Source: Mantamonas sphyraenae STR306
Lineage: Eukaryota; Protista; CRuMs
Direction: 5' to 3'
Length of the DNA: 64,000 bases
NCBI GenBank assembly: GCA_026936335.1
Contig: JAPMXV010000012.1
Span: 124,001 to 188,000 of the forward strand
In this document: in pieces, positions 1 through 64,000 of the stretch
How the letters are laid out: each line of letters begins with the position of its first letter
Position numbering within the stretch: position 1 is the stretch's first letter
Program-made: the position numbers and the translations under genes
Notes under the pieces: generated by a model
Databases searched by the model: none
What the model saw: only the letters and a program-made list of their open reading frames with translations
Told to the model about the DNA's origin: nothing

Positions 1-1
1 T

Positions 2-3000
2 GTCGCGTTTGGACCCAGCTCCCGCGTGATTGGCAGGTGGCGCTGGCGACTTTGGAGGATTCACAGGTGCACAGGGTGCCACGGACGGCGTGGCACGCAC
101 CTTCCTCGTGCAAGCGCGCGATGAGTTCTTCAACAACCTCACCGACACCAGCACGGTGTTTGTGGCCACGTTGACGCACACTGCCACCAACACGATTGTG
201 CCGGTGACGTTTGCCGACAGCGTGGCAGCCTCGGGCATCGAGCAGGCCACATACAACGCGACCATCAGCGGTGCTTACACACTGACGGTGACCGCAGACG
301 GCATGGCCATTGCCTCGTCCGGCGCGCCCACCTTCAACCCGGGACCCGTCGCTCTCGGCAGCATCCGTCTGCTGGACACGAGTGGCTACACGGGGGCACA
401 GGGACGCACCGACGGCCTGGCACGCTCGTTCACTGTGCAGGCACGCGACAAGTTCCTCAACAACCTGACCGACACCAGCACGGTGTTGGCAGCCACCCTG
501 ACGCACACGGCAACCAACACAGTCGTGCCGGCTCCGTTTGCAGTAGAGTCGCAGTTGACAGGTGTTGAAAAGGCAACGTACAACGCGACCATCAGCGGCG
601 CGTACACACTGACGGTGACTGCTGGTGGCCAGCAACTGACGAGTGTGGCTGCAGGTGCACCCACATTCCTTCCCAATGTCGCGTTTGGGCCCAGCTCCCG
701 CGTGATTCCGGGTGGCACGGGCGACTTTGGAGGATTCACAGGTGCACAGGGTGTCACGGACGGCGTGGCACGCACCTTCCTCGTGCAGGCGCGCGATGAG
801 TTCTTCAACAACCTCACCGACACCAGCACGGTGTTTGCGGCTACGTTGACGCACACTGCCACCAACACGATTGTGCCGGTGACGTTTGCCGACAGCGTGG
901 CAGCCTCGGGCATCGAGCAGGCCACATACAACGCGACCATCAGCGGTGCTTACACACTGACGGTGACCGCAGACGGCATGGCCATTGCCTCGTCCGGCGC
1001 GCCCACCTTCAACCCGGGACCCGTCGCTCTCGGCAGCATCCGTCTGCTGGACACGAGTGGCTACACGGGGGCACAGGGACGCACCGACGGCCTGGCACGC
1101 TCGTTCACTGTGCAGGCACGCGACAAGTTCCTCAACAACCTGACCGACACCAGCACGGTGTTTGTAGCCACCCTGACGCACACGGCAACCAACACAGTCG
1201 TTCCTTCTCCTTTCACAGTGGACACGGAGCTGCAGGGCATTGAAAAGGCAACGTACAACGCGACCATCAGCGGTGCTTACACTCTGACGGTGACTGCTGG
1301 TGGCCAGCAGCTGACGAGCGTGGCTGCAGGCGCACCCACCTTCAACCCGGGACCCGTTGCTCTCGGCAGCATCCGTGTGCTGGACACGAGTGGCTACACG
1401 GGGGCACAGGGACGCACCGACGGCCTGGCACGCTCGTTCACTGTGCAGGCACGCGACAAGTTCCTCAACAACCTGACCGACACCAGCACGGTGTTTGTAG
1501 CCACCCTGACACACACGGCAACCAACACAGTCGTTCCTTCTCCTTTCACAGTGGACACGGAGCTGCAGGGCATTGAAAAGGCAACGTACAACGCGACCAT
1601 CAGCGGCGCATACACGCTGACGGTGACTGCTGGTGGCCAGCAGCTGACGAGCGTCGCTGCAGGTGCACCCACATTCAACCCGGGTCTCGTGTACCCGGCA
1701 CAGTGTGCTGCAATCTCCCCAAGCGGTTTCACAGGCGCACAGGGTGTCGTCGCTCAGTCCCGCTTCTTCGACCTGCAAGGACGCGACAAGTTTGCAAACA
1801 ATCTCACTGCCGCGGGTGACGTCAGCTTTGTGGTCAGCTTCAACTCGGACGTGCACGGCACATCCACCCAGACCACAGAGTCCATCATCGACGGAGGTGC
1901 CGCCATCAAGCGCTACTCCTACAACGCAACCGTGTCTGGAGCCCATACGATCACTGTCACCGTGAACGGCGTCAACATCGCAGGCTCCCCATCCGCGGTC
2001 TCTTTCATTGCGGCCAATGTTGATGCACCCAGCACCGTGTTGGTGAACAACACTGGCTTCACAGGAGCACAGGGCCGCACGGACGGCGTGGCTAGGACCT
2101 TCACCATCCGTCTGCGTGATTCATTCACCAACAACATCACGACGGACATCAGCAACCAGATCATGGGCCAGCTCGTTCACACCACCCAGGTGCAGAACGT
2201 TTCGGTCTCCTTCTCCAAGGTGGCGAACGACCCGGGTCTTTTCCAGGGCTCGTACAACGCCACCGTGTCCGGCACCTACACTCTGACAACCACGGTGGCA
2301 GGTGTTGCCATCCCGCAGTCGCCTTCTACTGTCTCGTTCCTTCCCAATGTTGCGTTTGGACCCAGCTGCCGTGCAGTGGCAGGTGGCGCTGGCGACTTTG
2401 GAGGATTCACAGGTGCACAGGGTGCCACGGACGGCGTGGCACGCACCTTCCTCGTGCAAGCGCGCGATGAGTTCTTCAACAACCTCACCGACACCAGCAC
2501 GGTGTTTGCGGCCACGTTGACGCACACTGCCACCAACACGATTGTGCCGGTGACGTTTGCCGACAGCGTGGCAGCCTCTGGCATCGAGCAGGCCACATAC
2601 AACGCGACCATCAGCGGTGCTTACACACTGACGGTGACCGCAGACGGCATGGCCATTGCCTCGTCCGGCGCGCCCACCTTCAACCCGGGACCCGTCGCTC
2701 TCGGCAGCATCCGTCTGCTGGACACGAGTGGCTACACGGGGGCACAGGGACGCACCGACGGCCTGGCACGCTCGTTCACTGTGCAGGCACGCGACAAGTT
2801 CCTCAACAACCTGACCGACACCAGCACGGTGTTGGCAGCCACCCTGACGCACACGGCAACCAACACAGTCGTGCCGGCTCCGTTTGCAGTAGAGTCGCAG
2901 TTGACAGGTGTTGAAAAGGCAACGTACAACGCGACCATCAGCGGCGCGTACACACTGACGGTGACTGCTGGTGGCCAGCAACTGACGAGTGTGGCTGCAG

Positions 3001-3360
3001 GTGCACCCACATTCCTTCCCAATGTCGCGTTTGGGCCCAGCTCCCGCGTGATTCCGGGTGGCACGGGCGACTTTGGAGGATTCACAGGTGCACAGGGTGT
3101 CACGGACGGCGTGGCACGCACCTTCCTCGTGCAGGCGCGCGATGAGTTCTTCAACAACCTCACCGACACCAGCACGGTGTTTGCGGCTACGTTGACGCAC
3201 ACTGCCACCAACACGATTGTGCCGGTGACGTTTACCGACAGCGTGGCAGCCTCGGGCATCGAGCAGGCCACATACAACGCGACCATCAGCGGTGCTTACA
3301 CACTGACGGTGACCGCAGACGGCATGGCCATTGCCTCGTCCGGTGCACCCACCTTCCTGC
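2..3360 (+). repeat. Near-identical DNA tandem/segmental repeats (offsets 333, 675 and 2346 bp)
   Basis: Bases ~32-1010 recur almost exactly at ~2378-3356. Mirror ORFs 386..940 and 2732..3286 are offset by 2346. Homologous positions at 386, 1061 and 1394 give the 675 and 333 spacings. Confidence 0.95.
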
Positions 3361-6300
3361 CTGGTCCCATCCACGTCGCCAACACCGTCTCCGAGGGTCA
3401 GGGCATTTTCACCAGCACCGCGGGTGTTGGTGGCCAGTTCAACCTGCAGACGCGCGACATCTTTTACAACAACCTCACCGACACTGGCGCCGTACTCACC
3501 TTTGTCATGAGCCACAAGACGAACAACGCTGTGACAAACCCCACCGTCACGTACGCCAACGTGACAAACCAGGGTGCATACACAGTCTCTTACAACGCCA
3601 CCGTGTCCGGTGACTACTCCATGGCCATTACTGCAAACTCGCAGGCCATCCCCAGCTCCCCGTTTACAATTTCCGTCGCACCCGCGGGGGAGTTTGTGGC
3701 CGAAACACGCGTCACAGGTGACACCGTCACCGAAACCGTCGGTTTCCCGGGCATTCTCTGGATCCAACGCCGCGACGCCTTCCAGAACAACCGTACCAAC
3801 GAGGTCGGTGCTCTGGTCGTCCAGCTCACGCACTCGAGCGGTGCTCCCATCTACAGTGCCACCAAGGAATCACTTGGCAACGGTCTCACAAAGGCAACGT
3901 ACAACGCCACCGTCATCGGTACCTACTCCATGGTGATCAGCATTGGCGGCGTCGGTGTTCCTGCCTCGCCGTACACTGTCACGGTGGTCAACTCGGTCAC
4001 CCATTTGCCCAACACCGTCCTCTACGGCGCTGGCGCAAGCTCGGGTATTGCCGGCAACATCAACTCCTTCTCCATCCAGAGCAAGGATGCCTTTGGCAAC
4101 AACCGCACCACCACCGACGAGAACTACCTTGTGGCGTTTACACACCTCACGCAAACTGGCGTCACCTACAACGCCATGGTCGCCGCCAAGGCGCCCTCTT
4201 CCCTGGGCCAGTACCTGGCCACGTTCAACATGACCGTCGCCGGTTCGTATTCCATGGCAATCACGGACAACGGTGCGCCTATCGCAGGCTCGCCCTTTGC
4301 CTACACGCTGCGCACGAACGATCTCACCCTGACGGCCACACGCACGACAGGCCTCGGCCTGTCGCAGGCAACCGCGGGTGTGTTTGCCCATCTGCACATC
4401 CAGGCGCGTGATGTCTTTCTCAACAACCGCACAGTGCACGGTGACCCGTTCCTCGTGCAGCTGTTCCACAGTGTGTTCCCTGTCGGAAACGTGAATGGCA
4501 CCGTGAGCAACGACGCTGCCTCGGGCGCATATGCAGTTGCTTACAACGCCACTGTCAGTGGCCAGTACGCATTGTGGGTCCGTCTGAATGACAGTCACGT
4601 GCCGGGTTCGCCCTTTACCGTGACCGTGAGTCCCAATGTCGTGCATGCACAGACCTCCATTGCCTATGGCCAGGGTCTGAGCACAGGTTTGGCTGGCAAC
4701 AGTGGCTCGTTCCTGTTGCAGGCACGCGATTCGTTCAGCAACAACCGCACCGTGGCCTCTGATTTGGGCCTACTTCTCGGGCAACCTCAAGCACAACGTG
4801 TACACCACGCAGGTGCCGGTGACGTTCGCACACACGGCCCTCGGTGTGTATCAAGGCACGTTCAACGCCACGGTCAGCGGCCAGTACGCTGTCAACGTGT
4901 TTGGTGCCACCACCACGCACATCTCCGGTTCGCCGTTTACAACCACGGTGGCAACGCAGGCCACACATCTGCCCAACACCATTGTGTATGATGCTGGTGC
5001 GTACACGAGCACCGCAGGCGCTCTGGCCACCTTTTCCATCCAGGCACGCGATGCTTTCTTCAACAACCGCACCGTGGAAACCGACAACTTTGCTGTTGTG
5101 CTCAAACACAAGACGCTCTCTGTGACTGATGTCAACGGTGCTGTGAGCGGAGGGGCAAACACGGGCAACGGCTTGTACACGGCCACGTACAACGCCACGG
5201 TCAGCGGCGATTACGCCCTGTGGGTGCGCGACGGAACCACCCACGTGGCCGGCTCGCCCTTCAGTGTCAACGTGGTCACCGAGGTGACGCACGTGCCCAC
5301 GACCACCGTGGATGGCGCCGGCCTTTCTGCATCCGAGTCGGGCCAGGCTGCTGTGTTTTACGTGCAGGCGCGCGATGCCTTCCAGAACAACCGTACCGTG
5401 CGTACCGACACGGTGTCCACTACGTTGACGCACACCACCCAGCCGGGTGTCACTGTCAACGGTGTCACCACCGGCTTTGGTGCAACCACCACGGGTCGTT
5501 ACACAGTGACGTACAACGCCACGGTGTCTGGTACCTACAGCATGGCTGTGACACTCAATTCGCAGGCTGTGCCGGGGTCGCCCTTCACCGTGGTCGTGGT
5601 GACGGCTCCGCTGGATCTGCGCCGTGTCACGCACACGGGACGCAACCAGCACACTGTCGAAGCTGGCAAGCCGGCCAACTTTATCATCCAAGCGCGCGAT
5701 GCCTTCAACAACAACCGCACTGTGAACACGGATTTGTTCGCTGTGGTCCTGTCGCACAAGGTCTTCACCGCCAACCCGAAGGTCGAGGTCATGGCCGTCG
5801 TCACTCCCATGACCCCGGCCACACTCGGCCGCCATAGCGTGGACTTTAACCTCACGGTCAGTGGCGACTACGATCTCAAGATCACGTCGGGTGGCACCCA
5901 CATTGCCGGCTCGCCTTTTGCGTACCTGACCAACCCCACGGAGACGTTCTTCCCCACCACCATTGCCTACGGCGCGGGGCTGAACAACGCGGTCGCAGGT
6001 GTGTACTCCACGTTCATCGTACAGGCTCGCGATGCCTTCTTGAACAACCGCACTGTGACCACAGACAATCTGGAGGTGTTCCTTGACCACGACCGCCAAG
6101 ACTTTAACAGTCTGGCTCTGGTCAACGCCAGTGTGATCAGCACCACGCCCGCAGCCGGCACCTACTTGCTGCAGTACAACGCCACCGTCAGTGGCGCCTA
6201 CAGCATGACAGTGCGCGACCGCACCCTCAACACCCTCATTGCTGGCAACCCGTTCCCAGTCACTGTTAAGACAGCCGAAACGAACCCGCCGCTTTCGCGT

Positions 6301-9300
6301 GCGTGGGGCGCTTCGCTGACCACGGGCACAGTGGCCACCGAGGGCTTCTTTGAGATCCAGTCGCGCGATCCGTTCAACAACAACCGCACCGAGACAAACG
6401 ACAACTGGGTCACGCTGCTGAAGCACCAGCAGTACACGGTGCCCGACGTCACCGGTGTCCTCACCGCACGTGTCCCTGCCACCGACGGCCGCTACGAGGT
6501 GCGCTACAACGCAACCATTGCCGGCAACTACGCCCTGTGGGTCACATTGGGCAACAACGGCCAGCACATCGCAGGCTCGCCCTTTTCGCTGACCCTCAAG
6601 ACGGAGGCCACCTTTACCGCAAACACCCTCGTGTACGGCGTGGGTCTCACCGACGCACGGGCAGCAGACACAGGCTCGCTTACCATCCAGGCGCGCGATG
6701 CCTTCTTCAACAACCGTACCCAGGTCACCGACTCGTACACGGTCGTACTGACCCACACCACCCTTTCGGTGACTCCTGTGACTGCGACGGTGACGGCCAA
6801 GACGGCCACCACGGGCCAGTACGCTGTGGCCTACAATGCCACTGTGAGTGGTGTGTATGCCATGGCCATCAAGCGCAGCGACGTGCACATCACTGGCTCG
6901 CCCTTCACTACCACGGTGATCACACGCGAGACCAACCCGCTCGTCTCGGTGGCCTATGGGGCCGGGCTCAGTGACGCCGTGTCTTCGTTCACCGCCGGAT
7001 TCACCATCCAGGCCAAGGATTCGTTCCTCAACAACCGCACGCAGGTGACAGACGATTTCAAGGCCGTGCTCACCCAGGTGGTCAACAGCGCCACCGTCAA
7101 CGGCATCGTCACGGCCAACGCGCCGACCACGGGAACGTACGGCGTCACGTACAACGCCACGGTGTCGGGCACCTACTCGCTGGCTGTCACACAAGGCACC
7201 AACGGACCTCACATTGTTGGCTCGCCCTTCACTGTGGTCGTCAAGACGGGCGTCACTCACTTGCCGCTCGTGGCCATCTCTGGGCCAGCGACTCTGTCCA
7301 CCACCTCGGGTGTGGCACAGACATTCACCATCCAGGCCAAGGATTCGCACGGCAACAACAAAACCACGAGCGGTGACACCTTTGTGGTGCGCTTCGACCA
7401 CAAAGATCTGCCTGTGGCCACTGTCAACGCAGGTGTCGTTTACAACGGCGGCACCTCGGGTCAGTACACGGCATCGTACACCCTCACTGTGGCTGGCAAC
7501 TACCTGCTCAAGATCACCGACAACAGCATCCCCATCGGAGGCTCGCCCTTCACCACTGTCGTCTACCCGACCACAGTCAGCGCATCCAAGACGCAGGTGG
7601 TGGGCATGGGTCTCACCCAGGTCACCGCTGGCTCCGAGGGCTACGCCACAGTCGCCTTCAAGGACAGCAACGACAACAACCGCACACAGGGTTGCGCCCT
7701 CGTCACGAGCGGTGCCGCCGATTCTGGTTTCCGACGCGTCAACATGGCTGTGACTGCAAGCTCGACCGTCACCATGGCTGTCTGGTTCAAGGCCGCTGTT
7801 GCAGGCTCTGGAACACGTGGCATTGCCAGTCTGGCAGCAAGCACCGTGCCCCACTTTGGACTGCGCATGTCCAGCTCCAACCAATTCGGCGCCCTCGTCG
7901 ACGCGACCTCTAAGTACGTGGCAGTCACCACCGAAGGTGTCTGGCACCACGGCGTGGCTGCATGGAACAGCAACGGTTCGTGGGCCGTCTGGCTGGACGC
8001 AGCACAGAGCTTGACTGGTATTACCGCCAACAACATGCCTGCAGGTGCGCCCCTGTACGTGGGTCACGAGCGTGATGGATCCACAAGCTCCAACAACGGC
8101 TTCCAAGGCTCCATCGACGAACTGGCCATCTTCAGCTCGTGGAAGGCCACGCAGCCCGAAGTGATGGCCTTGATGAAGTACAAAACGCTGCCCACGGCCG
8201 CGTCGCTGATGTACCTGTACAACTTTGACGAGTGCTCCACCATCACGTACGCCCTGGACCAGAGCGGCAACGATGGCCTGGGTTCGTTTGTCAACACGGC
8301 CCAGACGACCTACGAGGCCTCACTGGCCCCGTTCTCGTCGGACAACATCACTGTGAACCTGCAGCACAACGTGTTTGCTGCGCCAACCCGTGGTGAGTGT
8401 CGCAGCGTCGGCCACGGCCCAAGGCGTGGACGATCTGCGCTACAACGCGACTGTCGGGGAACTACACTCTTTCGGTGCGCCTGGGCACGGGTCTGACCAA
8501 CATCGACCAGTCGCCGTATTCGCCGTACATTGTGACGGAGGCCACAGACCTGCGCCAAACCGTGGTGTTTGGTGCGGGCAAAACCAACTCGCAGGCCGGT
8601 GACGTCGCCTCGTTTACCATTCAGGCCCGTGATACGTTTGCCAACAACAAGAGTGTGACCACCGACACGGTGACTGTGTCCCTGGACCACAAGCGCACCG
8701 ACCTGACGTACAACTCGGTGGTCGTGGCAGGCAACCCCAACGCCATTGTGCCTGCCACCCTTGGCCAGTACTTTGTGACCTACAACGTCACTGTGAGCGG
8801 ACAGTATGCCATGAGTGTGCTGTTTTCGGGTGCCCACGTGGCCGGTTCGCCGTTTGACGTGTTTGTGGCCACCGCGCCCACGGACATCCGCAACAACATC
8901 GTGTATGGCAACGGACGCTCGCAGGTTGAAGCCGGCTACGATTCCAGCTTCATCATCCAGTCGCGTGATGCGTTCTTCAACAACCGCACCGTCACCACCG
9001 ATGCGTACACGGTGCGTGCGTACAGCCGCCGTTTCCCCAGCATCATTGTCAACGGTACCGTCAACGCGCAGAACGGCGTTCTTGAAGGCTCCTACTTTGT
9101 GCGCTACAACGCCACAGTGGCCGACACGTACGACCTGCATGTGACCAGCGGACTGGTGCATATGGCGGCGTCTCCGTACACGCTGCTGGTGGACCCCACC
9201 GTGACGCATCCTCCTCGCTCTGTGGCCTTTGGCCCCAACCTGTACGCAGAGACCGCAGGCTATCCTGGAGGCTTCACCATCCAGGCACGCGATACGTTTG

Positions 9301-12300
9301 ACAACAACCGCACGCTGACCACGGATGCGTTCACCGTGACCATGGTGAACCAGGACTTCCCGGTGGCCAACGTGGTTGGCGCCGTCAACTCCCTGGTGCC
9401 TGGTGAGGGCACGTATTCCGTGGCCTACAACGCCACAGTGTCCGGTACCTACCTGACCAGCATCAAGGCAGGCACGGGTCAACACATTCTGGGCTCGCCT
9501 TTCACCACGGTGCTGGCGACAGACGTCACGCATCTGCCCAACTCGCGTGCGTTTGGCGTACAATTGTACAACACGGTGGCTGGCACACACTCGCAGTTCT
9601 TCCTGCAGGCCAAGGATCGCTTCTTCAACAACCGCACCGTCAACGACGACCCGTGGACGGTGGTGCTGGCCCACAAGACGCTCAACGTGGCCGACGTGAC
9701 CGGAACCGTGACCAACCTGGTCAACGGCAAGGGTTCGTACACGGTGACGTACAACACCACGGTGTCTGGAGACTACAGTGTCGCCGTGACGCGTGTGGGC
9801 GCCCACATCTACGGTTCGCCGTTCACGCTGCACGTCGAACCCAACGTCATGCACGTGCCCACCAGCACGGCCTCTGGTGCCGGTCTCGTGCGCTCGCGAG
9901 CAGGCGTGTTCTCCACCTTTGACATCCAGGAGAGGGACACGTTCTACAACAACCGCACCACGTCGACTACCACCTTCCAGGCGCTGTTTGTCAACCAGCA
10001 GTTTGGCTCGGTGCAGTTCACTGTCAACGCAGCCTCGCCGGGCTCGCCAACTGGCATCTACACGGTGACATACAACGCCACGGTGTCGCTCAAGTACACT
10101 CTCAACGTGCGCAACGTGCCTGGTTCCAGTGAGCACATCCAGGCTTCGCCATTTGTCATGGAGACGTTCCCCAACGCTCTCTTTGTGCCCAACATCATCT
10201 CGTACGACACGGGTCTGACCACAGGCACGGCTGGATACGAGAGCGTGTTCAAGACACAGCCTCGCGACGCCTTCTACAACAACCGCACGTTCAACGACCT
10301 GGCCCCGGCGGATTGCTCGCTCGTGACCACCGCAGCGAACCATGCAGTGTTTGCAGTCAACTACAACTGGCCCTCCACGGCGTACACGCTGTCATACTGG
10401 GTGCGCAACACAGGCACCACCGCCACGGGCGCCACGGCAGTCAGCTACAACAACGATGTCGTGCGCCTCAGCGGGCCCACGCAGACATCAGCCACAGGCC
10501 AGTTGCGCGTGGCCAACCAGGCCATCAACCTGCCCAACAACAACCCTTGGGCACCCATCGATGGCAAGTACCACCACATCGTCATCACATGGCGTTCATC
10601 TGACGGCCAAACGCGTCTGTACGTCGACGGCACGGCTGTGGTGTCCACCACCAACCGTGCAGGCTTCACCATCCCGCAGAGCGGTGGTGTTAGGATTGGC
10701 TACTATGGCACAGGAACCGGAGCTGACGCAAACAACCGCTGGATCGGATACATCGGCGAAGTGGATCTGTTCAGCGCGGCCCTGCCTGCCACGGCGGTGC
10801 CCATCCTGCAGCGCAACCGCATGCGTGGCAACGAACCCAACCTGTACTCGGCCTGGACATTCCAGGGATGCAACCTGAACGATGTGGGACCTGCCAACAA
10901 GGCCCTGACAAAGTTGGACAACGGCGCCAACTTTTTCGGCAACTCGCTGACTGCACCCGAAATCCACCTGCCCGACCTGCTCACGGCCGAGTTGACACAC
11001 GATCGCACTGGTGCCACCGTCACTGTGACGCAGGCGCAGTCGTTCACGGTGGCTGGCACAACGGATTTCGCGTACACGCCGACCTTGTCGGGTCTGTACA
11101 CGCTCAATGTCAAGACGGCGAGCGGTGGTCAACATGTGCCTGGCTCGCCCTTCAAGCCACTCATTGTGACGGACATCACGCATGCTCCGTCGTCGCGTGT
11201 GGAGGGCTTCGGGCTGAATGTCAGCACGGCCGGCGAGTACGGCTACTTTTTCTTGCAGGCCAAGGATAAGTTTGCCAACAACAGGACACAGGAGAACGAC
11301 GTGTGGCGTGTGCGTCTCATCTACGACACGAACAACGCCATTGTGGTGGACGGTGTGGTGACGCCGCGCACAGCAGGCTCGGGCTCTTATGACGTGGTGT
11401 ACAACACCACCGTGTCGGGCGCATACACCATGTCGGTCACTCTGGGTTCTCTCACGGGTGTGCACATCTTTGGTTCGCCGTTCAGCGTGGTGACGTCGCC
11501 CAACGTGGCGCATCCGCCGCTCACCTTTTCCACCGGAGACGGCCTGGCCGACTTTGGTGTCCATGCTCTGGCAACCGTCAACATGTTTGCTCGTGATGCG
11601 TTCAGGAACGCACGCATCGACAACGGACACGTTCACCATCGACTTGCGTGACAACTCGAGCAACCCAGTGGCAACCACCCTGCAGCGCATTGGAGGCAAC
11701 CAGTACCGTGTGCAGTACACGCCACAGACCACCGGCGACTTTACGCTCAACATCTACCTGTACGGAAGCGTGCACATCGATGGCTCGCCCTACAAGGTGT
11801 CCATCCTGCCCAACGCCACGTACACGTCGATCTTCCCCACGCTCGGTCCCATTGCGGGCAGCACACTCATCACCGTCACCGGTAACGACTTTGTGCCAAA
11901 CACCTACCTGGAGGCCAAATTGGGAGGCACGCCGTGTACGTCGACGACGTACGTGTCACGCACCGTGTGCACGTGCCTGTCGCCCGCTCGCGGCACTGCC
12001 GCAAACGTGACCCTGGAGGTGAGCAACAACAAGATTGCGTACAGCGGCAACAACACGTTCTGGTACTACCCCACCGAGGTGGTGACCGACTTTACGCCGA
12101 ACAACGGTCCCGTGTACGGACGTACCATTGTCACCATCACAGGCGAGAACTTCCTCGACAGCCCGCTGCTGCGTGCCAAGATCGATCTGGCCAAGACCAC
12201 GGTTGCCGTGATTTGGAACAGCCCCACTCAGATTGTCATCAGCACGCCGCAGAACAACGTCGGTCAGCGCGTGCTCTCGGTGTCAAACAACGACCAGAAC

Positions 12301-15300
12301 TACGTCGCTGCGCCCGAGGATAAGCTGTACAAGTACATCGAGCCCTTTTCGCCCGATTGCCGTACCACAGGCGAGGTTGCCGTCGGTGTGCAGCCGCGTG
12401 TGCAGGCCGGAGTCACCTATTTCCCCAACCTGGCGTTGGGTGCCTCCACCGCGGGTACCTCTCCGGACCAGGGCAACGGCAACAGCAACGTCACCGGCAT
12501 TGTCGACGGCGATCGCTGCTGCGAAAAGACAGACCTCACCGATGGCTACAAGTGTGGCCTGAACTTCCAGCGCATGAACGCCACCGTCACCACGCCGCGC
12601 CAGGCTGTGATTACTCTGTCGCGCCCTGCGTTTGTCAATGAGTTCCTGTCGTCGTGGTACCAGCCATGCCGTAACCAGCCGCCTTACTACGAGATCGAGT
12701 TCCTCGACCGCACGGACAACACGTGGAAGCAGCTGGTGACGCGCGTGACCAAGGCCAACCAGCTCGCCAGTCTGGGTGCGCAGCAGCCATGTTTCTTTAT
12801 CCCTTCGGACAAGGACGACGTGTCGCTGTGTATCGATTTCATCACAGAGGTGCGCGCGGACAGCTTCCGCATCCGCTTCAACAACACCGAGGCGGACATG
12901 GGTGCGGCCTCAGTCACAGACTTTGGCTGGCTCTTTGAGTTTGAAGCCCACGGCATCTTCCAAGACACGCCCGAGTTCACCGAGCTCGTGTCTGGTCTGG
13001 ACGCGCTGCCTGCGCAGCAGTCGGTGTCTTCCAGCGCGCTGCCCAACATTGTGGTGCGCACCAAGAACCACATTGGCGAAGTGTTGACCACAAACGACAC
13101 CACCACAAAGTGGATGTCCTTCAACATGACCCTTGTCGGCGGCTCGGGTGTCGATGTCAAGAGCCGCTTCATCTCGGGCAACACCAACGTCACTGTCGTG
13201 GGCGGCATCGCCAACTTCACCGGCCTGGCGCTGACTGCACCCGAGGTGGGCACCTACAAGTTCACCATCTTTACGGACAACAACCTCAACCGTTCCGAGA
13301 CTTTCTTGACCGTGAGCACGGGTCCGCGTTCACCATTGAACGGCAGACTTCGGCTACATTGACCACAAAGTCGGTGTTCCGGTACGACATCCCGACCATC
13401 CAGTTCAAGTCGTTTGATGCGGGTCATAACCCGGTGGGCAACATCGACGTGGTGCGCAACCTGACCCTGACCATCAGCAGTGGTAGCAACTTTTTGGTGG
13501 GCAACCGCACAGTGACCATGCCGGCCAACACGGGTGTGGTTTCGTTTTCCGACTTGGCGCTGCTTGCGCCTGTACCAGGCGTGTACAACCTCACCTTTGT
13601 TGCATCGGATAACATCACAGTGCCCGCGGGTAACTCGGTCACAATCACAGTGACCAACGGTGACCCTGTGGCCCTGGTGACCACTGCGCGCACGTTCAAC
13701 ACGTCGATTGCCTCGGCACTCACCGTGGCCATGCCGCAGTTTACCATTGATGCACAGGACGCCTCTGGCACGCGCACGCCGCTGGCCAACGGTACGGTTG
13801 TGACAGTGACGGAACTGAACGGCACGGCGCTTTTTGGCACAACCACACGCACCATGTTTGAGGGCCAGGTCGTTTTCGACAACCTCGAGCTGCGTTCGCC
13901 TGTGGTGGGTAGTTTCGTGCTGCAGTTCACCACGAGCGGCACAGTGACCAACACCACCCAGACGGTGTTCATCGTCACGGGTGAGCCCCTGTATCTGCGT
14001 CTGCAGAACACAGGCGTCAAGACTGTGTACAAGAGTGTGTCCACGGTCCAGCTGGAGCCGCTCAACTTCAACGCATTTGATGCTGGTAACACGTTTGTGT
14101 CGACCACCGACACGCAACAGCGCACATTGGTGGCCACGTTTGCCAACACCACCACACAGAACTTCCTGTCGGGTGTGACCACGGCAACGATGACCAACGG
14201 CAACGTGACCCTGACGGGTCTGACGTTCACGGCGCCGCCTGTGGGCCAGTTCAACATCACGTTCACGGTGGGCACCCTGAGCACGGTTGTGGTCACCTAC
14301 ACGGTGGAGGTGGGTCCGGCCTTCCAGCTGGAGACGCCCACGCCCAACGCATACTCTCTGCGTACCGCAGTGACCACGCCTGTGTTGCCCGAGCTGACGG
14401 TGCGCGCCTTGGATGCTGGTTTCACGTTTGTGAACCAGACAGACACTGTGTTGCGCAACGTGACGGTGGCTCTTCCTGCCAGCCCTGCTCTGCTGCAGGC
14501 CGACGGTGCACGTGGAGTCATGGCCAATGGCACCGTGACGTTCACAGGCATCAAGCTCACGCGCCCTCCTGTGGGCACCTACACCCTGACGCTGAGCAGC
14601 AACAACCTGCTGAGCACACAGTTTGTGGTGACCATCGACACGGGTGATCCCATCGATCTGTACGCTCCCACGGTCGACCTTGGCTCCGTGCAGTCGCAGG
14701 AGAACACACAGGTGCCTTCGTTCCAGATCATTGCTCGCGATGCCGCTGCACAGACGGTGAAGCCGGCTACGGTCGCCAACCTGACGGCGGCGCTGGTGTC
14801 GTCCAACAGCAGTTCGCTGGCGGTCAACGGCACCAAGAGCATCGATTTCAACACGGCGACGGTGACGTTCAACAACCTGACACTGTTTGCACCGCGTGTG
14901 GGCACATACCAATTGACATTTGGTGCAGGCAATCTGACGCAGGCCAGTGTTGTGGTGCGCGTGCTTGTGGGTGCGCCGTACCGCTTGGTGCTGGACTCGC
15001 AGGTCACTCCGTCCTCGTTGACGTACCCGACCCTGCCCACGGTGACTGTGGGTACCGTCAAGGTGCTCACCAACGACATTGGTTCCAACGTCGTTCCCGA
15101 CGCCCAGGGTTTCCTGGTCAACATCACCAGCAGTGCGCTGAACGCACAGACGATCACGCTGAAGGGCAACAACTCGCTTGTGATGTCGGGTGGTCAGGTC
15201 TCGTTTACGGGTATCACCATCGACAGTCCGCAGAACGCAACATACACGCTGATCCTGTCGTCGACGGGTCTGTTGCAGACGTCGCTTACGCTTGTGATCA

Positions 15301-18300
15301 CCCCGGGTCCCGCCGTGAGCTTGGCCACCTCGGGTGGTCCGCGTGTCTCGTACCCTTCGGCTGCGACGATCCAGTTGCAGGCAGAGACTCTGCGTCTGCT
15401 GGATGCAACGGGTAACCTGGTGCCGCCTGAGTACAACCAGCCGCGCCTGGTGACGGTGCAGCTGTTCAACACCACTCAGGATTTCCTCAGTGGTCAGCTG
15501 ACTGTGAGCAACAACAACCAGTCGACGCTTGTGTTTGGCAACGTGACGCTCAACGCGCCGCCGAGGAACGTGTACACGCTTGCCTTCACATCGCCCGGTC
15601 TGCAGAACGCCACCATTCAGTTCGAAGTGACCATCGGTGCGCCTGTGAAGCTGAACATGCAGACGGTCACTGCGTACAGCTTTGACACGGCCGAGACGGT
15701 TGTGATTCCCGACATGGTGGTGGAGGCCTTGGATGCAGGTTCGATTCCAGTGGGCTCCACAGACAGTGCCAACCAGCGTACTGTCAACGTGTGGACGCCG
15801 CAGATGCAGTACACCACGGGTTCTACGGTGACGGCCACCATGAACTCGGGTGTGGTGACCTTCAGCAACGTGTTCCTCACACGCCCGCCCAACGGCACCT
15901 ACCTGCTCTCCTTCTCCACGGCCGGCATGACCAACGCCACGGTGGAAGTGACCATCAACACGGGTCTGCCCTTCTTCTTGCAGGTGCAGCCGTATTCGGT
16001 GACGCCGTTGGCATCCCAATTCACGGTGCAGTTGGATGCCGTGTTTGTGTCCACACTGGATGCAGGCAGTGGATTCACGCCGCGCACCAACAACTCGTAC
16101 ACCGTTTCGATTGCGGTGAACGGCACCACGCCAAGTGTGCTCACGGGCAACCTGACGCGTACGTTTGTGCAGGGCCGCGCTTCGTTCCCGGATCTGCGTC
16201 TGGTGTCGCCGCGCGAGGGCACGTACACGTTGACGCTGACGTCGGCGGGACTTGTGAGCACAAGCACAAACGTGTATGTGCGCATTGGTCCGCCTACGGA
16301 GCTGGTGCTGACCAACGGTCGCTCGTTCTCTGTGCGCTCGCTGCCCAGTACGGTGCTCAACTCGCTGACGCTTGAGGCCAAGGATGCGGGTGGATCGTTT
16401 GTCAAGGCAACCGACGGAGCGACGCGCCTGGTGACTGTGCGTCAGACCAATGCGTCGGCCACGGCCACAGTGCTGCAAGGCACGCAGGTGAACTACACCA
16501 TGGTGGCCGGTAATGTGACACTGGCCGGGCTGACGCTGATCAACCCGCCGGTCAACACGTACGGCTTTGAAATTGTGTCGCCGCTGCTTGCACGCGAGTT
16601 GTTTGTGGTGCATGTGACGGTGGGTATCCCTGTGACGCTGGTGGTGACCAGCAACCGCACGGTGGGTGTGCCTACCATTCTGGATGTGCTGGTGCCCTCG
16701 TTCGATGTGATTGCTCGCGATGCGGGTGGCACGTTTGTGGGCGACAGCGATCCTGTGGCGCGCACCATCACCGTCACAGACATGCAGGCCAAGGAGCTGC
16801 GTGGTACGCTGACCTACACCATGATCAATGGTTCGGTGGTGCTCAACGACATCCGCATGCAGGCGCCTGCTGTGGAGCCGCGCTACCTGCTGTTCAGCAC
16901 GCCCCAACTCACGTCCATCAACGTGACGGTGAATGTGTTGACGGGTCCTGCGTTTTCGTTGAAGCTGCACGCTCGCGGACGCAACGTGTACCGCTCGGAC
17001 AAGCTGGTGCCCCTGGATATGGTGGAGCTGCGTGGTCTGGATGTGGGCGGTTCCGAGGTGGGTTCCACGGATCCCACCGTGCGCACGGTGACGGCGCAGT
17101 CTGTGGCTGGCAGTGCCAACATCACGGGTGTCCTGACGGTGCCCATGATCAACGGCACGGCGCAGCTGTACAACATCTCGCTGGTGTCGCCCACGCAGTC
17201 CAACCACACCATTGTGTTTACGTCGGGCACGCTGTTGAACGTGACCATGACCACGCGTGTGATTGAAGGTGTGGCCTACTTTATGGAGGCCTTGCCGTAC
17301 ACGGGAGCGGCAAAGCAGGTGGAGATCAACACGGTGCTGGACGACATTGTGGTGCGCGCCTACGACGCGGGCTTTGGATTGACCACGCTCACGGCAGGCA
17401 AGACGGCCACGGTGAGTCACAACAGCGCCAACAGCCACCAGCCTGCCCTGACTGGCACCACCACGGTGTCGTTTGTCAACGGCACGGCCACGTTTACTGG
17501 AGTGGGTCTCAATCGCCCGCGTGCGTCGATCGGCTTCTACCTGCTGACCATCACCAGTGCCAACCTGGAGTCCACCACGGGCGTCAACGTGACCGTGCGT
17601 GTCGGTCCCGCCGAGACGCTGCGTGTGACGCAGACAGCCGGTGCCAACTACCGCTCCGTGCCGGTGATGGGTCTGCTGCCAATGACTGTGCGTGCCTACG
17701 ACGCAGGAGGAGACTTTATTGGCACGGCGCAGCAGCCTCGCGATTACACCATCAATGCGACGCTGGTGAGCACCACGGGCACTCTGTTGCCTCTGGTGGG
17801 TACGCTGCAGGCAGGCATGGTTGACGGTGTGGCTGTCCTGGACAAGGTGGCCATCCAGCGCCCGGCCGTCGGCGTGTACACGCTGCTGTTCCAGTCGCTC
17901 AACAACCCGCCTCTTGTCCCTGTCAACACCAGTTTGTCAGTGGGTGTGGGTCCAGGTTTCCGCTGGGCCCTCAAGTATGCCAGCAACGCGACTCTGACCC
18001 TGGCCTCGCAGATCAGCACTGTCATCCCGCCGCTGGCCTTCCAGGTGCTCGATGCAGGCTTCAACTTTGTCGGTGTCACCGACCCGCAGGCGCGCTCGAC
18101 AACCATTGCGGTCAAGACCAGCACGGGTGCCATCACGGACTCGTTCAACTACGTGCCCAAGGCTCCTCTGCTGGGCAACACCGTCGGCCTGACGTCCGCC
18201 GGTGCCATTGACTTTTCCACGCTGAGCCTGAAGCGCCCGTCTGCAGGTTTGCATGTGCTGGAGGTGACGGCTGGCGATCTGCTGCCCATCACAGTGTCCA

Positions 18301-21300
18301 TCACGGTGACCATTGGTCCGCCGGCGCGCATGGCACTGACCACGCAGAACAGCACGGTGACGCTGCTGTATCCTGGTGACGGATCCAAGCGCACGGTGGT
18401 GCCCGACGTGGTCCTGCAGATTGTGGATGGCGGTGGCAACGCCGTGGCCTCCCAGCTGCAAGGAACCCTTGCCACCATCACCCTCATTGACGCCCAGCCG
18501 CTGCGTCGCGACCCGCGTGTCACGTCCACGGCTGCCTCGGTGGCTGGTGGTGCTGCGTCCCCCTTTGCCTCTGCCTCGTCGCCGTACGGCGGCAGCAGCA
18601 GCAGCCAGTTTGCCGCACGCGGACTGGTGCTGGACGACGGAAGCAACAGCGAAGGATCGGTGCAGACACGCGCTGCACTGGCCAACGGCTACACGCTGGC
18701 CAATGTGATTGAGACGGGCAACACGAGTGTGCCCTTTGACAGCAATGGCCGTGCCGTGTTTTCGGGTCTGACGATGACGCCGTACGCGGGTCGCTACACG
18801 CTTCGCTACGGCGCCGGTTCGCTGGTGTCTGTGGACAACTCGTACGAAGTGACATTCACGCCGACTGCGGTGAGCGGCATCGATGCTGTGCAGAACATCA
18901 GCACAGACAACATCCCGTCGCCGTTGACGCCTGTGGTGCGTCCTCCGATTGTGCGTCTGATCGACGACGTGGGCAACCTCATCAAGATCGACGGCAAGAC
19001 GGTGGAGGTGTCGCTGTTTACGCCCAACCCTGTGTTCAACCTGCGCACGGATCTGACCGAGTTCCGCGTGCAGACGGTGGGCGGCATTGCGGCCTTTACC
19101 AAGATGACGATGAACGGACCGTACTCGGCCGAGTACACCGTCACCTTTTCCGTGCTCAACGCCAACCTGGACGTGGACACGTCGGTGACGCCCCTGGTGC
19201 TGGCCAACAACACGCGCTTTGTCTCGTGTGCCCAGATCCAGGACAACACACAGCGCGACGGCCTCAACGGTGACCGCTGCGTGTGTCAGCCCGGATACTT
19301 CCTGCAGCAGAGCGGAGGCGGAGCCAAGTGTGTGGCTTGCCCCGTGTCCACGTTCCAGTCCCAGCCCGAGCAGCAATCGTGTGAGAGCTGCCCGGTCAAC
19401 CAGGACACCAGTGACCGCACCGCACAGACCAGCCAGAGCGACTGCTCGTGCATCGATGGCTACTACAACACGCCACAGAACCCAGAGTGTCGTCTGTGCA
19501 TCCGTGGCGCCGCCTGCCGCAAGAACGAGGTCATTGAACCCGGCACGGGTTACTTCCGCTTCGACTCGGCCACCACCCTGGACAGCATCACGCGATGCCC
19601 TGTGCAGGCTGCATGCAAGGGTGGAGTCAACTCCACCTGCGCCGTCGGCTACCGCGGTCCGCTGTGTTCCATCTGCGACCCCGGATACGGCAAGTTTGGT
19701 GGCGAGTGTCTGGAGTGCGGCGACCCGTTCTGGAACGGCGTGCTTGTGTTTGTGTTTTTGGTGGGCGGTACCATCATGCTTGTCTTCCTGGTGCGCACTG
19801 CTGCAGGCGAGAAGAGCGAGATGAGTATCATCCTCAAGATTTGCCTGAACTACCTGCAGGTGGTGGCCTTTGTGGGCGACTTCCAGATGGGCTGGAGCGA
19901 CTCTGTGGTCGAGTTCTTTTCATTCTCGTCCATTGCTCTATTCTCACTGCAGTTGCACCCTCTGGATTGCTCCCTGGGGCTGGACTTTTACGGACGCTTC
20001 GATTCGTACATGCTCTTCCCCGTGCTGGCACTCTCCATCCCGGCCGTGTTCTTCTTTGCCCGCTACTCGTTTGACGTGTGGCTTGCACCCAAGCTGGGTC
20101 TCAAGGTGGAGGCCAAGAGTGAGCTGCAGCGCCGTCTGGAGGCCAATCCGTTTGGCAACCTGGCGCAGTCCATGGTGGGCAACGGCGACCTCAAGGGCGA
20201 CGCCAAGAAGAAGGCGGCGGAGGCGGCCAAGAAGAAGGGCAAGGCGCCCATGATCGAGACCATGAGTCTGGAGATGCTGCAGAAGGCGCAGGAGAACCTG
20301 AACGTCAAGGTCAAGACGCGCGAGGAGGAGTTCCGCGAGAAGTACATCAAGTTGTACACGGTGGCGGTGCTGGTGACCATGTTTATCGGCCACCCCATTG
20401 TGAGCAAGGTGATCTTCCAGATCTTCAACTGTGTGGAGTTCACCCCCACCGAGGCGTACATTGCAGACGACATGAGTGTGTCGTGCAAGACGGAGAAGTA
20501 CATCTACTACCGCGACACGTACGGCTACATGATGGTGATCCTGTACTGCATCGGCGTGGTGCTGATCGGTCTGGGCATCCTGGTGTACTACCGCAACCGT
20601 CTGGAGGAGCCCGAGGTGCAGGAGCGCTTCCGCTTCATCTACGAGGGTTACGTGCGCAAGCGCTTCTACTGGGAGGTGATCATCATGGGCCGCAAGTTGG
20701 CCATTGTGGCGATCATTGTGTTCTTCCGCGACAAGGCGCTGACGCAGCTGTACTCGGGCATGTGGATGGTGATGGGTGCGCTTGTGATGCACCTGTACGG
20801 CCGTCCGTTTGAGGGCAAGCTGCCGACGAACCTGGAGACGCTGTCGCTGAGTTCGTCGTCTGTGTCGCTGCTGTCGGGTCTCATGTTCTTTGCGGTGGGC
20901 AACGAACTGAGTGAGCAGGATGTGCTCAGTGTCACTGTGTTTGTGCTTCTGCTCAACGTGGTGACCACGGGCGTGTTTGCGGTGCTCATTGTGCGTGCCT
21001 TCTACCAGCTGGCCCGCCGCCAGCGCAAGGTGCTGGAAATGAGCGCACGCATTGCCCGTCAGTACGAGGAGCTGAAGAAGGCGCAGGAGGCTGCCGAAAA
21101 GGCGCGCAAGGAACAGATGGACCGCGAGCGCCTGGAGCGACAGATGCGTGGCGAGGTGGGCGAAGAGACCACCAAGGGCTTCTTTGGCAAGAACGCACTC
21201 AAGTTCCGCAGCGCCGCCGATGCGATCCGAATGCGTGCGGCCATGCAGGGCATGGAGGGAGGCACGGACGACTACGAGTTCTACTACAGTTCCGACTCGT

Positions 21301-23096
21301 CGGATCTGCTGCCGGACGAGGTGTACGAGTACGTGCAGCCGCAGCCGGGAGACCTGGACTACGACACGTATGTGGAGCAGCAGCAGGCCAAGGAGAGCGG
21401 CACGGGCGTGCGTTTCGGCGCAGCCGCGGCCGCAAGCAGCAGCAGCGCGGGAGCCGCCGCTGGCACAGGTGCAGCCGCGGCTGGACCGGCCAAGCAGGTG
21501 AAGCGCAAGAAGCTGAAGAAGCGCAAGAAGATTGTGGACTCGACGAGTGAAAGCGATCTGGAAGAGGAGGATCCGGAGGCGCAGCACTTGTCGCTGTTGC
21601 AGCGCGTGACGATGTTTGACGAGGTGGTGAAGGACGAGATGATGGTGGCCCACCTGGAGGCGTTCCTGCGTCGCCACCTGAACGAGCAGCAGCTTGCGTT
21701 CTGGAACGACACGATCGACTTTATGAAGAACTTTGAGGGATGGCGCAAGAGCCAGCGTGCCAAGCAGGCCGACCATCTGCTGGAGGTGTATCTGGACCTG
21801 GACTCGCCGCAGTACCTGTTTGTGGACTTCTCCGTGGTGATGGAGATGGAACAGCTGGTGGACAGCGGCGAGCTGGACAAGGACATGTGGATCCCTGTGA
21901 TGGAGGTGGTGTACCGTGCCCAGTTCAAGAAGTTCAGCAACTACTACCTGAACACGCTGGTGGACGACGAGCTGGGTGTGGAGATCCAGGAGGCGCTGAT
22001 CCAGCGTGGCGACGACAGGAGCCGCATCAAGATGAAGAAGGAGAAGCTGGCCGCCCAGGCGAAGCGACGTGCAGAGAGGCGCAAGAAGCGAGAGGACGAG
22101 CTGGAGGCACGCCGTGTGGAGAAGCGGGAGAAGCGCAAGGTGATTGCCAAGCAGCTGCGCGAGAAGCAGCTGGAGACATTGCGCGAGAACGCGTCGCGCA
22201 ACAAGATGACCAAGGAGGAGAAGAAGGAGGCTGCCAAGGAGGACAAGAAGCGCAAGGAGGCACAGAGCGTGAAGCAGACGGAGGAGTACAAGGAGGCACT
22301 GGCACGCGTGCGGGAGAAGCGCGAAAAGTTTGCAGCGCAGCGCAAGGCGTTGCAGGAGGAGGTGGATCGCATGGAGATGCAAGAGGCAGCGGCGTCGACG
22401 GGAGGTGTGAGCTTTGCGGCAGGAACGGCTGCAGGCGAGGGTGGAACGCAGTTCCAGACGCTGCGTGCGCAGTACCTGCACAAGGACAAGGGCGGCAAGG
22501 GCAGCTCGGGCAAGAAGAAGGACGGCAAGAAGAAGAAGGGCAAGAAGAGCAAGGGAAAGAACGCACAGGGCGAGGCGGGCAACCGTCGCACCACGCAGCG
22601 TGTGGACTTTGGTGGAAGCGACAGGCGCTCCACGGTCAACCTGACCAGTCTGGCAGAGCTTGCGCAGCTGCCTGAGGAGCTGACACTGACGGACAAGCTC
22701 AACGTGTTTGGCGAAGTGCTTGCCGAAGACGAACTGCTGGCCGTGTTTGACTCGTTCCTGCGCGAGGCCCTGTCCCGCTCCGAGGCGTCGTTCTGGCGTG
22801 ACGTGCAGACGTTTGAGAAGTTCTTTGACAAGCTGGACGACGAGGACGACCGCATCGAGGAGGCGGAATGGATCATCGAACGCTACATCGAGGTGGGCGG
22901 CGAGAAGTCGCTCAACTTTGACTACGGTGTGACGATGAAGTTCCTGCAGCAGCTCGACGCAGGCAACGTGTACAAGGAGATGTTCCGCGAGGAAATCATG
23001 CTCATGTACCGCGATGTGTACGACGAGTTCCGCAAGCTGTACTCCAAGAACCAGTTCCTGGCGCTGGAGGATGCGCTCGGTCGCGATCTCTTCTGA
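2..23096 (+). CDS. Giant multi-domain cell-surface membrane protein (filamin/Ig-like repeats, 2 LamG, 2 IPT/TIG, discoidin-like, Ig-like array, Cys-rich, ~9-10 TM, 2 RGS-like); 5' partial, frameshifted in this assembly
   Basis: ORFs 30..4991, 4702..8496, 8375..8602 (part), 8397..11651, 11554..13362 and 13110..23096 continue the same repeat register across 1-2 nt indels at ~32, ~4770, ~8388, ~8457, ~11622 and ~13325. The repeat consensus (F.IQARD.F.NNRT...YNATVSG.Y...GSPF) runs through the junctions. Joined length is about 7,690 aa. Confidence 0.85.
7690..8340 (+). other. LamG/pentraxin-like domain 1 of the giant protein
   Basis: TMAVWFK...GVWHHGVAAW...VWLDA...LYVG...FQGSIDELAIF...LYNFDE pattern of concanavalin-A-like LamG domains. 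Confidence 0.85.
10310..10970 (+). other. LamG/pentraxin-like domain 2 of the giant protein
   Basis: YTLSYWVR...DGKYHHIVITWRSSDGQTRLYVDG...VRIG...WIGYIGEVDLFSAAL...AWTF. Confidence 0.9.
11810..12345 (+). other. Two IPT/TIG domains
   Basis: TSIFPTLGPIAGSTLITVTGNDF...LEVSNN and TDFTPNNGPVYGRTIVTITGENF...LSVSNN match the IPT consensus P..GP..GGT.ITI.G.NF. Confidence 0.85.
12420..12960 (+). other. Discoidin (F5/8 type C)/galactose-binding-like domain
   Basis: NLALGA...IVDGD...VITL...YEIEF...WKQL...ADSFRIRF...LFEFEAHG. Confidence 0.6.
12960..19215 (+). repeat. Second array of diverged Ig-like beta repeats (~95 aa, 'DAG' motif)
   Basis: Recurrent V.A.DAG..V...R..TV...M.NG.V.F..L.L..P..G.Y.L.F....L......V..GP pattern, about 20 copies by length. 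Confidence 0.75.
19215..21010 (+). other. Cys-rich (ephrin-receptor-like/GCC2-GCC3-type) region followed by a ~9-10 TM membrane domain
   Basis: CVACPVSTFQSQPEQQSCESCP and CAVGYRGPLCSICDPGY, then hydrophobic helices with KI...YLQ, YIADDMSVSC, FIYEGY...YWE.IIM.RK and PF....NLE motifs, as in the widespread protist family resembling the fungal TRP-like (Flc/Pkd2) TM domain. Confidence 0.7.
21610..21955 (+). other. RGS-like domain 1
   Basis: FDEVVKDEMMVAHLEAFLRRHLNEQQLAFWNDTIDF...ADHLLEVYLDLDSPQYLFVD fits the RGS helical pattern. Confidence 0.75.
22700..23055 (+). other. RGS-like domain 2
   Basis: FGEVLAEDELLAVFDSFLREALSRSEASFWRDVQTFEK...AEWIIERYIEVGGEKSLNFD...MFRE. Confidence 0.8.
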
Positions 23097-23238
23097 AGCG
23101 TTGGCGCAGGACGATGACGATGACGATGAACAACTTGGGATTAAGTGTGTTGGCAAGGGTGTGAAGAGAAAGCATTCGCAATGGAGAAGGAAACAACCCC
23201 AACACGACAGTCACTGGTCTTTTGCAGCGATGCGCTTG

Positions 23239-24855
23239 ATGGACCAAAGGTCCATGCCCCGTGCTCGCTCTCTTGTGGAGGCGTGTGTGCGTTGTGTGTA
23301 CCAGCACATTGACGAAGTGGTGTTGAGTATTGCTGGTGGCGATGGGCAGGAGGAGGGGGAGGGGGCAACGACAATGTTGCCGCAAGAGGTGTGTGAGCAG
23401 GCGTTGGCAGCGGCAAGTCGACGGGCATGGGGACCATTGCGATCCAAACACTTGGATCTGCTGGCACACAACCTAGTGGAGCTGTGCATCAAGGCACGGC
23501 ACGAGACACAGGTGGCCATTGAGCGAGAGGCGTTGCTGCGGGTGCCGTCCCGGTGTCCGGAATTGGTGGCACTTTGTCTGGACTTTGACGATGCCGACGA
23601 CAGTGTGGTGGACGACACGGTGCTGGAAGCGTTTGCAGAACATTGTGGCAGGTTGGAGGAGGTGCAGCTGGTGGGATTGAACCACATCAGCGACGAAGGG
23701 GTGGTGGGTTTGCTCTGCAGTGGCACCGTGCAGCAACAACTGCTTGCGCTGACCCTACGCAACTGTGACGAATTGAGTGACAAGACCATGGTGAAGGGGG
23801 TGCGTGATTGCACTGCCCTGTGTTCCCTGACGCTGAGTGGAGTGAATGTGACCGACTACGGCGTACGTGTTGCCATCAAAGGGAGTGCACACACACTGGA
23901 GAGCCTGGACGTGTCACGATGCTCGCTGGTGGATGAAGTGACGCTGTCGTATGTGTTGGACAAGTGCACCGTGTTGGAGGACTTGATGGTGCATGGGGCA
24001 TCGACCGTGATTGACGACAACCAATTGGCGTTGGTGGCCATGCACCCACACGTGTGTCGTCTGGGCTTGGAGAATTGCAGCGAGGTGACGGGAGAGGGTC
24101 TGATGGCCCTATTGACACGCAATGAGCCCCATGTGGTGCATTTGGATCTGACAGGGGTGCGGTTCCTGTCCGAGGTGGCTGTGTCTGCCATGTTGGCTGC
24201 CATGTTGCCACACCTGCAACACCTGTCCCTGGCCGACGCCGGAGATGGTTTGGATGACGATGTGTTTGCACAGGCGTTGCAGACAGTGGGTGATCACATG
24301 TTGCCCATGCGCCACTTGGATCTCAGCTGGTGTGAGGACATCACCGACACTGTCTTCTCTGCCCTCTTCCAACGCATGCCCTCCCTGGAGCACCTCAGCG
24401 TGCGCCAGTGTACAAAGTTGTCCGACGAGGCGTTGGTCACCCTGGCCGCCTCCTGCACCCAACTGCACACCCTGGACATCAGTCGTTCCTACCATCTGTC
24501 CGGCCAGGCCCTCACCAAGGTCGTCCAGGCCAATGCACACACCCTGCTCACCCTCTCTGTGGCATGGATTCCATCGGTGACCAGTGACACCCTGTTGGAC
24601 ATTGCCACACATGCGGTGCAACTGCAAAAACTGGACATTGCCGGGTGCAAGGCCGTCTCCGACGAGGCTGTGGCCAAGCTGGCTGGTCTCTTGCCAGACC
24701 TGTGGTGTCTCGACCTCACCTACATCAACAGTGTGCAGGATGCAACGTACGAGGCCCTCATGCGAGCCTCTCCTGGCCTGTTGTTGATCAACTACTACGC
24801 CGATGTGTGGCGTGCGGTGGGAGGGAGCAATGTGAGTGCCCATGATGACGAATAA
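23239..24855 (+). CDS. Leucine-rich repeat protein (cysteine-containing LRR, AMN1/Rad7/FBXL-like)
   Basis: Repeated L..LDLS.C..ITD units and an N-terminal SLVEACV...LP motif. Start uncertain: ATGs at 23230, 23239 and 23254. The ORF-track start at 23014 overlaps the upstream gene. Confidence 0.85.
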   Translation: MDQRSMPRARSLVEACVRCVYQHIDEVVLSIAGGDGQEEGEGATTMLPQEVCEQALAAASRRAWGPLRSKHLDLLAHNLVELCIKARHETQVAIEREALLRVPSRCPELVALCLDFDDADDSVVDDTVLEAFAEHCGRLEEVQLVGLNHISDEGVVGLLCSGTVQQQLLALTLRNCDELSDKTMVKGVRDCTALCSLTLSGVNVTDYGVRVAIKGSAHTLESLDVSRCSLVDEVTLSYVLDKCTVLEDLMVHGASTVIDDNQLALVAMHPHVCRLGLENCSEVTGEGLMALLTRNEPHVVHLDLTGVRFLSEVAVSAMLAAMLPHLQHLSLADAGDGLDDDVFAQALQTVGDHMLPMRHLDLSWCEDITDTVFSALFQRMPSLEHLSVRQCTKLSDEALVTLAASCTQLHTLDISRSYHLSGQALTKVVQANAHTLLTLSVAWIPSVTSDTLLDIATHAVQLQKLDIAGCKAVSDEAVAKLAGLLPDLWCLDLTYINSVQDATYEALMRASPGLLLINYYADVWRAVGGSNVSAHDDE

Positions 24856-24885
24856 TCAATGCGAGGGTTGTTATTGGGGTCCCTT

Positions 24886-25422
24886 TCATTGGGATTGGGA
24901 CATCCACCGTGCCACAAAGTCTGTTTTAAGGCCATTCAGAGGCGACGGGGGTTTCAGGATGTTGTGCAGACGCAGGAACGCCGTGTATGCCATTGTGTCG
25001 TCGGTCTGGTACTCGTCCATGCGCACCACTGCCAAACCGCGTTGTTGGCTCTGGTTGCGAGCCTGTGCCATGGCACTGCTTTCGTAGAACAGCTCCAGCG
25101 TGGGGAAATCCAGCAGCCGCCGCCGCTCGCAGAAGGCCACGTGCCGTGAGCAGTTCACTTGCACAAAGTGCACGGTGTCGCTGTACAGGGCTGCTGCTTG
25201 TTCGAATGCATGCAGCGAGAGGGCACAGTGCGAGCTGCCGGCAATCGAGTAGAACGCCAGCACGGGCTTCTCGTCCAGCAGCTGCTGGAACTGCGATTCG
25301 CTCTGGAAGTCAAATACCTTTCGTCCAAGAGACCCTGTCGCGGAGGACGACGACGCAGACGAGGACGACGACGTGTCCTCGTCTCCAAACACCGCTTTGT
25401 ACAATTCGTCAAGCCATAACAT
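24886..25422 (-). CDS. Thioredoxin-fold (PDI-like) protein with a non-canonical SSHC active site
   Basis: PVLAFYSIAGSSHC...FEQAA...VHFVQVNCSRHVAFCERRRLLDFPTLELF. Start at ATG 25422 (or 25491). Confidence 0.7.
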   Translation of the reverse strand: MLWLDELYKAVFGDEDTSSSSSASSSSATGSLGRKVFDFQSESQFQQLLDEKPVLAFYSIAGSSHCALSLHAFEQAAALYSDTVHFVQVNCSRHVAFCERRRLLDFPTLELFYESSAMAQARNQSQQRGLAVVRMDEYQTDDTMAYTAFLRLHNILKPPSPLNGLKTDFVARWMSQSQ

Positions 25423-26014
25423 CGGTTGTGGTGTGGTGGATGCGCTGCGCCGGCGTGCGCAGCGTTTTTTCCAAGGCGTTTTTTCTGCCATTTTCAATGT
25501 ACGGACTTTAGAAAAGGGCACCGTCTCTTACGCGAGTGCTACGGCACAGCATACAGCAGGTGGCGGCACGCCGCGGGCGTCAGGTGTGACACAGCGACGG
25601 GAGGGAGTTCCGCTGCTCACTTTCCGTGATTGCCCTGCTCGTCTGAGCGGGCACAGGCGTGCGTACAGTGGGTGGTGGGGCGTGGCGTGTGTGTTGTCAC
25701 AAGCAGCATGCATCCTTAACCTTCCATGAGCCTGTCCTTGGCCTGTGCGCTCGTGGCGCCGCAGCGTCTGCGCCGAGTCGGCGCCACCTGCGCATTCCAC
25801 AGAGTACGCGTGTAGTTATCCAGTCCCAGATTCTCCTTGGCCACCACTGCACTATGTTTGGCATGTTGTACGGGTGTGCATGTCTGTATGTGTGTCCACG
25901 GTGAGAAAGGTGTGCATGGTTTGTGGTCAGGTGTGTAAATTTTGATTCATGGTGGAATGTGTGTAGAGTTGTGTGTATATTGATTTTGCTCTCAATCAAA
26001 AATTATCCTTCCAT

Positions 26015-27734
26015 CTATCCGCCGTTCTGGATGCCGACTTCAAAAACACGCAGAACCCACATGGCGCTCAGACGCACGTGCTCGGGGTCGTCCGAGGTCC
26101 ACCAGGTATCCAGGAGCGTCTCCTTCTTCTTCTTGCCGGCCGGGTCGATGCCAAAGGATTCGTACAGCTCGGCAATGTCGCCGTGGTCGGCAAAGGCATC
26201 CTTGAGCCAACGCTTGAACTGCTTGCGCTCGTTCTTGAGTTCCTTCTTGGCAGCCTTTGCGTTGACGTGCATTTCGGCCATCTTGTGCAGTTCGGCACGG
26301 CAGACAACGAGCTCCACGGGAGCAATGCTTTCGACAATGCAGAAGCAGTCGACAAATCGAGCACGGTAGAGCCAGGGCTGCATGGTTTCCTCCCACAGAT
26401 GGTGGAGCTGGCTGACATAGCGGTCGAGCTGGGCCACCATGAGGGGGCGTGTGACACGCCTGCAGAGTTCGCCTCGCCACACGCGCTGAATGGTGACGGC
26501 AGCGGTGTGCATGCGTGTGTAGCGCACACGAGCCAAATGGCCACGCAGACAGCGCTGGATAAGGAGGACGGCATGCGAGATACGCCTGTAACGCCAGCGA
26601 GCCTGGAGGGTGAGAACGAGGCGACGCAAGGCAGCGTAGCGCCTGCGTGCGAGGGAAGCACGGTAGGCAGTGGCAAGGGTGGATTGTGCAGCACGCATGC
26701 GAAGGAAACGTCTGCGTTGAAAGAGCATGCGAATGAGGGGCACAAGGATGTGTGCAGCCTCTTGGATGCGAAGGTAGATGGCACGCTGTGAATGACCCTT
26801 CCACACAGCAGCAATGGCCACCTGGGCACGACGCATGCGACGGAAACGGAAACGGGCCTGAAGGGAGCACACAGCAGCACGAAGGGACACAAAGGCCTGG
26901 CGTCGTTGATGGCCACGCACCACACGTTGGATCTCCACACAGGCTCTGCGCTGTGTGTGGTATCGTGTGTAGGCCACATGAGCACGCCAGTGTGCAGCAA
27001 GACGGATCTGGGCATGGCGCATGCGACGGAAACGCACGCGAGCCTGGAGCGTACGAGTGGCCACACGCAGACGACGGTAGGCAATGCGAGCCAGGAAGCC
27101 ACGGACACGGGGTTGGACAAGACACACGGCGGCTCGTGTGCGTGTGTAGGCTGCGTGTTGCACATGACGACGCCAGGCGGCAGCAATGCGAATCTGGGCA
27201 TGGCGCATGCGACGGAAACGCACGCGAGCCTGAAGGGTGCGTGTGGCACAGAGCAGACGACGGTAGCGACGACGTGCAAGCATGCCACGGATGAGACGTT
27301 GCACCTGCAGGGTGTCTGCACGCAGGCGACGGAAGCGACGTGTTTGTACAAAGGCACGCCATCGTGCGGCCACGCAGATCTGACTGGCACGCAGACGGGT
27401 GTACCTGCGACGCGCTGTGTGGCCACGCAACCAACTGGCCACTTGGATTTGGGCCTCACGTGTGCGTTGGTAGGCACGCTGTGCCACATGACCCCTCCAT
27501 CGAGCCTGCACACGCACCATGCACGCACGCAGACGCACGTAGCGACGACGGTGCATCACACACCGCCACCATTCCTGTACAATCACCGCACTGAGCAACT
27601 CACTGTGTGACGCCTCCATGCGCACAGAGAACTTTTTCCATGAGAACGACCGTCCCAGATTCAATCCACGGCGTTTCAACATCTTGTCCGACGGATTCGA
27701 CTCCGGAGTGTCAGTGTCCCCACCTGCTGTCGAC

Positions 27735-27774
<40 letters not shown>

Positions 27775-28605
27775 GGGCGTTGCTGGTGGTGGTGGTGGTG
27801 GCATCTGTGCTGTCGCCACTGCTGCTGGCAGTGAGGAGCACCGTCTTGAGCAATCCTGCCTCTTTGAAGCCATCGCCTGTCTCGAGGGAACTGCTGAGCC
27901 TGCGTGCAGCACGGCTGCCTGCACGTGTCCTACGTATGCTCTTGACCATGCCAAAGTCGGGTTGGGGCGCATCAAAGGTGCCTGTGATATCAAACTCGGT
28001 GTTGTCCAGGAACGGGGTGTCCTTCTTCACCACCGTCAACTTGCTGCGGTTCACCTTTTGGTCGATGCTCTCGTCAAAGAACCTCTCACGGTAGTCTTCG
28101 TGTTCGGGTTTGGCCCGTTCGATGATGAAGGAGGAAAAGGCCTGGGATTGCACAAACAGACGCACCCAGGGTCGCACACTCTCCGGATGCTCCTTCATAA
28201 ACTCCTCCTTGTCAAACAGATCGTCTGCCTCGGGATCCTCCACATCGGTATCCTTCAGGTGGTTGCGGTACTTGAGCAGCATGGCCACAAAGAAGCGCAG
28301 AAACACCCAACGGATGCGATCCCGCACCTGTTCCTCGCGTGACAAGCGTGTGTCCACCACCCCCAGGTGATGGTCATCGATGTCATCCATGGCTCCTCCT
28401 CCTCCTCCTCCTCCTCCTCCTCCATTCGGGTGGTCTTCATCCGATGTGCCAGCACCACCTCCTCCTCCCCCTGCTTCTGTTCCCTTTTTCTCGTGCTTGT
28501 TCTTGCGCAGTCCACGGAAGGAGAACCGCTTGCCTTCAGACGCAGGTGCCTTGAGCGACGCTGTCTTTCCATGGGACGTAGAAGAGGGGGTGCTACTGCT
28601 ACTGC

Positions 28606-28642
<37 letters not shown>

Positions 28643-30278
28643 TGCGCCAGGGTCGAGTCGAAGTTGGGCAGCGCGTTGCAAGTCGACGGGAGTGGGTTGG
28701 AGGTTGTGATCGATGTCAAAGGCATAGTCATAATACAACAGCTCCTCATCGTTGCTGTCCTGCACGTCGCCGACATACTCATGCAACTGTTTCATGAGCT
28801 TGTCCTCCTCGTGCATGGGCAGCGGATAGAAGGGGTCGTCGGTGGTGTGGGGCACAATAAACTCGTTGGTGTCCAGGTTGACAACAAAGACGCCGTCTGG
28901 AAGCATGTCCTCATCGTACATGCTGTTGTGGATGCCGATGATGAAGGGCACGGGTGCGTAGAGAAAGTCGGTGAGGGAGTGGTGCAGGATGGGAATGAAC
29001 ACGTGGTGCCACTCAAAGGGAAACAGCAGATGACGCACAATCTCTGCCACGTGGGTCAGCAACGCAAGGTGGGAACTGACAAGCAGCACGTGGCGTTCGG
29101 TCAGGACGGCATTGAACAGCAGGGCAATCTTTTGCACGTCCAAACACAGAAACAGCACATGGAAGGGCACATCGGCCACAGGCAGTCGATTGATGGGTGA
29201 ACGGTAACATTGCAACACTTTGTCGGCCACAGTGATGCGCATCCGCAGCTTGCCCTCGGGGGGCAACGGCACATCGCGCACAAAGTTGATGATGTAGCAC
29301 TCCAGCGGCACATCCGAATCAGGTGTCACCGACACTCGATACAATTGCCTCAGGAAGCGTGCATACAGTTCATGGAAGGGCCAGTGCGACGTCAGACAGA
29401 TTGTTTTCGGCGCAAAGAACGCTCCGGGATCCTCGCTGAGCAACGCCTCCACCTCCGCCAGCAGCTCTCGGGCCATATCCACCTCGTCTTGGTTGACCTC
29501 CTCCACCGCAGTGGAGGCCCCTGGGTCGTCCTGTTCTGTGGATGCTACGTCGTCGCCCAAAGAGTGACCCTCGGCCGCTGCAACGAGTGCGTCGGCGGCT
29601 GCCACCTCGGCCGCGTCGGCCCGTGCCACTGTGGCGCGAAGCTGCTGCACAAGGTCTGCATTGTCAGCCAGGATGCGCTTGCGCAGGAGATTGACCATGC
29701 GACGCGGTACGGGTTCATGGTAGGAGAGGGCAGAGCCAAACACGTTCTTGCCGTCCTCCTTGGTCATCACAAAGGGAAATTGCGTGGCCGGCAGCCGCTG
29801 CCGACTGAGATGCAAACCCAACGGACTGCACATCTGCACATTCGTCCCCACAAGGACCAAACACAGGCCGCAGTGGGGGGGATGGGGGGGTGGCGTGGGG
29901 AGGGGGGGGGAATGGAATGAATAACACCGGTGGGGTAAGGGGGAGGGGAGGCGGTGGGTGCCAAAGCGGGAAAAGTGAGGTGGGAGGGATTGTCAGCAAA
30001 GGGACGAGAGCAGGTGAGGAGAGGGAGAGGGGAACCAAGGGGTGGGATGGGGGTAGGAGATGGGGACCACTCACCATCTGCAGTTGTTCGGGGAATTCTG
30101 CGTCATCGTAGTCGATTTTGGGAAAGCGGTCGAGGATGAGGGTGGTGCATTGGTACTGGGTCAGGTCGAAGCGAGCAAAGGGATCCAACTTGTGGCCATT
30201 GATGGGCTGCAGCTCCGCCAGACCAATGCCGGTGATGACAAAGAAGTCGGCCAAGCGGACGGGCAGCTTGTCCTTCAT
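26015..30278 (-). CDS. DENN-domain (Rab GEF-like) protein with an IQ-motif array and a C-terminal NACK_C/DUF3490-like domain
   Basis: Exon 1 30278-30075 (RLADFFVITG...ILDRFPK.D...FP), GTGAGT..CAG intron 30074-29834, exon 2 29833-26015 (CSPLG, FPFVMT.EDG, PKTICLTSHWPF, LFPFEWHHVFIPIL, APVPFIIG, FVQSQAFSSFI.ER), then many [IV]QxxxRGxxxR motifs. Confidence 0.9.
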
Positions 30279-30433
30279 CCGGCACACACAGAGATCGGAG
30301 CCAGCCAGTCGGGGGGCGATGCGGGGGTGTGTTTGGTTTGGGCAAAGGTGTGTGTGTGTGTGTGCTTCATTCCATGGTGAAAGACATGTCACCATTTCAG
30401 GGTGCATGGGTTTTGCTTGGGTTGCGAATGGGT

Positions 30434-31714
30434 TCACACACTGTTGTCGGGATAGTAGAGGAGAGAGACGGCGAGGATGGCGTAGGCAAAGATGAGCAGG
30501 ATGCCTTCGAGCCAGTTGCTCTCGCCATCCTGGAGGACGACGTTGACAATGAGCACGGAAACAAAGAGGCAGACGGTGAGAAAGACATCAAAGAAGAGGG
30601 TGAGGGGCTGACCAATGATCCAGCCCACAAGGACACACACGGGAACGACAAAGACGGCAATCTGGGTGGAGCTGCCGACGACGACGCCGATGGCCAGATC
30701 CATCTTGTCATGATAGGCTGTGAGGAGGGCGGTGGCATGTTCAGCGGCATTGCCAGCAATGGGAAGGAGACAGACGGAGAGGAAGATGTTGGGGACACCC
30801 CAGGAGGCAGAGACAGCTTCGAGGGAGGCAACGACGAGATCAGCCTCGTACGAGACAAGCAGGGTGACCACGACCAGGTTGGTGAGGGCACCGGCAAGGG
30901 ACATGCTGGGTTCGTCCTCATCCTCCTCCTCGTCCTCAAACAGGTCCTTGTGGGTGTAGAGTTGAAAGACAAGGAAGGAGATGTAGATGGCCATGAGAAA
31001 GAGGGCGGAAATGCGACTGAGAGCCAACACGTCGGCCTCAATGACCGCCTCATCGCCACGACCATAGACAAAGACGGCGGGGAGGGCCATGGTGAGGATG
31101 ACCAGGAGGAGGAGGGAGCCGTTGGTGCCAGCGGCGGTGGCGTTGAATTGCTGGGTTTTGTACTTGGTGCCACCGAGGAGGAAGGCGGAACCCAACACAA
31201 GGAGCATGTTGGACAGGATGGAACCCAACAGGGAGAACTTGACCACATCCAGGAGACCCGCACGGAGGGCAAGGATGCTGACAATCAACTCGACAGCATT
31301 GCCAAAGGTGGCGTTGAGGAGACCTCCGATGGTTTGGGAGGTGCGCATGGCCACTTCGTCGGTGGCGGCACCCAGGATGGCAGCCATGGGGATGATGGAA
31401 GCCAGGGAGAGGGAAAAGGTGACACTCTTGGGCCACCCGGCAAGGTCACTGGCAATGCTGACAGGAAAGGCAAGCAACAACCAGTTGAGTTTGGATCCCA
31501 TCGATCCCATCGGTGACCAAATGCGGAATGATTTGGCAATGCCCACGGCCCAGTTGTCGTCGTCCACATCACCGCCGCCGCCGCCGCCGCCTACCCCGCC
31601 AGTGTCCACGCGTTTGTACGCCGTGTACTGCACCGATGGCGAATAGGCTTCGTCCTCATCACGGAGGCTCGTGCGTGTGTTGCGTCGTGCTCTTGAAACG
31701 GCTACGTTCGGCAT
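30434..31714 (-). CDS. CAX: Ca2+/H+ exchanger (CAX/VCX1 family)
   Basis: Alpha-1 GGLLNATFGNAVE and alpha-2 LPIAGNAAEH signatures, GSILSNMLLVLG, acidic loop, DGESNWLEG. Confidence 0.97.
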   Translation of the reverse strand: MPNVAVSRARRNTRTSLRDEDEAYSPSVQYTAYKRVDTGGVGGGGGGGDVDDDNWAVGIAKSFRIWSPMGSMGSKLNWLLLAFPVSIASDLAGWPKSVTFSLSLASIIPMAAILGAATDEVAMRTSQTIGGLLNATFGNAVELIVSILALRAGLLDVVKFSLLGSILSNMLLVLGSAFLLGGTKYKTQQFNATAAGTNGSLLLLVILTMALPAVFVYGRGDEAVIEADVLALSRISALFLMAIYISFLVFQLYTHKDLFEDEEEDEDEPSMSLAGALTNLVVVTLLVSYEADLVVASLEAVSASWGVPNIFLSVCLLPIAGNAAEHATALLTAYHDKMDLAIGVVVGSSTQIAVFVVPVCVLVGWIIGQPLTLFFDVFLTVCLFVSVLIVNVVLQDGESNWLEGILLIFAYAILAVSLLYYPDNSV

Positions 31715-31815
31715 GATAGTGTGCTCCTATGGTCGCCTTTGTCTTGAAGAGTGCCGTTTGACGAGCTGAGCGCGGACGCAGGTTGAAATGCCCCGGATGG
31801 AGCAGGAGAATCGAC

Positions 31816-32868
31816 ATGTCCAATGCAGGTGGGTTGGGGCCCAGGGACAAGGTGCAACAGGTGGCACAACGCATGCAGGAGGCACATGCCATGTTGGAAG
31901 GTCTGATTGAGGGCCATGTGGGTGAGCAGGTGTCTCTGGTGCAACACAGCAGCCGCCTGTGCACCGAACGAGCACAGTGGATCATACACAGAGCCTTTGG
32001 AGCCACCCAACATTCAGTGGGTGTCATGCAGCAGTTGGAAGTGGCCCTGGAGGCATTGCAGGGTCAGCAACTGGGCTCGGAGTTTGCCACGCATCTGCAG
32101 GGGTCCACACTGCATGATTTCGCACACATGGAAGGGGTGGAGGCACTGGTGGGTGTGAGCAAGGGCCATCTGGCAGATCTGCAGGCTCAGGCTCAGAGTG
32201 TGGAGGCGGAGCATGGGAACATGGAACAAGCAGTGGCCGTGTGTCTCAACGCAGCACGCACACTACGCACGCCCCCACGGCTGGTGTTGGATGATGAAGG
32301 CGACGGAAGAAGTGGCACTCGTGTGCGTGTGCAACAGGTGCGCACCTACGGCCAATTGTACAATGCGGTGTGGCAGGAGGTGGGTGGGGTGAGCGAAGCG
32401 CTGCGAATGGCGTTGCAAACTGTGCGTCGGACCAAGGAACACCTTGTGCAGGTGGACAGAGACATGGATGCCACCATGCAGGGGTTGCAGGTGGCTGTGG
32501 AGGACATGGCCAACCTGGTGGTGTGGTACAATGCCTTTCTGCGTGGGTTTGAACCTCTCAAGGGGGAGATCCGACGACGGCAGGCGGCTCAGCGACACCA
32601 TCGAGAAGTGGTGCGACTCATGCGACAGCAGTTGGAAGCAATGTGGCAGACGGAACAGGAACAGCGGGTGTACTTCTTTGAACAGTTTGGACGGTTCTTG
32701 CCACAGGACATGTACCCGGAGCTATTGGACGAACCACAAGCGTATCGAATATTCCGGGACGAAGGAGGGGAACAGGAGGAGGGAGAAGAGGACAGGGAGG
32801 ACGGGGAGGAGGAGGACGGAGAGGGGGAGGGGGAGGACGAGGAGGACGGGGAGAAACACACGAATTGA
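31816..32868 (+). CDS. ATG17: Autophagy scaffold ATG17-like protein
   Basis: Helical protein ending in LVVWYNAFLRGFEPLKGEIRRRQ...EQEQRVYFFEQFGRFLPQDMYP, matching the Atg17 C-terminal Y..F...Y..L..E..RR / E...R..F....G.FLP pattern. Confidence 0.8.
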   Translation: MSNAGGLGPRDKVQQVAQRMQEAHAMLEGLIEGHVGEQVSLVQHSSRLCTERAQWIIHRAFGATQHSVGVMQQLEVALEALQGQQLGSEFATHLQGSTLHDFAHMEGVEALVGVSKGHLADLQAQAQSVEAEHGNMEQAVAVCLNAARTLRTPPRLVLDDEGDGRSGTRVRVQQVRTYGQLYNAVWQEVGGVSEALRMALQTVRRTKEHLVQVDRDMDATMQGLQVAVEDMANLVVWYNAFLRGFEPLKGEIRRRQAAQRHHREVVRLMRQQLEAMWQTEQEQRVYFFEQFGRFLPQDMYPELLDEPQAYRIFRDEGGEQEEGEEDREDGEEEDGEGEGEDEEDGEKHTN

Positions 32869-32879
32869 TTTGAACTTTA

Positions 32880-32901
32880 CAGGCTGTTCGGTTCAAATTG
32901 A
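32880..32901. repeat. Terminal inverted repeat, Fanzor-downstream end
   Basis: CAGGCTGTTCGGTTCAAATTGA preceded by TA. Confidence 0.75.
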
Positions 32902-33022
32902 AACTTTTGTGTGAGCTGGCGCAACGCGATTGGGCTCGGGAAAACAAAACCTACGTCCTGTGAGGAGTGGTATACACTCAGTGTTGGTTGGTTGGTTGGT
33001 TGACGGTTCTGGTGCCCCGTCC
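32880..33022 (-). ncRNA. Candidate Fanzor omegaRNA scaffold (may extend into the ORF 3' end)
   Basis: Lies between the nuclease stop and the element end, the canonical TnpB/Fanzor position. Visible stems: GAGTG/CACTC (32965-32979) and nested TTTTGT..GAGC / GCTC..ACAAAA (32905-32949). Confidence 0.55.
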
Positions 33023-36000
33023 TCAGCCTGCACTCGAATTCGCCTCCAGGTTCTGTGCCTCGCCGTCCACATTCTCTGGCAGACCAATCTTGCTTCGAAA
33101 CGTCCTTCCGATCTGACTCCGTTGCCAAACCTTGGTCATGCACCATATGGTGTGGCCGCGAAGGGCAGCATACACCTTGTTGGCGATCGCCTGCGCACTC
33201 GCGAAATCCCTGTTCCGGTGCATCTCACATCGCTCGCAGTACTTGACACGCGCAGTGCGGTCACTTCCGTGCTTGCTCTTGTGCACACTGCCACATGTGG
33301 GACATCTCAGCGTCGTATTGCACTCGTTCACACGCACAACAATCATGTTGTGCTTGGCCAGCTCCTCCAGTTTCTTCACTCCACCACGGCCGCCCTTGAA
33401 TCCGTCACCGATGCACAGCAGTGTGATGCGTCGCAGTTGCCCCTCCTCCATCAGTGTGATGCCTCGCACTTGCCCCTCCTCCAACTCCAACTGCATCTTC
33501 TCTGTCGCCCGCACCTGTGCCAGCCATTGCTCCCTCATCTTTCGGATCCGTCTTTTCTGTTCGCGTCGATCATGCGTCTTGCTGTCGCCCCTCTGGCTGC
33601 ATCCCTCATTGAACTGAGCGGATGACCCTTGTTCAGACTCCAGGATCTTGCCGCTGCACTGACTCTTCACCACCCGTCCGGCCCTGGCTGCGGTGTGCAC
33701 GTCCACAAACAACCCAGATCGTTTGCTTCGCAGTTCCTGCATCTTCTCACGCACTGTCGCCGAGAGCAGAGCGTTGTCGCGCTTGATCCCTGTCCTGCGC
33801 TCCATGGCACCCAGTGACGGTGGTGAAAAACGCCAGGCGTCTGCAAAGTGAAGCACATTGTGGTTCTCAACGAGCTCCGTGCGTGGGATGTACAGAGCTG
33901 AAGGCGCATTCGAAATGCCTGGATCCATGGCAAGGAACTGCAAGCGCGCATTTGCCTTCGAGCTCAATGGGATGAGCCTGGAGAACGAGCTCACAACACC
34001 GTGTGGTCGTCTGCTGTGCTCCATGGACTCTGGGCACAGCTTCAGGGCAATGATCTTGTCCGCCGATTTTGGAAGCCACTTGCGGAGCAGCTTATGCACA
34101 GCCTCGGTCTGTGTTTCAGTCGCTCCGTCGCCGTCGGCCTCGTGTGGGTCCTCAACCTCCTTCCCACGCTCCCGGTGCTGGTGTGCGGCCACGTACATGG
34201 CAACCTGGCACAGACGGATAGTCACAGCAGCAACACGTTCGATGAGGCGTCGTTGGTTGCCTTGATCCTCAGTGTGTGCGTCTTTGTCGCGGCCACCCCT
34301 TTCCGACGTTCCTTCCAGGGCACCCTTGCCATGAATCGCAAAGTTGTACCTGGGTTTGCTGTGAGACAGAAACGGTGACGATTGTGCACGCTCAGCAAGT
34401 GGCGCATCCTCCAGGAACCCCACATTGCCCTTCAGGAAGCGCAGCAGCTGGGCGTCATCGACTGGTTTCGTGTCTGACAAAGACGTAGCGGTTGGATTGC
34501 GGAGCAGATTCAGACACGCACGCAAAGTAGGGAACAGCGAGAGCCGTTCATCGGGAAGGATGAGATGTTCCAGGTAGTACAACCGGCGTTGGCCAGGCCC
34601 TGCCGGCACCTGCCAATGGCGAACGTGCAGAGCGTGTACCGCAGAGAAGAGGCGGATGGACAGATGCCCATCGTTGATGAAGGGTGTCTTTGAAATCCTG
34701 GGCGCGTGCATAGGGTCAAGCACGGCGAAAACGTTGAAGGCCGCGAGCAGGAGCGGGTCTGTGTACGTGCCCATGTCCTCCCCTGGGATGATGTTGTGGT
34801 CCTCATTGTGCGTGACAACACGTGCTGTGCCGTTGGCGCACCTGGATGCACACACTTGCATCGCCTTGATGGCGTCGCGCGAGAACAAGCGGCTGCTCCC
34901 GTTCTCCTCCCCGATCTTGACCATGTGCCACGCAAACGAAGCCCTCAGGGCATGCACATGTTGGCCATTACGAGCCAGCTTTGCCCCCCTCAGCCAGCTG
35001 CCCACGGCACAGTCGCACGGGCCTCCTGCCACGCAATGGGGACACGGAGGTGGAAAGTACTCGCCTTCTGAGGAGCACGCACCTGGACTGGATGTGACCG
35101 CACCGCACAGAATGGACCACGCAAGCATTGTGTCCTCCTTGTCTTCCCAGCAAACATCCAGCAACCCGTCACAGAGTGCGGAAAGGGCCCATCGTCCAAA
35201 CAGCCTTTCCCGTTGGACCGCGAGCTGGTGATGAAGAGACTGTTTGACCGGGTACAGCTTGCGTGTGGACTGGCATTCTCTGGCCAGCTCGTACGCGCAA
35301 ACATGAGAGTCGGCGCCGGAGTCGCTCGGATCGTTGCACATCAGCGCCTTGTACTTGTCCACAGAAAGCCCCACCACTTCGCGCAGCACAGTCGCGACCG
35401 CGTGCTCGCATGCCTTGCTTGTTGGTGTGTCTTGAGCATCAGTGTCCTCTTCGTCATCCACTCCTTTGTGCAGGCGTTTGACAACTGCCAGGACATCACG
35501 GCGCTCGACGTCGCCGTTGCTTGCCACCACCAGGTCGACCAAGTTGTCAACGGCCTGGTTGATCAGCATGACCTTCCAGCTGGTCAACACGAGTGCAGCT
35601 CCCCGCTGGCACAGGTCTGTGAAGGCTCCACTGGGGAGACAACGCAGGTCGATGCCACACCTCGCTTCCTCGGGTGCCAGCTCATCCAGATACTCCGCAA
35701 CGACTCCACCGCTCGGTTGTCTGCTCAACACGAGGTCAGCTGTCACAGAGATGTACTTGGGGAACTTGGGGAGCTTCGGGGTTGCCTCGCATGTGATCTC
35801 CACCTCAGACGGCGGCTTCAGGTAGATTCGGCCTACCTTGAGCTGCAGGCAAGCCGACAGCATGTTCTCGAGTTCTTTGCTTGGTTCCAGCAGACCACAC
35901 TCGAGCAAATCATACTGGATGGCAACGATTAGCCCAAAGGCGTGCGCCATCGCATCCAACTCTTCCACGGATCGTGCGTTGATGAGCGCAGCATTTCGCA

Positions 36001-38497
36001 GTTTCTCGAGGCTGCCGAGCTCCACCACACACGAAGACGATGCCAGACGCTCAGTATGGTCCGAGTCCAGCTTCGGTGTCGAGAAGCCCATGAATACTTC
36101 CCACTCGTCGTCCTCGGGGTCCGGCAGAATTGTGTTGATCACTGCGTCCAGTCGCGAGGCACCGTGGCCATCGTCATCGTCGTCTTGCTTTTGGTACACG
36201 TAGTCGATGGCATTGCTGGCCATTGTGTCCCAAAAGACCGCCTCGCCAGAGCTGGGTGGCGTTGGACCAAGGATGGCGGCCAGCTGTTGATTGTCGCCCA
36301 CGAACACGTCCATGGAGGCATCAACACCCGCCTTCTTCATCGCCTTGGTCATCTTCGTGTTGAGCTTGTCGCGCACGGTTGCCTCCAGCACGCCACGCAT
36401 CTTGCTGAGCCGCTCGCGCTTCCCATTGTCGGCATGCTTCTTGCACAGGGCTTCCCACTTCTTGACCGAGATCATGTTGTTGTACATGGCTGCAGGGTTG
36501 GTGTACTCAATCTCGTCTGTGCCCCGCGCCGCTGCCACAAGGCCCTCGACACCCTCTGCCGCCACGTCAACCGTCACCGGGGACGCGTGTCGGGATCCGA
36601 TGTTCTCCAACGGCACATGTGATGCATCGTGTCGCTTCATCGCCTCCCAACGCGTCCGAATCTGTTCCTTCAGGCCGTCCAGCGCGCCACGCAGGGTCTG
36701 TTCGCCCTCCAGCTGGCGCCCGTGCTCCACCACCTCTCCCGGTGGGAGCAGACGTGCCTTTCGCAATGTGTCATGGTCTGTCACGGCATAATCATTGGCG
36801 TAGGCCGCAAACAGGGAGCCAATGTGTCCGCCACCACCCAGATTGACTTGGCCCAGCACCTGAGGACCAGGCAGGCCACTCCAATCCAGCTCAGCTTTCG
36901 TTCCACCCGTATCGAACACGGCGTCCCATGCGTGCAATGACGTGAGGGTGTTGATCGTGCGGTCGTCGAAGCCCATTTGACACAGGTGGAACTTCACGGC
37001 AGCAAGGTACTTCTGAGCGTGCTCCTGCACCAGGTCCAGGTGCTTGGAAGCAGGTTGTGTGCCCCGTGTGCCTTGCAGTAGATGTGCCACGGACTTGTCG
37101 TCCCAAAGGATCGGTTGGTAGATGTACGTCAGCAGGCTCCCGCCGCCCGCCAGCAACTCATTCAGGCTCCCGGCATCCAGCCGCAGCATGTTCCGGCGTG
37201 GGGCTCGCACGGCTGCCTCAATGTCGCTCGACAGCAGCAACGCCGCCACGAGTGAAACCAACCGGCCGACGTGAGGCTCGACGATGGCGAAGCCAAGGCG
37301 AGGGTGCAGGAGAACAACTGGGTGCTCGGCGACGTTGTATCCCCAATCACTATCATGCAGGGTGATCACAAAGGTGACGTGTTGATCGTGGTTGTACAAA
37401 CGCACCAGCTCGTTTTTGACGTCGTCAGCCAGACATGCACCGGGGTTCTCATTCACCTTGTCGTTGCCACACTCGTACACATCGTGCTGGGAACACAGGT
37501 GTTTTACAGCATGATAGACAGCAACCTGCGCCTGTCCAGTCAAACTCAACGTATGCCCCTGTGCTAGTGTCTTCAAGTCGGCCTTCTCCCGTTTCAACTT
37601 GCGCAACGTCTTGCTCATGGTCGCCACATGCGCCAGCGTGTTCTCCATGCGCCGTAGGTGCGTGCCGAAGCTAACTGACTGGGCCTGCTCATCCAGAAAC
37701 TCGGGCTTCAGATCGCAGACGAGCACGTACTTGACATGCGCACTCCGAAGGTCCACCCGCAGTTCTGTGGCCGCTTTCTCAGCCTCGACACATCGTGTAA
37801 CCAGTTCACGCACCTTCTCTTCGGGTACGTCTGACACGCGGGCCGCCTCCTCCACGACCGTGTGGACCACGGAGCTGACATCAACCAGCACTTTCACGTC
37901 GCCTTCCAGCTGAGTCATGCCTTGCTCAAATTCGATACCGTAGGATGCCAAGATATCTTGCTGTCGCCTCGCCTTGCCATTGCCTCCTTGTCGCCCGTGG
38001 GCCAATTGGACCGACACCACTTGGTCCGTCTCAGTCGGTTTCCGTTTTTTGCCCTCCTGCGCTTTCCTTGGACGTCTTGCGACCGGGCTGTACTCCTCAT
38101 CCTCACTGTCCTCCTCATCATCGCTGTACTCCTCATCCTCGCGGTACTCCTCATAGTCGCCATAAACCGATTCCGTGTCCATAGCCGCCTGAGCGGCTGC
38201 AAACATCCTGACGCTTCCTACACCTCCCTCCACCTTCAAACTTCGGCGTGGCCCTTGCACGTCCACCACAGTCTCCCGGGCGCTTACACCAAGCACACAC
38301 ACATCACAGAATCGTTCTTGCAGTCCCACGCCATTGTCACAATGGACGGAAGCACAGACGTGGCGGCGCGAACGCTTCATTCCGGACCGCCCGGAAACCG
38401 AAAGGCCGTCCTCACCGTCGTTGTCAAGGGCGATGTTGCTGTGGCTACGTTTCCGTTTGTCATTATGCTTTGAATACTTTGCGTGGTGTTCGCTCAT
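33023..38497 (-). CDS. Giant Fanzor (TnpB-derived RNA-guided RuvC endonuclease)-like protein, ~1,824 aa
   Basis: C-terminal RuvC-I LAMDPG (D codon 33923-33925), CIGDG strand, RuvC-II VNECNTTLRCPTCG (E 33323-33325), KYCERC zinc finger and RuvC-III NRDFASAQAI (D 33206-33208). Intron-free intact ORF. Likely start ATG 38497; the ORF is open from 38635. Confidence 0.88.
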   Translation of the reverse strand: MSEHHAKYSKHNDKRKRSHSNIALDNDGEDGLSVSGRSGMKRSRRHVCASVHCDNGVGLQERFCDVCVLGVSARETVVDVQGPRRSLKVEGGVGSVRMFAAAQAAMDTESVYGDYEEYREDEEYSDDEEDSEDEEYSPVARRPRKAQEGKKRKPTETDQVVSVQLAHGRQGGNGKARRQQDILASYGIEFEQGMTQLEGDVKVLVDVSSVVHTVVEEAARVSDVPEEKVRELVTRCVEAEKAATELRVDLRSAHVKYVLVCDLKPEFLDEQAQSVSFGTHLRRMENTLAHVATMSKTLRKLKREKADLKTLAQGHTLSLTGQAQVAVYHAVKHLCSQHDVYECGNDKVNENPGACLADDVKNELVRLYNHDQHVTFVITLHDSDWGYNVAEHPVVLLHPRLGFAIVEPHVGRLVSLVAALLLSSDIEAAVRAPRRNMLRLDAGSLNELLAGGGSLLTYIYQPILWDDKSVAHLLQGTRGTQPASKHLDLVQEHAQKYLAAVKFHLCQMGFDDRTINTLTSLHAWDAVFDTGGTKAELDWSGLPGPQVLGQVNLGGGGHIGSLFAAYANDYAVTDHDTLRKARLLPPGEVVEHGRQLEGEQTLRGALDGLKEQIRTRWEAMKRHDASHVPLENIGSRHASPVTVDVAAEGVEGLVAAARGTDEIEYTNPAAMYNNMISVKKWEALCKKHADNGKRERLSKMRGVLEATVRDKLNTKMTKAMKKAGVDASMDVFVGDNQQLAAILGPTPPSSGEAVFWDTMASNAIDYVYQKQDDDDDGHGASRLDAVINTILPDPEDDEWEVFMGFSTPKLDSDHTERLASSSCVVELGSLEKLRNAALINARSVEELDAMAHAFGLIVAIQYDLLECGLLEPSKELENMLSACLQLKVGRIYLKPPSEVEITCEATPKLPKFPKYISVTADLVLSRQPSGGVVAEYLDELAPEEARCGIDLRCLPSGAFTDLCQRGAALVLTSWKVMLINQAVDNLVDLVVASNGDVERRDVLAVVKRLHKGVDDEEDTDAQDTPTSKACEHAVATVLREVVGLSVDKYKALMCNDPSDSGADSHVCAYELARECQSTRKLYPVKQSLHHQLAVQRERLFGRWALSALCDGLLDVCWEDKEDTMLAWSILCGAVTSSPGACSSEGEYFPPPCPHCVAGGPCDCAVGSWLRGAKLARNGQHVHALRASFAWHMVKIGEENGSSRLFSRDAIKAMQVCASRCANGTARVVTHNEDHNIIPGEDMGTYTDPLLLAAFNVFAVLDPMHAPRISKTPFINDGHLSIRLFSAVHALHVRHWQVPAGPGQRRLYYLEHLILPDERLSLFPTLRACLNLLRNPTATSLSDTKPVDDAQLLRFLKGNVGFLEDAPLAERAQSSPFLSHSKPRYNFAIHGKGALEGTSERGGRDKDAHTEDQGNQRRLIERVAAVTIRLCQVAMYVAAHQHRERGKEVEDPHEADGDGATETQTEAVHKLLRKWLPKSADKIIALKLCPESMEHSRRPHGVVSSFSRLIPLSSKANARLQFLAMDPGISNAPSALYIPRTELVENHNVLHFADAWRFSPPSLGAMERRTGIKRDNALLSATVREKMQELRSKRSGLFVDVHTAARAGRVVKSQCSGKILESEQGSSAQFNEGCSQRGDSKTHDRREQKRRIRKMREQWLAQVRATEKMQLELEEGQVRGITLMEEGQLRRITLLCIGDGFKGGRGGVKKLEELAKHNMIVVRVNECNTTLRCPTCGSVHKSKHGSDRTARVKYCERCEMHRNRDFASAQAIANKVYAALRGHTIWCMTKVWQRSQIGRTFRSKIGLPENVDGEAQNLEANSSAG

Positions 38498-38683
38498 TGT
38501 GCGCGTTTTCTTGCCCCCTGTGGCGCAGCTTGTTTGGCGTTCGGTCCTCCATCTGCAGGCCATACGGGCCAAATACAACGAGCACAGCCCCATGACACAC
38601 AAATGCAGGCGCCATGCCAAAGGTGGAATGAACAAACTTCAGAAAGGGGATTTTCATTGGCAACGGGGTTTGCGGCGCGAGGC

Positions 38684-38705
38684 TCAACTTGACCCGAATT
38701 CACTG
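38684..38705. repeat. Terminal inverted repeat, Fanzor-upstream end
   Basis: TCAACTTGACCCGAATTCACTG followed by TA. Confidence 0.75.
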
Positions 38706-38713
38706 TAGTTCCC

Positions 38714-50391
<11,678 letters not shown>

Positions 50392-50416
50392 GGCCGCTGC
50401 TCCTCTCTCGCCCACC

Positions 50417-53400
50417 TCAACGACGCCGCCGCTTTTTCGCTTGCTTCCCACGTCGCACTGGGGACACCGACGACGACGACGAGGCATACTCCTCCTCACT
50501 GTCACTGTTTCCCCACTCCTCTTCCTGCGACGCTGATGAGTCGGACTGATAATCATCCTCATCCTCGTGGTAATCATCTTGGCTGTCCTCGTCCTCGTCA
50601 ACCACCTTGCGACGTCGTCGTTGCCTCTTCTTTCCACGCGACGCAGACACACGCTCTTCAACCTCACTGTCTCCTCCATCTCCATCCACATCCACATACG
50701 CGTCCTCGTCCTCGTCCTCCTCGTCCTCAAGCTGCACCGCACGACGTGAGCTGGTGGCCACCACCTCCTCCTCATCCTCATCCTCATCCTCGTCATCGTC
50801 CTCATGGCTGTGTGCTTCACCCTCGTCCTCGTCCTCGTCGTTGTCTCGTACCACCACGTCTGCGATGTGTGGAGGGAAAACAAGGGTGCTGGATGAGGCC
50901 TCCGGGTTGCTGCTGATGTTCAGAGGAGGCTGTGTGAGTTCCAACTCGTCAATGTCCAGGAGCTGGCTGGCACGTTCGGCGAGGTACGTTGCGGCGTCAT
51001 ACACCTCGCTGCCCACCTCGTTGAACACCTGTGCGTTGTGGCGTATGAGACGCAGGTCGGCCACGAGAGCCTCCTGGTGCCTGTAGTAGCCACTGCGGAC
51101 GCGCTCGAGCACTGCTGTGAGGTCCATGGGACATGCAATGACGCGTGGGTACATGGGCACGTCGGCAAAGTCCACAGGGCTGGCAAACCACTCGAGGGCA
51201 GGGTCGTCGATGAGAGTCTGCACACAGGTCACCAACGCCGCCTGTTGGGTCTCGCTCAGTTCGCTGTCGGGCAACATGGGTGTGGTTGTCTCCTCGCTGT
51301 TCTCCTGGATTTTGACCAGTTCCCAAGGGTTGACACGACTGCGCGTGTCATCGGCGGCCCATTGAAAGAGCACACTCTCCCAGGGGTCATCCTCCCTGCC
51401 CTCCAGATACTTGTTTTCCACCACACTGCCCACATAGAAGCGCAAGGCACCCTCGTCGGCCATGCCCACATTGCAGTAGTCGCCCACCTGCCAGCCTGCC
51501 TCCACCGCGCGACGAAACACACTCGCGTGCACAATGCTCTCGTTCTCGGACGGATCGTAGTTGAGCTTCACCAATCCACCCGGGTCACGTGTGGCATCGC
51601 TGCACTTTTGCATCACCACATGGCAGTACCGTTGCGCCTCATCGGTGAGCACATGCTCCACTTGGATCACGCGCAACTCTTGCACGTCGCCATCCATGGT
51701 GCTCAGCTGCCGCTGCCAGCTCACAGATATGTTTGCATCTGCAATGGGCGATGTCGCAGCCCAATGCCGGTACCCTGTGCGCGACAGTAGCACCACATCG
51801 CCCGGCTGTGGCACAAAGTACACGCCTGTGTTTTCCCACTCCACCATCCAGTCGGGCACCTCACGGAACGCACGGTCCAACTCACGTTGCCTTGCACGCT
51901 CTTCGTTCCGCTGTCGGTTCTGGTTGTTGCGATTGCGTGGCCTGCGTCCACTTGTGGCCCAGTCTTCGTCGTCGCTGTCCTCAGCATAGCACTCGTCCTC
52001 ATCCTCGTCCTCATCTTCGCCCCAATCCTCGTAATCCTCGCTGCCAGCTCGCCTTCGTCCTCCTCGCCGCCTGTTTGCTCCTTGTGCGCCTCTTCCTCTT
52101 CCTCCTCCTCCTCCTTCCTCCTCCTCCTCCCCCTCCTCTTCCAACTGCTCGTTGTACCGCACACGTGCCCCGCGTGTTGCACGTCGTGGCGCCGGTGGTG
52201 AGTACCGTGCCGAAATCGCAATTGAATCGTCGTCTGCGTCGTACCACCGCCGCCCTGTGCGTCTCCTCCGCCTGCCTGTCGACGTGTTGGTGGCGCCTGT
52301 GGTCGACCGTGTCGCACGGGTCCCTCGTCGTCGTCGTCCTCGTCCACCGGCCTCGTCTTCCAGAAGCTGTTCGTACAACGTCCTTCCTCCCAGCTCGTGC
52401 ATTTCCTGTTCCATCTCGTAGTACGAGGCGTAGTCGTTGCCACGTCCTCTTCGTCGTCGTCCGCCTCTGTCCAACTCGTCATCGTCCTCCGCCTCCTCTT
52501 CATCATCCTCATCCTCATCTTCGTCGTCGCTGTACGCATCGTCGTCCTGTTGGAAATCTTCGTCGTCGTCGTCGTCGTCCACAACGCCACTGTTGCGTAG
52601 AGCAATCACTCCCAATGCATCGGGTGTCCCTTGGAAGTGTTCCTCCACGCTGCTTGCGCCGTCGTCACTGTCTGTCTCGCCGTCACCACGTCCCCTTCGC
52701 CCTCGCCTCTGTTGTTGCTGCTCCTGCCCTTGTGTGGTGGTGGTGGTCGTCGTCGTCGTCGTGGCTCCTTCCACCAGCGCCCTGTTGGACGGTCGCCCAC
52801 GCCGTTCCAGCCTGGCTGGCTCTCCACTCGCCAGCAAATAGGCCGCCCAGTCTGTGACGTCCTTGACGTGCAACTCTGGATCTTCGTCCTGATTCATGCG
52901 GCGCATGTGTGTCCTGTACTCCAGCCTGCTTTCGTCGTACTGTGCACGCTGCACCTCTGTGATCTTCTTGCCTGCACGCAGGGGTTGAAACGGCTGCACT
53001 CCCATTTCAATGTTGCACAAACGGCCCATGGGCAACAGGTGCGGCTCCCTGCGCAGCTCTTGGTCCACAGCCCAGCCGTTGGCGTCAAAGGTGAGCCCCT
53101 CGTAGTCGCGTGGAAAGAACTGCTGTTCGGGGGCATACTCCATGATGTCGCGTGGCCCCGTGCCAAACACATACACGTACGTGTCGGTGCTGGCCACAAA
53201 CGATTGGCCATCGGGGTTCCAACTGACGTCCAAGACACGCAGTTGGGCGTCTGTCATGGCGTTGCGTTCGCAGATGCGCCATGCCTTGATGGCCACCCCT
53301 TGTACCACATCCCACATGACAATGTGGCCGTCATAGTCTGCAGTGACCACCACGTGGTCCAGGTACGGGTGTTCGCTGACCACATACACGGCCAATCGAT

Positions 53401-55115
53401 GCCTCTCCATCGAGTGCACCAGCTCGCCATCGCTGGTACGCCACACGTTGACCACACGCTGGCTGTCTGTGGTGACCAAGTAGGTGCCTGCGCATGTCCA
53501 CGCCATGCTGGCAATGCGTACCTTGCTCTTGGAGCGTTCGCGACGCAGGACAAGGGTGTAGAGCCGCTCCACACTGTTGCGCTTGCTGCCACTGCTGGTC
53601 TGTGTGGTCACCACACGGTACATGTTCACATGGCCGTCCTTGGAGCCCGTGGCAAATCGCGTGGGTCCCACGGGACTCCAGCACAGGGCATCGGCCTCGT
53701 CGGTGTGCGCTGCCTCGTCCGCAATCATCTTGGGCCCATTCTTGCGCATGGCATACACACGCACATAGCCCGTCTTGTATGCCACGGCGAGAAACTTGCT
53801 GTTGTGGCTGAACGAACACTGTGTGCTGGCCATCTCCTCGTAGGTGTGTTCCCCTCGCGCCTGCTGCTCCGGACGCAGCACAGCCCACGGTTCGTCCCAC
53901 GCATCGGTTTTGTACACAACACACGAACCGTCGAGGGAACACGACGCCAGGTAGCGGTCGTTTGGCGAGAACGACAGGCAGTTGATGATGTTTTCGTGTG
54001 TGCTGTCACTCAACACGGGTTCCCCGGACTCTGGTTTCCACACACGCACGCGGAGATCGTTACCAGCCGACGCTAGATACCTGTTGTCATGGCTCACAGC
54101 CAGGTCGGCCACGTCGCCAGAGTGTCCCCGCAGAGTGCGTTCCAGAAAGCCCGTGCGTGCGTCCCACACCTTGATCACAAAGTCGTCCGAGCCTGTGTAG
54201 AACCAGTTCCCTCTGCGTCCGTGTGCCAGGCAATACACAGGTGCCCGATGACCCAGCAGCCGTTTCTGCACACGTGTGGCTGCAAAGCCCAACGCCTGCA
54301 ACTCCCGCCGCTCCTGGTGACTCTTGGGGCCTTGCATACGCCATCCATGCAACGCTGTACGACGCGCCATTGTGCCTCGCCCCCCTGTGCTTGATATCTC
54401 TGTGTCCTGTCCACTGCCGGAACTGAGCCGGACGGCCGAGGCATTGCTTGACGACAGGCTGCTCTCGAGCACACTCAGCACGGGGGCACGGCCATTTTCC
54501 AAACGTGCGTTGCTCATGTCCATGGCATTTTGGACCACGGACGACAGTGTGTGTGCACCCACGTGTGGATATCGCACCTGTAGGCTGCCGTACGCGCTGG
54601 CACTCGCCTGTCCCAGCACATTGGTCCGCTGCGGAAGCAGTCCTTGTTGCTCTGCCTGCACTCGCAACACTCGGAACGACCGCGACAGGTTTGGCTGGCC
54701 CTCCAAGTAGCGAAGCATGAGGTACATCATCTCTGTGCGTTGATATGTGCGTGTGGCCCGTCGCAGGCGGTGTGTTTTTCGTTTGCGTGAGCGTGATCAC
54801 CGATCGTCGGCTGGCGCCCTTTGGCCCGCTTTTCCGCCCTCCGACAGCTGGCAAAAACGCACCTCGCTCGTCCACGCCTCCGCTCTGCTGACGCATGAGA
54901 GCACTCCAGTCACTGGAGGCCCCTCCGAGCCCATTCACGACACGTGTGGCGTGCTGCTGTGCCTTGTCGTCAACTGCAGGGTGCTGGTCGACCTCCATGG
55001 CGTCGCTCCGGTCCCTCCCGCTTGCATTCCTGCTGCCCTCATCCTGCTGCACTTCGCCTCTGTGGCCCGCTGTGTCCTCTGGCAAGTAGTGCCACATGGG
55101 CACGTTGCGTCGCAT
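50417..55115 (-). CDS. Bromodomain and WD40-repeat protein (BRWD1/PHIP-like)
   Basis: WD40 repeats (LLGHRAPVYC, TGSDDFVIKVW, TLRGHSGDV), PEQQFF..DY, FVPQPGD.V, SRVNPWEL and a bromodomain (FASPVD..VPMYPRVIACPMDL...NAQVFNE). Intron 54862-54733 restores the E-MMYLMLRYL N-terminal motif. Start uncertain (55115, 55097 or 54998). Confidence 0.92.
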
Positions 55116-55173
55116 GGCAGGGGTGGTTGTTTTTTTGGTTGGCAGCTGCGGCGCGGGGGCCGCCAGCGCAGAA

Positions 55174-56605
55174 ATGTCCGCCGCACGGAACAAGTTGCAG
55201 CGCATTGTCGGCGACAAGGCACAGGTCGCTGCTCTCACCAAGAACGGAATCCTTAGCGTGCGGGTGAGTGCTCCAAACACACTGCAGGACAGTCGAGCGG
55301 GGGTGAAGCTCAGAGGGGGGGTTGATCACTCACTCACTCACACTCACGCGTGCAGGATTTGCTCAGTTGCCATGAGCAGGAACTGTTGTACATAGTGGAC
55401 CAGGATTTGGAAGAGGTGCAGGCGCTGATAGAGCGCGTGTCGGAGCGCTTCCAACCAGAGTGCAAGACGGTGAGTGTGTGCGGTGGCGATTTGTTCTTGA
55501 GAACACACAGGGACGCAAACCACTCACGCGAGGGTCTTCACAGGCGGCAGAAGTGTGGGAAGAGCACACGCGGCAGAAAGAGGAACAGGAGGAATCGTTT
55601 TACCTGTCCACAGGGGTGGCACAGCTGGACTCTGCGCTGAAAGGGGGCCTGCAAACAGGCAGCATCACAGAGATCTGCGGCGCCGCAGGCGTGGGCAAAA
55701 CTCAGTTCTGTCTGCTTATGTGCGTGCAGGCGTCGCTCCCTGTGCACATGGGCGGATTGGGGGGTGGGGCAGTGTATCTGGACACAGAGAGTCGATTCAG
55801 CACGCAAAGGCTGCTGGAGATTGCAACGGCGCGGTACGACGCACACTTCGACGAGGATGCCCTGGTGGCATTGGCCGAGGGGGTGACTGTGTTCAATCTG
55901 GGTGGGGCCACAGAGCTTCTGGAGTGTCTGGAAGGATTGCAGGAAACCATGGTGGACAAAGACGTCAAGTTGGTGGTGGTGGACAGTCTTGCCTCGCCCA
56001 TTCGCAGCGAGTACGACACAGACAGCATTGTACAGCGCACAGACAGGCTTGCAAAGCACGCTTCCAAGCTCAAGTATTTGGCAGAGACGTTCAACGTGCC
56101 CGTCCTCGTCGTCAACACCGTGGCCCGGTGGAAAGATCGCGACGGCGTGAAGCACCGCTTCCAGGAGCACGAAGATGCGGCCGAGGAGACGCAGCTTCGC
56201 GGTCAAGGCGATGCCCTGGAGCTGCAGGAGATGGTAACGGGTGCATTGGGCAACACGTGGGCTCACTGTGTCAACACACGCCTCCTGATGGAACTGCGGT
56301 CTCAAAACCGCCACCTGACCATCCTCAAGTCGCCAGTGGCTCCAGTGATTTCCATTGTTTACATTATTTCCAACGCAGGCATTCTGCTTCTGGACAACGG
56401 CCAGAGCACGTCTCACACCGGCCACACCCTGTTGCTGGACAAAGACCATGTGGAAGAGGATGATCAGGCCGTGGAGGAGGATGATCCCCTGGACGTGGAC
56501 GACAACGTGGAGATCGAGGAAGAAGATGAAGATGATGATGAGGAGGAAGAAGAGGACGAGGAGGAGGAGGAGAGGGAGCAAGAGGCCATGATGGCAGCCG
56601 GGTGA
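55174..56605 (+). CDS. RAD51B: DNA repair protein RAD51 paralog B
   Basis: join(55174..55263,55356..55469,55544..56605), both introns GTGAGT..CAG. Walker A GAAGVGKTQFC, LP..MGGL.G..VYLDTES.FS..RL.EIA, Walker B LVVVDS and ALGNTWAHCVNTRL. Confidence 0.9.
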
Positions 56606-56667
56606 GCATTCCAACACAGCAAAATTTCGAAGGGGAAACGAAAGCGAACAATGATTCCTGGATTCAT

Positions 56668-58236
56668 TCACCCATCCAGATCCAAGACCTGCACGTCGCC
56701 TCCGTCCTGAGGCTGCTGTTTGGCCAGAATCTGCTTAACCGAAGCAGTGGAGTGGACACTGCGAAGACTGTGTGAAGTGTGCAGGATGCGCGAGGCTACG
56801 CCGTGTGCACCATCCTTGGGTTTGCCCTGGGCTTCACCTGTGCCCTCCTGGTCACCATCCAGCAACCCTGCATCTGCCAATGTCTGTCGCTTGCGTGTGC
56901 GAAGCTTGAGAAGCAACTGCTTGCGGCGCCGTGCACGTTCTTGCAGCTCCTCCTGCGTCATTTCCTCGCGCTGTGCAGCTGCGTCGTCGTTCTCCTGCTC
57001 CTCGTCCACCCAACGGTCCACCTCGTTGAGATCCATGTTTTCTGTGCTCACCTCGCCCATCTCCTCGTCCAGCTTCTCCTCCTCCAGGTCGTAGATGCGC
57101 GACTTGAGCACCTCCAGCATCTGCTGGACCTCAAAGTCGTCGATGTACCGTTCGAAATCCAACCCCTCTGCAAAGTCCAACAGTTCGTCCACTTCCTCTT
57201 CCTCCAATTGTTCGTGCTGCTCCTCTGTCAGTGCCCACGCAGGCTTTGCCGCCAGCTGCTTCTTGTTGCCCTTCCCCTTGCCCTTGCTGCTGCCCTTGCT
57301 GTTCTCCTCATCCTTGCCCATGGCCTCAGCCACGCTTTGCTTCGGTTTGTACTCTTCCTGGTTCAGCGACGGATGGTCAGGTTCCGCCGCCTGCTTCAAC
57401 GCGTGGTTGATCTTTGTCGAAAACTTCTTGAACTGCGCCGCCGCCCCTGTGTCAGTGCATACATCCTCACGTGTACCGTCGTCCCACGTGCTGTTTCCCT
57501 CTTCATGGTTGATGTGATTCCCAGTCGTCTGTGGCAGGATGCCATCTGCCAAGGCCTGTGGCGAACGGAACGGGTTCATCCCGCGAGACGGATAACGGTC
57601 GGCTCACCTTCTTCGGCGCAAACTTGTTGTTGCGTTCCTCTTCTTCCTCCTTCTCCCTCGACTCCTTCACAATCTTGGAGTACTCCTTGAGTTGTTGCTT
57701 GTACTTGTTGTTGAAATTGTTCTTGCGTTTCTCTGTGTGTGTGGTGCGAGGCCAAAAAGAACGAGTCCCGGGGTCAGCCACCTCCTCAGCCTTTCTTGCT
57801 TCCGCTCTCCATGCCCATGCGACCCCAGCCGTCACCTACCCGCGCGTTCCTGCCGTGCCAGCTCCAGTGCCTCCTGGTTGGCGTTGTTCAACGGCTGGTA
57901 GAGCACAGAGCGGTCCGTGGCCACACGGGTCCGGAACGGCGCTGAGCCGCCTGACCCGGCCGCAGCCTTGGCCGGCCCTCCTCCGCCTCCCGATGCCCCT
58001 GAGGCACCTGCGCCGCCACCTCCGCCTCTGCCACCTCCGGATCCTCCTCCGACTCTGTGTGTTGTGTGTAGTGGGTGGGTGAGGGTGAGCGGTGAGCCCT
58101 GTCTGAGCAAGCAATGCCACACAACTATCTCACTCTCTCTCTCGCCTCGCATCATCCTGTGCAGCAGCAGCACGTACGCTTTAACAGCCGAGGGTCGTTC
58201 GCACAGCATCACAGATTTGTAGTTAGCGACCGACAT
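56668..58236 (-). CDS. Conserved hypothetical protein
   Basis: Phase-consistent model complement(join(56668..57555,57608..57732,57840..58054,58178..58236)). Motifs YKSVMLCERP, KPAWALTE and LLDFAEGLDFERYIDDFEV resemble an uncharacterised protist family (recollection, unverified). Confidence 0.7.
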
Positions 58237-58310
58237 GATTGTGTGATTTTTGGGGGGGACGGAAGGTGAGTGTTTGGGGGCAAGTGCGCCGTGGCAGGCA
58301 AACAGTGAGG

Positions 58311-60279
<1,969 letters not shown>

Positions 60280-60325
60280 GAGGAGAAGGGAGGACGCGAC
60301 GGGGGAGGCAAAACAAAACCAAGAA

Positions 60326-63275
60326 ATGAGTGCTCGACGTCGTTCGTTTTCGGTAGCTCCGTCGCCGTCGCGGTCGGGATTGATCCCACACAGCGAAGAG
60401 GTGTCTGAAATCAACCGTCGCATGGCCAAGTTGCTGCGGGACATCTATGCGCCTCGCAGCGGAGACCGGGAGATTGAGCTGCACACGCTGCTGAACACGA
60501 GCCCGCTGGACATCCCATCGTTGGGCAAACGCATCCGGAACCAGTGTTTGCGATCATTTGCACAGCATGGGGAGCCCAGCAGCGAGGAACGCATGCGTGT
60601 GTTTAGCGAAACGGCGCAGTTGACGGCGGCCACGGCCAGGCTCAGTGCGCACCTGAACAACACCATGTCCGACCAACAGAAGTGGGAGGTGTCAGACAAC
60701 GTGGCCACCTGTGTGGGTCGCTGGTTGGCAGACATGTGCGGGTGAGTGGAGGCCGCTGGGAGGGCTGTGGGCGGGCCAGAAAGGCAGAGGGAGGCACACA
60801 GCCCCGAAAAGGGGATGGAATGGTGTGGCAAACACGTGGCGTGTGCACAGAGACACAGGAGACAAGAACGGGTGCGGAATCGATGCTAACACACACTCAC
60901 TGGACACTCGTGGGGCCACATGCGATGCACAGGATGGACAGCGGACGTGCGGCGTACTTTTCCAGCGACCAGGAAGCAGCGCTGGAAGTGGCGCTGCTCC
61001 ATGCGCTGTTTACACGGTTCCCGGACGCAGAACAGAGCGGACTGCTGGCAGCCATGCGTGGCGAGGTGCCCACCATCTACACTACGGACGTGTATGCAAT
61101 GGGCAGTGGAGTCAACAAGGCACCCAGTCTGACGCGCGTGCTCATGAAGCTGGGCCTTTCGCCGAACCATTGTCGCATCGTGCCCTTTGCCAGCGACGTG
61201 AGTGGCGGAATGTCGATGGACATGTTGCAACTGCAAGCCATTGTGGAGGAGGACCTGAAAGCGGGGCTTTGTCCTCTGATGGTGATTTCATCGGTGGGCA
61301 CGGCTGGGTTTGAGCTGGATTTGAAGGATGATCTGCGTGCGCTGCGAGCCCTGTGCAACCACCACCAAATGTCCATGCATGTGATGGGCACTTCATTGGC
61401 TCTGTTGTTGGACCCCCAGCAGACCCAGTTGCAGGAGGAGGTCATGCTGGCCAACACTGTGTGTCTGGACATCAACCACGTGTTTGGCCTCACCAGCACA
61501 AGCACATGTGTACGTTGGGGGAGGGAGGGTGAGAGAAGGTGTGGGAAGGTGACAGCGGGTGAGGGAAGGGAGGTGGCACTGACATGGATGGGTGTGCGCA
61601 GACGTTTGTGGATCACGAGGTGGTGCCGTTTCTGGATGGTCATGACACGTTTGATGCGTTGCCGTGGTGGGTGTTTATGCAGCGTGTGGGACGAGACTAC
61701 ATGATCAACCAGGTGTCGTATGCGGTGGAGCTTGTGGCGTACCTGAAGGCTTGCCTGGAAGGCGTGTCAGACACGGTGTACGTTGAGTTTGCGGAGTCGA
61801 CGCAATCGCCACACCTGTGCTACTTTGCGTACGACCCGCTTCCTCTGTTGCGTTCGTGCATGGTGGGACGTGAGGATGTGGACAACGAGGAGAACGACCC
61901 AGAGTGGTTTCCGTCGCAGGAGATGTTGAACCAGGCCACGCGTGACATGCTGGAGCAACTGAACGCAGGTGTGGATCTGCTGAGCAATCCGTACAACTCG
62001 ATGGCATTCCATTCAGTCATGCACGAGGCGAGCGGACGGGTGCTGATCTGCTTCAGCCCGATCCCTGTGCTGGGTCTGGGCGCACAGATGAACACACACA
62101 CGGTGGATGCGTGGCTGGACGAGTTGGAACTGGCCACAGAGTTGCTGAATGCCACGTGGCTGCACGTGCCGATGATGCGTGCGTACTTTGGCTTGCAAGG
62201 GGAGGTGCAGATGCGCATCCCGGACTATCTCAACGGCAACGAGTTGCCGGAGGAGGATGAGGAAGATGAGGAGGACGAGGAGATGGAAACGGAGACCAGC
62301 ACACAGGAGGAAGAGGAGGTGAACACACACGACGAGCTGCCGCCGGCGGAAGACAGCGAGTCGCGTGCGCGAAGAGTGCGTGCGGCCGTGGAGACGGTGA
62401 CTCCTTTGGTGGAGGACACCGCACTGGTGGACGATGGCTTTGAGTGGGTGGAGGTTCCTCGCATGTGTTTGGCATCGTTCCGTCTGGTGCCGTCGTATCT
62501 GCGCGACGACGACGACGACCACGAGGTGGAAGGGGAGCAGGTAGACGGAGGGAGGGGCAAGAGCAGCAATGGCATGCAGACAGGCAATGAGGAAGCGCAG
62601 CAGACGACGATGAAACGCAGCAGCAGCAGGACAGGCAAGCAGCGACGCAAGAGCAGCGCGAGCAAGGAGCTGGACACTGTGAACGAGATGCTTGCAGCGG
62701 CGTTGGGTGCAAAGGAGCCGCTGTGTGTGATGGACCGCAGCGTGGATGGCAACGTGTGTGTGGTTGTGGAAAGTGATAAGGACGAGGTGTGGGCCATCGA
62801 CAGGGTGCGCACGCTTGTGGGGTTGTTGCGACAGGAGGCCGAGGGATTGGAGCTGACGCAGCGCATCTTTGAGGACCTGAGCGACGTGTTGGTCAAGTCG
62901 ATCCAGGAGGCAAAGAAGGAGCTGGCGGAGGAGAAGCTGCAGAAGCAGATGAGCAACCCAGTGTCGATGGTGCCGCTTGTGGGCCCCATGCTGTCTTGGT
63001 TGACCACAGGCAAGGATGACAAGCAGCCAACCACCCTGGCTGGACGCACCTTTGACATCCGCAGCAAGAGCCTGGGACGCAGTGCACCCAAGCGCAGGGT
63101 GTTGCCCACAGTTCCCGAGAACGTGGCAACGAGCAGCAGCAGTGGCAGTAGCAGTAGCAGTGTGGGCATTCCAGACTCGCCAGTGCCGAAACTGATGGTC
63201 AGTGTGCACGAAAGTGACGACGAGACGGATGAGGTGACGGCAGCGCCGTTGGAGGATCAGCCTGCAGCCGAATGA
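60326..63275 (+). CDS. PDXDC1: Pyridoxal-dependent decarboxylase domain-containing protein 1-like
   Basis: join(60326..60741,60933..61509,61602..63275), phase-consistent GT-AG introns. Motifs P.IY, LGL, MDMLQLQAIVEEDLKAGLCPLMVISSVGT, MHVMG.SLA and C-terminal VPLVGPMLSW...GRTFDI resemble PDXDC1. Confidence 0.8.
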
Positions 63276-63327
63276 CGATGATGATGATCAGCATTAGCAC
63301 AAGAAGAATGAAAAGGACAATGCACAT

Positions 63328-64000
63328 TCATTTGGCATTGGTGGCAACGTCCAGGATGCCGTGTTGGAACGCAAGAGACTCGATGCAATGTTCGTTCAGG
63401 CGAGTGCGAGCGTGCATGGGATCCGTGTGCTCGTTGTGGTCGTCGTCGTCGTTTCTGTTGCCATTTGCACCTGAGTTGCCCTCCTCGGCCTCTCGAAGGG
63501 TGGGATGGGCGTTGAAAAAGCTGGTGCGCTCTTCGGTGCGGCAGATGACCTCAAAGGTTTGGTTCTGGGCGTGTGGAAAGACGTGGGCGAGGAGGTGATG
63601 GACTGCATGGGGCATGAGGAAGCCCTGGAGCTCGAGGGCATAGACACGCTGGATGGGTGAGGATGAGAGGGCTGTGGGAGCAAAGGCACTGGTGCTGCTG
63701 GCCGTGTTTGTGCGTTTGAGCTCCGAATTGGAAACGATGGTTGCGCGGCGCATGCTTGCGTTTTCAAAGGCGTGGGGAGACCAAAGCATGGGCACATCCT
63801 GTTTGGGGTCATACTCCCAATTGAGGAGGAGATCAAAGAGTCCTGTGACCTGGTCGGTGCCGTGGAAGAAGCACATGGTGCGGCGCTTTGCGGTTTCGCC
63901 GCGCTTGCGTGTCTGTGGGATGACACGGCCGGTGGTGTTGGGTGCGGTGTCGTAGGCACGAAAGTGGACGCCGAGTTGGTTCTGCAGATGGTCTTGCATG
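63328..64000 (-). CDS. DONSON: DONSON (downstream neighbor of Son) family replication factor, 5' partial
   Basis: FHG..QVTGLFDLLLN...VPMLWSPHAFENASM...YALELQGFLMPHAVH...T..RTSFFN matches the DONSON C-terminal pattern. Confidence 0.75.
   Translation of the reverse strand, partial: MQDHLQNQLGVHFRAYDTAPNTTGRVIPQTRKRGETAKRRTMCFFHGTDQVTGLFDLLLNWEYDPKQDVPMLWSPHAFENASMRRATIVSNSELKRTNTASSTSAFAPTALSSSPIQRVYALELQGFLMPHAVHHLLAHVFPHAQNQTFEVICRTEERTSFFNAHPTLREAEEGNSGANGNRNDDDDHNEHTDPMHARTRLNEHCIESLAFQHGILDVATNAK

Follow-up and report, generated by a model that had tools for sequence, protein, structure and literature searches.

The 64,000-nucleotide stretch of the Mantamonas sphyraenae genome analysed here (the window) raises the question whether one gene can join a giant adhesive ectodomain, a multi-pass membrane module and two RGS domains, and whether such a protein could act on heterotrimeric G proteins. 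The initial annotation placed this gene at positions 2-23096. The gene is real and lies on the + strand, but these positions represent only its 3', larger portion: the start codon and the signal peptide were found at C12:120154, 3,846 bases before window position 1, and the full gene (G000:C12:120154-147096, + strand) contains about 3.85 kb more upstream. Because the gene begins 5' of the window, the encoded protein has approximately 8,700 aa. Its whole ectodomain comprises approximately 7,900 aa, of which about 6,540 aa are encoded within the window, in agreement with the earlier count of more than 6,500. The domain order is filamin/GEX2-type Ig repeats with two LamG domains, two TIG domains and Ig-like repeats, followed by a 19-Cys stalk, nine transmembrane (TM) helices, RGS, coiled coil and RGS. 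All elements listed in the initial annotation, including the lectin-like modules, the Cys-rich stalk and the RGS - charged coiled coil - RGS tail, were found in the proposed order and on the + strand by Pfam, hydropathy and AlphaFold. The features are as follows.

1-23096, +, window part of the one gene (colinear in tblastn with the M. plastica orthologue P0152; stop codon 23094-23096)
2-7640, +, filamin/GEX2-type Ig repeats of ~100-110 aa each (Pfam Filamin 247.8 and 287.8 bits; Ig_GEX2_N 105 and 167.8 bits)
25-34, +, frameshift 1 (+1), one G too many relative to sister repeat copies
4763-4813, +, frameshift 2 (+1), T/G homopolymer context
7747-8139, +, LamG (ConA-like lectin) domain 1 (Pfam Laminin_G_3 46.3 bits, cut-off 27.6)
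8382-8393, +, frameshift 3 (+1)
8393-10358, +, further filamin-type repeats (Pfam Filamin 201.5 bits for this piece)
8445-8460, +, frameshift 4 (+1)
10359-10811, +, LamG domain 2 (Laminin_G_3 45.8 bits, also above the cut-off; Pentaxin weakly, 27 bits)
11615-11626, +, frameshift 5 (+1), flanked by orthologue residues 3070 and 3075
11821-12339, +, two IPT/TIG domains (Pfam TIG 74.8 bits, two stretches)
12340-13319, +, Cys-containing module (11 Cys in the piece; 65% identity to the M. plastica orthologue; no family in the Pfam scan)
13320-13332, +, frameshift 6 (-1)
13320-19226, +, ~17 repeats with a period of ~110 aa (51 N-glycosylation sequons, 1 Cys; no Pfam family above threshold)
19227-19730, +, Cys-rich stalk, 19 Cys (Ephrin_rec_like 19314-19445; DUF7630 19590-19718)
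19725-21041, +, nine-helix membrane module by hydropathy and AlphaFold, N-terminus outside, C-terminus inside (ORF residues 2206-32, 2237-56, 2293-2320, 2413-37 and 2462-93 for TM1-5; 2521-38, 2543-64, 2570-95 and 2602-32 for TM6-9)
20070-20345, +, cytosolic Lys/Glu-rich TM3-TM4 loop (19 K+R in 92 residues)
21585-21980, +, RGS-homology domain a, RGS-a (Pfam RGS 36.9 bits; model pLDDT 85-98)
22014-22400, +, charged coiled coil of ~130 aa (long helices at model residues 150-213, 216-237 and 239-278)
22404-22640, +, disordered Lys/Gly-rich linker (pLDDT <50, model residues 280-358)
22677-23087, +, RGS-homology domain b, RGS-b (Pfam RGS 44.6 bits; model pLDDT 87-97)

In this assembly the reading frame contains six single-base shifts without intron signals, which can be either assembly errors or real lesions. 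Between the third and the fourth shift approximately 21 codons are read in the third frame, and the orthologue has 26 residues over this gap. Since the six shifts compare with one or none in the paralogues, the genomic copy could be a dead allele: either a pseudogene that lost its function recently, or the null allele in a diploid, with the function carried by the paralogues or the other haplotype. We regard this explanation as less likely than not. Six shifts over 27 kb contrast with one shift each in the paralogues C7 and C70 (16-17 kb) and with none in a paralogous open frame of 32.7 kb (10,900 codons), and the assembly, derived from a diploid organism, had 106x PacBio coverage and was polished with Racon and Pilon (PMC10492846). 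On the other hand, when the shifts are allowed for, approximately 8,700 codons are free of in-frame stops, all lesions are of a single base and five of them share one direction, and identity to the orthologue is 57-65% up to and past each shift. Moreover, conserved paralogues also have similar intron-less shifts, and one of the six lies inside near-identical repeats, a context in which polishing with short reads works poorly; the repeat copies within 2-3360 are near-identical in DNA.

Pfam assigned the N-terminal repeats to Filamin with E 1e-60 to 1e-87 per piece, and motif counts including the upstream part gave 29 of these filamin/GEX2-type repeats, so that there are about 29 or more overall. 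The repeats at 13320-19226 are probably Ig-like (of the Big_1/invasin/SMCHD1-Ig-like kind), as judged by language-model features alone: their nearest neighbours were the Ig_SMCHD1_6th/Big_1 clusters at 0.94, which is to be taken only as a lead. In the stalk, Pfam detected Ephrin_rec_like with 26.6 bits (cut-off 23.1) and, with the isolated module as query, DUF7630 with 28.1 bits (cut-off 27); across 71 relatives, eight Cys columns show no or almost no variation.

The two C-terminal domains belong to the RGS family by profile, sequence and fold. Each exceeds the Pfam cut-off (23.9) singly, and scored together they reach 63.5 bits. Sequence matches of RGS-a in the PDB were RGS proteins only, those of RGS-b were EhRGS-RhoGEF, RGS2, RGS5 and RGS8, and every Foldseek entry listed for the tail model was an RGS or RGS-homology domain (RGS2, RGS8, RGS16, RGS4 and others, at probability 1.00 and a target-normalised TM of 0.5-0.6). 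The residues through which RGS4 contacts G-alpha are largely lost. In RGS-a the equivalents of Asn88, Asn128, Asp163 and Arg167 are all missing; the SEEN motif corresponds to NEQQ in RGS-a and SRSE in RGS-b; at the Asn128 position RGS-a has Phe and its M. plastica counterpart Tyr, and RGS-b retains Asn, with Gly in M. plastica; and Asp163/Arg167 correspond to Lys/Tyr in RGS-a and to Asp/Glu in RGS-b. The same genome has three G-alpha genes and canonical RGS genes, and the latter keep every G-alpha contact residue compared. Because of these losses GAP activity of either domain appears doubtful, and the proposal that the protein controls G-alpha as a GAP is weakened.

Taking these replacements further, the RGS-homology domains might be scaffolds for other partners, like the RH domains of axin, sorting nexins 13/14/25, GRKs and D-AKAP2, the protein itself being an adhesin or receptor with no link to G proteins. 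The orthologue does not share the only Asn still present, the structural neighbours include the RH domains of axin, SNX13, SNX25, GRK1 and PDZ-RhoGEF, and some RGS domains are known to have lost GAP activity and to serve now as scaffolds (PMC3971589). We nevertheless hold this to be somewhat unlikely, given that the best sequence and structure matches are the GAP-competent R4-type proteins RGS2, RGS8, RGS16 and RGS4, and that all members of the clade keep the tail beside the membrane, the site of G-alpha.

The membrane module was initially thought to have nine or ten helices; hydropathy and the AlphaFold model (71 sequences, pLDDT 88, pTM 0.85) agree on nine. Its N-terminus is outside and its C-terminus inside, as anticipated for a surface protein with cytosolic RGS domains: a signal peptide is present in this gene and in the M. 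plastica orthologue, the predicted inner loops contain 36 K+R and the outer loops 4, every loop cysteine is on the outside, and 148 N-glycosylation sequons are outside versus 3 in the tail. A seven-helix GPCR was considered and rejected, as there are nine helices and structure searches with the module gave no GPCR fold above noise. The Lys/Glu-rich TM3-TM4 loop could be aligned through only in the five closest paralogues, all others matching as two halves; its conservation is limited to the RGS-bearing clade.

When the isolated module was scanned, PF06011 (Pfam TRP, fungal Pkd2/Flc) scored 28.0 bits against a cut-off of 28.5 over TM4-TM9. Because of this borderline match the earlier remark that the protein is channel-like has some basis, although the search of solved structures returned no channel above noise (best Z 7.9). 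The paralogues C70, C7, C2 and C30 scored 34.7-48.4 bits, and 17 of the 71 relatives matched at E<=0.001. The module could accordingly be a mechanosensitive, stretch-activated Ca2+-permeable channel of Pkd2/Flc type, with the giant ectodomain as external tether and the RGS tail as an accessory for G-protein cross-talk. Pkd2 of S. pombe combines a signal peptide and an Ig-like domain outside the cell with nine TM helices and a disordered tail that includes a short coiled coil (bioRxiv 10.1101/2022.08.11.503631), and its calcium permeability is reported to be switched on by membrane stretching (PMC9727806). Still, the score is just under the cut-off, the match is confined to the C-terminal two thirds of the module, the protein lacks the fungal TRP_N/ML-like domain, and no pore or selectivity motif was identified. 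A channel of this kind seems unlikely; it and a receptor acting through RGS domains are not mutually exclusive.

Searches with the TM module retrieved 8,911 representatives at E<=0.001 from CRuMs, ancyromonads, apusomonads, glaucophytes, streptophyte algae, cnidarians, haptophytes and ciliates, with predicted-structure TM-scores up to 0.81. It is a widespread, uncharacterised orphan eukaryotic nine-TM module, borderline to PF06011, and the searches of solved structures gave no match to it. The relatives carry on it EF-hand, Ank, PDZ, zf-UBP, TIR, START or WW tails, or short ones, as expected of a receptor chassis. Pfam found RGS in only 2 of 92 tails (>=95 aa). A receptor-type RGS profile detected RGS-like tails in four more M. 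sphyraenae paralogues and two more M. plastica proteins, and in none of the ~147 relatives outside Mantamonas that were covered. The RGS-bearing members (five M. sphyraenae loci, three M. plastica proteins) form one Mantamonas-specific clade (support 100/97) with three orthologue pairs; thus the tail, conserved clade-wide, predates the species split.

That the ectodomain, the TM module and both RGS domains are encoded by one gene, as first proposed, follows from the M. plastica orthologue, whose single complete transcript ORF (6,831 aa) spans all of them, is colinear in tblastn with every piece of the M. sphyraenae gene across each break, and ends one residue off the M. sphyraenae stop position. 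Single-gene status holds within the genus. Neighbouring genes or a chimeric mis-assembly mistaken for one gene, which the six frame changes and the introns in the 5' region might suggest, are already close to refuted, since consecutive pieces are separated by only 0-26 orthologue residues, no piece has a start or signal peptide of its own, and the domain order is the same in the paralogues and the M. plastica proteins.

On balance we lean towards a giant glycosylated surface protein whose nine-helix anchor and RGS tail link adhesion or tension to the G-protein cycle. A signal-peptide-led, heavily glycosylated, filament-like protein of ~8,700 aa would extend a rod of Ig-type, LamG and TIG modules from the cell, anchored by the Cys-knotted stalk and the nine-helix module (DUF7630 with a distant PF06011/TRP-like core), and in the cytosol the coiled coil would keep the two RGS-homology domains apart. 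When the ectodomain touches a surface, prey or ligand, or bears a mechanical load, the module may change in state, clustering or trafficking and so reposition the membrane-proximal RGS-homology domains, which would bind activated G-alpha. RGS-b is perhaps a weak GAP and RGS-a more likely a GAP-dead docking domain. The heterotrimeric G-protein cycle would thereby be locally coupled to adhesion or tension. The data establish the architecture, the topology, the family and fold of the RGS domains, the single gene within the genus and the conservation of the tail throughout the clade, and from them we infer the nature of the stimulus, the G-alpha binding and its direction (GAP or effector-like).

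As the initial annotation supposed, the architecture is not described in the literature searched. Membrane-anchored RGS fusions are common and convergent (PMC3971589), so the receptor-RGS kind is not new, only this variant. It would tie an orphan family of eukaryotic receptors to signalling by G proteins, though with RGS domains that lack most GTPase-accelerating contact residues.

Adhesion GPCRs and polycystin-1 follow the same logic, in that a multi-pass anchor in communication with G-protein signalling bears an adhesive ectodomain of great length built from modules; Pfam scans of the Mantamonas protein detected no 7tm_2, GAIN/GPS, PKD, REJ or PLAT. The CRMPs of apicomplexans and ciliates, likened here by description only, are also giant, with Cys-rich EGFR-like repeats, nine predicted TM helices, an outside N-terminus and a cytosolic C-terminus, and are proposed contact sensors resembling adhesion GPCRs (PMC9670195); RGS is not reported in them. 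The fungal Pkd2/Flc/TrpR family shares the signal peptide, extracellular Ig-type domain(s), nine TM helices and coiled-coil tail, whereas the Cys-knot stalk (DUF7630, Ephrin_rec_like) and giant ectodomain are features of the Mantamonas protein, and an RGS-bearing fungal member is not described. The true family of the TM module are the DUF7630 plus multi-TM orphans (e.g. the Thecamonas 'cell surface receptor IPT/TIG domain-containing protein'), among which RGS tails are seen only in Mantamonas. The 7TM-RGS proteins (Arabidopsis AtRGS1 type; Trichomonas, Naegleria) are likewise multi-pass with a cytosolic C-terminal RGS (PMC3386157, PMC9283941, PMC3971589) and likewise place a G-alpha regulator under a receptor-like module. 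They have seven helices and a short N-terminus, in contrast to the unrelated nine-helix module and the giant ectodomain of the Mantamonas protein, with its two RGS-homology domains, coiled coil and degenerate GAP contact residues.

The gene under study (window 2-23096) is distributed over the following open frames, all on the forward strand:

Window 30-4991, + strand: open frame 1, overlapping the next frame
Window 4702-8496, + strand: open frame 2, in a different frame, overlapping its neighbours at the ends
Window ~8393-8455, + strand: short third-frame piece between frames 2 and 3
Window 8397-11651, + strand: open frame 3, in a different frame, overlapping its neighbours at the ends
Window 11554-13362, + strand: open frame 4, in a different frame, overlapping its neighbours at the ends
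Window 13110-23096, + strand: open frame 5, the last long frame

A large protein search returned a Mantamonas plastica protein (P0002) with 63% identity to the window protein. Its longer isoform in the M. plastica transcriptome (P0152, 6,831 aa, EukProt) is labelled as a complete ORF and is colinear with every piece of the window, with 0-26 residues between consecutive pieces:

P0152 residues 818-1991: window 4813-8382, + strand, colinear match
P0152 residues 2018-3070: window 8457-11615, + strand, colinear match
P0152 residues 3075-3641: window 11626-13326, + strand, colinear match
P0152 residues 3616-6830: window 13248-23090, + strand, colinear match

Both RGS domains are present in P0002 as well as in P0152. 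Taking into account that the P0152 ORF is complete and colinear and contains both RGS domains, the ectodomain, the membrane module and the RGS-coil-RGS tail are encoded by one mRNA and one ORF in M. plastica. The initial annotation had proposed a single giant adhesion-like receptor joined to two RGS domains; the M. plastica transcript ORF favours such a single gene over separate genes. In the searches the window protein was used piece by piece, each frame separately. When the C-terminal 1,289 aa were used in a word-based search of proteins, a single distant match resulted, and P0152, used as query for a full-length M. sphyraenae protein, matched M. plastica proteins only.

In this assembly, which comprises 25,061,354 bases in 78 contigs, the frame is broken by six shifts of one base each, five of +1 and one of -1, at window ~25-34, 4763-4813, 8382-8393, 8445-8460, 11615-11626 and 13320-13332. 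The published description is of a diploid genome assembled with FALCON from PacBio data and polished with Racon and Pilon (25.06 Mb, 78 primary contigs, GC 59.19%; PMC10492846). Real lesions are favoured by the density of the shifts (6 in 27 kb, as opposed to 1 in 16-17 kb in the paralogues) and by an unbroken paralogous frame of 10,900 codons. Assembly error is favoured by the following: there is no in-frame stop in ~8,700 codons, each of the six lesions affects one base, conservation continues straight through every shift site, one site lies within near-identical repeats, and the paralogues on contigs C7 and C70 show, respectively, a comparable intron-less shift and one frame change that is either a shift or an intron. 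We consider real lesions somewhat less likely than assembly error. In the C7 paralogue (G000:C7:143001-163000) the single frame change relative to the M. plastica orthologue ORF leaves 11 nt for 4 residues and is thus not an intron, whereas the single change in the C70 paralogue (G000:C70:167001-187000) leaves 150 nt for 40 residues and fits either an intron or a shift. As regards programmed frameshifting, neither a shared motif nor a stop codon was seen at the six sites. Introns were ruled out as the cause of the frame changes, since the junctions are continuous within 0-26 residues relative to the orthologue ORF, and the only GTGAGT...CAG site among them spans 13 nt, which is too short for an intron.

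In the DNA upstream of the window (G000:C12:124001-188000), more filamin-type repeats and a LamG-like exon were found, as well as a start codon (C12:120154) followed by a classical signal peptide, parallel to the N-terminus of the M. plastica orthologue. The gene thus spans ~26.9 kb, from C12:120154 to C12:147096, and encodes a protein of ~8,700 aa. Introns are present at its 5' end; none was detected in the part within the window. Pfam detected Filamin and Ig_GEX2_N repeats throughout the first three frames, two Laminin_G_3 domains (46.3 and 45.8 bits) and two TIG domains (74.8 bits). In the last frame it detected Ephrin_rec_like, DUF7630, a weak match to TRP (PF06011, the fungal Pkd2/Flc/TrpR family) and two RGS stretches. 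The ~2,000 aa encoded by window 13320-19226 consist of ~110-aa units rich in N-glycosylation sequons, for which no usable Pfam family was found even at relaxed E-values; their language-model neighbours are bacterial-type Ig domains, which we regard as a lead only. Between the TIG pair and these units lies a Cys-containing module of ~330 aa (window 12340-13319) without a Pfam match, 65% identical to the orthologue over that piece, which may be the element termed lectin-like in the initial annotation.

The distal filamin-type repeats (window 2-3360, and positions 5300-7000 of the stretch L005 of the same assembly) are near-identical in DNA, and the proximal ones have diverged. For instance, a run of 60 bases is identical between the copy at window 684 and that at window 3030, and the first frameshift sits within a near-identical distal copy. 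Near-identity at the DNA level suggests recent duplication or homogenisation of the units. Downstream, a gene for a leucine-rich-repeat type protein (window 23014-24855, + strand) follows; the last 80 bases of the receptor gene also fall within its longest open frame, and translation probably begins at an ATG further downstream.

Hydropathy and an AlphaFold model (71 relatives; pLDDT 88, pTM 0.85) agreed on nine TM helices. The predicted loops contain 36 Lys and Arg residues inside versus 4 outside, the five loop cysteines all lie on the outer side and occupy columns conserved in the family, and N-glycosylation sequons number 148 in the exterior versus 3 in the tail. The odd number of helices, the extracellular N-terminus with its signal peptide, the positive-inside count and the distribution of cysteines and sequons place the RGS domains in the cytosol, C-terminal to the membrane module.

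The module is assigned, by sequence profile and predicted structure, to an orphan family combining DUF7630 (PF24633) with a multi-TM unit. DUF7630 forms the end of the stalk directly before TM1 (28.1 bits, cut-off 27). At E ≤ 0.001 the family comprises 8,911 cluster representatives, with members in Rigifila, Fabomonas, Thecamonas, Platysulcus, Cyanophora and Mesostigma. Predicted structures matched clusters from cnidarians, green algae, haptophytes and ciliates; the TM-scores reached 0.81 (to DUF7630 clusters). Invariant Cys columns and the nearly invariant W371, E372, R378 and K379 were found in 71 sequences; this W-E...R-K motif lies after TM5 in the conserved nine-helix core. PF06011 covers TM4-TM9, scoring 28.0 bits on the isolated module and 23.3 bits in the long ORF (curated cut-off 28.5); the scores in paralogues were 34.7-48.4 bits, and 17 of the 71 relatives matched at E ≤ 0.001.

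A solved fold, be it GPCR, TRP channel or other, was not matched by Foldseek in the PDB at E ≤ 0.001 (TM-scores ≤ 0.28). Exhaustive alignment of the module to 48,161 chains gave a best Z of 7.9 over 112 residues, which is helical-bundle noise, and the module profile had no match among PDB sequences. With nine helices and no GPCR or rhodopsin fold above noise, the module was rejected as a GPCR. An adhesion GPCR was likewise rejected, as neither 7tm_2 nor GAIN/GPS was found by Pfam in any of the pieces and no class B GPCR fold rose above noise.

The nine-helix module occurs at no fewer than 70 loci in M. sphyraenae, mostly within giant open frames, the longest of them of 10,900 codons; examples are C26:~135,500-168,000, C61:~308,000 and C54:~330,000. 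For a small genome of 25 Mb, this is a heavy investment in giant surface proteins of the multipass type.

The two tail domains jointly scored 63.5 bits against PF00615 (cut-off 23.9); singly, in a six-frame genome search, the second (RGS-b) scored 44.6 and the first (RGS-a) 36.9 bits, both above the same cut-off. Their sequence matches in the PDB were RGS proteins only. In the AlphaFold model of the tail both domains have pLDDT 85-98; long helices and a disordered linker of Lys/Gly type connect them. With the whole tail model as Foldseek query against the PDB, the aligned domain not being distinguished, all 50 listed matches were RGS or RGS-homology structures (probability nearly always 1.00, lowest 0.99; target-normalised TM-scores mostly 0.5-0.6).

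The Gα contacts of GAP-active RGS domains we take to be Ser85/Glu87/Asn88, Asn128, Asp163 and Arg167 (RGS4 in the RGS4-Giα1 complex). In this numbering, RGS-a carries Gln for Asn88, Phe for Asn128, Lys for Asp163 and Tyr for Arg167. RGS-b carries Glu for both Asn88 and Arg167 and keeps Asp163 and, as the only domain to do so, Asn128, the equivalent of which is Gly in the M. plastica orthologue. An alignment with the genome's own canonical RGS genes shows that most contact positions are lost in the receptor-linked domains. Both thus belong to the RGS family, but their GAP competence is doubtful. The genome encodes three Gα proteins, on contigs C38, C10 and C59. If the RGS domains were GAP-dead Gα binders, the protein would be a receptor acting as Gα effector or scaffold.

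An in-genome control for the GAP residues is provided by a 337-codon frame (G000:C54:237889-238818) with two canonical RGS domains in tandem (91.1 and 77.1 bits), in which the SEEN and Asn motifs are intact. Another unusual RGS fusion is found at G000:C70:24000-33000 (stretch L011, minus strand), where a 1,973-codon open frame contains a Furry/Mor2-type MOR2-PAG1_C ('cell morphogenesis C-terminal') domain (74.5 bits) and, at the C-terminus, an RGS domain of canonical type (62.9 bits).

With a profile of the receptor-type RGS domain, RGS tails were found in four more M. sphyraenae paralogues (contigs C7, C32, C70 and C2) and in two M. plastica relatives (P0003 and P0162), and in none of ~147 other relatives; their lack outside Mantamonas refers to the 150 nearest representatives. 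Pfam applied to 92 tails of at least 95 aa detected RGS in two and otherwise EF-hand, Ank, PDZ and zf-UBP. In a maximum-likelihood tree of the membrane module (26 sequences picked from the best matches, the variable loop taken out) all RGS-bearing members grouped in a single clade of Mantamonas (support 100/97), which contains three pairs of orthologues, C12-P0152, C7-P0003 and C70-P0162. A single clade with three such pairs indicates that the fusion arose once, before M. sphyraenae and M. plastica split. It has diversified and been retained since, and this retention argues for a function.

In the literature on PF06011, DUF7630, Mantamonas and protist 7TM-RGS proteins we found no description of this architecture; searches on the Pfam families involved yielded only fungal and animal TRP surveys, and the Mantamonas genome paper does not mention RGS (PMC10492846). 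Receptor-like RGS proteins are already established in the 7TM-RGS proteins of plants, Trichomonas and Naegleria, and fusions of RGS to TM segments have been described as frequent and convergent (PMC3971589). What is new is the partner of the RGS domains, an orphan module of nine helices that bears a giant adhesive ectodomain, together with the tandem RGS-homology tail and the small clade conserved in a deep-branching protist. Mantamonas belongs to CRuMs, which branch deeply, close to the base of Amorphea (PMC10492846). A conserved clade of such proteins in this group is relevant to the question of how surface contact or tension was coupled to G proteins in early eukaryotes. Since the module has thousands of eukaryotic members and no solved structural match, the RGS fusion is a concrete, testable hint of its signalling target. 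It is conceivable, though we think it improbable, that the module serves across all eukaryotes as an ancient receptor chassis, distinct from GPCRs, which natively signals to the heterotrimeric G-protein cycle, the Mantamonas fusions being its 'Rosetta stone'. If so, they would reveal the pathway behind thousands of giant surface proteins that are now orphans; the CRMP invasion sensors of apicomplexans, for which GPCR-like signalling is suspected without any molecular link, may be among them. The CRMPs are a tempting parallel, likened by their published description (PMC9670195).

The only characterised relatives of the module that we found are the distant fungal Pkd2/Flc/TrpR proteins. Pkd2 of S. 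pombe is described with nine helices, an Ig-like domain on the outside, a signal peptide and a tail that is disordered (bioRxiv 10.1101/2022.08.11.503631), and is reported to become calcium-permeable upon membrane stretch (PMC9727806). The Mantamonas protein resembles it in its nine TM helices, extracellular N-terminal domain and cytosolic tail. The channel-like character suggested in the initial annotation thus has a real basis in PF06011 and Pkd2, but a distant one. In plants and in many protists, RGS proteins anchored in the membrane act on the receptor side of G-protein signalling. As in the AtRGS1-type 7TM-RGS proteins, the RGS domains of the Mantamonas protein are cytosolic and follow the membrane module; in AtRGS1, however, seven helices precede the RGS domain and in Mantamonas nine, and whereas the characterised cases in the literature consulted combine a seven-helix module with a short exterior, the Mantamonas protein joins its nine-helix module to a giant adhesive rod.

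Follow-up and report, generated by a model that had tools for sequence, protein, structure and literature searches.

The window analysed here, a stretch of 64,000 nucleotides of Mantamonas sphyraenae DNA, carries an open frame at positions 33023-38635 of its minus strand, on which all features of the gene and of its element located below also lie. Counted from the ATG at 38497, a start whose motif is common to 10 copies, this frame (33023..38497) encodes a protein of 1,824 amino acids in which a domain resembling the FEN group of 5' nucleases precedes a Fanzor half, Fanzors being RNA-guided DNA nucleases of eukaryotes that are related to CRISPR-Cas12. An element of the Tc1/mariner-IS630 type, 5.83 kb long (32878..38707; 5,830 bp with both TA duplications), carries this gene as its only cargo, and its limits are the points at which similarity to four near-identical and eight diverged copies ends. 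The element lies where two convergent host genes, one of them ATG17-like, leave just 17 bp between their stop codons. The neighbourhood (window positions 30434-32868 and 38714-50108) contains a Ca2+/cation exchanger gene (PF01699), the ATG17-like gene (PF04108) and a very long gene that is interrupted at a Thr-Gly repeat.

The giant ORF of about 1,820 amino acids announced in the original prediction proved to be real. The M. sphyraenae assembly that was searched (25,061,354 bases in 78 contigs) contains 13 copies of the window family with long frames, at 35-98% amino acid identity. A chance ORF or an opposite-frame artefact was ruled out, since these copies keep frames of 1,700-1,980 codons under purifying selection, with dN/dS values (Nei-Gojobori) mostly below 0.5. 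Between diverged copies, dN/dS was below 0.5 in nearly all regions, and reached 0.55-0.62 in the N-terminal 170 amino acids of two pairs. The full-length frame is unbroken in 11 of the 13 copies, L018 and L023 being frameshifted near the N-terminus. The description of the gene as intronless holds at the level of the DNA frame only; in the published genome (78 contigs, mean 321,299.41 bp, 59% GC) genes are mostly single-exon (PMC10492846).

The sole Pfam match in the whole protein was the TnpB zinc finger, PF07282 (TnpB/Cas12f TNB finger) matching amino acids 1713-1771 above cut-off with an E value of 8e-7. Around this finger, every component of the predicted Fanzor signature was found. The RuvC-I catalytic Asp of the DPG motif is D1525 (33923..33925), invariant in all aligned families; G1697 of the CIGDG motif (33407-33409) occupies, by motif position, the slot of the canonical RuvC-II Glu; the repositioned catalytic Glu is E1725 (33323..33325), whose spacing agrees with that of Ealt in the Fanzor fingerprint (Yoon et al., PMC10711439) and which is followed, after six residues, by the C4 finger C1732-x2-C1735-x18-C1754-x2-C1757 (33227..33304); and the RuvC-III catalytic Asp, placed by alignment, is D1764 in NRD (33206..33208). 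The protein thus shows the Fanzor pattern Glu-six residues-CxxC-x(12,18)-CxxC-x(4,8)-D, with E1725, x18, x6, D1764 and G1697, and also the motif of Bao and Jurka, D-X(125,275)-[TS][TS]-XX-C4-X(5,50)-RD, with X = 202 (PMC3627910). The DPG-to-E spacing of 197 lies beyond the 120-160 used for prokaryotic pro-Fanzors, which are linked to IS607 and not to IS630 (PMC10711439). An insertion of 13 amino acids in RuvC, a partial duplication (window ~33419-33484), was present in the five youngest copies and absent from other subfamilies.

The Fanzor body comprises about 1,000 amino acids (~820-1824). Its first part, amino acids 819-1289 (34631..36043), was modelled as a Fanzor1 WED/REC lobe with insertions, which matched SpuFz1 residues 18-343 with a VIA Z of 10.2 (rmsd 6.8, 275 aligned; next non-Fanzor 2.9). 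The Z scores of PpFz1 and GtFz1 were both 7.2, against 4.7 for ApmFz2 and 4.6 for TnpB, and a wide fold search placed GtFz1 first, above Fanzor2, TnpB and Cas12. For the middle part of the protein, the structural comparison returned the recognition lobes of SpuFz1, PpFz1 and GtFz1 as top matches, and the modelled lobe is nearer to Fanzor1 than to Fanzor2, TnpB or Cas12. The strand formerly likened to the TDG strand of Fanzor1 reads FINDGH (amino acids 1273-1284; 34646-34681) and lies at the end of the lobe match. In the model behind this match (amino acids 640-1810, 11-sequence alignment) the RuvC region had pLDDT values below 50, and the region of the kinked REC2 helix pair was poorly modelled. 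Because of the low confidence of the RuvC part, the intact-looking D-E-D triad is supported by sequence alone. By every sequence and fold test run, we regard the protein as of Fanzor1 type. The original prediction of an oversized Fanzor1-like nuclease thus stands as regards sequence and mid-protein fold, but the protein is not merely oversized, its extra half being a FEN-family domain and a linker. A prokaryotic contaminant or pro-Fanzor was ruled out by the eukaryotic flanking genes, the mariner ends and the Fanzor1 fold.

The first 174 amino acids (37976..38497, delimited by alignment) are of low complexity, mixed basic and acidic, with basic clusters at positions 14-17 and 141-153 that appear NLS-like, and with a small C4 motif (C-x4-C-x10-C-x2-C, positions 48-67) that is kept as far as a 35%-identical copy and may bind zinc. 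Amino acids 175-540 (36878..37975) were recognised by atlas search, model and fold matches as a FEN1/EXO1/XRN-like 5' nuclease domain (PIN fold, FEN group), and amino acids 541-818 (36044..36877) form a linker and helical region of about 280 residues with low to middling pLDDT and dN/dS of 0.27-0.5. Pfam and PDB sequence searches gave no match to the N-terminal domain of the window family. The atlas search with amino acids 160-560 led to clusters of the PIN/XPG clan, and an AlphaFold model of amino acids 150-700, built from 12 sequences, had a confident core (pLDDT mostly 80-90) in which the PIN core, the helical arch and the following helical domain are present. The Foldseek top 50 consisted entirely of EXO1, FEN1, T5 exonuclease, T4 RNase H, XRN and their kin (best E 8e-4), with EXO1, FEN1 and T5 first. 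In an independent wide fold search the top 15 rows were all of the FEN group, headed by EXO1 (Z 12.5 over 276 residues, rmsd 4.8) with XRN1 second (Z 10.8), and searches of atlas and viral libraries concurred, viral XRN and VHS-like proteins being among their matches. Since the XRN RNases score so near EXO1, the modelled fold does not fix the substrate of the domain. A transposase fused in the N-terminal half was ruled out, as a FEN fold lies there and other copies encode their transposase upstream, in a gene of its own.

Across 14 sequences with identities as low as 24%, residues D206, D262, D358, D382, D384, D425 and E270 were invariant, and the six Asp are kept from 97% to 24% identity whereas neighbouring residues vary. 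In the model, these Asp follow strands 1, 2 and 4, mark the beginnings of helices 4 and 5, and lie in the helical domain that comes next, and D206, D262, D382, D384 and D425 correspond to the four invariant Asp (after S1, S2 and S4, and before H5) and to the helix-turn-helix Asp of the FEN-like active-site layout (PMC5499597). The seventh acid is missing: Leu356 stands at the position of EXO1 E150, leaving D358 alone of the two acids before H4. L033 and L037 retain a Glu there, and several relatives have Thr, Ser or Gln; four acids can suffice for FEN-like enzymes (PMC5499597). The domain is under purifying selection, with dN/dS of 0.14-0.2. The helical arch of FEN1 carries Lys/Arg, which were not seen in register in the 175-540 domain. 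Altogether, model and alignment indicate a FEN-like fold with a reduced site, and not a canonical member of the group.

Analysis of the ends of the element revealed a left 22-bp imperfect terminal inverted repeat (TIR) starting with CAG, adjoined by the TA target duplication at 38706-38707 (38684..38707), and a right 22-bp TIR ending with CTG, adjoined by the TA duplication at 32878-32879 (32878..32901), both located by copy comparison and TIR pattern. All copies begin with TA-CAG and finish with CTG-TA in unrelated flanks, the TA being present at all 13 left ends and at all right ends but one, which has AA (12 of 13). The TIR pattern had 22 exact matches genome-wide, and its reversed control none. 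A TA duplication together with TIRs is the hallmark of Tc1/mariner elements. The window copy, without a transposase, is non-autonomous, and the longer copies L024 and L026 carry a broken IS630/Tc1 transposase (HTH; DDE_3, E 2e-13) upstream within the same TIRs. Related transposase frames of 350-440 codons occur at more than 15 other genome sites, one of them inside the giant-Fanzor element L030. These data establish that a Fanzor1 is encoded here in a eukaryotic, non-IS607 transposon. Near another copy, L021, an intact-looking IS630/Tc1 transposase frame (G000:C44:17518-18090) starts at most about 60 bp from the left end, outside the TIR.

Four copies are about 98% identical to that of the window, which indicates that the family moved recently; no empty allele of the window insertion site was found in the assembly. 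Subfamilies are 46-64% alike over 5 kb, yet 85-92% alike in the last ~700 bp, from which it follows that copies recombine. The homogenised segment, followed between the window (32878-33600) and the distant subfamilies L024-L026, has the appearance of polar recombination; this 3' mosaicism shows recombination, not its cause. The assembly also holds a single distant copy of about 25% identity (L028, G000:C52 ~257,500-263,600) in which the FEN-like domain is followed by a long acidic repeat and a frameshift shortly precedes the catalytic Glu, as well as remnants consisting of a 3' end only (G000:C43:152888-153064), a lone right TIR (C69:55133-55156) and a transposase fragment (C61:226647-226787).

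In Fanzor1 elements, the omegaRNA takes in the TIR and the target duplication and extends ~15 nt into the flank. By analogy, the candidate omegaRNA region of the window element would comprise, as an upper bound, the ORF end, a CAAC repeat, a hairpin, the right TIR, the TA and ~15 nt of flank as guide (32863..33130). Synonymous divergence in the last 40 codons was 0.14 against a background of 0.65, and 0.48 against 0.63-0.83 in the most distant copy, part of this conservation being due to recombination among copies. A 5-bp hairpin after the stop codon (32965-32979) was paired in all 10 aligned copies, with one compensatory change. The 3' region as a whole folded no better than shuffled sequences, and the candidate region had no meaningful match in Rfam. 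The data point weakly to an omegaRNA in the right end of the element. The CAAC repeat (window 32982-33002) directly adjoins the stop codon and differs in length between copies, with 2-3 units at one extreme and about 13 at the other. In the left flanks of the 13 sites, there is no G directly before the TA and A is favoured at -2 and -3, in a background that is mostly coding DNA; our guess for the TAM would be A-H-T-A.

The same architecture was encountered elsewhere in the genome, which contains at least 39 TnpB-finger matches, about 30 of them in frames of 1,480-2,250 codons belonging to several families and four in frames of 630-850 codons. Domain order was taken from the giant frames that were read, about 20 TNB-bearing loci entering the count only, and the other giant TNB-bearing frames examined also start with FEN motifs: SAD and D-S-D in L030-L032, L034 and L035, and EADD and D-T-D in L033, which matches PF02739 (E 1e-5). 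L030, L031 and L032 (G000 C57, C2 and C11) make up another family, whose elements measure ~7.8 kb and are 96% alike; upstream of their FEN-motif Fanzor lies an IS630/Tc1 transposase frame that looks intact. The ends of these elements are unlike those of the window family, and no TIR was found in them. A further TNB group of nine copies, mostly of ~1,850 codons, was counted on C8, C10, C25, C29, C30, C31, C45, C55 and C58. Three ~6.7-kb elements with similar TIRs (G000:C4:296220-302971, C43:588270-595020 and C44:41353-48037) match a profile of FEN-like domains from outside this genome with E values of 9e-13 to 3e-11, and their FEN-like domain is nearer to the outside relatives than is that of the window. 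A RuvC tree built without reference Fanzors had weak deep branches and fits one or several fusion origins.

Outside Mantamonas, a HMMER search of 1.8 billion representatives with the RuvC profile gave only 31 remote matches (best 6e-7), mostly DPG Fanzor1-like proteins or fragments, several of which are full-length (720-930 amino acids) and have no FEN-like domain. A FEN-like domain lies ahead of the Fanzor in three environmental contigs from other, unrelated samples. P0023 is a single frame of 1,224 amino acids whose N-terminal domain is clearly of FEN type and whose C-terminal part is a Fanzor, and in L037 and L039/L040, whose halves were compared as separate pieces, the FEN-type domain is encoded in the ORF just upstream of the Fanzor on the same strand. 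These outside relatives have the FEN-type GCD helix-turn motif and match EXO1 and Pol I by sequence, the profile of their FEN-like domains matching EXO1 with E 1e-4. The comparison of this profile with that of the window domain was not significant, so it is motifs, fold and domain order that link the two. No new homologue emerged from word-based searches with the whole protein, P0023 or the outside FEN profile, and DNA-pattern scans of viral and metagenome contigs gave no match. On L039, a river-metagenome contig, a 29-bp hairpin (L039:6050-6117) lies 70 bp past the Fanzor stop and is a candidate omegaRNA stem or element end. The occurrence of the fusion outside Mantamonas indicates that we are dealing with an architecture and not with one odd gene.

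Altogether, the anatomy and recent copying of the element, together with the fusion, the folds of its two halves and the conservation of catalytic residues, define, with high confidence, a two-nuclease Fanzor1 in a Tc1/mariner-IS630 cut-and-paste transposon. As to its function, the explanation that we favour, at somewhat under even chances, is a guided cut after which 5' resection promotes the copying back of the element. By analogy with Fanzor1, the protein would bind an omegaRNA from the right end of the element with the flank beyond the TA as guide. A transposase supplied in trans would excise the element, and the fusion protein would then cut the empty site left by excision, the TAM being the left flank ending in TA. 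At the break, the tethered FEN1/EXO1-like domain would trim or resect the 5' strands and so shift repair away from end-joining, towards homologous copying of the element from the sister or homologue; the element would thereby stay in place and rise in copy number. In favour of this explanation we counted the TIRs, TA duplications and copies, the transposase within the same TIRs and its intact-looking relatives elsewhere, the FEN fold, the invariant acids and low dN/dS of that domain, the Fanzor1 lobe, the recurring domain order and the recombination; against it, Leu356, the missing register of arch Lys/Arg, the closeness of XRN, the low-confidence RuvC model and the lack of an empty allele in the assembly. 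A human EXO1-based engineered editor is reported to increase HDR and decrease end-joining in comparison with Cas9 (PMC11107001), and engineered exonuclease-Cas tools are described as shifting repair outcome or raising editing (PMC11107001, PMC12337685).

The alternative that survives best, although we consider it unlikely, is that the FEN-like domain of the window family retains little or no catalytic activity and acts as a module for structure-specific binding of DNA or R-loops or for protein docking, while the Fanzor cuts alone. The Leu at the E150 position, the Thr, Ser or Gln of several relatives, and a domain sequence that has diverged beyond a match to Pfam or to the outside FEN-like domains would be expected in that case, but the invariance of six Asp from 97% to 24% identity amid changing neighbours is a pattern typical of metal-binding catalysis.

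Slightly less likely is an action of the domain on RNA, either trimming its own transcript 5' to 3' down to a protein-protected omegaRNA or degrading silencing or host RNAs. The rank of XRN1 as second-best fold match (Z 10.8), the viral XRN and VHS-like proteins among the matches, and the location of the candidate omegaRNA at the mRNA 3' end, overlapping or following the ORF end, are in line with such a role. On the contrary, EXO1, FEN1 and T5 come first by Foldseek, the outside relatives combine the GCD helix-turn motif with EXO1 and Pol I sequence matches, and ordinary Fanzor1s produce omegaRNA without such a domain.

A role of the domain in transposition, cleaning excision ends or insertion gaps and joined to the Fanzor only as shared cargo and for nuclear import, appears improbable: the element is of the cut-and-paste type and coexists with IS630/Tc1 transposases, and mariner elements with an endonuclease beside the Fanzor are known (PMC3627910), but in every case seen the domain is fused to the Fanzor and not to the transposase, and it is retained in copies without a transposase. 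Least probable of all is that the frame is not one working protein, being spliced, cleaved or internally initiated into separate FEN and Fanzor products, or that its RuvC is inactive, for although the two halves are separate frames in L037 and L039, a single uninterrupted frame has persisted in eleven copies despite deep divergence, P0023 is likewise one frame, the genes of the organism are mostly single-exon (PMC10492846) and the triad is invariant.

Returning to the cut-and-resect explanation, its wider form is that these proteins represent a class of eukaryotic RNA-guided effectors with two nucleases, present in several lineages and not described before, in which a RuvC cut and active FEN1/EXO1-like resection force homologous repair, that is, a natural cut-and-resect homing enzyme; we hold this a little more tentatively still. 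To our knowledge, the Fanzors described so far are single-nuclease proteins of about 600-800 amino acids. Published Fanzor1 proteins have mostly 600-700 amino acids (PMC11423790), with an upper size of about 800 (PMC10711439), and the mean length of Fanzors is 620 (PMC10530073). The window protein shares with the Fanzor1 proteins SpuFz1, GtFz1 and PpFz1 (PMC10432273, PMC11423790) the DPG, the repositioned Glu, the C4 finger, the RD and the WED/REC fold, together with residence in a TIR element with non-autonomous copies and a TA-ending left flank that resembles the CATA TAM of SpuFz1. It differs from them in its 1,824 amino acids, in a Fanzor body that by itself reaches about 1,000, and in the N-terminal FEN-like nuclease, its best outside match being only E 6e-7. 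The TA duplication, the TIRs, the mariner/IS630 transposase upstream in autonomous copies and the Fanzor-only derivatives are shared with the Tc1/mariner Fanzor1 elements PGv-1, PUl-1 and PUl-4 (PMC3627910) and with IS630-linked TnpBs (PMC10691335), but the GIY-YIG endonuclease of PGv-1 is a separate gene, whereas in the window element a FEN-family nuclease shares one frame with the Fanzor. In comparison with the FEN-like PIN nucleases EXO1, FEN1, T5 exonuclease, T4 RNase H, XRN1 and poxvirus G5 (PMC5499597), the domain has the fold and six of the seven acidic positions, but only 10-14% identity, Leu for one acid, and a fusion to an RNA-guided nuclease in a transposon. The combination of a 5' nuclease with an RNA-guided nuclease also recalls the engineered exoCasMINI (PMC12337685), T5exo-ErCas12a (PMC8945719) and the EXO1 editor (PMC11107001); unlike them, the present fusion is natural and under purifying selection. 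Our literature search found no paper on a Fanzor-FEN, Fanzor-PIN or natural exonuclease fusion, nor any treating Fanzor and Mantamonas together; the FEN-Fanzor fusion is thus a form that we have not found described.

A conserved end-processing nuclease offers a direct and testable handle on what Fanzors do for their eukaryotic transposons, and the genome of M. sphyraenae provides 13 natural sets of guide, TAM and insertion site. Should Fanzors maintain transposons through break-induced copying, the fusion of a resection enzyme to them would be expected. Exonuclease-assisted editors have until now been assembled by hand, and the fusion would also provide a template for them from nature.
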